From Phycisphaerae bacterium (GTDB lineage: Bacteria > Planctomycetota > Phycisphaerae > SM23-33), in contig JBKHHU010000003.1 in assembly GCA_046539045.1 (NCBI GenBank), positions 1 through 48,126 of the forward strand: a DNA stretch of 48,126 nt, read 5' to 3'. The position numbers and the translations under genes are program-made. The notes under the pieces were generated by a model. It was not told the DNA's origin. It worked only from the letters and a program-made list of their open reading frames with translations, and did not search any database. How positions within the stretch are numbered: position 1 is the first letter of the stretch; every line of letters starts with the position of its first letter. Positions 1 through 48,126 of the stretch are shown here, one piece after another.

Positions 1-915
1 CACCTTGCCGGTCGCCTGGTTGCGGACCGGCTGGTTGCTGCCGCGATGGCCGAATTTCAGCTTGTAGGTCTCGGCGCCCACCGCGTGAGCGAGCAGCTGA
101 TGCCCGAGGCAGATGCCGAAGATCGGCACGCGTCCGACCAGTTTCCGCAGAGATTCGATCGTGTACTTCACCGCGGCAGGGTCTCCAGGCCCGTTGGACA
201 CGAACAGGCCGTCGGGATTGTGGTTCAGAACCTCCTCCGCCGTCACCGTCGCCGGGACCACCGTAACATCACAGCCGCATTCCACGAGGTTTCGCAGAAT
301 GTTCGTCTTCGCTCCGCAGTCCATGGCGACGACTTTGAAGACCTTCTCGCCGTGTTCACGGTGCCCTTGGGCGAACGTGCTGTTGTAGCCTTCGGCCCAC
401 TGGTAGCTATCGTTTGGCGTGACGACCTTGACGTAATCGGCACCCTTCATGCTGGGCAGTCCGGCGGCGCGGCGAACCAGTTCGACGTCGTCGAGAATCT
501 CGGTGCTGATCACGCCGTTCATCGCGCCGTCCAGCCGGATGTGACGCGTCAAAGCCCGGGTGTCCACACCGGCGATGCCCATGATCTCTTCGCGCTTGAG
601 ATAGTCGTTGAGTTCTTCACTGGCCCGGAAGTTGCTGACGACCGGCGAAAGCTCCTTGATGACGAAACCGCGAACCTGAACCTTTTTGCTGTAAGATTCG
701 ATGTCCTCGACGTTCACGCCGTAGTTCCCGATCAGCGGATAGGTCATCGTCACGATCTGCCCGGCGTAGGAAGGGTCGGTCAACACCTCCTGATAGCCGG
801 TCATCCCGGTGTTGAATACGACTTCGCCCTCGGTCGTGCCTTCCGCACCGAAACTCGTGCCCGTGAAAACCAGTCCGTCTTCCAGTGCCAGCTTGCAGGT
901 TTTGCCTTCAGCCAT
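1..915 (-). CDS. carA: Carbamoyl-phosphate synthase small subunit (3' end runs off the window)
   Basis: Hand translation of the minus strand from ATG at 915 gives [19 protein letters not shown]...[37 protein letters not shown] and, at the window edge, [12 protein letters not shown]. These are CarA hallmarks. It is absent from the ORF track because there is no stop in the window. Confidence 0.96.
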
Positions 916-1068
916 GAAAAATCCTCGTTGGGTTCGGTGTTAGCCTTCGTATGTGCTCCAGCGGACGCGGCCAAATTCGCAATGTTGTACAGGATTCACC
1001 TTTGCCATACAACCCAAACCGATGGACAGGACGGCTGTGGGCAAACTTCCGGATAGCCACCGGTGGCT

Positions 1069-1299
1069 TTAAGCCTCTTTCCCGCAACACTTTTTGAATT
1101 TCCTGCCGGATCCACACGGGCAGGGATCGTTTCTACCCGGCTCCCTCTCGGCCTTGATCGGGTCGACCTTCGGGGTGTTGGCGAGAATTTCATCCTCCTC
1201 GTCCAGCACCTCCGGCGGAAGATTTTCGCGAGCCCGCTCACGCATGTCGCTCTTCTGCTTTTTCTTCAGAAATCTGCTGAGAAAACGATCCTTTGCCAT
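1069..1299 (-). CDS. Small stand-alone SEC-C metal-binding motif protein (76 aa)
   Basis: Ends in [21 protein letters not shown]. Lies directly downstream of secA on the same strand. AGGA RBS precedes the ATG. Confidence 0.85.
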
Positions 1300-1399
1300 G
1301 GTTTCGTTCCTGCATTAAGGAGAAAACGGTGAGGGCATACCGGGAAACCGGTTGTCTTTTCCGGCTGACAAGCAATCCATTTGCTGCATCTGCCGGCCG

Positions 1400-4300
1400 C
1401 TATATGTCTTTTCCACAGCACTTCTTGAACTTCTTGCCGGATCCGCATGGGCAGGGATCATTCCTGCCGACCTTCGGCATATCGCGTTTGATCGTCTGTA
1501 CCTTGGTCTGTTCGGTCGACTGGGCCTGCTCCTCCATCGACTGGGAGAGGTGGTCATAGCCCTGCAACTGCTCGTGAACGGTACTGGTCACTTCGTAGAC
1601 ACTGGAAACCTGCGTCTCGGGGGCCAGCTTGACCTTGAAGATCATGTCGGTGACCTTGTCCCGGATACCTTCCATCATCTCGTGGAACAATCGCGAGCCT
1701 TCGCGTTTGTAGGCCACCTTCGGATCCTGTTCGGCATAGCCCCGCAGGCCGATGCCGCCCTTGAGGTGGTCCATGCTCAACAGGTGATCCTTCCAGCTGC
1801 TGTCGAAGATCTGCAGCAGAACATACCGCTCCAGTTCGGTCATCTCCCGACGGAAGAACTTTCTGCCGGCGGCTACGAGCGTCTCGAACGGCTCATCGTC
1901 CGTCTCTTCAGCATCGAGTTCGGTATCGAACCGCTCTGCCGCAAATTCCACGGCTTTCTCGGTAGAAACGTCCTGGCCGACTACATCCTGCAGGTATTTC
2001 TCCAGATAACCGTCGCCCTGCCACTTCTCGGACTCCGCCAGCAGCAACTGCTGGATCTGCTTGGGACGCATGGTCTGGAACTGTTCGGTTGACGTGTCGA
2101 GTCCATACTTGCGGTTGGCCCAACTTGACAGCATTTCCAGAGCGTAGACGTTCTCCGGGCCGTGAGCGCCCATCGTCATTTCCAGTGCGTGCTCGACCGG
2201 GTATTCGATCTCTCGCTGCCGGTAAAGGTTTTCCACGGCATCGACCAGCTTCCTCTCGATCTCCGCCGGCTCGCCCTTGAGTTCCTCTGTCTTCACTGCC
2301 AGGCCGAACTTCGCCATCGCCCAATCGGCAAGCGATGCCGCGGGGAACTCCTCGGCCAGGTACCGGCTCAATCCGGGCAGTTGGATTTCATCGATCTTCT
2401 CCAGAGCCCGCTCGGTCAGCTCCTGCTCGATTTCTTCCGGCTCCATTTTTCGGAGCTGGTTCTGCGAGATGTTGACACTGAAGCGGCTCATGGCCCAGCT
2501 GCTGAGCCCGCGCAGGTCCCAGTTCTTGCGGTCCACCTCGGGATCCATGTACTCGCCAAGAGTGATGGTGATGGTGGCAGCCGCGTCGTCTTTGGCCCGG
2601 TTCTTGAGCGACCTCTCCAGCGACTCCACATCGTCCGGGCTGGTTCCGCGGATCTGCCGCGGGTCGACCGATACCTGCAACGCCTGACGCGCATACTCGG
2701 CGATGCTGCTGCGGCGATACTCGGGGTTCAGGTACGTCTCGATCGCATCGCCGACCGAGTCATGCACCAGTTCGCGGACGACCGTTTCCAGTCCCTCACC
2801 GTCCAGGATGATCTGCCGCTGGGAATAGAACGCCCGGCGCTGATAGTCCATGACTTCGTCATATTCCAGCAGGTTCTTTCGGGTCTCGAAGTTGCGTTCC
2901 TCGACCTTCCGCTGGGCCCTTTCGACGCCCTTGCTGATGCGTTTGTCTTCGATGGCCTGGTCGCCCTGCAGCCCCAGCCAGCCGAGCACCTTGAGCGTCC
3001 ACTGCCCGGCAAACATCGCCATCAGCTCGTCGCGCAACGACAGGAAGAAGCGGCTGGATCCGGGGTCACCCTGTCGGCCCGACCGACCTCGGAGCTGGTT
3101 GTCGATTCGTCGGGCCTCATGGCGTTCGGTCCCGACCACGTGCAGACCACACGGTACGTCGTCCGGGCATTCGTTGCGTCCGCGCTGGGGGAAATCCGAA
3201 TCGATCTTGGGTTTAAAGCAGTGGCTGCAATTGGTCGACGGGTCGTACTGCTCGCAGTTCATGCAGCACTTGTTGACGCCCGCCGGGTACAGCGGGTCCG
3301 GTTCCAGGCCCAGTTCGCGAATTTTCTCGTCCGATGGGACCTTGCAGTTGCCGAAGACCACGCCCTCGCCGAGCTTGATGTCCGTACCGCGTCCGGCCAT
3401 GTTGGTGGCGATAGTTACCACGCCGACCATCTCCTTGGAATCCTTCTTCCGCGGATGTTGCTGCCCGGCGTTGAGGACGATCTCGCTTTCGCGGACGGCA
3501 TTTTCCAGCCGGCCGTTGAGCACCTGGTGGTCCACGCCGTAGCGGCGTGTCAGCATGTTGGAAATTTTCTCGGATTTTTCGATGCTCGTCGTACCCACCA
3601 GCACAGGGCGACCCTTCTTGGACTCCCGGTTGATCTCCTCGACGATCGAGTTGTATTTTCCGTCCACTTCCGCATAGATGCGGTCGTCGTGATCGATGCG
3701 ATTGACCGGGCGGTGCGTGGGCACGGCCACCACGTCCAGCCCGTAAATCTTCATGAATTCAGTGGCTTCGGTCAGGGCGGTACCGGTCATACCGGCCAGC
3801 TTCCTGTACATCTTGAAATAATTCTGGAGGGTGACCGTCGCCAGGGTCTGGGTCTCTTCCTTGACCTTGACGTTTTCCTTGGCTTCGACAGCCTGGTGGA
3901 GTCCGTCGGACCACTGCCTGCCCTCGAGCAATCGGCCGGTGAATTCGTCGACGATGACGATCCTGCCGTCCTGGACGACGTATTCTTTGTCCTTCTCGAA
4001 CACGAGGTGGGCCCGCATCGCCTGCTCCATCAGGTGCGGCCATTCCATGTTCGCCCCGACGTAGAAGCTGCCCACGCCGGCAATTTCCTGCGCGGCGCCG
4101 ATGCCCTCGTGGGTCAGATGTACGCTCTTCTTGTCCAGTTCGATCTCATAGTATTTGGGCAGTTTGTCCCGCGCTTCCTCGGCCCGGACAAGCTGGTCTT
4201 CAACGTCTTCCAGCTCCTTCTGCAGCTTCTGTTTCTTCTCGCCGGACGCGTTGGACACCTCTCCCTGCAAGGCCTTCCACTGGCGTTCCAGCGTCTGCAC

Positions 4301-5116
4301 CTTCTCCTGGGCCTGGTCGTAGTTCCTGTTCCGCCGGACGAGTTCTCGGGCGATGGAATCGGCTTTGCGGTACAGATCGGTCTGGGAGTGGGCCGGCCCG
4401 GAGATGATCAGCGGGGTCCGCGCTTCGTCGATGAGGATGGAGTCGACTTCGTCGATGATCGCGAATCCGAGCTCGCCCTGCACCTGGTCGACGGCGGAGC
4501 TTTTCATGTTGTCGCGGAGGAAGTCGAATCCGAACTCGCTGTTCATGCCGTACGTGACGTCGCAGGCATAGGCCCGTCGCCGGATTTCCGCCTCCGCGCC
4601 ATAGGCGGGCATGTCGGAGGTGATGTACCCGACGGTCAGGCCCAGCAGTTCGAAGATCGGCTGGGCAAACTCCGCACCGACTTTGACAAGGTAATCGTTG
4701 GTCGTCACGACGTGGGTGTGCATGCCCTGCAGAGCAGCCATGTAGATCGCCGGGTAACAGGCGATGGTTTTGCCCTCACCGGTGGCTTCCTCGGCAATGA
4801 CGCCCTCGTCCAGCACCATTCCCGCCACCAGCTGGACGTCGAAGTGCCGGTGCTTGCGGGCGCGACGGGATGCCTCGCGGACGGCGGCAAACGCCTCGGC
4901 CCGCACTGACGCGGGGGACTGGCCCTGGTCCAGTCGCTCGCGAAGACGCTCGGTGATTTTCGGAAATTCCTCGTCCGGCAGGCCGCGCATCTTCTCCTCG
5001 AGAGGATTGACGCGTTCACGGATGTATTTCAGCTTCGCGCGGACGAGCCGGTCGTTCCGGGATCCGCCGATGAGTTTAAGAAACAGCTTACTGGCAAAAT
5101 TGAGCATGGAATCCAC
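1400..5116 (-). CDS. secA: Preprotein translocase ATPase SecA, extended form (1238 aa; start may be ATG 5107)
   Basis: Motifs [76 protein letters not shown] and a C-terminal SEC-C. Confidence 0.98.
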
Positions 5117-5223
5117 TTCCGGGTCGATACTATGATTTCAGTGTGCCGCGTGGGTGTCGGAATGGTACTCGCTCAACGGCTCCATTCCAGGCGCCGCTCA
5201 CCACGCAGCGTCACGGGTTCCTT

Positions 5224-5253
5224 AGTATCGCAGGTACGGGCCCCGCCCGTCAA
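5224..5253 (-). promoter_or_regulatory. Putative sigma70-type promoter for secA
   Basis: Minus strand reads TTGACG-N18-GATACT with a TG extension before the -10. Confidence 0.45.
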
Positions 5254-5262
5254 GCCAACCGC

Positions 5263-5291
5263 TTGACCTAGACAAGAAAGAAACTTACGTT
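5263..5291 (+). promoter_or_regulatory. Putative sigma70-type promoter for the oxidoreductase, divergent from secA
   Basis: TTGACC-N17-TACGTT, about 40 nt upstream of an AAGGAG RBS and ATG 5333. Confidence 0.45.
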
Positions 5292-5332
5292 TTCATGGGG
5301 GCCGGAAAGACTTTCAGTAAAAGGAGTATCTC

Positions 5333-6451
5333 ATGGCAGACGTCAGGCCGCTCGGTTTCGGACTCATCGGCTGTGGTGCCTTCGCTGAATTCACCATGCA
5401 GGCGTTCCAGCAGATTCCCGGCGTCAAACTGGTCGCCGTGGCCGACACATTTCACATGGCCGTCAAGCGGTTCCAGGAAAAGTACGATGTACCCGGCCAC
5501 TATGACGGAGGCGAACTCATCCAGCGCGACGATGTGGACGTGGTGCATATCGCCACCCCACCTTCGAGTCACTACGAACTGGTCATGCAGGCCGTGCGGG
5601 CGGGCAAACATGTCCTTTGCGAGAAACCGTTGGCAATGAACATGCAGCAGGCCAACGCGATGCTCAAGGCTGCGGCAGAGAAGAACCTGATCGTGCCGGT
5701 CAACTTTGTACTCCGCTACAACGAGGTGACCGAAGCGGTCAAGCAGGTTATCGATTCCGGCGTGCTGGGAAAGGTGCTCAGCGCCCGACTCACGAACTGC
5801 GCAGGCGACAGCAAACTCGGACCCGAGCATTGGTTCTGGGACCCAGCCGTCGCCGGCGGGATCTTCATCGAACACGGCGTGCATTTCTTCGATCTGTACT
5901 CGTACTGGTTGGGAGAGGGCAAGGTCATCCACTCCCACACGGAAACGCGGGAAGGAACAACGCAGGAAGACCGCGTAACATGCGAGTTGCGATACCGCAA
6001 CGGCGCCGTCGTCAGCCACTATCACGGATTCGACCAGGTTTCGCTGATGGACCGCACCGACCACCGAATGGTCTGTGAGTTGGGCGATATTCGAGTGGAC
6101 GGCTGGATTCCGCTGACGATGACCGTCGATGCCGTCGTCGACGATGCGGGGCTCGCAAAACTGCAGGAATGCTGTCCCGATGCGCAGATCGAGACGCTCG
6201 AGAAGTATGACGAGGGGACCGGAAGCGTTTCAGGTCGCGGAAAACAGCGGAAAGCTACCGCAAAAGTCCGCCTGACCTATACGCCGACACCGGATAAGCA
6301 GGAAGCATATTCGAACTCCGCGGTTCATCTGCTCAGGGATCAGCTGGAATTCCTCGCCGATCCCTCGCACCAGCGGAAGGTGAACGAGGAGAACGGCCGG
6401 CGGGCTGTGGCGCTGGCGGAGGCGGCGGCGAAAATGGCCCGAAAGCGGTAA
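5333..6451 (+). CDS. Gfo/Idh/MocA family NAD(P)-dependent oxidoreductase
   Basis: GLIGCG Rossmann motif, GKHVLCEKPLA and GGIFIEHGVHFFD. Strong AAGGAG RBS. Confidence 0.92.
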   Translation: MADVRPLGFGLIGCGAFAEFTMQAFQQIPGVKLVAVADTFHMAVKRFQEKYDVPGHYDGGELIQRDDVDVVHIATPPSSHYELVMQAVRAGKHVLCEKPLAMNMQQANAMLKAAAEKNLIVPVNFVLRYNEVTEAVKQVIDSGVLGKVLSARLTNCAGDSKLGPEHWFWDPAVAGGIFIEHGVHFFDLYSYWLGEGKVIHSHTETREGTTQEDRVTCELRYRNGAVVSHYHGFDQVSLMDRTDHRMVCELGDIRVDGWIPLTMTVDAVVDDAGLAKLQECCPDAQIETLEKYDEGTGSVSGRGKQRKATAKVRLTYTPTPDKQEAYSNSAVHLLRDQLEFLADPSHQRKVNEENGRRAVALAEAAAKMARKR

Positions 6452-6453
6452 AA

Positions 6454-6514
6454 ACCGACTCTGCCGGCTGGGATGTGTCGACGCGATGCGTCGATCCCAG
6501 CCGGCAGAGACGGT
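6454..6514. terminator. Long inverted repeat between convergent genes (probable bidirectional terminator or RNA hairpin)
   Basis: ctctgccggctggga pairs with tcccagccggcagag (15 bp), and inner tcgacgc pairs with gcgtcga. It fills the gap between the two stop codons. Confidence 0.65.
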
Positions 6515-6517
6515 ATC

Positions 6518-8305
6518 TTACTTCCACTCCACCGAGAACTGCAGCGTCATAGTGCGCTCGAGGGTTTCTGGGGTGAACACCAGCCGTCGGATGATGTCGC
6601 CAGTCCGCGATTCGGCAATGCTTTCCTCGCGTCGCTCGTCAATGCTGAATGTTCCCGCCTGCTCGGCCCGCAACAGGCACGTGCCGTCGCTCTCGGACCG
6701 GATGGCCACGGCCGATGCGCCGTCATGCAACTCCGGCGACTCGCAGGTGATGAACACATCTTCCAGCGCCGACGGTACGTCGGAGAACTCGAATCGATCA
6801 GTGATCCGAACGGTCCCGTCGTTGCGGTCTGCAGAGAGTTCGCGTCTCAACGACGACAGCGCGGGCAGGAAATACGCGCCCGTCAGGTCCAGCGTGATCT
6901 TCGGGTGCGGATCGTCGTTGAGCCCCTGAACCTGCATGACCCCGGAGAATTCCTGCCCTTCGGTCTGCCCCGTCCCGCAGACGACCGGCACGCTGTGGCC
7001 GAGGGAATTGCAGTAGATGCTTTCATACCGCCGTTTGCTGAACGTCTTCTTGCTGTATACCGGTCCGCCGGGGTCGGTTATGAAAAACGTCTTTCCGCGG
7101 TGGACGATGAACGAGCCGATGTCATTGTGGTTGTGGTGTTCGGCGTTGTGCCCGGCCTTGGCAGCCAGCGTAACCTCGCCCGCCCGGATCTTGACTACCT
7201 GCAGGTCGGGCAGCCAATAGTCGCTCGCATCCTCGACCGGCTCGGGTTGAGACTCTTCTGCCGCCAGCAACGCTTCCAGATAGCTGTGGATACGCGGATT
7301 GCCGTCGAGCGAGCAGAGCCCGTAGAGTTCTGGAAGGTCGTAGAACCGGTTGATGATCTGAACCGTGAGCGGCTCCTGATAGCCCTCTGCCGACGCGTCG
7401 GCAAAGCACAGGTCCTGGCCCCGCCGAACGTTGACCGCCAGCGGATAGCGGCAGATCCGCTTGATCTTCTCCCCCTGCATCAGGTTGATCTGCCCATTTG
7501 TGAAGTCGTACAGAGCCCCGGCCAGGCGCACATACCAGCCGAAACCGAACCGCCAATACCCGGGGCCTTCGGTGCAGCCCCCGTCGTCGGTAAAGCCGTC
7601 GATGAACAGTCCGATGCTGCCCAGGATATCGGCGATGATCTCCGCCAGGCGATGCGGATTGCTTTCCATCAGCATCGCGGCTACCCCGACTGCCCCGTTG
7701 CAGACGGCATTCCAGTTGTTGGTCGTGCCCTTCCACCAGAACGTATAGCGGCTGTCAATGAACGGGGTTAGGACCCGTCGGTCGATCTCCTTCCTGATCC
7801 GATCGACCACTTCGGGCTCCAGTCGATCGCCCAGCAGCTTCACCAGCACGGCCAGGCGGCAGGCCATCATCGCACTGAACAGGTCGATCGGGCCTTCGGC
7901 GGGCTCGCCGTTGCCAGCGGGGCCGGCTTCATGGGCGGGCAGAATCCACCAGGTACTCTCGCACTCGGCCCAGATCAGATCCTGCAGGTAGTCCCATTTG
8001 TCCCGGCCGAGCAGGCACGCGATGGACGCATACTCCATCTGCATGCGACGGTCGAACAGCTTGCTCTCGTAGTTCTTGCGGTCGCCTATGCGGCGGAACT
8101 GTCGAAAGCCGCTGTACGGCAAGACCGGAATCGGCTGATCGTCTGCCAGTTCGACATCGATACGCTCCATCAGCCCGCATTCAAACGCCACTGAAATGCA
8201 ACGCTGCAGGGCCTCGGGGCTGCGATTGACCCACGGAAGCGGGTCGCTGCCAGAACTGTCGAGAATCACACTACGAACGCGGTCCGGAGGGAGGTCCAAA
8301 ATCAC
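6518..8305 (-). CDS. Heparinase II/III-like protein (alpha/alpha barrel plus beta domain; putative oligosaccharide lyase)
   Basis: Motifs NNWNAVCNG, DGGCTEGPGYWRFGF and KAGHNAEHHNHNDIGSF. Start moved to GTG 8305, which follows an AGGAG RBS. No signal peptide seen. Confidence 0.8.
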   Translation of the reverse strand: MILDLPPDRVRSVILDSSGSDPLPWVNRSPEALQRCISVAFECGLMERIDVELADDQPIPVLPYSGFRQFRRIGDRKNYESKLFDRRMQMEYASIACLLGRDKWDYLQDLIWAECESTWWILPAHEAGPAGNGEPAEGPIDLFSAMMACRLAVLVKLLGDRLEPEVVDRIRKEIDRRVLTPFIDSRYTFWWKGTTNNWNAVCNGAVGVAAMLMESNPHRLAEIIADILGSIGLFIDGFTDDGGCTEGPGYWRFGFGWYVRLAGALYDFTNGQINLMQGEKIKRICRYPLAVNVRRGQDLCFADASAEGYQEPLTVQIINRFYDLPELYGLCSLDGNPRIHSYLEALLAAEESQPEPVEDASDYWLPDLQVVKIRAGEVTLAAKAGHNAEHHNHNDIGSFIVHRGKTFFITDPGGPVYSKKTFSKRRYESIYCNSLGHSVPVVCGTGQTEGQEFSGVMQVQGLNDDPHPKITLDLTGAYFLPALSSLRRELSADRNDGTVRITDRFEFSDVPSALEDVFITCESPELHDGASAVAIRSESDGTCLLRAEQAGTFSIDERREESIAESRTGDIIRRLVFTPETLERTMTLQFSVEWK

Positions 8306-8489
8306 GGAAAGCTCCTGAAAAACGAGGCTGTCTGCGACAATGAAAACGACACAGTCACCCATGCTAACCGCCAGCGGCGACTTGGCAATAACCAGGATGC
8401 CATTTCGGGTCTGGTTAATTCGCTCTCCACAACGCGCCTGACTCTGCTATCATAAAGAAGATCACTTCTCGACCCTCATCGAGGACTCA

Positions 8490-8810
8490 ATCATAATTCG
8501 CAGGGGTTTTACTTTAATCGAGTTGCTCGTCGTAATCGCCATTCTGGGGCTTCTGGTGACCATGCTGGTACCGTCGCTCGGACAGGTCATGGACCTGGCC
8601 CGAATGACCAAGTGCAGCAGCAACCTCCACGCGATCGGCAGAGCGTCTTACATCTACTCGACGGAAAATGACGGCTTCATGGATGGCCACGCCGAGTCCA
8701 GACAGATGACTCCGAAAGATCTGCCGACGAGACTGCTGGATCCGGAAATGGACTGAAGTTGTACCCCGACTGGGACGATGCGAGAGCTTTCTGTTGCACC
8801 CCGTCGCCGC
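8490..8810 (+). pseudogene. Remnant of a prepilin-type N-terminal methylation (DUF1559-like) gene
   Basis: In-frame RRGFTLIELLVVIAILGLLVTMLVPSL...ARMTKCSSNLHAIG. There is no ATG/GTG/TTG between the upstream stop (8439) and GFTLIE, and the frame stops at 8756 after fewer than 90 codons. Confidence 0.7.
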
Positions 8811-8860
8811 TGCACGCACAATACCTCCGCACTCGAAGAATCGACTGTGAGAGGAAGAAT

Positions 8861-9553
8861 ATGCTGGAGCAAATGAAGCGGGATGTCTGCCGGGCCAACC
8901 TGCGACTGGTGCGGGAAGGCCTGGTAATCCTGACGTGGGGCAATGTCAGCGGCATCGACCGCGAGAGCGGACACATCGTCATCAAACCCTCGGGCGTTTC
9001 CTATGAGAACATGCAGCCGGAACAGATGGTCGTGGTTTCGCTGAAGTCGGGCGAGCCGGTCGAAGGGGACCTCCGGCCTAGCAGCGACACCGAGACGCAC
9101 CTGACGCTGTATCGGGCCTTTCCGGAAATTGGTGGGATCGTACACACCCACAGCCTGCACGCGACGGCCTGGGCCCAGGCCCGCCAGGAGATACCCGCGC
9201 TGGGCACTACCCACGCCGACAGTTTCTACGGTTCGATACCCTGTACGCGGCAACTCACGCCCGATGAGATCAGAAACCGGTACGAGGCCAATACCGGAAA
9301 GGTCATCGTCGAGCGCTTTGAAGAAATCAGCTCCGAACACTTCCCGGGCGTGCTGGTTGCCAGTCACGGCCCGTTCACCTGGGGCCCGACCGCCGACCAA
9401 GCCGTCACCAATGCCGTAATCTTGGAATACCTCGCCCGCCTCAGTACCGAGACGTTCCACATCGCTGACGACACTGCCGTAATGCAACAGGAACTGCTGG
9501 ACAAGCACTTCCTCCGCAAGCACGGCCCGGACGCCTACTACGGGCAGAAGTAG
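8861..9553 (+). CDS. araD: L-ribulose-5-phosphate 4-epimerase (class II aldolase family)
   Basis: [44 protein letters not shown] and the C-terminal [23 protein letters not shown] before ATG 8861. Confidence 0.95.
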
Positions 9554-9666
9554 AAGCCCGACTGAAGCCCCCCTGCCGGTGAGCCGGTCAGGGCCAGCGG
9601 CGTTTCCACTGGCAAAGCGCCGCCCAATCCCTACAATAACGTCGTAATTACTGGAGTTTGGAAGAC

Positions 9667-10389
9667 ATGGCAGGACTGGGCGTCAACATCGACCACGTGG
9701 CCACGATTCGCGAGGCACGCAAGACCAACGAGCCGGACCCGGTGTGGGCTGCGGCAGAGGCGGAACTCGCCGGCGCGGATTGCATCACGTTCCATCTTCG
9801 CAAGGACCGCCGACACATTCAGGACCGCGACGCGAGTCTCCTCAAGGAGACCGTCAAGTGCAAGCTGAATATGGAGATGTCCATGGACGAAGAGATCGTG
9901 CAGATCGCCCTGGATCTCAAGCCCGAGCAGGCCACGCTGGTCCCTGAGAATCGTCAGGAAGTCACTACCGAGGGCGGGCTGGACTGCATCGCCACCGGTG
10001 AGCGGTTCAGTGAGGTGACCCGGATGCTGACCGATGCAGGCATCATCGTCTCGGCCTTCATCGATCCGGTCGAGAAGCAGATCGACGCCGCAAAAGAGGC
10101 CGGGTGCGAAGCTGTTGAGATTCACACCGGCGCCTATGCCAACGCCACTGATCCCGAGCAGATCCAGCGCGAACTGGAGATGATCGAAAACGCCCTGGAG
10201 TACGGCATCAGGACCGGACTGGTCGTGCACGGCGGACACGGTCTGACCTACAATAACATTGCTCCTGTGGCAGCGATGGACGAGTTCGACGAGTTCAACA
10301 TCGGCCACTCCATCATCAGCCGGGCGGTGTTCACCGGTCTTCGGGAAGCCGTCAGCGAAATGAAAACGCTCATCATCGCAGCCGGTTGA
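9667..10389 (+). CDS. pdxJ: Pyridoxine 5'-phosphate synthase
   Basis: LGVNIDHVATIREAR, HLRKDRRHI, TTEGGLD, GHGLTY and NIGHSIISRA. Confidence 0.97.
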   Translation: MAGLGVNIDHVATIREARKTNEPDPVWAAAEAELAGADCITFHLRKDRRHIQDRDASLLKETVKCKLNMEMSMDEEIVQIALDLKPEQATLVPENRQEVTTEGGLDCIATGERFSEVTRMLTDAGIIVSAFIDPVEKQIDAAKEAGCEAVEIHTGAYANATDPEQIQRELEMIENALEYGIRTGLVVHGGHGLTYNNIAPVAAMDEFDEFNIGHSIISRAVFTGLREAVSEMKTLIIAAG

Positions 10390-10483
10390 CTATCGCCCGA
10401 CGCAACGGCCCGGGCCCATCTGTTCCAGGCTCCAATCGGAACAAACAGTAGTAGAAATTCCAGAAACACGAGGTACTTTTACG

Positions 10484-11371
10484 ATGCCTGATCTCAACCT
10501 TCACGGTGCCATGGTCGCGATCGTTACTCCGTTCAATGAGAGCGGAATCGACTGGGACGCCTTTGCCCATCTGATCGACTTCCAGTTGGAGAACGGCAAT
10601 CAGGGGCTGATCCCCTGCGGGACCACCGGCGAGAGCCCGACGCTCAATTACGAAGAACATGACAAGGTGATCGAATTCACCGTCAAGCGTGCCGAGGGCA
10701 AGGTGCCGGTCATCGCCGGGACCGGAAGCAATTCCACCAGCGAGGCCGTCAGCACCACCCAGCACGCCAAAGATGCCGGTGCCGATGCGTGCCTCGTGGT
10801 CAATGCCTACTACAACAAGCCCACCCAGCACGGTATGGTCGAGCACATCGGCAAGGTCAATGAAATCGGCCTGCCGATCGTCCTGTACAACATTCCCGGC
10901 AGGACCGGCATCGAACTGAGCGTCGAGACCATCGTCAGAATGTACAACGAGTTCGACCAGGTCATCGCCGTCAAGCACGCGACCGGAAACGTAGAGGGTG
11001 CTTCGGCATTGGCAGCAGAGTGCGATATTACCATTCTTTCCGGTGACGACGCGCTGACGCTGCCTATGGGTGCCGTCGGCGGCAAAGGCGTTATCAGCGT
11101 GCTGGCCAACATACTTCCCGCTGAGGTCCGGAAACTGACCGACCTGATCGAAGCAGGCGATCTGGACGCTGCCCGCATCCAGCACCTGAAGCTCTTCCCG
11201 CTGTTCAAGGGCATGTTCGTGGAGACCAACCCGATTCCGATCAAAGCCGCCCTGGCCATGGCTGGGATGATCGAGAACCGGTTGCGCCTGCCCATGACCC
11301 CGCTGAGCGAACAGTACGTCGGAAAGCTCCGCGAACAGCTCTCCAGCTTCGGTGTGGAGATGAAGGCGTAA
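10484..11371 (+). CDS. dapA: 4-hydroxy-tetrahydrodipicolinate synthase
   Basis: AIVTPF, CGTTGESPTL, YYNKPTQ, LYNIPGRTG, catalytic K in AVKHATG, SGDD and ETNPIPIK. Confidence 0.96.
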   Translation: MPDLNLHGAMVAIVTPFNESGIDWDAFAHLIDFQLENGNQGLIPCGTTGESPTLNYEEHDKVIEFTVKRAEGKVPVIAGTGSNSTSEAVSTTQHAKDAGADACLVVNAYYNKPTQHGMVEHIGKVNEIGLPIVLYNIPGRTGIELSVETIVRMYNEFDQVIAVKHATGNVEGASALAAECDITILSGDDALTLPMGAVGGKGVISVLANILPAEVRKLTDLIEAGDLDAARIQHLKLFPLFKGMFVETNPIPIKAALAMAGMIENRLRLPMTPLSEQYVGKLREQLSSFGVEMKA

Positions 11372-11461
11372 CAGCCGCGAGCAACGGCTTGCCGTGGCGC
11401 GATCCGCCCGAGGAGGCGGCAGACCGCGACGGTGGAATGCCCGGAAAGAGAATACATCATC

Positions 11462-11492
11462 GATGGCGGGTCGCCCGGCCCGCCATCTTTTT
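11462..11492 (+). terminator. Intrinsic terminator downstream of dapA
   Basis: 9-bp stem gatggcggg/cccgccatc followed by TTTTT. Confidence 0.7.
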
Positions 11493-11578
11493 GCCCCGGC
11501 AAACCAGCCGCGAGGCAACATCCGGCAGACAGCTGCCGCGCGTGTCAATTTCGGGCGGCTAAGCGGCCTGCCCGGGCA

Positions 11579-12253
11579 TTATTCGTCGACCGGCTCCACC
11601 GCCTTGGGATCCTCAAATTGGGGGGAGTTCATCTGCTTCGTGACCGGATAGGCCTCGAACTCATCCGCTTCCCATTGCTCGACCAGATCGGCCGCTGCAG
11701 CGGCATCCTGCAGCGACACGTCCAGCCATTTCTCCCACTTATCCTTCGGCAGCACGACCGGCATGCGATTGTGCACGGGTTTGACGAGTTCATTGGGTTC
11801 CTGGGTGAGAATGGTGCAACTGCGAACGGTCTGATCGGCCTTTTTCCAGGTTTCCCACAGACCCGCCAGCGCGAAAGGCCGGCGGTCTTTTCGACGGAAC
11901 AGCAGCGGCTGTTTCCCGTCGGCGGACTTCTTCCACTCGAAGAATCCATCGGCGGCGATGAGACAGCGACGATATTTCATCGCTGCTTTGAATGCGTTCT
12001 TCTGAGCGGCCCCTTCGATGCGGGCATTGATCAGCCGGTTGCCGATGGCCGGGTCGTCGGCCCAGAAGGGAATGAGCCCCCAGTGGAACAGCCGCAACTG
12101 CCGCTTGCGATCCGTATTCTCGATAACGGCGGGGACGTTCTGCGTAGGCGCGATGTTGTAACGCGGAGGGATGTCCTGTTCGGTGGCCTGGTCGACATCG
12201 AACAGCTTCTCGACCTGCTCGATCGGCACGGTAAGCGTATATCTGCCGCACAT
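11579..12253 (-). CDS. SOS response-associated peptidase (SRAP/YedK/HMCES family abasic-site protector)
   Basis: True start MCGRY (catalytic Cys2), then RYNIAPTQ, WGLIPFWA, INAR, RCLIAADGFFEW and HNRMPVVL. Confidence 0.93.
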   Translation of the reverse strand: MCGRYTLTVPIEQVEKLFDVDQATEQDIPPRYNIAPTQNVPAVIENTDRKRQLRLFHWGLIPFWADDPAIGNRLINARIEGAAQKNAFKAAMKYRRCLIAADGFFEWKKSADGKQPLLFRRKDRRPFALAGLWETWKKADQTVRSCTILTQEPNELVKPVHNRMPVVLPKDKWEKWLDVSLQDAAAAADLVEQWEADEFEAYPVTKQMNSPQFEDPKAVEPVDE

Positions 12254-12435
12254 GGTCTTCTCCTTTCGGAGAATTCTAGAGTGAGTGACAGAAGTAATTT
12301 CGTGGTTCAGCGTCGGCGAAAGCGTTCCTGACAAGGACGGCGATGCAGGCAATGCCGTAGCATTGCCGAAGCAGCCGGACGCAGGCAGGGGCGTTTGCAG
12401 CCGGCTGAACCGGAAAAGAGGCTTGTCACTCGCTC

Positions 12436-12467
12436 TAGCGCCGCCGGTACTTCGCCGGACGGCGCTA
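12436..12467 (-). terminator. Hairpin overlapping the last stop codon of the large minus-strand operon
   Basis: tagcgccg/cggcgcta stem plus inner ccgg/ccgg. There is no clear U-tract. A second hairpin, ggcaatgc/gcattgcc, lies at 12348-12367. Confidence 0.4.
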
Positions 12468-14024
12468 CTTGCGGTAGGCCAGCGCCGCAGTCGGGCACGC
12501 CTCCACGCACTCGTCGGCCACGCCGGCCAGGGCCTTGCCCAATTCCCGATCGAACGGAACCGCGACCTGCACCTGGAACCCCCTGCCGACAAACGTCAAG
12601 CCGAGATCCTGCTTGTGCTCCTCGGTGATCCGGACGCACAGGCCGCAGGCGATGCATTTGCCGGACTCGTAGACCACGTCGGCCGGGGTGTACTGCCGCT
12701 CGAAGAGCCGACGCCCGCCGCGATAACGCGACGGTTTGGCATCGTATTCATCCGAGTAGTCACGCAGCTTGCAGTTGTCGGGCTTGAGACATTCGCAGTG
12801 CAGACACCGCGCGGATTCGATCTTGGCGGCCTTGTCGGAAAGGCCCCGATCGTCTTCCGGTTGCTGGCGGGAACTCGGGTTCACACCTTCCATGAACCGG
12901 GCCATTTCGTCGTCCTGCAGTTTGCCGATGTGCGTAGACATCTTCTTGGGGATGCCGGTCGGTTCGCTTCCACCGAGGTACTGATCGATCGCGGCGGCGA
13001 TTTCCTTGCCCTGCTGCATGGCACGGACGGACATCTTGCCGCACGGACGGATAGCTTCGCCACCGGCGAAGATATCGTCCTTGCTCGTGCGATAGCTGCC
13101 CTGCTCGATATGGACCCCGAATCGGGAGGTCGCCAGCCCGAAGGCATTTGCCTGCTCGGCGGAGGTCTTTCCGGCAGCGTAAACCACCGCATCGTACTCG
13201 GATTCCAACTCCGCCAGGGAGACGTCTTCACCGACGGTCACGCCCGTGCGGAACTCGGCCCCCATGTTCTCGATGGCCTTGATCTCGGCGTCCAGCACCT
13301 CTCGGGGGAGGGCGTCGGCGTCAACGCTGTATCGGAGTTCGCCACCAAGCTGGCTGCGGGCTTCGAAGACGACCGGCGCGTGTCCGCGGATGAGCAGATA
13401 GTACGCAGCCGAGAGCCCGCACGGTCCGGCACCGACGACGGCGACTCTCTTTCCGCTGGAGGAAGCTCGCTTGGGCGTATAGGGAAGAGACTCGGCCATG
13501 TCCGCGTCGGCAACGTAGCGTTTGAGGAGCATGATCGAGACGGCCTGGTCCCGCTGGTTGCGGCGGCAGGCTTTCTCGCATGGAGCCGGACAGACCCTGC
13601 CCAGCACTCCGGGCAACGGGATATCGGCCTTGACGGTCCGGATGGCGTCATCTAGCTTACCTTCGGCGATCTGCCGGATCATCAGCGGGATGTTCATGTC
13701 GGCCGGGCAACCGGTGTGACAGGGCGCGACGCAGTCGCCGGCGTGATCGCTGAGCAGCAGTTCCAACGCTACCCGCCGGGCTTCGCGAACCTCGTCACTC
13801 TCGGTGTAGATCCGCATTCCCTCCACGGCCTGGGTAGCACAGGAAGGCGCCAGGTTGTCTCTGCCCGCTACCTTGACCACGCAGACGAAACAGGACGTCT
13901 GCGGCTCGAGGCCTTTGCGATAGCACATGGTGGGGATGTCGATCCCCTGCCGGCGGGCGGCCTGCAGAATCGTTGTCCCATCGGGGACGGTTACTTCTTT
14001 GTCGTTGATCCAGATCGTCGGCAT
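12465..14024 (-). CDS. Flavo-iron-sulfur oxidoreductase: HydA/NuoG-type N-terminal FeS domain, GltD/NfnB-like FAD module and C-terminal ferredoxin (StnC-like, shortened)
   Basis: IPTMC..SCFVCVV..PSC (2Fe-2S), LLLSDHAGDC, APCHTGCP..GRVCPAPCEKAC, VVGAGPCG, IFAGGE, RCLHCEC and KCIACGLC..CPTAAL. Start taken at MPTIWIND (ATG 14024). Confidence 0.85.
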   Translation of the reverse strand: MPTIWINDKEVTVPDGTTILQAARRQGIDIPTMCYRKGLEPQTSCFVCVVKVAGRDNLAPSCATQAVEGMRIYTESDEVREARRVALELLLSDHAGDCVAPCHTGCPADMNIPLMIRQIAEGKLDDAIRTVKADIPLPGVLGRVCPAPCEKACRRNQRDQAVSIMLLKRYVADADMAESLPYTPKRASSSGKRVAVVGAGPCGLSAAYYLLIRGHAPVVFEARSQLGGELRYSVDADALPREVLDAEIKAIENMGAEFRTGVTVGEDVSLAELESEYDAVVYAAGKTSAEQANAFGLATSRFGVHIEQGSYRTSKDDIFAGGEAIRPCGKMSVRAMQQGKEIAAAIDQYLGGSEPTGIPKKMSTHIGKLQDDEMARFMEGVNPSSRQQPEDDRGLSDKAAKIESARCLHCECLKPDNCKLRDYSDEYDAKPSRYRGGRRLFERQYTPADVVYESGKCIACGLCVRITEEHKQDLGLTFVGRGFQVQVAVPFDRELGKALAGVADECVEACPTAALAYRK

Positions 14025-14038
14025 GTTTGATTGTTCGC

Positions 14039-16429
14039 TTACTTGCTTTTGGCGGGCTTGGACTTTTCGGCCTTGGTCGGCAGCCCGGAACGGATTTCGA
14101 TCGCATTGACAGGGCAGATAGTCTTGCACCCGCCACAGCGGACGCACGCTTCATCGTCGATCTCGTGGACTTCCAGCACCCTCGGCTCGATCGCGTCGGC
14201 AGGACAGACCTGGGCACACTTCGTGCAGCCGATACATTCGTCGGTGACGACGAAGTGGATCATGTCCTTGCACTTGCCGGTCGGGCATCGGCCGGCGATG
14301 TGGGCTTCGTACTCGGAGCGGTAATATCGCAACGTGGAGAGCACCGGGTTGGGCGCACTCTTTCCGAGTCCGCAGAGGCTGTTGTTCTGGACCATCCTGC
14401 CGAGATGCTGCAGTTCCTCGATGTCGCCCTTCTTGCCCTCGCCGCGGCAGAGACGCTCAAGGATGTCCAGCATTCGCCGGGTTCCGATACGGCAGAAGGT
14501 GCACTTGCCGCAGGACTGGTCCTGCGTGAACTCCAGAAAATACCGTGCGATTTCCACCATGCAGTCGTCCTCGTCCAGCACGACCAGCCCACCGGAACCC
14601 ATCATCGCCCCGACGTCTTTGAGCGCTTCGAAGTCAATGGGCGTGTCTCCCAGCGTAGCCGGGACGCACCCACCGGACGGCCCGCCAATCTGCACGGCCT
14701 TGAACTTCTTACCGTCAGGGATGCCGCCGCCGACTTCGAAGGTCACTTCGTTGATGGTGGTGCCCATGGGCACTTCGATCAGTCCGCCGCGTTCGACCTT
14801 CCCCGCCAGCGCGAAGACCTTCGTGCCCTTGCTCCGTTTGGTGCCGACCGCAGCGAACTTCTCCGGACTGTTGCGGAAGATCCACGAGACCATCGAGAGC
14901 GTCTCGGCATTGTTGACCAGCGTCGGCTTGCCCCACAGGCCGACCTCCGCCGGATACGGCGGACGCAGACGAGGCATCCCGCGGTTGCCCTCGATCGACG
15001 CGATCAGCGCGGTTTCTTCGCCGCAGACAAACGCGCCGGCACCTTCCATCACGCGGACGTTCAGGTTGAAACCGGTGCCGAAGAGGTCCTCGCCCAGGTA
15101 CCCGCGGTCTTTGCATTTCTCGATCGCGTCATTCATGCGGTCCACGGCGATCGGGTATTCGGCGCGGATGTAGAAGACCACTTCGTCTGCGCCGACGGCA
15201 TAGGCGGCGATGGCAGCACCTTCGATAATCCGGTACGGCTGGGACTCCAGCAGCATGCGGTCCATGAACGCGCCGGGATCGCCTTCATCGCCGTTGACGA
15301 CGACATACTTCTTCTTGCTGTCCTGGCCGGCCACGGTGGCCCACTTGACCGCAGTGGGAAAACCTGCTCCACCACGACCCCGCAGACCGGCCTTCTCCAC
15401 CATCTGGATTACCTCAGCGGGCACGTAATGGCGGAGGCACTGTTCGAAGGCAACGAACCCGTCGTACTTGAGATATTCATCGAGGTCATGCGGAATGGCC
15501 TGGCCGCAGTACTCGGTGGCAATGCGGACCTGCCTGCCGGTATAGTCGGCCACCGGACCGGTATGCACGTTCACTGCATATCGGCTCGCCGACCGCCAGC
15601 CTCGCTCGTCCAGCAACTGATCCAACGCCTTGTCGCACGCGCAGCGGACTTTCCCACCGACCTTGTCCGGCGAGAAATGGCTCATCACGATCGCCTTGGC
15701 ATCGCCGGGACGAACATTGGCGTACAGCGCGGGAGCCTTGCCCGGTTCGACTACCTCGACAAGCGGTTCCATGGCGCTGAAACCGGCACAGCCGACCTGC
15801 TTGACGACGGCTCGGACCTCTGTTTCGCGGATCGCGTCCAGCAATGCGTCGCGAACGCCCTCGCTGCCGTTTGCGACACAGCAGGTGTCCAGGCTGATGC
15901 GAATTTCACCCTTGGCCCCCTCGGGGACCAGGTCTTCACTTGCATCGCCCTTGGACTCGATGTACTCGATGAATTCATCCAGCACACGTCCCACTTCATC
16001 CGTGCCGACGTGCCCGAACGTGACATCGTCGATCTGAACCGCCGGTGCCAGCGTGCAACAGCCCAGACAGGCGACCTTCTCGACAGTGAACTTGCCTTCA
16101 GGGTCGGTATCCTCGCCCTCCGGCACGTCGAGATACTCGCAGAATGCATCGAAGACCGCGTCGGCATTCTTCACGAAACACGCGGTGCCGATGCAGACCT
16201 TGACCATATGTTCGCCGGCGGGCTTGTGTCGGAACTGCGTATAGAAGCTCGAGACACCGGTGATCTGTGCGGGACTGATTTCGGTCACCTCGCACAGGTG
16301 CTCCAGGGCTTCGGGAGGCAGGTAATGAAACTCCTCCTGCAGCGCCTGCAGCAGCGGGATGACATTCTCCCTACCGCGCCCGATCCGTTCGACGATCGCG
16401 TCAACTTGTGCCAGTTCGGCTGACGTCAT
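14039..16429 (-). CDS. Fused NuoE-NuoF (HydC-HydB-like) NADH/FMN-binding subunit with C-terminal 2x[4Fe-4S]
   Basis: NuoE part: VCIGTAC and ACLGCCTLAP. NuoF part: GLRGRGGAGFPT, NGDEGDPGAFMDR, GAGAFVCGEETAL, GGPSGG, SCGKCTFCRIG, LCGLG. Tail: CIGCTKCAQVCP and CVRCGGCKTICP. Confidence 0.92.
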   Translation of the reverse strand: MTSAELAQVDAIVERIGRGRENVIPLLQALQEEFHYLPPEALEHLCEVTEISPAQITGVSSFYTQFRHKPAGEHMVKVCIGTACFVKNADAVFDAFCEYLDVPEGEDTDPEGKFTVEKVACLGCCTLAPAVQIDDVTFGHVGTDEVGRVLDEFIEYIESKGDASEDLVPEGAKGEIRISLDTCCVANGSEGVRDALLDAIRETEVRAVVKQVGCAGFSAMEPLVEVVEPGKAPALYANVRPGDAKAIVMSHFSPDKVGGKVRCACDKALDQLLDERGWRSASRYAVNVHTGPVADYTGRQVRIATEYCGQAIPHDLDEYLKYDGFVAFEQCLRHYVPAEVIQMVEKAGLRGRGGAGFPTAVKWATVAGQDSKKKYVVVNGDEGDPGAFMDRMLLESQPYRIIEGAAIAAYAVGADEVVFYIRAEYPIAVDRMNDAIEKCKDRGYLGEDLFGTGFNLNVRVMEGAGAFVCGEETALIASIEGNRGMPRLRPPYPAEVGLWGKPTLVNNAETLSMVSWIFRNSPEKFAAVGTKRSKGTKVFALAGKVERGGLIEVPMGTTINEVTFEVGGGIPDGKKFKAVQIGGPSGGCVPATLGDTPIDFEALKDVGAMMGSGGLVVLDEDDCMVEIARYFLEFTQDQSCGKCTFCRIGTRRMLDILERLCRGEGKKGDIEELQHLGRMVQNNSLCGLGKSAPNPVLSTLRYYRSEYEAHIAGRCPTGKCKDMIHFVVTDECIGCTKCAQVCPADAIEPRVLEVHEIDDEACVRCGGCKTICPVNAIEIRSGLPTKAEKSKPAKSK

Positions 16430-18306
16430 TTTTTCTCACCAATGCAATACAGGTGGGTCCCGCCGCGGAGGAACATCTTTCCGGGCGCGAACGCAGGAGA
16501 CGCGTCGATATATTCGTCAAGCTCGTTGGTGCGAATGACTTTGAAGTCTTTGCCGGTTTGGACGACAATCACCTTCTTCCCGGCGAAGGTGACCAGTTTG
16601 TCGCCGACGACCGCCGGCGAGGCATAGGAGGCGCTTCCGGGCATCTCTTTTTCGTACAGCAGCGAACCATCTTTCATGTCGAAGCACAGCAGTGAATCGG
16701 TCGCGAAGACATACACAAACTTGCCGTCGCTGACCGGGCTGAGCGTATCCGGAATGGACGCGTATTCGAAATCGTCGCCCCAGTTGGTCCATTTTGTCTC
16801 GACGGTGTCCTTCTTGTCCACCGGAATCGCGTGGATACCCGAGTCGGCCATCATGGCGATTACATACCCGCCGGCGAAGATCGGTGAGGGTGCCACATCG
16901 CCTTCCAGAATCTCGCACTCCCAGATCATCTTGCCGTTCTCCGGGTCCCAGCCGGAAACCGACGGGGCACCGGAGACGACCACCTGGAACTCCTTGTCCT
17001 TCACCTGGGCGAGAATCGGGCTGGCCCATGTCGCGTCCGGCCGGTCCTTCTTCCAGAGCTGTTTGCCCGTGGCTGAGTCGTAGGCGCTGAGGGTGTATTC
17101 CCCGCCGTCGAACTGGACCAGCACCTTGTCCTTGTGGACCAGCAGGGATGCGCTGATGCCGTACATGTTGCCTTCCGGATCGGCGATCAGCTTGGCCCAG
17201 ACGTTCTTGCCGGTGTTGATATCAAATGCAGCCACTTCCCCGTTGGCAAAGTGGGCGTAGACCCGCTTGCCGTCGACCGCACAGGTCGGGGCAGCGTGCA
17301 TCTGTTTTTCCATCTGCTGGTAGTACGGGTAGTCCTTGGGGGCTTTCGGGTCGGACTTGTACGTACCGGTCCACAGCAGCTTGCCCGTGTCGACACTGAA
17401 ACAGTAGACCTCCCGCTTTTCCTTGCTTCCGCCACTGAGGAAGACCTTGTCGCCCCAGACAACCGGGCTGCTGAGCCCGGCCAGCGGGACTTTGGTCTTC
17501 CAGAGAATGTTCTTGCCGGTCTTCTCGTCGAATTCCAGCGGGATGTCTTTGTGCGGAGAGATCCCCGATCCGCCGAACCCGCGCCAGAACGGCCAGTTCT
17601 TCTGGAAGTCGTCGGGCCACTTCACATCGGCAGCGGCTACGGCAGTCTTCGTGCTCGAATCCGAGGTTTTCGCAACGCCCTCCTGCGTGGAGGTGTTGTC
17701 TTGAGTGGCGGCCACCTTTTGGGTGGTCTGGACGTTCTTGACCTGTTTGATGACCGGGGCTGCCGAGGCCTTGGACTCCAGATCCTCGAGCATCGCCATG
17801 ATCGTCGCGCGGTCCGTGACGTCGCCGGCACCGATAGCGCCGACGGCCCATACGGCCGCGGCGATCCCCAGAACCACAGCCGCGGCTCCCACGCCAAGTC
17901 GCATCCACAAACCGCCGGGCAGTTCCTGCGCGTCCGGACCCGGGCTCTTCCTGCGGGCGTTGAGCGTCACCCAAAGATGCCCCAGAAGCAGCACCAGGGC
18001 CGCTCCCACCACAGCCACAATCGTGCCTCTGCGGCGGAACTCCTGCCGGGCAAAATGTTCCTGTCTGATTCTCTGATCCATCGCCCGGTAAGCTTCCCGG
18101 ACGTCCGCAGTGCCGGTGGCTTCCACCTGAGCCCGCACTTCATCCAGTTGCGGTGCGTCGAGCGGCTCGTCCCCACCAACGTCGGTCAACTGCATGACCA
18201 GAAACCCGACGACGATGACAACGAAAGCAGCGGCCAGCAGCCCCCCTGCTCCGATCGCCAGCGACAGCACCCGCCGTGATTTGGTCTTGGTCTTTTCGTC
18301 ACTCAT
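16426..18306 (-). CDS. Membrane-anchored PQQ-like (BamB-fold) beta-propeller protein with 3 N-terminal TM helices
   Basis: Three hydrophobic segments and a Thr/Ala/Lys-rich linker, then NWPFWRG, repeated D/xGKxxW blades, SSPVV and ASPA motifs. ATGA-type overlap with both neighbours. Confidence 0.85.
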   Translation of the reverse strand: MSDEKTKTKSRRVLSLAIGAGGLLAAAFVVIVVGFLVMQLTDVGGDEPLDAPQLDEVRAQVEATGTADVREAYRAMDQRIRQEHFARQEFRRRGTIVAVVGAALVLLLGHLWVTLNARRKSPGPDAQELPGGLWMRLGVGAAAVVLGIAAAVWAVGAIGAGDVTDRATIMAMLEDLESKASAAPVIKQVKNVQTTQKVAATQDNTSTQEGVAKTSDSSTKTAVAAADVKWPDDFQKNWPFWRGFGGSGISPHKDIPLEFDEKTGKNILWKTKVPLAGLSSPVVWGDKVFLSGGSKEKREVYCFSVDTGKLLWTGTYKSDPKAPKDYPYYQQMEKQMHAAPTCAVDGKRVYAHFANGEVAAFDINTGKNVWAKLIADPEGNMYGISASLLVHKDKVLVQFDGGEYTLSAYDSATGKQLWKKDRPDATWASPILAQVKDKEFQVVVSGAPSVSGWDPENGKMIWECEILEGDVAPSPIFAGGYVIAMMADSGIHAIPVDKKDTVETKWTNWGDDFEYASIPDTLSPVSDGKFVYVFATDSLLCFDMKDGSLLYEKEMPGSASYASPAVVGDKLVTFAGKKVIVVQTGKDFKVIRTNELDEYIDASPAFAPGKMFLRGGTHLYCIGEKK

Positions 18307-19685
18307 GACTTCAAAACTCCGCCAATCTTGTTTCTTCGTTTTTTCTCGACGGGACAGTGCTCAAAGCACCGCCCGCACGCCAGGCACAGCGACCGGTTCG
18401 GCTCGTATCCTTCACGGTACCGACGGATGTACGTGCCGATCAGCTTCCCGACAATCATTAAACCCAGAAGGCCGCCCAGAAGGGCCGTGGCAAAGGAAAT
18501 TGTACTGGTCAGGCTGACGGCATCTTCATAGAGAACCTTCTTGTCTTCACCCTGGGCACGCCAGGCTTCGCTGGGGGTCTGTACGTCGTCGTCTTCCACG
18601 GGCTTATCGACCAGTCCGAGGTTCTCCGACCAGACCTGATCTGCCAGGCGGACACGCGGATGCAGTTGCGATACCGGTTCGCCCGCAAGCCAGCCCAGCG
18701 CCGCGGCGACGGCGATCACCAGCGGCGAAATCACCAGCAGCCCTGCCACCGCTTTTTTGTCCCGGACAAGGCCCTTGTCTTTCTTCCCGCCGGTCGGCGG
18801 GTCAATAGCGTTGAACGGGCAACTGTGTTCGCAGAGACGGCACTGAACACACTCATCCGGGGTGATCTTCGCATGCCAGGCACTGAACCGGGAAGTGACG
18901 CGGAAGATGGCTCCCAGCGGACACAGGAACCGGCAGTACGGGCGGGCAATGAATACGCCCACCAACAGAAACACGATGCCCAGCGCCAGCAACAGCATGT
19001 CGACGCGGCCGGTGAAGCCCTGCTGGCCGCTGACAGCCCCGGTAACGCCGGCCATGTGCAACCATTGCCCGACCGGCAACAGCCGGAAGAATGAAACGAA
19101 CGGGTCGTACCGGCAGATCAGGAAGCCTCCGCCCACGCCGGCAAGAATTACAGCCAGACCGAGGTAGACCCACGCCATCATCGACAGCCCGCCCTCGAGC
19201 CACCGCGGCACACGGATCGGCTTGATGACGAACAGGTCCTGAATCGCGCCCAGCGGGCAGACGGCTGCACAGAATGTCCGTCCGTGGATCAGCGAGAACA
19301 GCACCGGTATGGCGAAAAAGGCAACGATCGCCAGCGGAACATAGTAGCCCGGGTCGCACAGACCTGCAGAGACGTTCTGCACCGCACCGATGGAACAGAC
19401 GCACCCCAGACGGATGAATCCGAACCACAGAAGCGCACCCACCATCAGCACGGCAATCCATATCCGCTTGCGGACAACCAGCACCAACCAGCCCGCGGCC
19501 AGCATGAACAGGACTAGAACGCCCACATCCAGGTATTCCCACAGCGTGTGACGAGCATCCGGAGTTTCCGTCTCCGGGATCTCGTATTCCTCAAACTGCG
19601 GAGTCTGACCCGGGACCTGGGCGACTGCAAATGCAGACGGGAGAAGGACCGCCGCCATCAAACAAAGAACTAATAGGTGACGCAT
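18303..19685 (-). CDS. NapH/MauN/RdxA-like multi-TM 4Fe-4S-binding membrane protein
   Basis: Signal peptide and many TM helices. GRTFCAAVCPLGAIQD, RPYCRFLCPLGA, CVQCRLCEHSCP and CLACGRCFEHCP. Confidence 0.88.
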   Translation of the reverse strand: MRHLLVLCLMAAVLLPSAFAVAQVPGQTPQFEEYEIPETETPDARHTLWEYLDVGVLVLFMLAAGWLVLVVRKRIWIAVLMVGALLWFGFIRLGCVCSIGAVQNVSAGLCDPGYYVPLAIVAFFAIPVLFSLIHGRTFCAAVCPLGAIQDLFVIKPIRVPRWLEGGLSMMAWVYLGLAVILAGVGGGFLICRYDPFVSFFRLLPVGQWLHMAGVTGAVSGQQGFTGRVDMLLLALGIVFLLVGVFIARPYCRFLCPLGAIFRVTSRFSAWHAKITPDECVQCRLCEHSCPFNAIDPPTGGKKDKGLVRDKKAVAGLLVISPLVIAVAAALGWLAGEPVSQLHPRVRLADQVWSENLGLVDKPVEDDDVQTPSEAWRAQGEDKKVLYEDAVSLTSTISFATALLGGLLGLMIVGKLIGTYIRRYREGYEPNRSLCLACGRCFEHCPVEKKRRNKIGGVLKS

Positions 19686-20306
19686 TTACTCTTCCTTCTC
19701 CGGCTCGGACAGCTTCTTCGACGTCTTCTTAAGCAGGTACGGGTTGCTGGCGGGGACACGAACAAACGCGTCTGCCGGGCATGCAACGGCGATCGCGCAC
19801 TCGTTGCAGTTCACGCAACGGTCGTGACGGACCTGCATGAACAGCGAGCCGTTGCCGAAAGCGTTGCAGCCCTTGACACACTTGGCACAACCAATGCAAC
19901 GGTCTTCCAGAATAGTGTACTCGTAGAAGATGTCCTCAGCGATGTTGCGCCGGATCGCATTGGTCGGGCAAAGCTGGTTCTCGGCGGCAGAGTCCGGCAC
20001 CTTCACACCCGGAATGTGATAGCCCAGGCAGATGCCGCAATACCCGCAGATCTCCTGGGAATGCACGCACTTGACCGCAGAGGGATCCAGAACACAATAG
20101 GTCGCGCAGTTGCCGCACTGGGTGCACTTGTACGGGTCGATCTGCCAGACATACTCATCCCTCTGGAGCTTCGAATCGCCGCCAAAGAGCTTATTTCTGG
20201 TCAGGCCCAGTAAGACCCCGCCCAGCCCCGCGGTCAATCCTACCTGCCCCGCCGTTTTCAGAACCTTGCGCCGACTTACCGACTTGTTTTCACCAGAATC
20301 AGCCAT
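19686..20306 (-). CDS. Twin-arginine-anchored multi-[4Fe-4S] ferredoxin
   Basis: SRRKVLK followed by a hydrophobic helix. 17 Cys, including CTQCGNCATYC, CGYCGIC, CIGCAKCVKGC and CVNCNEC..ACP. Confidence 0.85.
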   Translation of the reverse strand: MADSGENKSVSRRKVLKTAGQVGLTAGLGGVLLGLTRNKLFGGDSKLQRDEYVWQIDPYKCTQCGNCATYCVLDPSAVKCVHSQEICGYCGICLGYHIPGVKVPDSAAENQLCPTNAIRRNIAEDIFYEYTILEDRCIGCAKCVKGCNAFGNGSLFMQVRHDRCVNCNECAIAVACPADAFVRVPASNPYLLKKTSKKLSEPEKEE

Positions 20307-20577
20307 GACGGCGGATCCTTTCCTTCAACTGCCTGTGCGAGACCGCCTGTGGCAGATAGCAGCTATCGCCACGGCTGCAGCTCCTGCAGGCATAGTCGTT
20401 GATGCAGGTTTCCTTATCGCGGTCGACGCCTTTGGCATTGATGCTTCGCACACCCAGCGTTCCGGTGATCGCGGCGAGCCCGCCCAAGCCGGCCAGCCTT
20501 CCGAATTTCCGAAACGCTTCCCGTCGGCTGATCCGCCGCTGGTGGGCTGCGTCTTGTCTGGTCGATTTATCTTTCAT
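20299..20577 (-). CDS. Small twin-arginine membrane protein with a 4-Cys motif
   Basis: SRREAFRK followed by a hydrophobic helix. C-x5-C-x2-C-x5-C-x-LP motif. Overlaps both neighbours. Confidence 0.75.
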   Translation of the reverse strand: MKDKSTRQDAAHQRRISRREAFRKFGRLAGLGGLAAITGTLGVRSINAKGVDRDKETCINDYACRSCSRGDSCYLPQAVSHRQLKERIRRHG

Positions 20578-21623
20578 TGGCTTTTCCGTTCCAGGATACG
20601 GACAAGGCGTCCGATGGGGTCGAGGACAACGACTCGTCCCTTGGAATCCACCGCCACGTCCAGAGCCTTCTGAATATTGTCACCGGTAAGCACGAGATTC
20701 CGCGAACTCCACCGATCGACAACCTGTCGCGGTGAAAGGACCACGCTCTCAAGCTTCCCGGCCTGTCCGGTCCCGTGATCCGGATGAAACACCTTTACTG
20801 TGGGCAGGGCGCCCTTCTCGGCTGTGACAATCCCACCGTCGGGAAGCACAGCGATATTGACCGGGTTACAGCATCCTATGAAGTTCTCAATTTCCTGCCC
20901 CGGCTTGCCCCAGAAGAAGGACCGCTTCCCGTTGAGGGTGTAGGCGTTGACTTCCAACAACCCGCACTGGGTCACCCGGAGCAGTCCGTCGTTGGCCATC
21001 GCCACATCCAGGTGCCCGCTCTTGGCCCGTTTGACTTCGGCGATGGTCATCAGCAGCGAACCATCTTTGCCGAATCGATACACGGCCCGGTTTCCCGCAT
21101 CGCCGACGAAGATGTTGTCTCCATGAACCGCAATGGACGCCAGTTCGGCCTGGTCATTGATTCGCCAGCCGCTCGGATCGCCCCCGTCCGGAGGCAGGAT
21201 GTATACTTCCTGCGGCAGGGCCAGCAGGATGGTTCCATCCGTATCGACGGCCACCCCGCGAACAGGCTGCTTCAGCGCCAGTTCCTCGCGAATGGTTCCG
21301 TCGTTGGAATAGATTCGCAGGCCCTGGTCACCGGCGACATAAAGGCTGTCGTCCGGGCCGACGGCGATGGCCCGCGGCGTGTTAAAGCCGCTGGAGAAAC
21401 TGGTCACTTCCGTCCACTTCAGCAGTGCCGGGTCGACCGGTCTCTGGCCTTCGAACTTGTAAATCCAGTTCTCGCTCAGGCCGGACCCGCTCTCGCCGGT
21501 GGTGTCATTGAGCAGCACGATCAACACGGTAGCGACAATCCCACCGACGATGACCAGTCCGATCAGGACGTTGGCAAGCACACCGGCAGCGTGCGTTTTG
21601 GATTTCCGTAGGCTCTTGGTCAT
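20574..21623 (-). CDS. Membrane-anchored NHL-repeat beta-propeller protein
   Basis: N-terminal TM helix. PRAIAVGPDDSLYVAG, GVAVDTDGTI, GDNIFVGDAGNRAVYRF and DVAVDSKGRVVVLDP repeats. Contains FIGCCNP. Confidence 0.85.
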   Translation of the reverse strand: MTKSLRKSKTHAAGVLANVLIGLVIVGGIVATVLIVLLNDTTGESGSGLSENWIYKFEGQRPVDPALLKWTEVTSFSSGFNTPRAIAVGPDDSLYVAGDQGLRIYSNDGTIREELALKQPVRGVAVDTDGTILLALPQEVYILPPDGGDPSGWRINDQAELASIAVHGDNIFVGDAGNRAVYRFGKDGSLLMTIAEVKRAKSGHLDVAMANDGLLRVTQCGLLEVNAYTLNGKRSFFWGKPGQEIENFIGCCNPVNIAVLPDGGIVTAEKGALPTVKVFHPDHGTGQAGKLESVVLSPRQVVDRWSSRNLVLTGDNIQKALDVAVDSKGRVVVLDPIGRLVRILERKSQ

Positions 21624-21648
21624 ATTGGGGAATGCCTTGGGCTTCTGA

Positions 21649-23088
21649 TTACTCGGATGCTCGCAGGTCCAGGCAGATGAGCGTATCGACGTCGCGGCAG
21701 ATCAATCGGCCGTCGACCAGCGCCATCGGAGCAAAAGCGTCATGCCCGTGGAGGACTTTTGCTTTGGCCATTTCGCGGTAACCACTGGTGCTCGCCTCGA
21801 CCAGGCGCAGTTCGCCCCGGTCACCGAGAACAATGATCATCCCGTCGGCGATGATGAACGGGCCGAGACCGAACCGGGCCGACCGGCCGGATGCCCAGAC
21901 TCTCGATCCATCGTCCGGGTTCAGGCAGACCAGTTGCTCGCTCATTCTGCCGATTTGCTTGGGCAGTATGCCGAACAGGTGCTCCTGGTAGTAGATCGGC
22001 GTCTGCTGTTCGGTACCGAAGCCTCTGGGCGGACGCGTCCGCCAAAGCACCTCGTGACTGATTTTTTCTCCGTCCCAGCTGAGCTTGAACATCGCCGCGC
22101 CGGTTCCGTACCCGGCAGAGAACATGATCCGGTTGTCGTCGAGGATTGCGGGGCTGGGTGCACTGGCGGTTTTGTAGTCCCAGTCGGATGTCTGCCAGAG
22201 CAGCTTGCCCGCGTCGGCAAGCTCTGCGGATACCGCCGCCACCCCGCCGGTAAAGACGCAGGTGTAGATCTTCTTACCGTCGATCGTGGTCGGCATGATC
22301 GACGAATGGGTCATCGCCCAACGCTTCTGGTTGGGCGTCTTCCAGGTGATCTCGCCGGTTTTGAGGTCGAAGCCCGCGTACAGGATATCGGTTCCGCCGA
22401 TGGCGATTACCGCGGTGCCGTTTTCAATGATCGGCCCCTGCCCGGCGTACCATTCGGGGACGATCGCCCCGAACTCCTTGACCAAGTCCTTTTGCCAATA
22501 GACGTTCCCGGTCACCGGATCCATGCAGGTCAGGTGCAGTTTGGGCCCCAGCGCGACCAGGTACTTGTCTGTCACGGCAGGGACAATTCGACTCATGCCG
22601 TGGTAATCCCGGATGTCGACCGGATAGGAGAAGCTCCAGATGTCCTCGCCGTCGGTCAGGGAGAAACAGCGGATGACGTCCCGCTTCTCGGAGGCATCGT
22701 AATCATGCAGGTATGCCCTTCCGTTCCAGACGGCCACCCCGGCGTGCCCGAGACCGACCTCTTTTTCCCAGACCACGGGAGGCTTCCCGCCTTCCCACTT
22801 CCGGGCCAGCGGTGTCTGTTGGGTGACAGTATTATCCCTTCCGGGCCCCATGAACTGCGGCCAATTGGCGGTGATCTCTTCCGACGGCTCGCCGCTTCCT
22901 GCCGTCAGGATGGGCTTGCCCTCGATATTGCCGGCTGTGCCGACATCGGTGAGGGCTTTTTCCATTCCGGGAACACGCACTTCCACGTCCAGGCGGGGGT
23001 CTGCTGAGCGGACGTACTGGATGCCCAGCACGCCGGCGATCAGGATCCCGGTAACCAAAACTATTCCGATTGCAACGCGCATGGGCAC
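21649..23088 (-). CDS. Exported PQQ-like beta-propeller protein
   Basis: N-terminal TM/signal helix, NWPQFMGPGRDN, GxxxW blades and C-terminal GRLICRD..LICLDL. Confidence 0.87.
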   Translation of the reverse strand: MPMRVAIGIVLVTGILIAGVLGIQYVRSADPRLDVEVRVPGMEKALTDVGTAGNIEGKPILTAGSGEPSEEITANWPQFMGPGRDNTVTQQTPLARKWEGGKPPVVWEKEVGLGHAGVAVWNGRAYLHDYDASEKRDVIRCFSLTDGEDIWSFSYPVDIRDYHGMSRIVPAVTDKYLVALGPKLHLTCMDPVTGNVYWQKDLVKEFGAIVPEWYAGQGPIIENGTAVIAIGGTDILYAGFDLKTGEITWKTPNQKRWAMTHSSIMPTTIDGKKIYTCVFTGGVAAVSAELADAGKLLWQTSDWDYKTASAPSPAILDDNRIMFSAGYGTGAAMFKLSWDGEKISHEVLWRTRPPRGFGTEQQTPIYYQEHLFGILPKQIGRMSEQLVCLNPDDGSRVWASGRSARFGLGPFIIADGMIIVLGDRGELRLVEASTSGYREMAKAKVLHGHDAFAPMALVDGRLICRDVDTLICLDLRASE

Positions 23089-23169
23089 TTCCAGATAAAG
23101 GCCATTCCTCTACTCTCTACCATAACACATCACCGTGGCAGACGTACCGCAGAACAGGCAAAAAAACCG

Positions 23170-26100
23170 TCACTCATTCCGCAATGCTCCCAGCAACGAG
23201 CCGCGAACCGCGAGCCCGGATGCCAAAAGTGTCCAGACTATACCAGAAACGAAAATACCCACAAGAGTCAGTGTCAGCGAGACGTAAGGCATACCGGCAT
23301 CCGGTGACCGCAACGCAGGCAGAACCGCAATAATCGCCGAAATTACGCCGATCACCAGCCCGAGCAGCAGGAGCAACCAATGCTCGGCCAGCACCATCCA
23401 CACCAGTCGAAGCCTGGCGAAACCGACCGCCCGCAGGAGCGCCAGCTCGTCGCGACGTTCCAGGACGTTCCGCAGCACCACAAGTGCCAGACCAATGCTC
23501 CCGAGGACCATCCCCAGACCACCGAGAATCTGGAAGATGCTCAGATAGGTGTTCTCGACCTGCTTGAAGTCCTTCAGCCGCTGGACGGTCGGAGTCCATT
23601 CCGCGGCGACCGGCTCCATCGCCTGGGTCAGGTTCGCCCGAACCTGGTCCACCTTCTCCGGCGGAGTGTCCATCAGCAGGAGGCTGTATCCGGCCTGGGA
23701 GGGGAAACGCCGCTGGAAATCGGCTTCCGAGATGATCAGGCTGCCCTGCAGGACGGAACTTCCGATAATGCCGACGATTTCCACCTGGAAATCCTCTCCA
23801 TTCTCGCCGGTGTAGGTCATCCGGTCGCCGATGCCTTTGCCCAGTCCCCACTGCAGCGTCGGAGCGTCTCCGATGGCGGGGACGACACCTTCTTCGAGCT
23901 GACGGTCGAGCACCAACCATGGATCGTCTGGCGGCGCCTCATCGGATACTTTGACGAATTCGAAAGCGTCCCGCCGAGCCATCGCCTGCGGATCGCCCCC
24001 AAGCAGGCGGGGCCGCTGGGCGCGGTTCAGGTTCAGGCAACTGGCATCATCGCCGGGCTGGACCCGCAGATATACCGCGTCGAGATTCTCGACATCCTCC
24101 TGCTTGAGCAGGAACTGCCGGCGGCCTTTCTCGGAGGACAGCTTGTGATAGATCGGCAGGGACAGCTCGCCGTAGAGCTGGAATCCGCCGGTCGGAGAGT
24201 TCCGCTGGTTGGAGTTGCGCGACGGACTCGGCCTGTTGGCGCCGACGGTGACAATCAGAAAGCTTCCGCACGCCAGCAACGCGATGGTCGCCAGGCTTCT
24301 GCCCCGGCGGCGGGATGAGTTACGCAGCCCCACCTCGGCCACGCTCAGCCGGCCGGTGCTGGCCCGTCGGGAGAGCGTCGTCAGCAGCGTCCCAGAGAGC
24401 ATCAACCCGCCGACCAGCAGCATGGAACCGGCACCAAAGAAGGTTCCGGCAGCGCCCGTGCCTCGACCGGCCTCGGTCATGGCCACCAGCACGATCGCCC
24501 CGGCGATCAATGCCAAACCGCCCCAGAGCCCCCAGCGCCTGCCGCCGCGAGGCTTTCCGAGCCTCAATTCGCGGTCCGAACCGGACTGGAGCAATTCGGT
24601 GGCTGAGGCCTTCGTCTGCCTGCGGATGGTCAACCAGATCGCGAGGCTCGCCACGGCAGTGCCCGCCAGCACACCGATCACGACAGTGCCCGGGTCCAGG
24701 TGGAATTCAAGCGGAGTATCGGCGATCGCCCCGGACCAGACTCCTCGCAGCGCCCCCAGAACCAGCATGGTGTATACGATCCCGCCGACGACGCCCAGCA
24801 CGCTGCCGGCCAGTGACAGGACAGCCCCCTCCGCCAGCAGCAACCGTCGTACACGCCGGGGCGGGAAACCGATCGCCAGCAGCGTGCCGATTTCTCCGGA
24901 CCGCTGCTCCACACCGAACACGAACAGCAATGCCGTCAGCAGCACCGCCGCGATGATCAGGAAGAAACTCAGCGAGACAAAGAGCACGCGGAAATCCAAT
25001 GCCTCGCTCGTGGCGTCCAAGGCCAGTTGCCGCACCGGCTGGAATACCAGCCCGTAATCCTGAGGATCCAGCGACCGGCGCACGCTCTCAGCCACCTGCT
25101 GCTCGGTTCGCCCGGCCTTGCTGACGCGGATCGCGGTCAGATTCCCGAAGCGGTTGGCCCACAACTGTCGGGCCTTCTCGAGCGTCACGAAGCCCTTGCT
25201 CGTCCCGCCGTAGGTGATCCAGTAGGTATTCAGGTCCTCGCGTTGCTGCTCGGGCAGCGCGTTGATGTCGATGTCGATTCCCGGATCCCATTCATCGCAG
25301 CTCTGTTTGCCGTACAGGCCCGGGAATTTCGGGAGCAGCGCCGGGTCCACGGCCGCACCTTCCAGCGGCACGATCTCGCTGACCTGCAGCTCGGCGGACT
25401 CTTCCACCAGTTCCCGCGACGGTCCGAAGTCGTAGTACTCCACCGTCAGCGAGTCACCCGGTTTCGCGCCGAGGCGCTTGGCCGTCCAATCGTTCAGCAC
25501 GATCCCATCGGTCGGCATATCGTCCGGAACAAGGGTCTCCACGGGCGGCAGATCCCCGGCTGGGCTGGTTTGACTTTGCGGGGAAAGCCTGCCCACTCCG
25601 CTGACCGTCGCGTAAGGAACGGTCTTCTCGCCGACGATCATCCGGTTTACGAAATACGTAAACACACCGGTCGTCGTCGGCTCGACGCCTGCAATCGACC
25701 GTCCCAACTCAGGATCCAGAAACACCCGGTCGCTGCGGATTTCCACAACGTTTCTGCCCTCCAGCGGCCGGTACTCCAGCTCCAGATCGGCGAGTCGGAA
25801 GTTCTTTTTCAATGACGAGCGGAGCGTTTCCCGGCTGGGGGAGCCTTCTTTGTCGGCTCCGATGAGCAGCAGATTGGCCTTGCCGGGCTTTTCGAGTAAC
25901 GTCTGCAGCGTTTCGCGTCGCAGGAATATGTTGCTTGGTGGGATCTGGTTGGCCCGCATGCTGAACTTGCCGTACTGTTCGTCACCGACCACCGCGAACA
26001 CAACCGCACTGCGGCTGAGCGTGTGGCTGTCTGCCTTGCTGAGGGGCGCATCGCGCGAAATGTCGCTGATTCTCTGCAGACGAATGCGGACGGTGTCGCC

Positions 26101-26544
26101 CTTGCTCACGCCCAGCCGGTTCGCGAGCCTCTGATTGATCGCGATCTGGATGTTCTGCGTGTCGTCAGGCGCTGCGGCAAGGGGATCCTCTGCGCCCCCA
26201 AGCTTCCAGAACCCGCTGCCGACACCATTGATCTGCACTTGGTTGACGCGTGCTTCATCGGTCCCGACCGATCCCTGGACCTGCAACATCGCTTCGACCA
26301 TGGGCAGGTCTTCGGCCATGTCGTCGGCCAATTCCGTCCGGAAGAAACGGTTCATCGCGGGCAACGCATACTGAACCCTGCCGAGCCGGTCACGCGCGAT
26401 GTTGTTGAGCGTGTAATGTACTGAATCGCCCACCGTCAGGGCGCCCACGAGCACCGTGGATGCGACAACGGCCCCGAGCAGCACGCCCAGGTTCGTCCGC
26501 CAGTAATGTTTCAGGCTCTTGCCGATGAGCTTGAGACTGTTCAT
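23170..26544 (-). CDS. Double-length MacB/FtsX-type (type VII) ABC transporter permease
   Basis: Two FtsX-like halves (EQRSGEIGTLLAIGF and ERRDELALLRAVGF), each after a large periplasmic domain. 1124 aa. Confidence 0.92.
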   Translation of the reverse strand: MNSLKLIGKSLKHYWRTNLGVLLGAVVASTVLVGALTVGDSVHYTLNNIARDRLGRVQYALPAMNRFFRTELADDMAEDLPMVEAMLQVQGSVGTDEARVNQVQINGVGSGFWKLGGAEDPLAAAPDDTQNIQIAINQRLANRLGVSKGDTVRIRLQRISDISRDAPLSKADSHTLSRSAVVFAVVGDEQYGKFSMRANQIPPSNIFLRRETLQTLLEKPGKANLLLIGADKEGSPSRETLRSSLKKNFRLADLELEYRPLEGRNVVEIRSDRVFLDPELGRSIAGVEPTTTGVFTYFVNRMIVGEKTVPYATVSGVGRLSPQSQTSPAGDLPPVETLVPDDMPTDGIVLNDWTAKRLGAKPGDSLTVEYYDFGPSRELVEESAELQVSEIVPLEGAAVDPALLPKFPGLYGKQSCDEWDPGIDIDINALPEQQREDLNTYWITYGGTSKGFVTLEKARQLWANRFGNLTAIRVSKAGRTEQQVAESVRRSLDPQDYGLVFQPVRQLALDATSEALDFRVLFVSLSFFLIIAAVLLTALLFVFGVEQRSGEIGTLLAIGFPPRRVRRLLLAEGAVLSLAGSVLGVVGGIVYTMLVLGALRGVWSGAIADTPLEFHLDPGTVVIGVLAGTAVASLAIWLTIRRQTKASATELLQSGSDRELRLGKPRGGRRWGLWGGLALIAGAIVLVAMTEAGRGTGAAGTFFGAGSMLLVGGLMLSGTLLTTLSRRASTGRLSVAEVGLRNSSRRRGRSLATIALLACGSFLIVTVGANRPSPSRNSNQRNSPTGGFQLYGELSLPIYHKLSSEKGRRQFLLKQEDVENLDAVYLRVQPGDDASCLNLNRAQRPRLLGGDPQAMARRDAFEFVKVSDEAPPDDPWLVLDRQLEEGVVPAIGDAPTLQWGLGKGIGDRMTYTGENGEDFQVEIVGIIGSSVLQGSLIISEADFQRRFPSQAGYSLLLMDTPPEKVDQVRANLTQAMEPVAAEWTPTVQRLKDFKQVENTYLSIFQILGGLGMVLGSIGLALVVLRNVLERRDELALLRAVGFARLRLVWMVLAEHWLLLLLGLVIGVISAIIAVLPALRSPDAGMPYVSLTLTLVGIFVSGIVWTLLASGLAVRGSLLGALRNE

Positions 26545-27242
26545 GCCGAAGCACCTGCTTCCACGAGTTGTCCGTCACGAAGATGGGCGATTGAGCCCAT
26601 TTTCTCCGCAAGGTCTGTTGCGTGTGTAACCATCACGACCGTTACGCCTTCCTCTTCATTCAACTCGCTGAGTAACCCGACCAGTTCCGCAGCTCGTGAG
26701 TGGTCGAGTGAACCGGTCGGCTCGTCGGCCAGCAGCAGCTTTGGCCGGTTGATCAGCGCTCGCACTACGGCGACTCGCTGGCGTTCCCCGCCGGAGAGCT
26801 GCCCCGGCCGGTGCGACAGCCGCTCGGACAGCCCCACGCGGTCCAGAAGACGCTTTGCCCGGTCTTCGGGCTGCTCGGCCGTGTCGGCGGTCGGGCCGGC
26901 CAGTGTCGGCACCAAAACGTTCTCCAGCAGCGTGCACTGGGGCAGCAGGTGGTGCAACTGGAAGATGAACCCGATGCTGTTGCGGCGGACTTCCGCGGTC
27001 TCCTTGTCGTCCAGGCTCGTGATGTCCCTGCCGTCCAGCAGCACCTTTCCCTCGTTGGGCTTGTCCAGCGTGCCGATGATGTTCAACAACGTGGTCTTGC
27101 CGGATCCGCTCGGGCCGACGATCGACAGCGTCTGCCCCTGCTCCAGCGAGAGAGAGACCCCACTGAGTACCTCCGGTCCGGGGCTGCCGCCGGGAGATTC
27201 ATACCGCCGCGTTACATTCTGCACTTCCAGTAGGTTGCTCAT
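26541..27242 (-). CDS. ABC transporter ATP-binding protein (LolD/MacB type)
   Basis: GPSGSGKTT, IGFIFQ, LSGGERQRVA, LLADEPTG and MVTH. Confidence 0.96.
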   Translation of the reverse strand: MSNLLEVQNVTRRYESPGGSPGPEVLSGVSLSLEQGQTLSIVGPSGSGKTTLLNIIGTLDKPNEGKVLLDGRDITSLDDKETAEVRRNSIGFIFQLHHLLPQCTLLENVLVPTLAGPTADTAEQPEDRAKRLLDRVGLSERLSHRPGQLSGGERQRVAVVRALINRPKLLLADEPTGSLDHSRAAELVGLLSELNEEEGVTVVMVTHATDLAEKMGSIAHLRDGQLVEAGASA

Positions 27243-27246
27243 GTCC

Positions 27247-28557
27247 TCAGTCCGTTGCTTTGGAATCGTCTTGGGTTACACGCTCGTACAGGTTCACCAA
27301 TTCGTCGGCCTGTCGGCGAACGTCGAACTTCTCGCGGACGGCGCGACTTGCTTCCACACCGATCTGCCGGACCCGGTCCGGATGCTCCAGCATCTCCGCG
27401 AGTTTCTCAGCCAGCGAGGCCGGGTCCTCCGGGCGGAACAACATCCCCCCGCCGGTCTGACCGATCAGTTCCGGAAATACCCCCGCCGACGGCTGGACAA
27501 CCGGCACTCCGCACGCCAGCGACTCCAGCACGTAAGTGCCTGCTGCCTCACCGCGTCGGGCGGGCACGCTCAGTACCGTCAGTCCGCGTAGATACTCGGT
27601 CTTTTGATCGCCGAAAAGGTTGCCCAGCAGTTCCACGTCATCGTTGCACCCGCCATCGGCCAGGATCTGGCGAATTTTCTCGATGTATTTCTCGTCGGCG
27701 TCGACGTGTCCACCGGCGGCCCGGAGCTTGAGATCCCGGAAGCGCTCGTCCTGTTTGAGCAGAACAAACGCCGAAGCCAGAATGTCCAGGCCCTTTTCCG
27801 GGTACATGCGTGAAAGGAAACCGATGGTCGGTTCGGCTGGGGGTTCGGACGCCGGGCAATAGTCTTCCACGTCCAACCCGTTGCGGATTACGTGAATCTT
27901 CTCTTTCTCCAGTCCGATGCGCTCGGCCATTTCCTCGGCGAAGTATTCGCTCCCGGAGACAAAGGCAGCTACATCGTCGCTGCCCTTCCGCATCAGTTCG
28001 ATAACGCGCTGAAGATGCTCGGGGAGCAGGTCGTCCAGAAATTCATCCTCATCCTGCAGCATGCAGATGATCGGCACATCCAGCGACTTCCGGATGCGGT
28101 GGGCCAGCCCGACCAGGAGAATGCTTGAAAGCACGACCACGTCCGGTCTCTCCTGTTCCTGCAGAAACCCCACCAGCCGGTTGAGTTCCTTCACCTGCCT
28201 GCCCTGCTCACCCCGGAGCATGGAGATGGCGGTCTCACCGAGAATCCGGGGGCTGGTCATCCCGGTCTTCTTGCCGGCCCACCGAAGCAGCGGCATGGCG
28301 TCGAACAGCTTGTCCATCCACCGCGGGGTTCTCCGGAAGAGGCTGAATTTCTGCTGGAGGTAGACGTTGACCCCACCGTAGAAAATCGGGGCGGTCTGGC
28401 CTTCACCCGGGTTCATGTCCACCGGAGGCAGGTACAACGGGACCATCATTCCATCGTGGCCCTGGCTGCGGATCGCGCGGATCACCGCCTTGTCTCGAAG
28501 GCAGTTCTCGCAGTAGAAGTTGTCTCCCGAGCCGGGAGTTATGTGCAGAATCCGCAT
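27247..28557 (-). CDS. Glycosyltransferase family 4 (GT-B)
   Basis: MRILHITPG, VIRNG, IGFLSRMYPEKGLDIL and E-x7-E motif EAAGTYVLESLACGVPVV. Confidence 0.9.
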   Translation of the reverse strand: MRILHITPGSGDNFYCENCLRDKAVIRAIRSQGHDGMMVPLYLPPVDMNPGEGQTAPIFYGGVNVYLQQKFSLFRRTPRWMDKLFDAMPLLRWAGKKTGMTSPRILGETAISMLRGEQGRQVKELNRLVGFLQEQERPDVVVLSSILLVGLAHRIRKSLDVPIICMLQDEDEFLDDLLPEHLQRVIELMRKGSDDVAAFVSGSEYFAEEMAERIGLEKEKIHVIRNGLDVEDYCPASEPPAEPTIGFLSRMYPEKGLDILASAFVLLKQDERFRDLKLRAAGGHVDADEKYIEKIRQILADGGCNDDVELLGNLFGDQKTEYLRGLTVLSVPARRGEAAGTYVLESLACGVPVVQPSAGVFPELIGQTGGGMLFRPEDPASLAEKLAEMLEHPDRVRQIGVEASRAVREKFDVRRQADELVNLYERVTQDDSKATD

Positions 28558-28617
28558 CGAATCCGTCCTCTCGGATAGTTCACAACACGTCCCACCGCGC
28601 CGCGAACAGGCGCCGGG

Positions 28618-30084
28618 TTAATTCGGGCGGAATGCGTACAAATAGCCGTCCATCGCTCCGACGTAGATGTTTCCGTCCACCACAGCCGGGCTTGACGCAC
28701 TGTCGCCGATCTCGTACGACCAGATCTTCTTCCCGTCCTTAAGGCTCAGCACGTACAGGTTTCCGTCTCCGGCGCCCACAACGACCTTGTCATGGCAGAT
28801 CACCGGCGTGGAGCCGATCTTGTCACGCGTGGGAAAACTCCAGAGCTTTTTGCCGTCCTTGCGCGACAGGCAGTAGACGCTGTAATCGTCATTGCCGACC
28901 ACCACGTGATCCTTTCCGACCGCACCTGCCTGGAAATATTCGCCGTCCGCGTCGAAGAAGTCCCATAGCAACTCGCCGGTTTTCAGGTCCACGGCGCTGA
29001 AGGTCATCTCATACGTGCCGATGTAGGCCACTCCATCAGCCACAGCCGGGGCACCGGGGACGTAGGAATCCAGCAGAACGCCTTCCAATTCCTTCCCGTC
29101 CTCGATCTGCACCAGGTGCAGCATGGCGTCGCAACCGCCGAAGATGATCTTGCCGTCATGCACGGCAGAACCTTGATTGATCCGGTCGTCCGCTTCGACG
29201 CTCCAGACCTTCTTGCCGGTCTCCCCGTCCAGCGCGTAGACCTTATGGTCATAGCTGCTGAGGAAGACCCGCACCTTGTCGGTCGGCGTGGGGGCCGCGT
29301 TGACGGCGCCCTTCATGTCGCCGCCGATCTCGGCAGGATGCAGCCGAGCTTCGCCGGTTCCGGCATCCACGATACGGGTCATGTTCTCCGGAACAGCGAT
29401 GAACTCGCTCCCGCCGGGAGCATGTTGCGTTTTGGGCGATTTTGCGTTTTTCTCAGCCGACGTCTCAGCCGACGTCAATTTCCCGGTCTGACGGTCCAGC
29501 ACGTACGTCTTGCCGCGCATCCGCCGCGGATAATGCGTCCACTTTGGCTTGCCTGTGTCCGGATCGACGGCCATGACCCGCGTGTCGGAGGAGGCGACAT
29601 ATAGCATGCCTTCGTACAGACATGGCGTGCCCAGGATGGCGTCGCCGACGACCAGTTCCCATGCCTTCTTCCCGGTCTGGCGGTCGATCGCGTAGAGTTT
29701 GCCGTCATCGGCACCGGCATAGACGCGCTTGGCATCGACCACAGGGAACGACACCACCGCCCCGCCGGTTTTGAACTTCCACGCTACCGCGAAGTTGGTA
29801 CCAAGTCTGCCCTCGGCCAGGCCGCGGAAGCTGTGGGAACCACCAAAGCAGGGCCAACTGCCCTGCGAGGTGGTGATCGGTTGCACTACGGGTTGGGTTT
29901 CGGGAGACGCGGTCTGCGTCTGCGATGCCGGATCGCTTCCATCCCGTTCGGAATGATCGTCCTGCTGCGACTGCCAGTGGAAATACAGCACTCCGGTGAC
30001 AGCACCGATCAGGACCACGATGGTTAATATGGACACAGCAATTTTCATGAGCTTCAGATCAACTCGCAGAAACTTTGGTAACAT
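28618..30084 (-). CDS. Membrane-anchored PQQ-like (BamB-fold) beta-propeller protein
   Basis: N-terminal TM helix, WPCFGGS, and repeats such as VYAGADDGKLYAIDRQTGKKAW and YVGAMDGYLYAF. Start may be ATG about 12 codons downstream. Confidence 0.87.
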   Translation of the reverse strand: MLPKFLRVDLKLMKIAVSILTIVVLIGAVTGVLYFHWQSQQDDHSERDGSDPASQTQTASPETQPVVQPITTSQGSWPCFGGSHSFRGLAEGRLGTNFAVAWKFKTGGAVVSFPVVDAKRVYAGADDGKLYAIDRQTGKKAWELVVGDAILGTPCLYEGMLYVASSDTRVMAVDPDTGKPKWTHYPRRMRGKTYVLDRQTGKLTSAETSAEKNAKSPKTQHAPGGSEFIAVPENMTRIVDAGTGEARLHPAEIGGDMKGAVNAAPTPTDKVRVFLSSYDHKVYALDGETGKKVWSVEADDRINQGSAVHDGKIIFGGCDAMLHLVQIEDGKELEGVLLDSYVPGAPAVADGVAYIGTYEMTFSAVDLKTGELLWDFFDADGEYFQAGAVGKDHVVVGNDDYSVYCLSRKDGKKLWSFPTRDKIGSTPVICHDKVVVGAGDGNLYVLSLKDGKKIWSYEIGDSASSPAVVDGNIYVGAMDGYLYAFRPN

Positions 30085-30186
30085 TTCACTTTAGCCCGCT
30101 TCGGAGGCGGAAGCAAATCCGCTTGAAGCGCAGGATAACTTCATCTAAGGAACGTCTGAACGGTAGGGTAAGTTCCGCAGAATCAT

Positions 30187-31068
30187 TTACTCGGTCAGCA
30201 GGCCGAGCCCGAGCAGCCCGTAGAACGTGAACTCGCAATCGACTTCTCGTTCGCCGCGGTACCCGCGGAAGGCGCCCCGGCCGGTCCACAGTTCATCCAT
30301 GAAATCCAGGCAGGGCTCGCGGAACGACTCCAGCGATCGCCGGGCCAGCGACAACGCCTGCAGCGTCACGGCCGTGGAGAGCAGGTCCGGCATGGGCGCA
30401 TCCGGGATCGCCAGAAATCCTCCGGACTCGCAGAACCGCTTCTCCAGCCAGTTCAGCGTTTCCGGGCGGACCTGTCTGTCGAACTGGTGATGGACGACAA
30501 CCGCGGCGGCGGTGTTGGGCGTTGTGGGCACGGGGAACTCCGCCGAGTTGGTGTAGGCGCCGTCCGGCGTGGCGAGACCCTCAAGGCGATCGAACAGCGC
30601 GTCGACGTCGGCAACGGGCATTGCGGTATCTTCACAGACGCCGACGGCGAAAAAGCTGGCGTAAGCGCTGCTGTGAAGCTGGTTGGGCTCTTCGGCGTAC
30701 CCACCGTCCTCGGCGCGGAACCGGTCGAGTTGTCGGTGGATCCGCTGAGCCGCTTCCGTACCGGCCAGTCCTTCCGGAAGGGCCGCCAGTGCCCGCGCCA
30801 GGCAGCCGAGATGGACCAGATCAAGCGTCGCCGGATCGAACCCATTCAGATACTCGCGCACGCCGCTGGGGATCGGTGCTTCGAGGGACGCAAGCGACTG
30901 CAGCGCAAAGGCCGAGTAATACAGATCCGAATGCGCCGCCCTTCCGCGAAAGCCTCCGTCTTCGCACTGAAGCGACAGGAGGAAATCGGCCACCAGATCG
31001 GCAGACTCACGCAGCGGAATCCGAGCCCGACCGGCTGCCGCCCTCATTTGTCGCGTCATGTTCTTCAC
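30187..31068 (-). CDS. Prenyltransferase/squalene-oxidase-repeat (alpha/alpha)6 barrel protein
   Basis: QW-like repeats LQCEDGGF, FRAEDGGY, ATPDGAY, FCESGGF and TGRGAF, each followed by a DLYYS/DLLST/DCEFT-type helix. Only 293 aa, with no DxDD motif. Confidence 0.85.
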   Translation of the reverse strand: MKNMTRQMRAAAGRARIPLRESADLVADFLLSLQCEDGGFRGRAAHSDLYYSAFALQSLASLEAPIPSGVREYLNGFDPATLDLVHLGCLARALAALPEGLAGTEAAQRIHRQLDRFRAEDGGYAEEPNQLHSSAYASFFAVGVCEDTAMPVADVDALFDRLEGLATPDGAYTNSAEFPVPTTPNTAAAVVVHHQFDRQVRPETLNWLEKRFCESGGFLAIPDAPMPDLLSTAVTLQALSLARRSLESFREPCLDFMDELWTGRGAFRGYRGEREVDCEFTFYGLLGLGLLTE

Positions 31069-32710
31069 AGCAGGTGAAACCCTCGGCCTCTCTGAATACC
31101 TTGGCGATCATCTTCCGCAGCAGGCCCTTAAGCGAAAGATTGTCCAGTCGACACAGGGCGCGGATCGCCTCTGCCTTGTAGCCTTCCAGCAGCGACTCGG
31201 TCACCGCTCGAACCCGCAGGTCTTTGAAGATCGCCGTCCAGCGCGCCGGGTCGGTATCGAAGCGCTCCCCGCCGCACCACAGTTCCTCAATGAGCTTCCT
31301 GTCTTCACCGTCGGCCCGTTCCCACGCAACAGCCAGCACCACGCTGGGGCGATTGGCCATCACGTCCGACGGATCTTCGCTGCCGTAGAAGTCCTGCAGG
31401 TCATCGCGGACCTGGTAGGCGATGCCCAGCGCTTCGCTGTAGTGACTCAGCACATCGCGGACCGCATCCGGAGCGTCGGCAAGAATGGCTCCGAGTTGCA
31501 GCGCGACCTCGAATGCCGGAGCGGTCTTTCCGCGGAAGATTTCCAGCACATCGGCAACGTGCAGCGGCTGACGCTGGCGCGCCCAACAGAGTTCGGCACC
31601 TTGTCCGATGCAGAGTTGGCGGTGCCCATCGGCGGCAACTTGCATCATGTCCGCTCGCTTCGCCGCGGGCAGGCCGGTCTCGGCCAGCAGACGGTATCCG
31701 TCGCCCAGCAGCAGGTCGCCGATGTTGATCGCCACGGCCTGCCCGTGCTCGACGTGGAGGGTTTTCTCTCCATAGCGAGTGTCGTCGCCGTCTTCGATGT
31801 CGTCGTGAACCAGCGAGGCCTTGTGGAAACATTCCACACCCAGCGCCACCCGCCGCAGATCCTGCTGGTCCAGTTCGTCACCAGCCAGCGCGCGGGCCGT
31901 GCAGACCGTCAGCACCGGGCGCCACCGCTTGCCCGCGCGGGCCATCCAGTCCACCGCGATCTTGCCGGTCTTGCCGCTGACCGGCCCCAGCAGTTGCTCC
32001 ATCGCATCGCGATCGAACCAGCGGATCACCTCCCGCCGGATCGATTCGATATCAAGCATGGAACTGCCCTCTTCGCGAGTCAACTGAATGGCCTCCCACA
32101 GCCAGTCCAGATCACACATCGTTTCGTGACATCCGTCGTACAGCAGCGGAATCGCAATGCCCGGAACGGCTGCTGCCTCCATGTATTTATACACGCTTTC
32201 GAGCGAATCCAGGCAGCTTACTCCGATTACCGCCTGCACTTTCCCGCTGGCGATCAGGCTGGTGACCACCGGCGAGCCCTCCGCCACCAGCACCACGTAA
32301 CCCAACCGCTCCGCTTCCGACTTGGCTGCACCGATCATGCACTGGCCGCATTCGCGACAGAGCAGCCCGAGTTCATCGAACCCGGCCGGGCAGGTGGATT
32401 TTCGCAGGCACTGCGGGAGTAACAGCAACCGGCGGTCGCAGGGGATTCCGCCAAGGCTGTCCCGCCAGGTCTCGTTATTGATCAGGACCGCCAACCAGTC
32501 GCGGGAATCAGCCGCGAGGGCCTCGCTTTCGATCAAGCGATCGGATTCCTTCCGCAACTCTTCCAGGCTTAACGGAGGTACAAGCTTGTGCCGACGTACG
32601 TACTCGCTCACCAGGCGCAGCATGCGGTCGCGCTGTGGTTTGTGGGCGGGAACGCCCTTCATTGGCGGCCTGCACGTGAACTTCATTTGCTTCGATAACG
32701 AATCAGCCAT
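31007..32710 (-). CDS. Trans-isoprenyl diphosphate (polyprenyl) synthetase with N-terminal DUF116-like Cys-rich domain
   Basis: GKRWRP, FARM FHKASLVHDDIED, AINIGD, GQGAEL, KTAPAF and SARM YQVRDDLQD. N-terminal RRLLLLPQCLR..CPA..CRECGQC..GVSC. Start MADSLSK after a GAGGA RBS. Confidence 0.9.
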   Translation of the reverse strand: MADSLSKQMKFTCRPPMKGVPAHKPQRDRMLRLVSEYVRRHKLVPPLSLEELRKESDRLIESEALAADSRDWLAVLINNETWRDSLGGIPCDRRLLLLPQCLRKSTCPAGFDELGLLCRECGQCMIGAAKSEAERLGYVVLVAEGSPVVTSLIASGKVQAVIGVSCLDSLESVYKYMEAAAVPGIAIPLLYDGCHETMCDLDWLWEAIQLTREEGSSMLDIESIRREVIRWFDRDAMEQLLGPVSGKTGKIAVDWMARAGKRWRPVLTVCTARALAGDELDQQDLRRVALGVECFHKASLVHDDIEDGDDTRYGEKTLHVEHGQAVAINIGDLLLGDGYRLLAETGLPAAKRADMMQVAADGHRQLCIGQGAELCWARQRQPLHVADVLEIFRGKTAPAFEVALQLGAILADAPDAVRDVLSHYSEALGIAYQVRDDLQDFYGSEDPSDVMANRPSVVLAVAWERADGEDRKLIEELWCGGERFDTDPARWTAIFKDLRVRAVTESLLEGYKAEAIRALCRLDNLSLKGLLRKMIAKVFREAEGFTCCEEHDATNEGGSRSGSDSAA

Positions 32711-34301
32711 GGGAGTTCCTCTCGGCCTCCGCCGCCAGTGCCACGGCAGCGCGGTCACAACATTGTTGCGTCGTGCGGCGAATTCTCCGTCGCTCGCGGC
32801 GAAAATTTCTGCGCCACCCGGCGACTTCGGTTTTGCCCAGCGTCTGGATCAGGTTGCGTTTGAACCAGGCGACGCCCCCGGCCCGCTGGTTGTCGTAGTA
32901 GAGCTTCGGCGCGCGGCGGAAGTTCATCTCGTAGCACCGTTCGTACAGGTCAAGATGATCTTCCCGCATGCGGGACAGGTCGAAACGGGCGTGTCGACGG
33001 TCCTGTCGGTACGGCTCGTGGAAGACCGGGAACACCACCGCGCCCATCCTGTCAAATTCGTCCACGAGCGTCTGCGTCGCGGCGACGTCGGCTGGGGTTT
33101 CCCCTTCCAGCCCCAGCACCAGGCTGAAGACCGGGAAGAAACCCGTTTCGGTGAGTTTCCAGCCGGCTTCGGTGACCGCCTCGGCCCAGCAATCCGGGTC
33201 CAGCCTGCCGAGCTTACCCGGACCGATGGATTTCACCAGCCGTCCGGAGGCGCTCTCGACGCCCAGGTTAACCCAGAGATAATCAGTCCGTGCCGACCAG
33301 GTCAGCAGGCGGCGAATTTCGGCCAGCTGTTCCTTCGAGTACTGCAGCACGGAGGTTACGTTGGCGTGGTCGATCTGCATGAACCGCAGTTGGCCGACCT
33401 CCCGCATCCGCGTCAGCAGGTCTCGTAAGGCCTCGAAGTTGACCTTCGCTCCGGTCGCGCCGTAGCGGAAGAAGTCTTCGCTGGAATTGACAACCGAGCG
33501 AGATCCTGCGCGGTAGTTGGCCTCCAGATCGCTCAGCACGACATCGGCCGGGACGTGCTGCATCGGTCGGTCACTCATCGTGCAGAACTCGCAGCCATAC
33601 CCGCAGCCGCGAGACAGCTCCAGCACGCCGAGCATGGCCCCGCCGCGGATCGGGCGTAGCCTCTCAATGGCGGTTCCCTTCTCCGCTATATGATCGGCCA
33701 CCGGCTTGCCCGCCAGGATGTCCTCAATCAGTTGCGGGCCCTGGTTCTCGAAATAGCCTTCGAAGATCGTGTCCACGCCGAGACGTCGGGCTTCATCGCG
33801 ATCGCCGGTGAATTGCCATGCCCCCGCCCCACCGACGATCACCTTGAAACCAAAGGTCTGCTTTGCGCCTTTCAGCATCAGCAGCGTTTCTTCGGTGAGT
33901 ACTTCCGTATAAAGCCTGCCGCTCCAGAAAGCGCTGGTGGTGGTGTTGCTCATTCCCCGGCCGAGCGGATCGGATGAACTGAACAAGACCGCCTCGGTCC
34001 GGGAGCTCAAAAGACCCGGTAGCGATTCGGGCGTGGCGACGACGACATCCTCCTCGGTCAGATCGGTCTCCGCCAGCAGACTGGCCTCGACGCGACGCAC
34101 GCCGATGGGCGCCTGGGACGCCCTGCCGTCCGGCGAAACGGGTACCGGTTTGCTCAGGAGGTGCTTCCAGGCGAACCGGGGAACCTTCGTCGTCTGCATC
34201 GAGGCGAAGATGCCCTCGAACAGGATCGAGTAATCACCCGCCAGCGTCCGGTCCGCAACCAGGATCACCCGGGGAGAAAGCTGCCGGCGGTCGGAACTCA
34301 A
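32703..34301 (-). CDS. Radical SAM protein with N-terminal B12-binding-like domain (archaeal-type family, resembles GDGT ring synthase Grs)
   Basis: ELSRGCGYGCEFC (CxxxCxxC), VILVADRTL, APIGVRRVEASL, DPLG, FKVIVGGAGAW, NLGVES and LGLEGETP. Start set at TTG 34301, overlapping the upstream TGA. Confidence 0.88.
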   Translation of the reverse strand: MSSDRRQLSPRVILVADRTLAGDYSILFEGIFASMQTTKVPRFAWKHLLSKPVPVSPDGRASQAPIGVRRVEASLLAETDLTEEDVVVATPESLPGLLSSRTEAVLFSSSDPLGRGMSNTTTSAFWSGRLYTEVLTEETLLMLKGAKQTFGFKVIVGGAGAWQFTGDRDEARRLGVDTIFEGYFENQGPQLIEDILAGKPVADHIAEKGTAIERLRPIRGGAMLGVLELSRGCGYGCEFCTMSDRPMQHVPADVVLSDLEANYRAGSRSVVNSSEDFFRYGATGAKVNFEALRDLLTRMREVGQLRFMQIDHANVTSVLQYSKEQLAEIRRLLTWSARTDYLWVNLGVESASGRLVKSIGPGKLGRLDPDCWAEAVTEAGWKLTETGFFPVFSLVLGLEGETPADVAATQTLVDEFDRMGAVVFPVFHEPYRQDRRHARFDLSRMREDHLDLYERCYEMNFRRAPKLYYDNQRAGGVAWFKRNLIQTLGKTEVAGWRRNFRRERRRIRRTTQQCCDRAAVALAAEAERNSHG

Positions 34302-35578
34302 GAGCAGCCCTTCCCGTCGCAAGCGCATCGGCCGCCGGTGGAAGGCTCGGCCGGCTCGTCATGGCACGCGCAATCTGGGCCGCAATCGCCAGCCGTCTCA
34401 TCCGAGTGACAGGCACAATCCGAACCGCAGTCGGTGGAGACGGAGTCTTCCGAAGCAGAATTCGAACAACCGCAGTCGGCAGCCCGGGGCGGCGGGGCCG
34501 CGACGGATTTCGCCCGTGCCTGCAGCTGCTCAGCAGAGACTGTCCGGAGCACCTCATCGGGGATATCCAGCGTCTCCTGCAGACTGTCGGCGGTGGAGCA
34601 ACCGCAGCCGGAGGCGAGGTCCTCCGCCGGGGCGAAACGCCGTCTGGCCCCGTCGCTTCGGTTCCGAAGTCTGGCATAGATGTCGCCGGAAGCGATCTCC
34701 TCGTCATCGACCTTGACTGCTTCGCCGGCCTGTTCGTCCGAACCGTTGATGGGTGCCTTGTCGTATTTCGGGAAAACGATCGCCGCCGTCGGGCACATGC
34801 GGGCACAGGCCGGGCAGTTGGTCTTGCACTTGTCCGGACTGGTGACGGTCACCTTCCCGTCCACGAGCGAGTAGACCCCGAACAGGCAGAAGCTCATGCA
34901 TTTCTTGCAGTCGATGCACCGGGAGCGATCCAGCACGGGGAACCAGGGGATCCACTCCGAATCGGCCTTCGCCTGGTGTTCTGCAGCGAACTGCAGCACC
35001 CGGCCGGCCACCTGCTCGGGCTCGATGGCGGCCGAGTTGATATCCAGCACGGCCTTGTCGCCGCATCCGATCTGCGGGCAGTCAATGCGAACCACCGCCC
35101 GCCCCGTCGGCTGGTAGTCGTCGTTGCCTTCTCCGAAGGCGGTCACTGCCACGCCCGCTTCCAGGAGAGCCTTGGCGATGTGGAACATTTCCGGGCTCGA
35201 TTCGCCCAGCAGCACCTCGACCGCTTCAGGACCGGCCGGGCTGACCGGGGCAGTCGATGCGTCCTGTTCGGCCAAGGCGCCGGTAATCCCGCAGTGGCAC
35301 ATCTCCCGCATATTCAACACGTTGCACTCGCCGAGATCCAGGCCCGGAAGGTTCCGCACCGCTCGGGCAAAGCATGCGATGACTGTCGAGCCTGCGGGAA
35401 CATCCCCCAGTACGAACGGACTCTTGGCGGCAGCCAGTCCGCACAGGTCCGGTACCGCGGTGAACGGGCGATTCATGCCGATCAGCCCCGCCAAAACGCC
35501 ATCGGCAGTCTCCTGATCGATCACGTCGGAATGCCGACAGAAGCACATGATAGTTCGATTCTCTGTTCGGTCCGGCAC
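34298..35578 (-). CDS. Multidomain ferredoxin-family protein with Cys/His-rich acidic tail
   Basis: N-terminal CFC..DLC..IAC domain. PWFPVLDRSRCIDCKKCMSFCLFGVY..CKTNCPACARMCP (2x4Fe-4S). Tail carries DCGxDCACH repeats. Confidence 0.85.
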   Translation of the reverse strand: MPDRTENRTIMCFCRHSDVIDQETADGVLAGLIGMNRPFTAVPDLCGLAAAKSPFVLGDVPAGSTVIACFARAVRNLPGLDLGECNVLNMREMCHCGITGALAEQDASTAPVSPAGPEAVEVLLGESSPEMFHIAKALLEAGVAVTAFGEGNDDYQPTGRAVVRIDCPQIGCGDKAVLDINSAAIEPEQVAGRVLQFAAEHQAKADSEWIPWFPVLDRSRCIDCKKCMSFCLFGVYSLVDGKVTVTSPDKCKTNCPACARMCPTAAIVFPKYDKAPINGSDEQAGEAVKVDDEEIASGDIYARLRNRSDGARRRFAPAEDLASGCGCSTADSLQETLDIPDEVLRTVSAEQLQARAKSVAAPPPRAADCGCSNSASEDSVSTDCGSDCACHSDETAGDCGPDCACHDEPAEPSTGGRCACDGKGCS

Positions 35579-35617
35579 GCGTTTACTCCTCTGTCCGCTG
35601 GACGGACAGCCAGGGAA

Positions 35618-35992
35618 CTACTGTTTCTCGACACACCAGACGGCCTTCATGCCGCGAATGTATATCCTGTCGCCTTCAAACACGGGGCAGCTGCGGAGCT
35701 CTTTCAGTGTATTGCGGCTTACTTCCTTCGGTTTGCCGCTGTTCTTGTCCGGACCAAGCAGTAGGTTCGGTTCGGACTGCACGAAAAGCCGATCGCCCAC
35801 CAGGATCGGCGAACTCTCCACAGGTGACTTCCAGCGCACGTTGCTCTGGGCGGACCAGTCAACCGCCGGATTGGCTTTCGGATAGGATCCGGTTCCGTCG
35901 GTCCGCCAGCCGCACGGCGAGCCGGCCAGTGCAGTGACACTGATAAGCGCAGCTGTCGACAGCATACAATAGCTGACCGTTTTGGGCTTCAT
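35618..35992 (-). CDS. Internally deleted PQQ-like propeller (signal peptide plus first and last blades only); possible pseudogene
   Basis: Signal peptide, GWRTDGTG..DWS..NVRWKSP..SSPILVGDRLFV joined almost directly to RSCPVFEGDRIYIRG..VWCV. Only 124 aa. Confidence 0.65.
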   Translation of the reverse strand: MKPKTVSYCMLSTAALISVTALAGSPCGWRTDGTGSYPKANPAVDWSAQSNVRWKSPVESSPILVGDRLFVQSEPNLLLGPDKNSGKPKEVSRNTLKELRSCPVFEGDRIYIRGMKAVWCVEKQ

Positions 35993-36145
35993 GAGTCATT
36001 CAACCTCTCGAGGTGGTGTAAGGTGTCGGCCCGATTAGGCGAAGATTGCGGTTTGCCCCAATGCGAGGAGGGCTGAAGCTTCGGAAGCGGTCAACGACCC
36101 ACCGCCAAGGCTCCAGCCCTTCCCCGGATGTCATTCCAGACGAAA

Positions 36146-37408
36146 TTATTTGCTGAGGTCCAGGCAGATCAACCGGCCTTCGTGCGTGCGGCAGTACAGT
36201 TTGCCGTGGGCGAGGACCGGTATTGTCCAGCACAGACCATCCAGCACCTTGGCTTTGGAGATCATCTTGAGGCCCTTCGGAGACGCCTCGGAAATCGCCA
36301 GATCGCCCTTCTGTCCCAGGATGATCAGTTTGCCGTCGGCGGCGATCAGCGACCCCTTGCCGTAGCCGCGCTGGGCCCACTGCTCCTCTCCGGTTTTGAA
36401 GTCGATGCACTGCAACCGATTGCCGTCCACGCCGTAGAGATACCCGTCGATCAGGATCGAAGTGTTCATGTGGTTGGACATGTGGTTCCGCTTGCGCCAG
36501 ACTTCCTTCGGCGCGGGGGTGACCTTTACCAGCGCTGAACCGTTCCTATACCCGCCGGCGACGAAAACGTACCCGTCGTGGTAGATCGGCATGACCGCGC
36601 TGACCCCGTACTTGATCTTCAGCGGGTACAGGCCGAATTCCTTGCCCGTCTTCGGATCGAGAATCAACACGCCGTCGCCCGGGAACGTGGCCAGGTATTC
36701 TTTTCCGTCCTGCGTGAACAGGTATGGGGAGGAATACGCAGCCGGGTGCTTCTTCGACTTCCAGATGACATCGCCGGTTTTCTTGTTCATCGCGACAATC
36801 ACGCCGAGGTCCCAGATGAGCATGTCGCCTTTGATCATCGGCGAACACGACCAGCCCCACTGGCCGGGGTTGTTAAAGTCATTGGCGTTCTTCGACCAGA
36901 CGACGTCTCCGGTATCCGCTTTGAGGCAGTACATATCGCCCTTGCGGCTCAAGGTGAACACGAGATTGCTTTCCGGGTCGACCGTCGGCGTCATACCGGG
37001 GCCCCCGTTGCGCCGGGCGGCGGAGGCCTTGTAGGTATGTTTCCAGATTTCCTTGCCGGTATCGGCGTTCAGGCACCAGACGATGTCCTGCCCGCCCTTG
37101 TTGCCCATCGTGTAAAGTCTGTCGCCGACGACCGAGAAGGAACTGAACCCATCGCCGAGTTCGGCAGACCAGATCTCCTTCGGTCCTTTGTCGGACCATT
37201 TGGTCGTCCAGTTGCTCTCGGACGTCTTGCCGGTCCTTTCCGGCCCGCGGTACTGCGGCCAGTCCTTTCCGGTATTGGCAGTGTTCTCACCGGGTTCGGT
37301 CTTTACAGTTTCCGTGCCCTGACAAGCCATCGTCACGACCAGAATCGCTACGAGACCGAAGAAGGGCCCCGCGCAACGAGCGGTTCGTATTCGGAACATG
37401 TTCAGCAT
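36146..37408 (-). CDS. Exported, probably lipoprotein, PQQ-like beta-propeller protein
   Basis: Signal ending VTMAC, DWPQYRGPERTG, GKEIW blades and C-terminal GKLYCR..LICLDL. Confidence 0.87.
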   Translation of the reverse strand: MLNMFRIRTARCAGPFFGLVAILVVTMACQGTETVKTEPGENTANTGKDWPQYRGPERTGKTSESNWTTKWSDKGPKEIWSAELGDGFSSFSVVGDRLYTMGNKGGQDIVWCLNADTGKEIWKHTYKASAARRNGGPGMTPTVDPESNLVFTLSRKGDMYCLKADTGDVVWSKNANDFNNPGQWGWSCSPMIKGDMLIWDLGVIVAMNKKTGDVIWKSKKHPAAYSSPYLFTQDGKEYLATFPGDGVLILDPKTGKEFGLYPLKIKYGVSAVMPIYHDGYVFVAGGYRNGSALVKVTPAPKEVWRKRNHMSNHMNTSILIDGYLYGVDGNRLQCIDFKTGEEQWAQRGYGKGSLIAADGKLIILGQKGDLAISEASPKGLKMISKAKVLDGLCWTIPVLAHGKLYCRTHEGRLICLDLSK

Positions 37409-37544
37409 GATGTCTCTCTTTGCTTACTGGATGATCTGGAGCGATAGGAGCCTACGTCGACCCCACAGACACCATGAGTATAGCGGAAGAAAACTCCCCT
37501 TTCCGAAGAAAATCCAGCGGCGGGAACCTGCGACGGCCTGGGAT

Positions 37545-38747
37545 TCATTCCTGCCCGCGCCGGAAAAGGAGGTCCGAAATGATGCGTTTGCGCTGTCGCC
37601 AACTCCAGGAACGGTAGAGGCTCATCACGTAGTGAAGCAGGAATGGCGTGGTGCCTTTCATCTTCCTGCCAAGGACCGAACCTGCCGCCTTGCCCGGCGC
37701 GAGCGGGACAACGTAACCGGGATCGGCTGGGTTGAACACGCGGATCTCCCGTCCTGTGAGCGTTCGCACAGCCGCCTCGGCAATGTGACGCCCGCCCATA
37801 AGCGAGAACTGCACACTCATGCGTAGCGGCCTGTCTTCGCCCGGACGGGTAGCGGCTGCCAGGTCCCCGGCAGCGAAGACGCGGTCATAGCCCTTGACAC
37901 GGAGGTTCTCGTCGACCGGCAGGCGGCCCTTCTTCTCCTGGTCCTCCTGCAGACCTTCTGCAGCGGGCCCCGGCGTGACGCCCGCGCACCAGCAGATCAG
38001 CGGATCCTCCACAATCGTGCCGTCGGTGAGCGTCACCTCGGACTCGCCGAACCGGTCGATCGTCTGGCCGGTAATTATCTCGACTCCGAACCCCTCGACT
38101 TCCCCGACCGCCCAGTCGACCAGTTCCTCCGGTATGTTGCGGAGAACGCGGTCGGCCTTTTCCACAACGCGGATCCGCATTCGCTTGTGCAGTTCGTCGA
38201 AGTCCAGCCCGGTACGTTGGCTTCCGAGATGTGCCAGATGACTGGCGACCTCAAACCCGGTGTACCCACCACCGACGACGAGAAACTGGGCCTGCAAATC
38301 GTCCTGCACGGCGCGATCGATCTTCTCCATCGCTTCCCGGCCGATGGCGAGGCCCTCGCTGACGTCCTTGAGCCCGATGCTGTTTTCGCGGGCCTGGTCC
38401 ATACCGAAGAAGTTGGTGTCGCACCCGAAACAGCAGAGCAGGACATCGGCAGAGAACTCGCCGCAGTCCGTTACCACGGTTCGGCTTTCGGGGTCGATCT
38501 GCTTGAGGTCCGCGTGCAGAAAGGTGCCGCCGGCCCGGTAGCAGTGCCCGGCCAGATCGGCATGGAGCGATTTCCCTCGCACGCGACTGGAGATGAGGTC
38601 CGGAAGCAGCGGCGAGAAGACGCTGTGTGGGCTGCGGTCGATCATCCGAATTTCAAGGTCCAGATTGCTTCGGCGCAGCCGATCCAGCGAGTGGACCGCG
38701 GTCAGGCCCGCGAACCCGCCACCGAGGATCAGAACGCTTGCTTTCAT
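37545..38747 (-). CDS. Type II NADH dehydrogenase-like FAD-dependent oxidoreductase
   Basis: ILGGGFAGL, FSPLLPD, second Rossmann VVGGGYTGFEVA, WCAGV and VFAAGD. Confidence 0.85.
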   Translation of the reverse strand: MKASVLILGGGFAGLTAVHSLDRLRRSNLDLEIRMIDRSPHSVFSPLLPDLISSRVRGKSLHADLAGHCYRAGGTFLHADLKQIDPESRTVVTDCGEFSADVLLCCFGCDTNFFGMDQARENSIGLKDVSEGLAIGREAMEKIDRAVQDDLQAQFLVVGGGYTGFEVASHLAHLGSQRTGLDFDELHKRMRIRVVEKADRVLRNIPEELVDWAVGEVEGFGVEIITGQTIDRFGESEVTLTDGTIVEDPLICWCAGVTPGPAAEGLQEDQEKKGRLPVDENLRVKGYDRVFAAGDLAAATRPGEDRPLRMSVQFSLMGGRHIAEAAVRTLTGREIRVFNPADPGYVVPLAPGKAAGSVLGRKMKGTTPFLLHYVMSLYRSWSWRQRKRIISDLLFRRGQE

Positions 38748-38841
38748 GTCGAAAAAACTCCCTTTCCGGTACTACCTAAGTGTAGCGGCGACAATGGACG
38801 GTAACCAATCGCGGCCCCGCGGATCGTCGGCCGGGGCGGCC

Positions 38842-38869
38842 TTGCGGTTGCCTGCGCAGATGGTATAGT
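38842..38869 (+). promoter_or_regulatory. Putative promoter of the glycosylation trio
   Basis: TTGCGG-N16-TATAGT with a TG extension. Confidence 0.4.
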
Positions 38870-38939
38870 CGCACGAGGTGGATGCCTGACGGCAACGGGC
38901 GAGGCAGGCTCTACCGGAACTCATGGAAGAGTGTGGTGC

Positions 38940-40538
38940 ATGTCCGGAGAACGCAACGAGTTGAGATCGGTTCGATGGCCGGAGGTGTCTGCGCACAGTC
39001 CAGAGAAACGACGGGGATTGATCCTGCTTCCGTGCCTGTTGCTGACCGCGATCGCCGCAGGAATGATCTTCAGCAGCGAATCCCGCAACCCCAGCACGGA
39101 TGAAGCGATGTGGAGCTACATCGGCTGGAATTGGACAGAACACGGGGCCGCACCGTTTGTGGACAGTTTCGATCACAAACCGCCTTTCGTCTACGAGGTG
39201 TACGCGGTGTCCAACACGGTTTGCCCATGGGCGCCGGTCCATTGCGCCCGGTGGATCGGCATGGCCGCGATGCTGGCCGGGGCGTGGATCGTGTGTCTGC
39301 TCGTCTGGCGCTGGGCCGGTCGGTCCGCCGGGCTGGTTGCGATGCTGCTGTTCGGGCTGACGATGTCGCGCCACGTGGTGGACGGTGCCCACGCCTCTCA
39401 TACCGAGTCCTTCGGGGCGCTGCTGGCGGTGCTTGGCTTTTGGCTGGTCGACCGGATGCGGACGGCCCCTCTCGGCAGGCGAAGTTTGCTGATCGGTCTG
39501 GCGGGATTGGCCCTCGGGTTTGCGTCTCTTGGCGTGCGGCAGTCGGAACTGGCCACGGCAGCGGCGCTGCTGGTGTTCTACCTCCTGATGACGCGCAGAG
39601 AACCGGCCGGGCGGCGATTGCGCGAACTGGGCATTGCCGCCGGCGGTGTGCTCATAGCGGGGCTTCTCGTGATGATTCCGCTGTGGCTTTCGGGGGCGAC
39701 GCCAGGCAATTACATCCACGCATGCTGGTTGAGTATCGGGCACGTCAGCACGATACAGGCCACCGCCGCCGAGCGGATTCACGTGCTGAGCGGGTTCTGG
39801 CAGGAATCGTTCCTGGTGGTGCTGCTGATCGGGGCGCTTGCGTTCGTTTTCCTTCGGCGGCGTATCGCCGCACGCGGCGTGCCGGTGTGGGGTCTGCTGG
39901 TGTGGGCGGGGCTGGCGTTTGCCGCGGCCAACGTGTCGGGCAACAATTACGGGCATCAGCAGAAACAGGCGGTGCTGCCGCTGGCGATTTTGACAGCTCT
40001 GGCGATTGTGGAACTGGTTGGCTTGGCGCGCGCACCGAGAAAAGGCCCCGGGCGGGCCGAGCCGTGGCTGGTGGTCCTGACGCTGGTATTCGCCTTTCCC
40101 CTGCACGCCGTGACCGACAGCGGATACGGACAACCCGACCCTGCCGAGTTCCGGGCGGTGGCCAAGAAGGTGCGCGAACTTTCCTCCCCCGGCGAATACG
40201 TGTACGTGCACGGCTGGGGAGCCGAGCAGGTGCAGTTCCGGGCGAGGCGACAAAGCCCGACGCGTCATTTCAATGGATTCTTCCTGGCGATGCCCGGAGC
40301 GCATGAGCAGTTGCGGACGGATTTGACGGACGCCGGTCCTCGACTGATCGTCGCGCCCGCCCCGTCAGTCGGCCAGACCGGCCCCGGAAACCTGCCCGAA
40401 GCCCAGCAACTCGGCCCCTGGTTTGCGGATCTGCTGGAGAAGCGGTACCGGCCGGTCGAGGACATCGGCGGCTGGCGGATCTACGAGTACAAGACTTCTG
40501 TGGATGTCCCCTTTGCTGAGACGAGGCCGACGCCATGA
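38940..40538 (+). CDS. Multi-TM GT-C fold (ArnT/PMT-like) membrane glycosyltransferase
   Basis: First loop DEAMWSYIG..PFVDSFDHKPPFVY, about 11-12 TM helices and a periplasmic C-terminal domain. Confidence 0.8.
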   Translation: MSGERNELRSVRWPEVSAHSPEKRRGLILLPCLLLTAIAAGMIFSSESRNPSTDEAMWSYIGWNWTEHGAAPFVDSFDHKPPFVYEVYAVSNTVCPWAPVHCARWIGMAAMLAGAWIVCLLVWRWAGRSAGLVAMLLFGLTMSRHVVDGAHASHTESFGALLAVLGFWLVDRMRTAPLGRRSLLIGLAGLALGFASLGVRQSELATAAALLVFYLLMTRREPAGRRLRELGIAAGGVLIAGLLVMIPLWLSGATPGNYIHACWLSIGHVSTIQATAAERIHVLSGFWQESFLVVLLIGALAFVFLRRRIAARGVPVWGLLVWAGLAFAAANVSGNNYGHQQKQAVLPLAILTALAIVELVGLARAPRKGPGRAEPWLVVLTLVFAFPLHAVTDSGYGQPDPAEFRAVAKKVRELSSPGEYVYVHGWGAEQVQFRARRQSPTRHFNGFFLAMPGAHEQLRTDLTDAGPRLIVAPAPSVGQTGPGNLPEAQQLGPWFADLLEKRYRPVEDIGGWRIYEYKTSVDVPFAETRPTP

Positions 40539-41473
40539 GAGAAAAATCAATCCTGATCTCACTGATCGTCCCGGTGTTCAACGAGGAACACTGCGTGGAA
40601 GCGTTTTTGGACGAAGTCGATCGCCAGGTCCCGGAAGAAGAGAACCTGACCCGGGAGATCGTTTTCGTCGATGACGGCAGTACGGACGGCACGGTCGATC
40701 GCCTTGCGGAACTGAAGCAGACGCATGAGGGCGTGCGGATCATCTGCCTTTCCCGCAATTTCGGGAAGGAAGCCGCCCTGACTGCCGGGCTGGATCACTG
40801 TCGCGGCGACGTGGCGGTGCCGATCGACGTGGACCTGCAGGAACCGCCGGCGCTGATTCGCGATTTCCTCCGCGAATGGCGCAACGGGTATGACGTCGTG
40901 TACGCCGTCCGCGCCGACCGGCGTTCCGACGGGCTGCTGAAGCGCAGCTCAGCCGGGGCGTTCTATCGCGTATTCAACCGCATTTCGCAGACGCGCATCC
41001 CGCCCAATGTGGGGGATTTCCGCCTGCTCGACCGGCGCGTCGTGGAGGAGGTCTGTCGCCTACGCGAACGGAGCCGCTTCATGAAGGGCCTGCTCAACTG
41101 GCCCGGATTCAAGGCAACCGGCGTATCGTTCGATCGGCCGGCCCGGTCGTCGGGCCAGAGCGGGTGGGGCTTTCTCAAGCTGTGGCGACTTGCACTGGAC
41201 GGGATCTTCAGTTTCTCCAGTGCGCCGCTGAAGGTCTGGGCGTACGTGGGCCTGCTGATCTCGCTGGTTTCGATGGTTTACGGGCTCTACATCGTCGGGT
41301 TGAAACTCATCTACGGAATCGACGTGCCGGGCTACTCCTCGATCATCGTGGCGGTGACGGTACTGGGCGGGTTGCAGTTGATGTCGCTGGGCATCATCGG
41401 CGAGTATCTCTCGCGCATCTTCGACGAGATCAAGCAGCGGCCGATCTACGTCGTCGACCGGATCGTGGAGTAG
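40535..41473 (+). CDS. GT2 GtrB/YfdH-like polyprenol-phosphate glycosyltransferase
   Basis: SLIVPVFNEE, FVDDGSTD, LSRNFGKEAALTAG, IDVDLQEPP, GDFRLLDR, two C-terminal TM helices and GEYLSRIFDEIKQRPIY. Confidence 0.93.
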   Translation: MREKSILISLIVPVFNEEHCVEAFLDEVDRQVPEEENLTREIVFVDDGSTDGTVDRLAELKQTHEGVRIICLSRNFGKEAALTAGLDHCRGDVAVPIDVDLQEPPALIRDFLREWRNGYDVVYAVRADRRSDGLLKRSSAGAFYRVFNRISQTRIPPNVGDFRLLDRRVVEEVCRLRERSRFMKGLLNWPGFKATGVSFDRPARSSGQSGWGFLKLWRLALDGIFSFSSAPLKVWAYVGLLISLVSMVYGLYIVGLKLIYGIDVPGYSSIIVAVTVLGGLQLMSLGIIGEYLSRIFDEIKQRPIYVVDRIVE

Positions 41474-41477
41474 CGCT

Positions 41478-42197
41478 GTGGACCTGAAAGAGCAGCAACT
41501 GCTGGGCGATGACCCCCTCGCACACTGGTATTATCGGGCCAAAGCGCTGGCGATGGACCGGTACCTTCGGGGCGTGAAATTCCAGACGGTTATCGACGTC
41601 GGTGCAGGCTCCGGCGTGTTCTCCCGGTACCTGGTGGAAACCGGCCGGGCGTCGCGAGCGATCTGCGTGGACCCGTTCTACCAGCACGAGCACAGCGAAG
41701 AGTTGCCCGGCGGGAGCATCGACTTCCGCCGACGCTACCACGGTACCCCCGCCGGGTTGATGCTCCTTATGGACGTGCTGGAGCATGTCGATGACGACCG
41801 GGAAATGTTGAGCGGTTATGTCCGGCAAGCCCAGCCCGGCGCTGCGTTTCTCATCACCGTCCCCGCGTTCGAGTTCCTGTGGAGCGCACACGACGAGTAC
41901 CTTCGGCACAAGCGCCGCTACACGCGCCGGCAGTTGCTATCGGTGGTCGATGCGTCCGGACTTGCCGTCGAGCAGGCCGGGTACTTCTACGCGAGCGTCT
42001 TTCCGATCGCAGCGGCGTTGCGACTCGTCCGGCGCCTCACCGGCCGGAAGGCTGAACCCGCCAGCCAGTTGCGCCGGCACTCGCCCTTGGTCAACGGCCT
42101 GCTCTGGGGGATGTGCCGGGCGGAACTGCCGCTACTGAAGGTCAACCGCCTGTTCGGGCTGACGGTCTTCTGTCTGGCCCGCAAACCGCTCCGGTGA
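41478..42197 (+). CDS. Class I SAM-dependent methyltransferase
   Basis: HWYYRAK, VIDVGAGSG, MDVLEHVDDD and TVPAFEFLWSAHD..HKRRY. Confidence 0.9.
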   Translation: MDLKEQQLLGDDPLAHWYYRAKALAMDRYLRGVKFQTVIDVGAGSGVFSRYLVETGRASRAICVDPFYQHEHSEELPGGSIDFRRRYHGTPAGLMLLMDVLEHVDDDREMLSGYVRQAQPGAAFLITVPAFEFLWSAHDEYLRHKRRYTRRQLLSVVDASGLAVEQAGYFYASVFPIAAALRLVRRLTGRKAEPASQLRRHSPLVNGLLWGMCRAELPLLKVNRLFGLTVFCLARKPLR

Positions 42198-42223
42198 TCG
42201 CCGGTTTACGCAACGACTGCCGC

Positions 42224-42251
42224 TTGCAACCGACCGGGGTTCGGGTACGAT
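42224..42251 (+). promoter_or_regulatory. Putative promoter directly upstream of the GNAT start codon (possible leaderless mRNA)
   Basis: TTGCAA-N16-TACGAT, with ATG 42259 only 7 nt after the -10 and no SD sequence. Confidence 0.4.
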
Positions 42252-42258
42252 ACTCCGC

Positions 42259-43188
42259 ATGAGCAGGCGGTGGAACATCCAGCCGGTCCCCAAATCCAAA
42301 CGCACCGCGGCTATCCGCTTTGTCGCGGGCGGTCGCGGAGGGGCGTTCCTGTCCGGTAAACGAACCGACGCCATCAGCAGGATGGTCGAGGCCCACGATC
42401 CGGAGAAGGTGACGCTGCGCTGGGCGCGGTCCTGGCGGAAGACGCTGGCTGCGGCGCTGATCCTGGAGAGCCCCGGACGGACCGGAATGCTCTTCCACTC
42501 CCCTGCCGACGCCCCCGGTGTCGACCCCGACGCATTGACCGAACTCGTGCGTTCCGCCTCCGAAGATGTCCTGTCCGGCGGAGCAAGCCTCGTGCAGGCG
42601 CTCGTCGGGCGGAATACCGGTTCGGACATCCCCGTGCTGGAACAGGCCGGATTCCAGCGTCTGGCGGAGCTGGTATACATGCGTCTGTCGCTGGGGAAAA
42701 TCCCCGCCTCGCCAAGTGTCCGCAAACGGCGTGCTGAGTTGACCTGGAAAGACGCCACACAGATCGACGACGCCCTCATGGGACAGGTCGTCGCCAGGAC
42801 CTATGAGGGCTCGCTGGACTGCCCGTTGCTGAGCGGCCGGCGGGAAATGTCCGACGTGCTCGCCGGCCATAAGTCCTCCGGAGAGTTCAGCCCGCGCACC
42901 TGGTGGGTCCCCTTCCGGGGTGAGCAACCGGTTGGGTGCATCCTCACCAACGACTTCCCTTCCCTGCGATCGTCGGAGGTGGTCTATCTCGGGGTTTTGC
43001 CCGAATGCCGCGGGACGGGAATCGCGTCTGCTATGGTCTACCATGCCGCCATGGCCGCCTGCGAACGCGGACGCCAATACCTCACCCTGGCGGTGGACTC
43101 CTCCAACGTCTATGCGATGGAAGTTTATCAAAAATCAGGCTTTATACGCGTAGATGTTCGGGAGGCATTCGTCCGTCTGGCGACGTGA
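42259..43188 (+). CDS. Tandem GNAT acetyltransferase (MshD-like architecture)
   Basis: C-terminal YLGVLPECRGTGIA..LAVDSSNVYAMEVYQKSGF. Degenerate N-terminal GNAT (LEQAGF). TYEGSLDCP motif. Confidence 0.82.
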   Translation: MSRRWNIQPVPKSKRTAAIRFVAGGRGGAFLSGKRTDAISRMVEAHDPEKVTLRWARSWRKTLAAALILESPGRTGMLFHSPADAPGVDPDALTELVRSASEDVLSGGASLVQALVGRNTGSDIPVLEQAGFQRLAELVYMRLSLGKIPASPSVRKRRAELTWKDATQIDDALMGQVVARTYEGSLDCPLLSGRREMSDVLAGHKSSGEFSPRTWWVPFRGEQPVGCILTNDFPSLRSSEVVYLGVLPECRGTGIASAMVYHAAMAACERGRQYLTLAVDSSNVYAMEVYQKSGFIRVDVREAFVRLAT

Positions 43189-43199
43189 TATCCGCCGGA

Positions 43200-43450
43200 T
43201 ATTCACCTGCCGACAAGAGGTTGTTAAGAACGTGTGGAAAGAAGTTTTTTTCGGAGGGTAACTTGGGAACCTCCAACAGCTTGAGCCGTGTGGATAAGTA
43301 TGCCACGCGTTTGGCGTTGACCGTTCCCGGCAACCGGCGATAAGCTATCCTCCGTCTTGAGGGAAGTAAGCCTGTGGAGGAAGTCAATTCAACAGGCTCA
43401 CAAGACGCAAGTGGGTAGTCTTGGGCAGCTTAATTTCAGTGGATTTGAGG
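43200..43450. promoter_or_regulatory. dnaA upstream region with DnaA box(es); autoregulatory site and possible oriC
   Basis: Perfect TGTGGATAA at 43289-43297. Two-mismatch boxes TGTGGAAAG (43233) and TGTGGAGGA (43373). Lower GC than the flanks. TTGACC-N18-TAAGCT at 43317-43346. Confidence 0.6.
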
Positions 43451-43456
43451 AAGAAC

Positions 43457-44875
43457 ATGAATATCGCCACGGAATCGGTGCGCGCTGATCTGGACACGGA
43501 AAAGCGCATTTTCGACACGCTCAGCCAGCGATTGGGGCCGCAGAAGTTCAACGCGTGGTTCAAGCACGGAACGCAGATCCAACTTGCCGACAGTACCGTC
43601 AAGCTTACGGTCCCCAACCCTTTTGTCGCCAATTGGGTTGATAATCACTACCGGGAAGATATTCGCCTTGCCGCCATGGAGTTGGCCGGGAGGGAACTGG
43701 ACGTCACCGTCAACGTGGACTCGTCGTTGAGCGGCGACCTCCGCAAGCGTCAGCTCGACCAACAGGCAGATATTGTCCACAAGACCACTGAAGGCAGGGC
43801 ACGTCGCAGACAGACCGCTCCGAAGTCCCCGTTGCGTCACCAGCTTGGGGAGTTCGTCGTCGGAGAGAGCAATCGCCTGGCCTACTCGGCCGCCCAGTCA
43901 ATCATCACCGGCTCGGCCCCGTTCAATCTGCTGTTCATTCACGGCTGCTGCGGTGTCGGCAAGACTCACCTGCTGCAGGGCATCTGCAATGCCCTGAACG
44001 GCTCGACCCGTTACGGCAAGCCCGTGCAGTGGAAGTACGTCACCGGGGAGCAGTTCACCAATGAGTTTGTCTCGGCCCTGCGGCAGAAGCGCCTGGGCGA
44101 ATTCCGCAACCGCTACCGCAAGCTGGACCTGCTGGCAATCGACGACGTGCACTTCCTCTCAGCCAAGCGCGCCACGCAGGATGAATTCCTCCACACATTT
44201 AATGCCATCGAGGCAGCGGGGAAGACCATCGTCATGGCCAGCGACGCCCACCCTCGAATGCTGGGCGACCTGAACGAGCAGTTGCAGAGCCGCTTTGTCT
44301 CCGGGATGACCGTCAAGGTCGATTCTCCCGATTGCCTCACCCGCATGGAGGTCCTTAAGCGCAAAGCCGCCCAGATGAACCTCGATCTCGACCCGGAGGT
44401 GCTGCGGTACGTCGGGACGCACATTCGCGGCTCTGTGCGGGAACTGGAGGGCACTCTGATGAAGCTGTCCGCTCTGTCGGCCCTGGAGAACGGCCCCGTC
44501 ACCGTCCACTTGGCCAGTTCCGCCCTCTCCGACCACCTCGCACGAGTCGACAGCGCCGTAACGCTCGGCGACATCGAGTCGGTGGTGGCAGCGTATTTCG
44601 GCATCACCCCCGCCGACATCCATTCCAGCCGCCGGACGCGAACCGTTTCCGTCGCTCGAATGGTGTCCATGTTCCTGGCCCGCCGGCACACCCGCATGAG
44701 CTATCCCGAGATCGGCAAGTTCATGGGCAAGAACCATTCCTCGGTTGTTCTGGCTGTGCAACGGATGGACAAGGCGCTCGCTGCCGGCGATGAGCTCAAG
44801 TGGATGACGCCCATGGGCCCGAAATCGATGCCCGCCCAACAGCTGCTGGACCTGCTCAACGAGCAGGTGATGTAA
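43457..44875 (+). CDS. dnaA: Chromosomal replication initiator DnaA
   Basis: FVVGESNRLA, NLLFIHGCCGVGKTHLL, DLLAIDDVHFL, QDEFLHTFN, SRFVSG, SVRELEG and domain IV ARMVSMFLAR..SYPEIG. GAGG RBS before ATG 43457. Confidence 0.96.
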   Translation: MNIATESVRADLDTEKRIFDTLSQRLGPQKFNAWFKHGTQIQLADSTVKLTVPNPFVANWVDNHYREDIRLAAMELAGRELDVTVNVDSSLSGDLRKRQLDQQADIVHKTTEGRARRRQTAPKSPLRHQLGEFVVGESNRLAYSAAQSIITGSAPFNLLFIHGCCGVGKTHLLQGICNALNGSTRYGKPVQWKYVTGEQFTNEFVSALRQKRLGEFRNRYRKLDLLAIDDVHFLSAKRATQDEFLHTFNAIEAAGKTIVMASDAHPRMLGDLNEQLQSRFVSGMTVKVDSPDCLTRMEVLKRKAAQMNLDLDPEVLRYVGTHIRGSVRELEGTLMKLSALSALENGPVTVHLASSALSDHLARVDSAVTLGDIESVVAAYFGITPADIHSSRRTRTVSVARMVSMFLARRHTRMSYPEIGKFMGKNHSSVVLAVQRMDKALAAGDELKWMTPMGPKSMPAQQLLDLLNEQVM

Positions 44876-45044
44876 CCCGCTTACTACCCCGCCGTGCATG
44901 GACGCACGGCAGACTCGGTCACGGTGGACTCTCCATGGGGCACGGATGCCCGGAAGCGACCCTCGCCGGAGGACGCGAGACGCTTCAAACGCCTTTCTAC
45001 CGGACGGCGCCGGTATGATCCGTGCATCAGGGACGATTTCTTCC

Positions 45045-45086
45045 GCGACCGACCGACGCTGAGAAGCCCGGTTGGTCGCTTTTTTT
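45045..45086 (+). terminator. Intrinsic terminator downstream of dnaA
   Basis: 11-bp stem gcgaccgaccg/cggttggtcgc (one G-U pair) followed by T7. Confidence 0.75.
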
Positions 45087-45191
45087 GTGCGCTGTTCTCC
45101 AAGGCTGGTCGAGGGGGGAACCACAGAACCCAGGAAGAGTCCGGAGGTTCTCTGAGGTGCAGAATGTCTCGAGGGCCCGTGGGTTCTCCTG

Positions 45192-45763
45192 TCATTCCCC
45201 AACCAACCGGGTTACCTGCCGCACCGGTTCTGCCGTCTGGATCTTCGGCTCCACCGCGCTGCCGTACTGTAGGCGACCACCGCGGTTTCCATCGGGAGTT
45301 TTGCCCGGGCCGGTAACCCAGTCACCATCAGCACCCCATTCTCGATCACAGCCGGCCCGTAGTCCACGTAGTACCAGACCTGCAGCTTCGAATCGCTGGA
45401 CGTGTTCAGCTTCAGCTCGCCGTCCGCCCGCCTGATGGAGCCCACCTTCGGGAATGTGATCGTCTGCTTCTTGCCTTCATCCAGGCGCCGCGACAGCTTC
45501 ATGATCCCCGCCTGCTCACAATATCGGTACGTGTCATTGCCGGGATGGTACGCCGGCAGATTCGCCTCCTGCCGCATGCGAAGATTGAGCTCTACGGACG
45601 GCAGGCCCTCCGCGCGGCCAAGAGGCGAGCCAATAACAACTGAAACCGGCTTGTCGTCCATCTGCGACCGGGCCGACTCGCACATCCCCTGTCTCTCCCG
45701 GGTCCCGCCGATCGGGCAGGCCGGGAAATGTTCATGGAAAATCGGCCAAGCACCCGTTCGCAA
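45192..45763 (-). pseudogene. Frameshifted, apparently 5'-truncated remnant of an uncharacterised protein with a beta-rich C-terminus
   Basis: QTITFP..SSDSKLQVWYYVDYGPA..LPARAKLP..VVAY then continues in another frame as YGSAVEPKIQTAEPVRQ..stop 45192. A 1-nt deletion near 45268 would restore a single frame. Confidence 0.55.
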
Positions 45764-45786
45764 CCGGCCCGGATAGCTGATATAAT
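45757..45786 (+). promoter_or_regulatory. Putative extended -10 promoter for the debranching enzyme gene
   Basis: TG-A-TATAAT at 45778-45786 with TTCGCA 18 nt upstream of the -10. Confidence 0.5.
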
Positions 45787-45927
45787 CCCGGTGACTTACC
45801 GGTCCGCGAGAAATCCGGTGCTTTCTCCCGGCTCAAGTCGGCAGCGTTCTGCCGTCAAGGCCCGGTCTTGCAGAGCCGTCTCGCAACCGGACACGCTGTA
45901 ATCTCTCGCTCCAATGGGATACCTGAC

Positions 45928-47940
45928 ATGGCTTCCGAATCATCCGCGATTCCACAACCGATCACCATCCAGGCGGCAGAGTCCGAACTGGATGAGCTGC
46001 TGAACCTTGAATGGCTGCTGACGAACAATCTCGGCGCCTACAGTTCGCAGACCGTCACCGGCTGCAATACCCGCCGCTACCACGCCCTGCTCGTGGCGGC
46101 CACCACGCCCCCGATGGGCCGGATCGCGACGCTGTCGAACTTCCTGGAAGATCTGACGGTCGACGACATCACCTATTCGCTGACGACCAACGAGTTTTCC
46201 GACACCTTCAGCCCGCGCGGCGCGGTGCACCTGCGGGAATTCCGCGATGGTGCGGCTGCGACGTTCCTTTTCAGGACCAACAGCGTGGAACTGCTGAAGG
46301 AAGTGGTCCTTGCCGACAACGACAACGCCGTGGCCATCCGCTACACCCTTCGTGGTGGAAGCGGTGAATTGCGACTCCGCCCGCTGGTGTCGCTGCGGGA
46401 CTTCCACCACCTTCGCAAGGCCGACCAGTTCCACCAGATGACTTTCGAGCGCCTGATCGGAGGCGTGAGCGTGGAGGACCGGGCGTCCAACAGCGAATCG
46501 CTGTTCATCAGCGCCCAGCAGGCCGATTTCTTCGCCGAGCCACAGTGGTGGTACCGAATTTACTACCGCAAGGATATCGCCCGCGGACAGGACGGCTACG
46601 AAGACCTCTACTCACCCGGCGTCTTCACCTGCGAACTGGCCGACGGAGAAAGCGTGCAGATCACCGCGAGCCTGTCCCAGCCGTGCCCGATCGATTTTGA
46701 CGCGACGGTAGAGCGGCGACGTAAGCGTCTGGAAGGTTTAGCCCAGGCGGTCGAGACCGACAATGAAACCGCCCGACGGTTGGCGATGGCATCCGATGAG
46801 TTTGTCGTGCAGCGTCCGTTCCCGGGACAGGCCAAGAGTTCGACGACCCTGGCCGGGTATCACTGGTTCGCCGATTGGGGGCGGGATTCCTTTATTGCTC
46901 TTCCGGGCCTGCTCCTGGCGACCGGACGGATCCGGCAGGCGAAGGAGGTCTTCACGACATTCGCCCGGAACATCTCCGCGGGGATGATTCCGAACCGGTT
47001 CGACGATTATACCTCCGCGGCCCACTACAACAGTATTGACGCGTCGATGTGGTTCGCCGCGGCCGCAGAGCGGTTCATGCAGAGTGTCGGCGATGAGCAG
47101 TTCTGGAAAGATGTGCTCATGCCCGCGGTCAATTCGATTCTGACCGGATACTCCAACGGGACGCGGTACGGCATCCGGGCCAACTCCGACGGGCTGCTGA
47201 CCGGTGGAGACGTCGAGACGCAGCTGACGTGGATGGACGCGAAACTGGGCGAGGAGGTCGTCACCCCGCGACACGGCAAGGCCGTGGAAGTCAACGCGTT
47301 GTGGTACTGCGCGCACCGCATGATGGCCGAGCGATGCAAAAGCCTGGACAGCGAATTGGCCGACAGCTATGCCGACCGGGCCGAGATGATCGGCAAGGCG
47401 TTCGTGCGGACCTTCTGGAATGAGCAGATGGGTTTCCTGAACGACTGCATCTGCGACGGGACTGCCGATGCGAGCCTCCGGCCGAACCAGATCTTCGCGG
47501 TGAGTCTCCCGCACAGCCCGCTGTCGCCGGAGCAGCAGAAGAAGGTGGTGGACGTCGTGCGCGAGAAGCTGCTGGTTCCGCTGGGTCTGCGGACGCTTTC
47601 GCCGGACGACAAGGACTATCGAGGTCGGTACGGCGGATCGTGGGAATCGCGGGACCGGTCGTATCACCAGGGCACGGCATGGGCGTGGCTGATGGGCCCG
47701 TTCATCGAAGCGTACCTGAAGGTCGAAAACAACAGCCCCGAAGCGATCCGCCAGGCAGAGCAATGGCTGGGGGCGTTCGAAGGCCATCTTCGCGAAGCCG
47801 GACTGGGGACTATCAGCGAGATCTTCGACGGGGATGCGCCGCATACGCCGCGCGGGTGCATCGCGCAAGCCTGGTCGGTCGGGGAGGTTCTGCGGGCGAT
47901 GTTACTCGTGGAGAAGGCCCGGAAGGCTGCGAAACCGTGA
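45928..47940 (+). CDS. Amylo-alpha-1,6-glucosidase (glycogen debranching enzyme, GDE_N plus GDE_C)
   Basis: EWLLTNNLGAYSS..TRRYHALL, AGYHWFADWGRDSFIALPGL, QLTWMDAK..TPRHGKAVEVNALWY, YHQGTAWAW and GCIAQAWSVGE. Confidence 0.94.
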   Translation: MASESSAIPQPITIQAAESELDELLNLEWLLTNNLGAYSSQTVTGCNTRRYHALLVAATTPPMGRIATLSNFLEDLTVDDITYSLTTNEFSDTFSPRGAVHLREFRDGAAATFLFRTNSVELLKEVVLADNDNAVAIRYTLRGGSGELRLRPLVSLRDFHHLRKADQFHQMTFERLIGGVSVEDRASNSESLFISAQQADFFAEPQWWYRIYYRKDIARGQDGYEDLYSPGVFTCELADGESVQITASLSQPCPIDFDATVERRRKRLEGLAQAVETDNETARRLAMASDEFVVQRPFPGQAKSSTTLAGYHWFADWGRDSFIALPGLLLATGRIRQAKEVFTTFARNISAGMIPNRFDDYTSAAHYNSIDASMWFAAAAERFMQSVGDEQFWKDVLMPAVNSILTGYSNGTRYGIRANSDGLLTGGDVETQLTWMDAKLGEEVVTPRHGKAVEVNALWYCAHRMMAERCKSLDSELADSYADRAEMIGKAFVRTFWNEQMGFLNDCICDGTADASLRPNQIFAVSLPHSPLSPEQQKKVVDVVREKLLVPLGLRTLSPDDKDYRGRYGGSWESRDRSYHQGTAWAWLMGPFIEAYLKVENNSPEAIRQAEQWLGAFEGHLREAGLGTISEIFDGDAPHTPRGCIAQAWSVGEVLRAMLLVEKARKAAKP

Positions 47941-48126
47941 CAAGTGCTGCCTGCAAGCCGGAGAGTTTCCTGACGCTGGCGGTTGTCCTGTGCCTGGCCG
48001 CCGCGGCAGGGGCCGAGACGGCAGCCACCCAGCCGGCGGTCACGCTGAGCCCGGCTCAGGAGCCGATCACCGCCGGGACGCCGTGGCGACAGGCCCGGCT
48101 GACCTTTCGGAACACATCGGCCGGGG
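47937..48126 (+). CDS. Secreted hypothetical protein (5' part only)
   Basis: GTG overlaps the preceding TGA. The frame stays open to the window end: VTSAACKPESFLTLAVVLCLAAAAGA|ETAATQPAVTL (signal peptide with AGA cleavage site). Confidence 0.6.
   Translation, partial: MTSAACKPESFLTLAVVLCLAAAAGAETAATQPAVTLSPAQEPITAGTPWRQARLTFRNTSAG

Follow-up and report, generated by a model that had tools for sequence, protein, structure and literature searches.

Does a 25-kb array of isoprenoid and redox genes encode one system or several? The question arises from the window, the whole 48,126-nucleotide stretch of Phycisphaerae DNA that was analysed, in which a first-pass annotation had read 18 co-oriented genes as a single dedicated system that makes, modifies and exports an isoprenoid and links it to a transmembrane electron conduit. 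The ORF listing and the Pfam and NCBIfam scans agree with that annotation that 12465-37408 holds 18 genes, all on the minus strand, in the order and of the families listed, and no characterised pathway covering the set was found. However, the stretch is composed of two separately conserved modules, A (30187-35578) and B (12465-30084 and 36146-37408), with module A nested within the propeller genes of module B; our literature searches found neither of them described. We infer the functions of both modules from sequence. In the direction of transcription, the genes are as follows.

36146-37408, minus: secreted PQQ_2 propeller prop420 (module B-type; Pfam scan)
35618-35992, minus: propeller remnant, 124 aa (no Pfam match; sequence inspected)
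34298-35578, minus: 2x[4Fe-4S] protein, 426 aa (module A; Pfam/NCBIfam scan)
32703-34328, minus: radical SAM enzyme (module A; Radical_SAM and TIGR04013 scores)
31007-32758, minus: DUF116 and polyprenyl_synt fusion, PPS (module A; Pfam)
30187-31068, minus: PF00432 alpha/alpha barrel (module A; Pfam scan, Atlas model)
28618-30084, minus: TM-anchored PQQ_2 propeller prop488 (module B accessory)
27247-28557, minus: GT4 glycosyltransferase (module B accessory; Pfam Glycos_transf_1, Glyco_transf_4)
26541-27242, minus: LolD/MacB-type ABC ATPase (module B accessory; ABC_tran)
23170-26544, minus: double-FtsX MacB-like permease, 1124 aa (module B accessory; Pfam FtsX x2, MacB_PCD)
21649-23088, minus: TM-anchored PQQ_2 propeller prop479 (module B; Pfam)
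20574-21623, minus: TM-anchored NHL-repeat propeller (module B; Pfam NHL)
20299-20577, minus: Tat-type 4-Cys protein, 92 aa (module B; sequence itself)
19686-20306, minus: Tat four-cluster ferredoxin, NapG-like (module B; architecture, Cys motifs)
18303-19685, minus: NapH-like polytopic membrane FeS protein (module B; Pfam Fer4_5/Fer4)
16426-18306, minus: beta-propeller (PQQ_2) prop626 (module B; Pfam and sequence)
14039-16429, minus: NuoE-NuoF fusion, BfuC-BfuB-like (module B; Pfam, PDB matches)
12465-14147, minus: BfuA/StnC/NfnA-like (GltD/StnC-like) FeS flavoprotein (module B; Pfam, PDB matches)

The close packing noted in the first-pass annotation is borne out. Six junctions overlap by 4-8 nt or abut directly (16429/16426, 18306/18303, 19685/19686, 20306/20299, 20577/20574 and 26544/26541), two gaps measure 4 nt (27242/27247) and 25 nt (21623/21649), and gaps of 60-153 nt lie at about 23.1, 28.6, 30.1, 35.6 and 36.0 kb. 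The overlapping genes suggest co-transcription of the array. The same genes recur together in relatives, in 80 species loci and in 80 metagenome loci, and the gene order is therefore not due to chance. An unrelated SRAP gene lies downstream of 12465, and upstream of the cluster is a Pyr_redox_2 gene (37545-38747) that adjoins the cluster in 0 of 80 loci from other genomes. The ORF at 38772-40304 on the minus strand was rejected as a spurious antisense frame: it has no family match, its translation is arginine-rich and of low complexity, and it lies opposite 38931-40538 on the plus strand. The CxxCH motif is absent from all 18 proteins of the array.

Module B was compared across 80 metagenome loci anchored on the NapG-like gene, and the counts given are of loci with enough flank. 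The NapH-like gene was present in 47 of 49 loci, NuoEF in 25 of 30 and the flavoprotein in 16 of 20, and the gene order in the metagenome contigs is that of the window. The gene for prop626 comes next after the NapH-like gene in 40/42 loci, the NHL gene lies upstream of the NapG-like gene in 46/53, and prop479 lies upstream of the NHL gene in 33/38. The prop488-GT4-LolD-MacB block is found before prop479 or after the flavoprotein gene, prop488 itself standing after the flavoprotein gene or before GT4, and one to three copies of prop420 are found upstream of prop479. Genome G297, a single contig that is 99% complete, carries the whole module in the window's order (prop488-GT4-LolD-MacB-prop479-NHL-NapG-NapH-prop626-NuoEF-flavoprotein) and has no match to PF01976 (DUF116) or to the cyclase described below; PF01976 matches were found in 0 of 5 near-complete B-only genomes.

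The GT4 and the MacB/LolD transporter are associated with module B, of which they are frequent accessories, and not with module A. The GT4 accompanies module B in G297, which is without module A, and the permease (23170-26544) does so in G297, G226 and several metagenome loci. That these genes glycosylate and export the isoprenoid, as first annotated, is thus not indicated. The permease has a MacB-type periplasmic domain and matches the ADOP model TIGR03434, and the ATPase (26541-27242) scores 249.6 bits against TIGR02211 (cut-off 307.75).

In the NapH-like protein, a conserved CxC accompanies two CX3CP and two 4-Cys motifs. The NapG-like ferredoxin has a twin-arginine N-terminus and four 4-Cys motifs with 16 invariant Cys (alignment A3), and its identity between lineages is 55-69%. 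In the 92-aa Tat protein, the motif C-x5-C-x2-C-x5-C is followed by LP; similar small ORFs sit between the NHL and NapG-like genes in other loci, and a regular expression for the protein matched in 34/57 loci, some matches being off-frame noise. The NHL propeller conserves a G-C-C-N-P motif, with C251 and C252 at least 90% conserved in 44 sequences, and prop479 has conserved Cys and His residues. In prop626, the PQQ_2 propeller follows three predicted N-terminal TM helices. Natural fusions of a NapH-like protein with a propeller occur in 22 database proteins, one of which was checked at full length, and lend support to the earlier proposal of an electron conduit serving periplasmic propellers. 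The gene for prop420 directly precedes the module A ferredoxin in five loci (L031, L076, L099, L103 and L177). The 124-aa remnant, in which just the beginning and the end of a propeller survive and which has one weak match in 80 loci, is probably a decayed propeller copy.

The NuoE-NuoF fusion matches 2Fe-2S_thioredx, Complex1_51K, NADH_4Fe-4S and Fer4, with an inserted 2Fe-2S-type domain and 2x[4Fe-4S] at the C-terminus, and its residues 175-781 align with 9bov_B, 9n5u_B (NfnB) and 8oh5_B at E values of 1e-192 to 3e-196. The flavoprotein, which likely starts at the ATG at 14024 (519 aa), matches Fer2_4, Fer4_20, Pyr_redox_2 and Fer4_Nqo3, which make up 2Fe-2S, Fer4_20, FAD and FeS domains in that order from the N- to the C-terminus. 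Its best PDB chains are 9bov_A, 9n5u_A (NfnA) and 8oh5_C (E 1e-90 to 1e-105), but the alignment spans only chain residues 6-291 and 419-671, and neither the NADPH Rossmann domain nor the FdhF-like domain is present. The first-pass label "StnC-like" is therefore right as to homology but does not extend to the NADPH-binding domain, and because that domain is missing, a reading of the flavoprotein as a Stn/Nfn-type NADPH transhydrogenase fails.

Module A was compared in 80 species loci of at least 594 species matched, again counting loci with enough flank. The cluster is widespread in PVC bacteria (Planctomycetota, Verrucomicrobiota and allies), and its usual last gene encodes a DxDD class II cyclase. 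The ferredoxin, whose 2x[4Fe-4S] core lies between a Cys domain at the N-terminus and a tail rich in Cys, is encoded upstream of PPS in 43/56 loci; it corresponds to two separate genes in several other genomes, and its two parts were split by stop codons in all five long matches examined. The radical SAM enzyme has an N-terminal Rossmann-like domain and a CX3CX2C motif (C242/C246/C249), its invariant residues being taken from alignment A6. It scores 26.8 bits on Radical_SAM (below the cut-off of 29.5) and 69 bits on TIGR04013 (cut-off 251), and its best PDB matches, RimO/MiaB, reach just E 3e-7. A radical SAM gene lies directly upstream in 41 of 60 module A loci, and two unrelated families occupy this position in different lineages, so that the tailoring chemistry may differ between lineages.

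The DUF116-PPS fusion (117 bits on DUF116, 161 bits on polyprenyl_synt) likely starts at 32710, giving 567 aa. Its DUF116 part is Cys-rich with CxxCxxC, and both DDxxD motifs and seven DUF116 Cys are invariant in alignment A1. At positions -5/-4 before the first motif, it has Ala/Ser where the aligned C15/C20 synthases have Tyr/Phe, a difference in the chain-length residues that suggests a product exceeding C20. The barrel, encoded next after PPS in 42/67 loci, is a single-domain alpha/alpha toroid, cytoplasmic by sequence (Atlas model pTM 0.93), with no conserved Zn ligands, no DxDD motif and, among the 44 sequences of alignment A2, no invariant Cys. The cyclase gene directly follows the barrel in 35/62 loci; that of the source genome lies outside the window on contig C279, keeps D-S-D-D, and would belong with the window's module A judging by synteny in other genomes. 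The guess in the first-pass annotation that the product is cyclised fits these observations, and module A probably makes a ring-shaped isoprenoid lipid.

We lean, though only modestly, towards two modules that are each conserved and can occur apart, here set one after the other, B being an electron conduit and A making a cyclised terpenoid. The two are nonetheless found in one genome more frequently than expected, and many of their loci are adjacent or nested. Module B probably carries electrons from the cytoplasm to proteins beyond the inner membrane. The NuoE-NuoF fusion, homologous to the BfuC/BfuB core of Stn and Nfn-Bfu, would oxidise NADH at its FMN, and the electrons would pass through the truncated BfuA-like FeS/FAD subunit and the fusion's C-terminal 2x[4Fe-4S] to the cytoplasmic clusters of the NapH-like protein. 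They would then cross the membrane to the Tat-exported four-cluster ferredoxin and the small Tat 4-Cys protein and end on the membrane-anchored beta-propeller and NHL proteins with conserved Cys/His, which would reduce some periplasmic or envelope substrate, with the GT4 and MacB-type ABC transporter as a frequent accessory. In module A, the synthase domain would supply a prenyl diphosphate of all-trans geometry whose chain probably exceeds C20. Redox tailoring would fall to the radical SAM enzyme together with the ferredoxin and the FeS domain of DUF116, and cyclisation by the alpha/alpha barrel and the C279 cyclase would yield a squalene-independent polycyclic terpenoid.

The data show directly which genes are present, that each module is conserved, that the two are separable yet statistically associated, that NapH-propeller fusions exist and that the NADPH domain is missing; we infer which way the electrons flow, that NuoEF docks on NapH, and all substrates and products. 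To our knowledge, the BamB-like PQQ_2 and NHL families have no established redox role, and the propeller and NHL proteins could be scaffolds instead of redox proteins. A quinol dehydrogenase role is generally assigned to NapH of E. coli, and quinol could therefore be the donor here in place of the NuoEF complex. The source genome has three UbiA-family genes and no MqnC or MenD match, the latter being weak evidence in a genome that is 81% complete.

A single integrated system, in which the module A lipid would be glycosylated by GT4, moved outward by the MacB-type transporter and reduced or used by the periplasmic chain, appears unlikely. The first-pass annotation had staked this reading in part on the co-occurrence of its isoprenoid and redox halves, and both were indeed found in 21 of 40 relatives (B only in 3, A only in 5, neither in 11) and in 30 genomes of a 301-genome phylum sample (B only in 13, A only in 46, neither in 212), where the odds ratio of 10.6 is based on raw genomes uncorrected for shared ancestry. 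Sixteen of the 24 families having B include genomes with both. The reading also draws on the gene overlaps over much of the array, on the position of A, nested among the propellers of B both in the window and at L103, L177, L087, L109 and L118, and on the recurrence of a PPS-barrel-cyclase-prop479-NHL-NapG-NapH arrangement in records labelled Planctomycetota and Bacteroidales. However, complete module B with GT4 and ABC transporter is present in near-complete genomes without DUF116 or a linked cyclase, and B is missing from 46 of 76 A-bearing genomes. Of the 30 genomes having both modules, 9 carry them on one contig; in G338 the two lie 880 kb apart. Among 10 B loci flanked by long sequence on either side, just 2 include any A gene.

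Somewhat more doubtful is a shared reductant, by which low-potential electrons from NuoEF and the flavoprotein would also feed the ferredoxin, DUF116 domain and radical SAM enzyme of module A; if true, this would explain why A settled beside B in anaerobic lineages. These three FeS/radical proteins need a low-potential donor, ferredoxin reduction by Bfu-type enzymes takes place at the C-terminal domains of subunits B and C (PMC12018979), and module A can draw on other donors, as the A-only genomes show. However, module A usually abuts B on the side of the propellers and not on that of NuoEF, and no A protein was found fused to a B protein or in direct contact with one. The NuoEF/flavoprotein pair keeps its place beside the NapH-like and prop626 genes in nearly all B loci, an arrangement that indicates the membrane wire as its partner. 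Least probable is that A and B are unrelated operons whose adjacency has no functional basis, with common lineage and habitat producing their co-occurrence: both are common in one phylum, the statistics are uncorrected for ancestry and each stands alone in many genomes, but A is enriched among B genomes within families (in family f25, 4/4 with B versus 2/13 without), and the modules adjoin repeatedly in gene orders that vary by lineage, of at least three kinds: divergent, colinear and nested.

In nos clusters, as in module B, the neighbours of a NapH-type gene pair encode periplasmic proteins and an ABC transporter. NapH-like proteins have been described as modular transmembrane electron wires, and module B resembles NapGH/NosGH in combining a four-cluster ferredoxin exported by Tat with a polytopic FeS protein of PF12801 that bears two CX3CP and two 4-Cys motifs (PMC8238504). 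Unlike NapH/MauN, the window protein scores only 49 bits against TIGR02163 (cut-off 213), and it has two extra TM helices, a second cluster at the far C-terminus and no FMN-binding domain; the NapG model gave no match. Its partners are BamB-like and NHL propellers and not a molybdo- or copper-enzyme, and its gene adjoins a NuoEF-type NADH module, which would take the place of a quinol pool.

The Stn/Nfn-Bfu (BfuABC) enzymes are electron-bifurcating transhydrogenases (PDB 8oh5, 9n5u and 9bov; PMC10482914, PMC12018979). The window genes differ from the Bfu family as surveyed in their membrane/periplasmic context, which is absent from the main text of PMC9304861, where NapH has 0 occurrences. The NuoE-NuoF fusion resembles the B chains, including the N-terminal 2Fe-2S-type domain and C-terminal 2x[4Fe-4S], but joins C and B subunits in one protein. 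The flavoprotein resembles StnC/NfnA in its 2Fe-2S, Fer4_20 and FAD regions and has retained a Lys aligned with K170 of StnC, whereas the equivalent of R239 is Ala. Compared with BfuA, it is short by about 130 residues, the NADPH Rossmann domain (chain residues ~292-418), and lacks the FdhF-like C-terminal half.

The hopanoid pathway comprises the squalene synthase HpnCD, squalene-hopene cyclase and the radical SAM enzyme HpnH. Like hopanoid clusters, the module A family groups a prenyl synthase, a radical SAM enzyme, weakly similar to HpnH in most lineages (E 6e-10), and a DxDD class II cyclase. However, this cyclase scores 48-105 bits on TIGR01507 (cut-off 431), the DUF116 domain, barrel and ferredoxin have no hopanoid counterpart, and no SQS_PSY gene was found in the module A cluster or in 38 of 41 related genomes. 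Module A coexists with canonical SHC and SQS_PSY in all five complete or near-complete planctomycete genomes examined. Squalene-independent polyprenoid cyclisation is known from the Bacillus C35 sesquarterpenes. Gromomycins likewise arise from hexaprenyl diphosphate without squalene, and, as in the module A family, their polyprenyl synthase and protonation-type cyclase are clustered with no squalene synthase (PMC12105684). Their proteins are unrelated to those of module A, and the gromomycin cluster, in the portion of that paper drawn on here, has Rieske oxygenases, PAP2 and P450 and is without DUF116, radical SAM or alpha/alpha barrel. DUF116 (arCOG02078) has been described as a Cys-rich, predicted metal-binding electron-transfer domain with CxxCxxC, and its fusion to polyprenyl synthetase was already noted in Pirellula staleyi (PMC5898192); section 3.6 of that paper mentions neither the partners (ferredoxin, radical SAM, barrel and cyclase) nor a link to module B. 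Relative to that section, the DUF116-PPS fusion alone was known in print, and the conserved partners of the fusion and their link to module B go beyond it.

The array of 18 co-oriented minus-strand genes is a juxtaposition of two widespread, uncharacterized modules that tend to travel together, one with a predicted role in isoprenoid synthesis (module A) and the other in electron transfer (module B). The genes, their strand and their order had been described in the first-pass annotation, and all were borne out by the ORF listing and by Pfam and NCBIfam scans. The source is a metagenome-assembled genome (3.59 Mb, 338 contigs, 81% complete), of which the window spans one entire contig; named homologues suggest Planctomycetota, in or close to the class Phycisphaerae. 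The features are as follows.

Features of the window
1400-5116 (-), SecA
5333-6451 (+), GFO/IDH/MocA oxidoreductase
6518-8362 (-), heparinase II/III-like protein
11579-12592 (-), SRAP peptidase
12465-37408 (-), array of 18 genes
12465-30084 and 36146-37408 (-), module B: flavoprotein, NuoE-NuoF fusion, NapH-like and NapG-like proteins, small Tat four-Cys protein, NHL protein, propellers, GT4 glycosyltransferase and ABC transporter
16426-18306 (-), propeller prop626
21649-23088 (-), propeller prop479
23170-26544 (-), MacB-type ABC permease
26541-27242 (-), LolD-type ABC ATPase
28618-30084 (-), propeller prop488
30187-35578 (-), module A: alpha/alpha barrel (PF00432), DUF116-polyprenyl synthase fusion (DUF116-synthase), radical SAM protein and ferredoxin
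36146-37408 (-), propeller prop420
37545-38747, Pyr_redox_2 gene
38931-40538 (+), polytopic membrane protein with no Pfam match
40535-41473 (+), 312-aa ORF, family-2 glycosyltransferase-like translation as judged by eye
41478-42197, methyltransferase following the 312-aa ORF

By the ORF coordinates, many junctions within the array are overlaps of 4 to 8 nt or gaps of at most 25 nt, and wider gaps of 60 to 153 nt lie near 23.1, 28.6, 30.1, 35.6, and 36.0 kb. A promoter and terminator scan of 20000-39500 gave counts no higher than the shuffled expectation (3 vs. 3.5; 11 vs. 14.5), and a search for RNA data over 26500-36400 yielded no data set. The low-coordinate boundary is sound because the next gene encodes the unrelated SRAP peptidase, an ordinary flanking gene like the three before it; at the other end, the Pyr_redox_2 gene was conserved beside the cluster in none of 80 loci elsewhere. 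The haem motif CxxCH is absent from all 18 array proteins. A 124-aa ORF at 35618-35992 (-) retains a signal-like N-terminus and both end segments of a PQQ_2-type propeller; it is apparently a copy of the adjoining propeller gene with an internal deletion. Further out, a 510-aa ORF at 38772-40304 (-) is an arginine-rich antisense artefact, the genuine genes being on the plus strand at 38931-41473 (+).

The first-pass annotation had taken the array to be one system and had made this depend on the redox and isoprenoid halves co-occurring in other genomes, which they do. We compared up to 40 kb (less at contig ends) around the DUF116-synthase in 10 related genomes. In six of them (G016, G017, G020, G025, G030, and G031), the redox and isoprenoid genes are neighbors: the two sets diverge in G016 and G017, share the colinear layout of the window in G020, and have the redox genes immediately following the synthase in G025 and G031. 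The isoprenoid genes stand alone within the fetched region in G001, G010, G018, and G038, the G001 contig being only 17 kb long. A larger sample covered 301 genomes from the phylum with a completeness of 85% or more, apart from the window's own (81%). The DUF116-synthase was found in 76 of these and the NapG-like marker of module B in 43; both modules occur in 30 genomes, A only in 46, B only in 13, and neither in 212, an odds ratio of 10.6, uncorrected for ancestry. Sixteen of the 24 families that have module B include a genome with both, and among 40 relatives 21 carry both, 3 only B, 5 only A, and 11 neither.

The modules are nevertheless separable, and the proposal of one system holds only in part. 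In the single-contig genome G297, which has only module B, that module is complete and ordered as in the window. Five B-only genomes of 98 to 99% completeness contained no PF01976 (DUF116) match and no cyclase orthologue, with weak partial cyclase matches (E of about 1e-11) in two. Of the 30 genomes with both modules, 9 have them less than 25 kb from each other on a single contig, and in G338 they are 880 kb apart. In the window and five other loci (L103, L177, L076, L099, and L031), the ferredoxin gene of module A is immediately preceded by a secreted propeller of the module B type, which indicates that module A is nested among the genes of module B.

Module A is an undescribed, putative terpenoid cluster centered on the DUF116-synthase fusion. 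An alignment-based GTDB scan with one genome per species matched the fusion in at least 594 species, of which the best 80 loci (L031 to L110) were kept. The records are labelled mainly Planctomycetota, Verrucomicrobiota, and Lentisphaeria; some bear other labels, Bacteroidales and Vicinamibacterales among them, and labels of this kind on metagenome-assembled genomes may be unreliable. When the window proteins were mapped and all ORFs clustered, the common order was ferredoxin, radical SAM, DUF116-synthase, alpha/alpha barrel, and then a cyclase, a protein of about 620 to 650 aa that combines the two squalene-cyclase Pfam domains with a DxDD motif. Neighbors of both modules were counted only in loci with enough flank; relative to the synthase, the ferredoxin was present in 43 of 56 loci, the barrel in 42 of 67, and the cyclase in 35 of 62, with a radical SAM gene directly upstream in 41 of 60. 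In many aerobic PVC genomes (L046, L054, L067, and others), genes for a GcvH-like protein, a CobW-like GTPase, and a NifS-like cysteine desulfurase lie upstream of module A; they are absent from the window. The best NCBIfam match of the CobW-like protein is the 'CobW-related selenoprotein' model, at 68.6 bits and thus below the cut-off of 180.

Both domains of the fusion are unambiguous. The synthase domain scores 161 bits on PF00348 (cut-off 27), with both DDxxD motifs (D303-D307 and D436-D440) invariant in our alignment (A1), and the DUF116 domain scores 117 bits on PF01976 (cut-off 25), with an invariant Cys pattern that includes a CxxCxxC motif (C101, C107, C118, C121, C124, C166, and C194). 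In prenyl synthases, chain length is governed by the residues before the first DDxxD. Positions −5/−4 are Ala/Ser here; in the comparison alignments, position −5 is Tyr or Phe in four C15/C20 synthases and Ala in a trans-isoprenyl diphosphate synthase. Under this rule, the Ala/Ser pair suggests a putative product longer than C20. Selenocysteine in the fusion was considered for eight matches with an in-frame TGA and was rejected, the codon being an ordinary stop in all seven retrieved (L200 to L206, from G260, G168, G329, G197, G133, G270, and G231), with the barrel gene beginning right after it.

The barrel could be viewed as the beta subunit of a protein prenyltransferase, whose Zn ligands are Asp, Cys, and His. 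We dropped this as the leading idea, since the barrel has no conserved Cys/His ligands, Cys being neither invariant nor nearly so at any position across 44 sequences, and the cluster showed no gene resembling an alpha subunit. The radical SAM slot between ferredoxin and synthase is filled by two unrelated families in different lineages of the 80 species loci, a 408-aa SPASM/NirJ/HpnH-like protein in 32 of 62 loci and the window type, with an N-terminal Rossmann-like domain, in 9 of 60, a pattern that looks like non-orthologous replacement. The window protein has the CX3CX2C motif and gave no detectable B12-binding domain (PF02310); its score of 69 bits on TIGR04013 (cut-off 251) is the sole hint of a cobalamin-dependent (class B) enzyme. 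Because the profile of its family matched only RimO/MiaB-type chains in the PDB (E of about 3e-7), it was not assigned as a tetraether-type or other lipid radical SAM enzyme. Near neighbors of the barrel (30187-31068) and of the radical SAM protein (32703-34328) in the Atlas fall in clusters made up mostly of Bathyarchaeota and other archaea, a hint that part of module A is common to archaea. The 426-aa ferredoxin of the window is a fusion of what are elsewhere two genes, separated by stop codons in all five long matches examined (L039, L045, L057, L059, and L061): a domain of some 125 aa that carries C-x-C, PDLC, and AC-x-PRAV motifs and has no Pfam match, and a separate 2×[4Fe-4S] protein of about 260 aa. 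Weak-match Pfam scans gave nothing usable for the N-terminal, middle, and C-terminal parts of this ferredoxin, the radical SAM and prop626 N-termini, the small Tat protein, or the MacB periplasmic domains.

The cyclase gene is missing from the window, and the same genome carries one on another contig (C279), 45% identical to a cluster-linked cyclase. Its D-S-D-D motif is intact, and three other cluster-linked cyclases have D-A-D-D. No other cluster-type DxDD cyclase occurs in the genome. In the region 5686-9173 (-) of C279 (locus L111), it comes straight after a B12-binding radical SAM gene, whose product is only 22% identical to the radical SAM protein of the window; next are a hybrid sensor kinase and unrelated genes. 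Matching both SQHop_cyclase_N and SQHop_cyclase_C and having the catalytic DxDD motif, these two-barrel proteins are of the class II (protonation-type) terpene cyclase kind. A canonical hopanoid cluster was considered. On the squalene-hopene cyclase (SHC) model TIGR01507 (cut-off 431), the C279 cyclase scores 62 bits and the cluster-linked cyclases of relatives 48 to 88, within an overall range of 48 to 105. In addition, all five complete or near-complete planctomycete genomes with module A carry a canonical SHC and a squalene/phytoene synthase (SQS_PSY) elsewhere, the weak-scoring cyclase adjoining the synthase in four. A linked cyclase below the cut-off, coexisting with the canonical enzymes, leads us to reject the hopanoid assignment and to regard module A as a pathway of its own. 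Among 41 related genomes, a canonical SHC was found in two and SQS_PSY in three (G034, G036, and G037), all three lacking the DUF116-synthase. The window's genome has three UbiA-family genes and no SQS_PSY, MqnC, or MenD match above cut-off; it may thus make neither squalene nor menaquinone, although the assembly is only 81% complete.

The best-conserved marker of module B is the NapG-like protein, with 55 to 69% identity across lineages and 16 invariant Cys residues (alignment A3). A metagenome scan with it returned 80 loci, on contigs of many samples. The recurring order is one to three secreted propellers, prop479, NHL, a small ORF, NapG-like, NapH-like, prop626, NuoEF, and flavoprotein; the block prop488-GT4-LolD-MacB comes either after the flavoprotein or, as in the window, before prop479. 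The NapG-like gene was accompanied by those for NapH-like in 47 of 49 loci, prop626 in 40 of 42, NHL in 46 of 53, prop479 in 33 of 38, NuoEF in 25 of 30, and the flavoprotein in 16 of 20. In the 10 loci with both flanks long, ABC genes lay on either side of module B in five and any module A gene in two. These counts and the gene order indicate that GT4 and the ABC transporter belong with the redox and propeller genes, not with the isoprenoid genes. With two FtsX matches and one MacB_PCD match, the permease is of the MacB/LolCDE type (type VII). The ATPase scored 249.6 bits on LolD (cut-off 307.75) and 208 on MacB, and is thus a superfamily member, not an equivalog.

The cytoplasmic part of module B resembles the electron-bifurcating Bfu family. 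Residues 175-781 of the NuoE-NuoF fusion match the B chains 8oh5_B, 9n5u_B, and 9bov_B with E values of 1e-192 to 3e-196, 8oh5 being StnABC (PMC10482914) and 9n5u NfnABC (PMC12018979). The fusion has the features of the BfuB/BfuC core, namely the FMN/NADH site, an N-terminal 2Fe-2S-type domain, and a C-terminal 2×[4Fe-4S] domain, its NuoE domain being residues 1-155. The flavoprotein matches the A/C chains of Bfu-type complexes (E of 1e-90 to 1e-105), only chain residues 6-291 and 419-671 being aligned. The Lys aligned with K170 is kept, and the equivalent of R239 is Ala. The protein lacks the NADPH Rossmann domain (chain residues about 292-418), the FdhF-like half, and any equivalent of the chains' second GxGxxG, and the orthologue matches are equally short (516 to 536 aa). 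An Stn/Nfn-type NADPH transhydrogenase was therefore rejected, and the complex would be left with only the NADH site in the NuoF part. We infer from these alignments that module B may be fed from a truncated Bfu-type NADH module.

The NapH-like protein is polytopic, with two CX3CP motifs, two four-Cys cluster motifs, and a conserved CxC. C139/C143-P, C251/C255-P, C279-C289, and C434-C444 are conserved in 47 sequences and invariant in alignment A4, and the cluster motifs are predicted by the positive-inside rule to face the cytoplasm. Its score on the NapH/MauN model TIGR02163 is 49.1 bits (cut-off 213.05). The NapG-like protein has a twin-arginine N-terminus (S-R-R-K-V-L-K) and four four-Cys motifs; it gave no match to the NapG family model at E 0.001, and the likeness is one of architecture only. 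Between NHL and NapG-like, a small four-Cys ORF with a Tat signal is found repeatedly. Conserved features include a G-C-C-N-P motif in the NHL protein and Cys and His residues in prop479. NapH-like and prop626-type proteins are fused in 22 database proteins of 915 to 1136 aa, one of which aligns with the full length of prop626 (E 2e-81). These fusions are the best evidence for the putative partnership that they suggest between the membrane FeS protein and the periplasmic propeller. A complex prediction for the NapH-like protein with residues 560-796 of the NuoE-NuoF fusion scored 0.16 (mark, 0.32).

A joint reading, which we consider improbable, is that module B is a quinone-independent electron-export machine. 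Its Bfu-type flavin/FeS core would split NADH electrons between cytoplasmic ferredoxin and a NapH/NapG-like FeS wire, and Cys-bearing propeller and NHL enzymes would reduce an envelope substrate, conserving energy; where module A is present, this substrate would be its squalene-independent polycyclic polyprenoid, which would stand in for hopanoids and be completed outside the cytoplasm. A squalene-free route to a cyclic terpenoid, if that is what module A encodes, would give PVC bacteria a further lipid class and DUF116 its first functional context. If module B moves NADH-derived electrons across the membrane to propellers without quinones or haems, fermentative anaerobes would have a new outlet for reducing power, or a use for it, outside the cytoplasm, and BamB-like and NHL propellers would for the first time be given a redox role. 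The two modules are widespread, apparently unstudied, and carried by cultured planctomycetes and Verrucomicrobia, and hence testable.

Our literature searches turned up no description of module A or B, and the supplements of PMC8238504 and PMC9304861 may list module B-like clusters. Earlier work predicted that DUF116 binds metal and transfers electrons, and recorded its fusion with a polyprenyl synthetase in Pirellula staleyi (PMC5898192). A preprint figure legend places DUF116, IspH, SHC, HpnH, and polyprenyl synthetase in one Bipolaricaulota cluster (10.1101/2025.11.21.689855), and the gromomycins are a precedent for a squalene-independent bacterial triterpene route, from hexaprenyl diphosphate (PMC12105684). 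The main text of the Bfu family survey contains no mention of NapH (PMC9304861). In PMC8238504, NapH-like proteins are presented as modular components that move electrons across membranes, for the most part in reactions yet to be identified; module B would be a new variant of such NapH-like extracytosolic electron-transfer systems.

Follow-up and report, generated by a model that had tools for sequence, protein, structure and literature searches.

A DUF116-polyprenyl synthase fusion and an overlapping single-toroid protein as probable members of an SHC-like cyclase cassette in Phycisphaerae

Results

The window, a 48,126-nucleotide stretch of DNA from a Phycisphaerae bacterium, encodes on its minus strand a fusion of a DUF116 domain to a trans-polyprenyl diphosphate synthase, followed directly by the overlapping gene of a single α/α toroid protein (the barrel; Table 1). 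Translation of the fusion likely starts at ATG 32710 (M17), which yields a 567-aa product identical to the database entry; full-length relatives share 49-56% identity with it. The barrel comprises 293 aa from GTG 31068 or 290 aa from ATG 31059, the latter corresponding to the database gene call (P0121), and the overlap of up to 62 nt given in a preliminary description of this DNA is the one counted from the GTG. Genes for a radical SAM protein and a ferredoxin-like protein lie directly upstream of the fusion (32703-35578). The public sequencing runs listed for the stretch are four DNA entries, all from a single study; just one of them covers most of it, and no RNA run is listed.

Table 1. Features of the fusion-barrel locus, with positions in the window.
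Feature	Position	Strand	Description
Single α/α toroid, prenyltransferase-β-like (barrel)	30187..31068	minus	Pfam PF00432, E 1.5e-13
Out-of-frame overlap, synthase 3' end / barrel 5' end	31007..31059	minus	53 nt (62 nt from GTG start)
DUF116::trans-polyprenyl diphosphate synthase fusion	31007..32758	minus	583-aa ORF; PF01976 + PF00348
polyprenyl_synt domain	31277..31945	minus	Residues 272-494; Pfam PF00348, E 3.6e-47
SARM DDLQD (D452-D456)	31391..31405	minus	D452, D453, D456 invariant 22/22
FARM DDIED (D319-D323)	31790..31804	minus	From translation; 22/22 invariant
A314 (-5), S315 (-4), F311 (-8) before FARM	up to 31828	minus	From translation
DUF116 domain	32087..32506	minus	Residues 85-224; Pfam PF01976, E 5.8e-34
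Radical SAM protein	32703..34328	minus	541 aa; CxxxCxxC at residue 242; distantly B12-binding type, TIGR04013-like
Ferredoxin-like protein	34298..35578	minus	426 aa; 2x[4Fe-4S]-type motif, Cys-rich C-terminal tail

Pfam scores place the fusion in both the trans-isoprenyl diphosphate synthase family (PF00348, 161.2 bits against a gathering cut-off of 27) and the DUF116 family (PF01976, 117.2 bits against 25), and its best match among the NCBIfam equivalogs reaches 139 bits against a cut-off of 450. The roles of the FARM, SARM and IPP-binding motifs of such synthases are stated in the available text of PMC13290415. Here the FARM and SARM are accompanied by the GKRWRP, GQ..E and KT motifs, and the full set is invariant in the 22 sequences of alignment A1. 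The nearest solved structure to the synthase domain is a GGPP synthase (1wy0, E 1.4e-28), and this domain is modelled mostly at pLDDT 85-97 in a fusion model that averages 78.5. As read from the translation, the synthase domain has the canonical chain-elongation motif set with small residues at -5 and -4, which bears out the intact motifs and the Ala/Ser pair of the preliminary description. By the rules known from mutagenesis, residues upstream of the FARM reflect chain length, and A314, S315 and F311 of this protein would point to a product longer than C20, putatively C25-C35.

The Cys-rich character ascribed to the N-terminal domain in the same description resides in seven cysteines that follow the reported C-x5-C...CxxCxxC...C pattern (C117-x5-C123, C134-x2-C137-x2-C140, C182 and C210); these are invariant in 22/22 sequences, and the inclusion of two divergent members leaves them so in 24/24. 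The domain is modelled as alternating strand-helix units (strand E110-114 to helix H217-224) that fit a flavodoxin-like fold, with low confidence for the Cys-bearing loop (pLDDT 56-61), and is preceded by a confidently modelled three-helix N-terminal extension. A search of the ESM Atlas with the DUF116 part returned DUF116 clusters only. DUF116 (arCOG02078) was predicted by Makarova et al. in 2015 to be a metal-binding, flavodoxin-like electron-transfer domain, and a fusion to a polyprenyl synthetase was noted in Pirellula (Psta_0175; PMC5898192). The protein described here shares with that group its Pfam family and a Cys set containing CxxCxxC, and the predicted fold agrees with our model. 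Archaeal arCOG02078 proteins possess two N-terminal transmembrane helices (PMC5898192), whereas the bacterial fusion has none and carries the three-helix extension instead. Transmembrane segments were found in neither the fusion nor the barrel; the maximum 19-residue Kyte-Doolittle mean of the fusion, 1.63, falls inside the α/β domain, and its N-terminus has no hydrophobic segment. Most likely, the DUF116 domain harbours a metal centre, whether iron-sulfur or of another type. At the opposite end of the protein, main-clade synthases feature a disordered C-terminal tail in which a Cys-Cys or Trp-Cys pair is conserved (22/24 sequences); this Cys tail is absent from a divergent subclade where the barrel is nonetheless kept.

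The barrel matches the Pfam Prenyltrans family PF00432 at 51.3 bits (cut-off 26.5), and AlphaFold2 predicts one complete α/α toroid (pLDDT 95.8, pTM 0.92). It had been described as half-size, which is apt relative to a two-domain squalene-hopene cyclase (SHC) only, as the protein itself is a full single toroid. Structural comparison with the β subunit of RabGGTase (4ehm_B) gave a Z score of 26.6 (rmsd 2.6, 264 residues aligned), and the corresponding profile comparison gave an E value of 5.3e-12. A separate wide structure search (VIA-align) gave Z scores of 25.4 for GGTase-I β, 20.9 for the single-domain class II cyclase 8paj, 19.4 for SHC and 18.7 for MstE. The proposal that the barrel lies nearer to protein prenyltransferase β subunits than to SHC is thus upheld, and across these β subunits Z ranges from 26.6 to 21.8 at 14-18% identity. 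Searching the PDB with the single barrel sequence returned nothing significant (best E 0.61), and the C-terminal 120 aa searched alone returned nothing useful. No longer fused forms of the barrel were found at E ≤ 1e-20, which is weak evidence.

As previously noted, the barrel contains no DxDD motif; the corresponding stretch reads P-D-L-L-S-T-A. Residues Y47, Y48, F51, Y133, Y280, D45, D225, D274 and E276 are invariant across 30 diverse sequences and are all located at the starts of core helices, with Y277 conserved in 29/30; two of the aspartates fall in the invariant motifs D225-L-L-S and D274-x-E276. The invariant E276 and a ring of aspartates in the funnel may point to a catalytic role for the barrel, as opposed to passive binding. 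None of the invariant residues among the 30 sequences is Cys or His. The FTase β motifs VDGCYSFW and DFYHT, which we take to hold the zinc ligands, align with lDcEytyY and DLYYt in the barrel, where the Cys and His are missing, and an alternative alignment register, which places the zinc site at P-D-L-L-S-T-A, likewise offers neither. A search for the PPTA repeats of prenyltransferase α subunits (PF01239) gave zero matches in this genome, which is 81% complete.

A search with alignment A1 retrieved 80 related loci; a single-protein query returned nothing. Sixty-eight of these loci have at least 1 kb of downstream sequence, and the barrel immediately follows the fusion in 46 of them. The two genes overlap in 22 of the 46 adjacent loci, and the -53 offset recurs 12 times among the 46 and in three further loci with short contig ends. 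Of five genomes in which the two genes are not linked, four carry the barrel elsewhere. In a sample of 150 genomes from the same phylum as the source, the fusion occurs in 33, an SHC-like cyclase in 32 and both in 31. The barrel is detected in 24 of the 33 fusion genomes at E ≤ 1e-40 and, at E ≤ 1e-8, beside the fusion in seven of the remaining nine; fusion, barrel and SHC-like cyclase are found together in 31/33, and the fusion-bearing genomes G038 and G098 yielded neither barrel nor SHC-like cyclase with the queries used. Pairwise distances of the fusion correlate with those of the barrel (0.88), the SHC-like cyclase (0.87) and the ferredoxin-like protein (0.71). Adjacency, the recurrent 53-nt overlap, co-occurrence and correlated divergence show that fusion and barrel behave as a unit, and the two proteins may form a physical complex. 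The paired unit, one part of the two-component prenyl machine put forward in the preliminary description, is supported; transfer to protein Cys, one of the acceptors suggested there, is not supported. Dispensability of the barrel in the divergent subclade was also considered and rejected; a more divergent barrel is present there, which the 1e-40 threshold had missed.

The upstream radical SAM protein scores below the cut-offs of both Pfam Radical_SAM (26.8 bits) and NCBIfam TIGR04013 (E 3.2e-19). Orthologs of this type (50-56% identity) occupy the same place in 10/80 loci, and most others feature a SPASM-type protein. The ferredoxin-like protein matches Fer4 families at an E value of about 3e-5, below their cut-offs, and a homolog is present at the fusion locus in 52/80 cases, nearly always upstream. 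An SHC-like cyclase is found after the barrel in related loci. In this genome its ortholog, which shares 50% identity with the cassette cyclase of locus L039, is encoded on another contig (C279), retains an intact DxDD (VPDSDDTPGAL) and is adjoined by a second B12-type radical SAM gene. The link to the cyclase rests here on that separately encoded ortholog, in a MAG with 4.8% contamination, and not on adjacency within the window. The cassette thus has a split arrangement in this organism. Neither this cyclase nor the ferredoxin-like and radical SAM genes had featured in the preliminary description. Together, fusion and barrel make up the conserved core of a bacterial cassette that is widespread, and we are confident that the pair described here belongs to this SHC-like class II cyclase set. 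Its product is probably a ring-containing isoprenoid lipid and not protein-attached tails.

Discussion

The best overall explanation, to which we assign a probability of roughly 0.55, is that a dedicated synthase and the toroid are members of an SHC-like cyclase terpenoid cassette. A pathway is proposed in which the C-terminal domain of the fusion would act as a dedicated, canonical trans-isoprenyl diphosphate synthase that supplements the housekeeping FPP synthase, and in relatives a further stand-alone synthase as well, and would use IPP to extend an allylic primer beyond C20, possibly to C25-C35. The soluble, flavodoxin-like DUF116 domain with its putative metal centre would work with the upstream ferredoxin-like protein and the radical SAM enzyme. 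The barrel, a zinc-free prenyltransferase-β relative produced from the overlapping frame, would bind the polyprenyl chain within a funnel of aromatic residues and present it for radical SAM tailoring and for cyclization by the DxDD-containing SHC-like cyclase; the pathway would thus end in a cyclic isoprenoid that is not derived from squalene. Within this scheme, chain binding and hand-over is a tentative assignment for the barrel. A bolder version, which we consider unlikely, holds that the barrel is a prenyltransferase-β homolog free of both zinc and an α subunit that, complexed with an iron-sulfur polyprenyl synthase, carries out or gates new chemistry on C25-C35 chains, and that together with radical SAM chemistry and the SHC-like cyclase it constitutes an oxygen-independent, squalene-independent route to polycyclic terpenoids.

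The cassette can be compared with several known systems. The supplement of Santana-Molina et al. (PMC7306690, 2020) states that a polyprenyl synthase is usually found near SHC-like cyclases, and the function of this clade is described as undemonstrated in the portion of McShea et al. consulted (bioRxiv 10.1101/2024.10.28.620730). The taxa are the same (PVC group, Acidobacteriota and others), as is the cyclase family with its intact DxDD; the difference is that the cyclase of this genome lies on a separate contig, beside the second B12-type radical SAM gene. The searched text of these sources makes no mention of a toroid protein or a radical SAM enzyme, with zero matches to "prenyltransferase" and "radical SAM" in the text covered. 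The Bacillus sesquarterpene pathway (HepS/HepT, YtpB, SqhC) also leads from a dedicated regular polyprenyl synthase to an SHC-family cyclase while bypassing squalene, according to the excerpts of PMC7306690, but the present cassette lacks a YtpB-type enzyme, has other accessories (toroid, DUF116, ferredoxin, radical SAM) and employs a cyclase of another clade. Protein prenyltransferase β subunits (RabGGTase, GGTase-I, FTase) share the (α/α)6 toroid and the Gly-Gly-Phe repeat loops, whereas the barrel is devoid of the zinc-site Cys/His, is partnered by a prenyl diphosphate synthase and is accompanied by a class II cyclase. ChrPC-type RiPP maturases, which combine a trans-IDS-like prenyltransferase with an MstE-like cyclase in the available part of PMC13290415, likewise pair a prenyl-synthase fold with a single toroid. 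In the ComQ/ChrPC/PalQ group the SARM is repurposed for peptide recognition, according to the same part of that source, whereas the SARM and IPP motifs are intact here; moreover, no precursor peptide was seen and a full two-domain cyclase is also present.

The barrel could instead be a true zinc-free prenyltransferase that transfers the polyprenyl diphosphate onto a small-molecule or peptide acceptor. The SHC-like enzyme would then cyclize the resulting meroterpenoid, in the manner of MstE and Lon15, which act on prenylated aromatic substrates. Both the fold and the profile of the barrel are closest to prenyltransferase β subunits, and the invariant E276 occupies the HMM-aligned position of the Cys in VDGCYSFW. 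Also in its favour are the sister relationship of the SHC-like clade to epoxy-polyprenyl (meroterpenoid) cyclases, as given in bioRxiv 10.1101/2024.10.28.620730, and the existence of RiPP pathways that pair PPS-like prenyltransferases with single-toroid cyclases (ChrPC; PMC13290415, in part). We nevertheless judge this reading improbable: the loci examined contain no conserved acceptor-making gene, whether for an aromatic head group or a precursor peptide, the invariant residues include neither zinc ligands nor an obvious diphosphate-binding basic cluster, and the SARM that is repurposed in trans-IDS-like peptide prenyltransferases (excerpts of PMC13290415) is preserved in the fusion.

Less probable still is a barrel that works as a cryptic cyclase or protonase of the single-domain class II type, with D274-x-E276 in the role of the DxDD, and that acts ahead of the SHC-like cyclase or jointly with it, for instance at the opposite end of a long chain. 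This would be consistent with the top Foldseek matches of the barrel, the single-domain class II cyclases 8paj and 8pak (E 2.7e-8) along with MstE, with the Z score of 8paj in the wide search and with the conservation of D274, E276, Y277 and Y280, and MstE is active with a DxD variant motif in the available text of bioRxiv 10.1101/2024.10.28.620730. Yet the stretch that provides the DxDD context reads MPDLLSTA in the barrel against VPDSDDTPGAL in the cyclase, and prenyltransferase β subunits score about 4.5 to 7 Z units above cyclases. Aspartates occur at helix starts in every repeat and may therefore be structural caps. Profile-profile alignment of the barrel to the SHC-like cyclase is also weak, with a probability of 34%, and gives no clear match between any one barrel repeat and the DxDD repeat.

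Transfer to protein Cys was one function suggested in the preliminary description, and would make the pair a two-component protein-cysteine prenylating machine, a bacterial counterpart of FTase and GGTase. The β subunits of RabGGTase, GGTase-I and FTase are the nearest structures to the barrel, and the conserved Cys-containing tail of the main-clade synthases also speaks for this reading. We regard such a machine as very unlikely because Cys and His are missing at the zinc-site positions in either alignment register and the genome, 81% complete, yielded no α-subunit repeat. In addition, protein lipidation has no need of the DxDD cyclase with which the pair co-occurs almost one to one, and the Cys tail is lost in the divergent subclade that keeps the barrel.

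The least probable reading takes the fusion for the housekeeping long-chain enzyme of menaquinone side-chain synthesis and the barrel for an unrelated protein: this genome (81% complete) does show only the fusion and an IspA-type FPP synthase (NF045485, 310 bits against a cut-off of 275) by PF00348, but the fusion is patchy in the phylum sample (33/150 genomes) and tracks the cyclase, and relatives carry both an IspA-type and a second stand-alone synthase, which argues against a role in quinone side-chain synthesis. All nine of the other fusion-bearing genomes, including one of the same class that is 99% complete (G080), contain three PF00348 genes, namely two stand-alone synthases besides the fusion, so the refuting condition named in the preliminary description, a synthetase that is the sole housekeeping quinone side-chain synthase, does not hold in these relatives. 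FARM motifs were read in five of the nine; an IspA-type motif was present in 5/5 and a long-chain-type motif in 3/5, the other two having been missed by the regular expression.

The link between cyclase and synthase and the DUF116 fusion are already in print, as PMC7306690 and PMC5898192 attest, and a literature search, with subscription journals outside its coverage, found no characterization of the cassette. What the SHC-like cyclases act on and what they make is posed as a question for work on lipid biomarkers and terpenoid evolution in bioRxiv 10.1101/2024.10.28.620730. The present analysis narrows that question: across the sampled genomes the toroid accompanies the cyclase as consistently as the fused synthase does. 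From this constancy it follows that the minimal set would consist of fusion, toroid and cyclase, plus the ferredoxin-like protein and the radical SAM enzyme. A toroid that is nearest in fold to eukaryotic prenyltransferase β subunits and has no zinc site also provides a test case for the origin of that family. Were the unlikely zinc-free chemistry on C25-C35 chains to prove true, the cassette would represent a new class of lipids and biomarkers in PVC bacteria and Acidobacteriota, and would serve as a model, from prokaryotes, of how the β subunits of eukaryotic protein prenyltransferases arose.

Results and Discussion

A polyprenyl synthase fused to DUF116

The fusion gene joins a DUF116 domain (residues 85–224, Pfam E 5.8e-34) to a polyprenyl_synt domain (residues 272–494, E 3.6e-47), and translation probably begins at the ATG at 32710, yielding the 567-aa product found in the protein collection. 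The FARM reads DDIED (D319–D323), its −5 and −4 positions being Ala314 and Ser315, and the SARM reads DDLQD (D452–D456); both motifs, together with GKRWRP, GQ..E and KT, show no variation in the 22 aligned fusion sequences. The DUF116 cysteine pattern (C117-x5-C123 ... C134-x2-C137-x2-C140 ... C182 ... C210) is likewise invariant in 22/22 fusions, and in 24/24 once two divergent relatives are added. The following gene overlaps the fusion by 62 nt from its GTG start, or by 53 nt from the ATG at 31059 used in the database gene call (290 aa), and its product, a single toroid (the barrel), contains no DxDD motif. Translation, Pfam and the alignment thus bear out what the preliminary description had noticed here, namely intact FARM and SARM, Ala/Ser at −5/−4, a Cys-rich N-terminal domain, and an overlapping barrel gene lacking DxDD.

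The nearest solved relative of the synthase is Pyrococcus GGPP synthase (1wy0, E 1.4e-28), which reads ..ELIHNYSLVHDD.. around the FARM where the fusion reads ..ECFHKASLVHDD... The −5 position changes from aromatic in 1wy0 to Ala in the fusion, and a Phe appears at −8 that is invariant among the aligned fusions. Chain-length rules for such synthases come from mutagenesis of archaeal and bacterial enzymes; applied to these flanking residues, they predict a product longer than C20, perhaps C25–C35. None of the NCBIfam equivalog models matched the fusion at its cut-off.

The full-length fusion model (pLDDT 78.5) has four parts, including a confident synthase domain and a confident three-helix N-terminal extension (residues 40–103). 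Strands alternate with helices in the DUF116 domain, consistent with the flavodoxin-like fold predicted by Makarova et al. (PMC5898192). The Cys-bearing loop is modelled with low confidence (pLDDT 56–61), which is unsurprising because the model contains no metal. The C-terminal tail (residues 558–583) is disordered; it carries a Cys-Cys or Trp-Cys motif in the main clade (22/24 fusions) and lacks the motif in a divergent subclade. The fusion, the barrel and the window's radical-SAM and ferredoxin-like proteins all lack predicted membrane segments.

A housekeeping role for the fusion is very unlikely. This genome has one other PF00348 gene, an IspA-type FPP synthase (NF045485, 310 bits, cut-off 275). 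Nine other fusion-bearing genomes, one of them 99% complete and of the same class, each hold three PF00348 genes, the fusion and two stand-alone synthases, so the fusion is not their only candidate for quinone side-chain synthesis. Being the sole such synthase of the genome was one of two circumstances, the other being a barrel without a prenyl-binding cavity, that the preliminary description had set against its proposal. FARM motifs, examined in five of the nine, were IspA-type in all five and long-chain-type in three, the regular expression having missed the second synthase in two. The missing third synthase in the present genome is most simply explained by its incomplete assembly.

The barrel and its possible roles

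AlphaFold2 folds the barrel into one complete toroid (pLDDT 95.8), and the ESM Atlas model concurs (pTM 0.93). Foldseek against the PDB scored single-domain class II cyclases (8paj/8pak, E 2.7e-8), RabGGTase β and MstE alike. VIA-align rescoring of this list gave Z 26.6–26.0 for RabGGTase/GGTase-III β (rmsd ~2.6 over ~264 residues, 17–18% identity), 25.4 for GGTase-I β and ~24 for FTase β. A wide VIA-align search, independent of Foldseek, returned GGTase-I β (25.4), 8paj (20.9), drimenyl diphosphate synthase (19.8), SHC (19.4), MstE (18.7) and generic (α/α)6 sugar enzymes (~18). A profile of 25 barrels run against PDB sequences matched RabGGTase β at E 5.3e-12, FTase β at 1.2e-8, drimenyl diphosphate synthase at 2.4e-8 and SHC at 1.2e-4. 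Both rankings therefore support the proposed likeness to prenyltransferase β subunits over SHC; the barrel is nearest to these subunits by fold and by profile, yet lacks their zinc site.

Thirty diverse barrels, down to 26% identity, share invariant Gly-Gly-Phe loops, D45, Y47, Y48, F51, Y133, D225-x-L-x-T and D274-x-E276-(Y)-x-x-Y280. The model's secondary structure places every one of them at the beginnings of the six core helices, a region that forms the funnel mouth in FTase. Helix capping may account for the invariant Asp residues, which are found in several of the repeats; Glu276 is the sole invariant acidic residue outside the repeat pattern. Of several options, a chain-binding partner that hands the chain on is the likeliest for the barrel, and we favor it tentatively. 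A zinc-free transferase is less likely than hand-over, and so is a cryptic cyclase using the D-x-E motif.

The preliminary description had envisaged a two-component machine that makes a prenyl chain and transfers it, possibly onto protein Cys. That interpretation is partly supported: the barrel's likeness to prenyltransferase β subunits stands, whereas transfer onto protein Cys finds no support. FTase β carries VDGCYSFW and DFYHT, which supply its Asp, Cys and His zinc ligands, whereas the HMM alignment places lDcEytyY and DLYYt there in the barrel, and an alternative structural register places P-D-L-L-S-T-A. Neither register puts Cys or His at the zinc-motif positions, the 30 barrels share no invariant Cys or His, and no PPTA α-subunit repeat was found in this incomplete genome, so that protein prenylation by barrel and fusion, for all the β-subunit likeness, is unlikely.

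Genes around the fusion

The genes flanking the fusion and barrel are listed in the table. At its C-terminus the ferredoxin-like protein has a stretch of ~110 aa dense in CxC pairs (CGC, DCGC, DCGSDCAC, DCGPDCAC, CAC, GCS), which resembles a tail for metal binding or metallochaperone function; homologs at other loci are ~300 aa long and may lack it. The genes downstream of the barrel encode a PQQ/BamB-like β-propeller with a membrane anchor, a GT4 glycosyltransferase, an ABC ATPase and an FtsX/MacB-type permease. The last two may export the cassette product; they are not conserved beside the cassette in most loci, and at one locus (L112 of genome G020, positions 1–1898) an ABC ATPase and MacB-like permease directly follow the barrel. 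Two of the four β-propeller paralogs, which fall within 22 kb, flank the operon, and the paralog next to the barrel is anchored in the membrane by its N-terminus. The window contains a dnaA gene. Its cumulative GC skew has a minimum near 36–38 kb and rises afterwards, so the window may lie close to the replication origin. The HydB/NuoEF-like fusion combines thioredoxin-like [2Fe-2S] ferredoxin, Nuo51 FMN-binding, NuoF Fe-S and 2x[4Fe-4S] domains.

Features of the window and of contig C279 of the same genome (positions refer to the window unless a contig is named)
Feature	Position	Strand	Remarks
Fusion ORF, 583 aa	31007–32758	−	ORF call
Barrel ORF, 293 aa from GTG	30187–31068	−	ORF call; starts inside fusion ORF; Pfam Prenyltrans E 1.5e-13
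Radical-SAM protein, 541 aa		−	Directly upstream of fusion; CxxxCxxC at residue 242; distantly like B12-binding TIGR04013
Ferredoxin-like protein, 426 aa		−	Upstream of fusion, tightly packed with radical SAM
CxC-rich tail of ferredoxin-like protein	34298–34630	−	
ABC ATPase and 1124-aa FtsX/MacB-type permease	23170–27242	−	Downstream of operon
PQQ/BamB-like β-propeller paralogs (four)	28618–30084, 36146–37408, 21649–23088, 16426–18306	− (all)	
796-aa HydB/NuoEF-like fusion	14039–16429	−	Adjoins 460-aa polyferredoxin
510-aa ORF	38772–40304	−	No Pfam match
dnaA	43421–44875	+	
Second B12-binding radical SAM (L090), 530 aa	C279, 7581–9173	−	Directly upstream of SHC-like cyclase

Linkage across related loci

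The best 120 fusion relatives in the protein collection all contain both Pfam domains (49–56% identity). A pattern scan with one genome per species gave at least 599 matching stretches (~9,500 estimated in the whole collection), and 595 of the 599 matches listed encode a fusion relative. The best 80 of these at least 595 loci are labelled Verrucomicrobiota (31), Planctomycetota (24), Acidobacteriota, Lentisphaerota and Bacteroidota (five each) and other or unnamed (10), as deposited, and MAG labels can be wrong. Of the best 80, 68 extend 1 kb or more past the 3′ end of the fusion; the barrel lies directly 3′ in 46 of them, is oddly placed in three and is absent from 19. Its predicted start falls inside the synthase gene in 22 of the 46 adjacent loci, and 12 of these 22 share the −53 nt offset of the window. 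In the related loci examined, a ~620-aa SHC-like protein comes after the barrel.

The ferredoxin-like gene shares the locus with the fusion in 52 of the best 80, nearly always upstream. A radical SAM of the window type occurs in 10 of the 80; most others have a ~400-aa SPASM/NirJ-like radical SAM in that position. In a quick tree built from 77 fusion proteins, loci with the B12-type radical SAM, including the window, group close to the main clade's base; the label needs three changes, and none of 500 shuffles needed as few. Some loci of the commoner cassette form (for example, L039 and L053) have a DndA/NifS-like cysteine desulfurase downstream and a CobW-like GTPase upstream, which may point to a dedicated supply of metal clusters or sulfur; the window has neither gene.

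The cyclase in this genome and in the phylum

The window contains no SHC-like gene. Another contig of this assembly (81% complete, 4.8% contamination), C279, encodes a 629-aa SHC-like protein with 50% identity to the L039 cassette cyclase, both SHC Pfam domains and an intact acid motif (VPDSDDTPGAL); the cassette is thus split between contigs. The radical SAM upstream of this cyclase is BchE/HpnJ/HpnR-like below cut-offs, and no counterpart was found in the best 80 related loci. Fusion and cyclase also lie on separate contigs in genomes G016, G085 and G086.

Co-occurrence was counted in 150 additional genomes from the phylum, all with a completeness of 90% or more. Of these, 33 have the fusion (E ≤ 1e-100), 32 the SHC-like cyclase (E ≤ 1e-60) and 31 both; because related genomes are not independent, such counts are descriptive of the sample and do not amount to a test. 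One genome (G103) has the cyclase without the fusion, and two (G038 and G098) have a full-length fusion, with neither barrel (down to E ≤ 1e-8) nor SHC-like cyclase found with the queries used, so the fusion may have a second context. At E ≤ 1e-40 the barrel was detected in 25 genomes, 24 of them with the fusion. The nine fusion genomes lacking it at this threshold all belong to the more divergent fusion subclade; a PF00432 toroid immediately follows the fusion in the two inspected, and at E ≤ 1e-8 a barrel was found beside the fusion in seven of the nine. Fusion, barrel and cyclase therefore occur together in 31 of 33 fusion genomes. Of five genomes whose fusion has no barrel behind it, four encode a strong barrel ortholog elsewhere. 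Pairwise-distance correlations of 0.88 (fusion–barrel), 0.87 (fusion–cyclase) and 0.71 (fusion–ferredoxin) show co-inheritance, not contact.

Relation to published work and proposed function

Makarova et al. (2015) recorded the DUF116–polyprenyl synthetase fusion (Psta_0175) and proposed a role in electron transfer (PMC5898192). The SHC-like group was defined by Santana-Molina et al. (2020), according to whom planctomycetal members retain the catalytic residues and a polyprenyl synthase usually lies near the cyclase, making a non-squalene precursor possible (PMC7306690); the supplement has no match for "prenyltransferase" or "radical SAM". McShea et al. state that the function and structure of SHC-like proteins are undetermined and name Gemmata obscuriglobus among the carriers (bioRxiv 10.1101/2024.10.28.620730). 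The legend of Fig. S12 in bioRxiv 10.1101/2025.11.21.689855 describes a terpenoid cluster of a cultured Bipolaricaulota strain in which an unfused DUF116 gene accompanies IspH, SHC, adenosyl-hopene transferase and polyprenyl synthetase; DUF116 is therefore linked to isoprenoids outside the fusion as well. The literature searched yielded no characterization of the cassette.

The fusion itself and the proximity of a synthase to the SHC-like cyclase are thus already in print. New here are the constancy of the barrel as the cassette's third member, the recurrence of the 53-nt overlap across loci, the prenyltransferase-β likeness without a zinc site, and the split cassette in this genome. We consider it highly probable (roughly 0.85) that fusion and barrel belong to the SHC-like cyclase cassette. 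The fusion would then be a dedicated, probably iron–sulfur-linked polyprenyl synthase working together with a zinc-free, prenyltransferase-β-like toroid and a DxDD SHC-like cyclase; the radical-SAM and ferredoxin proteins would be helpers of this set, and its joint product would be a cyclic isoprenoid.
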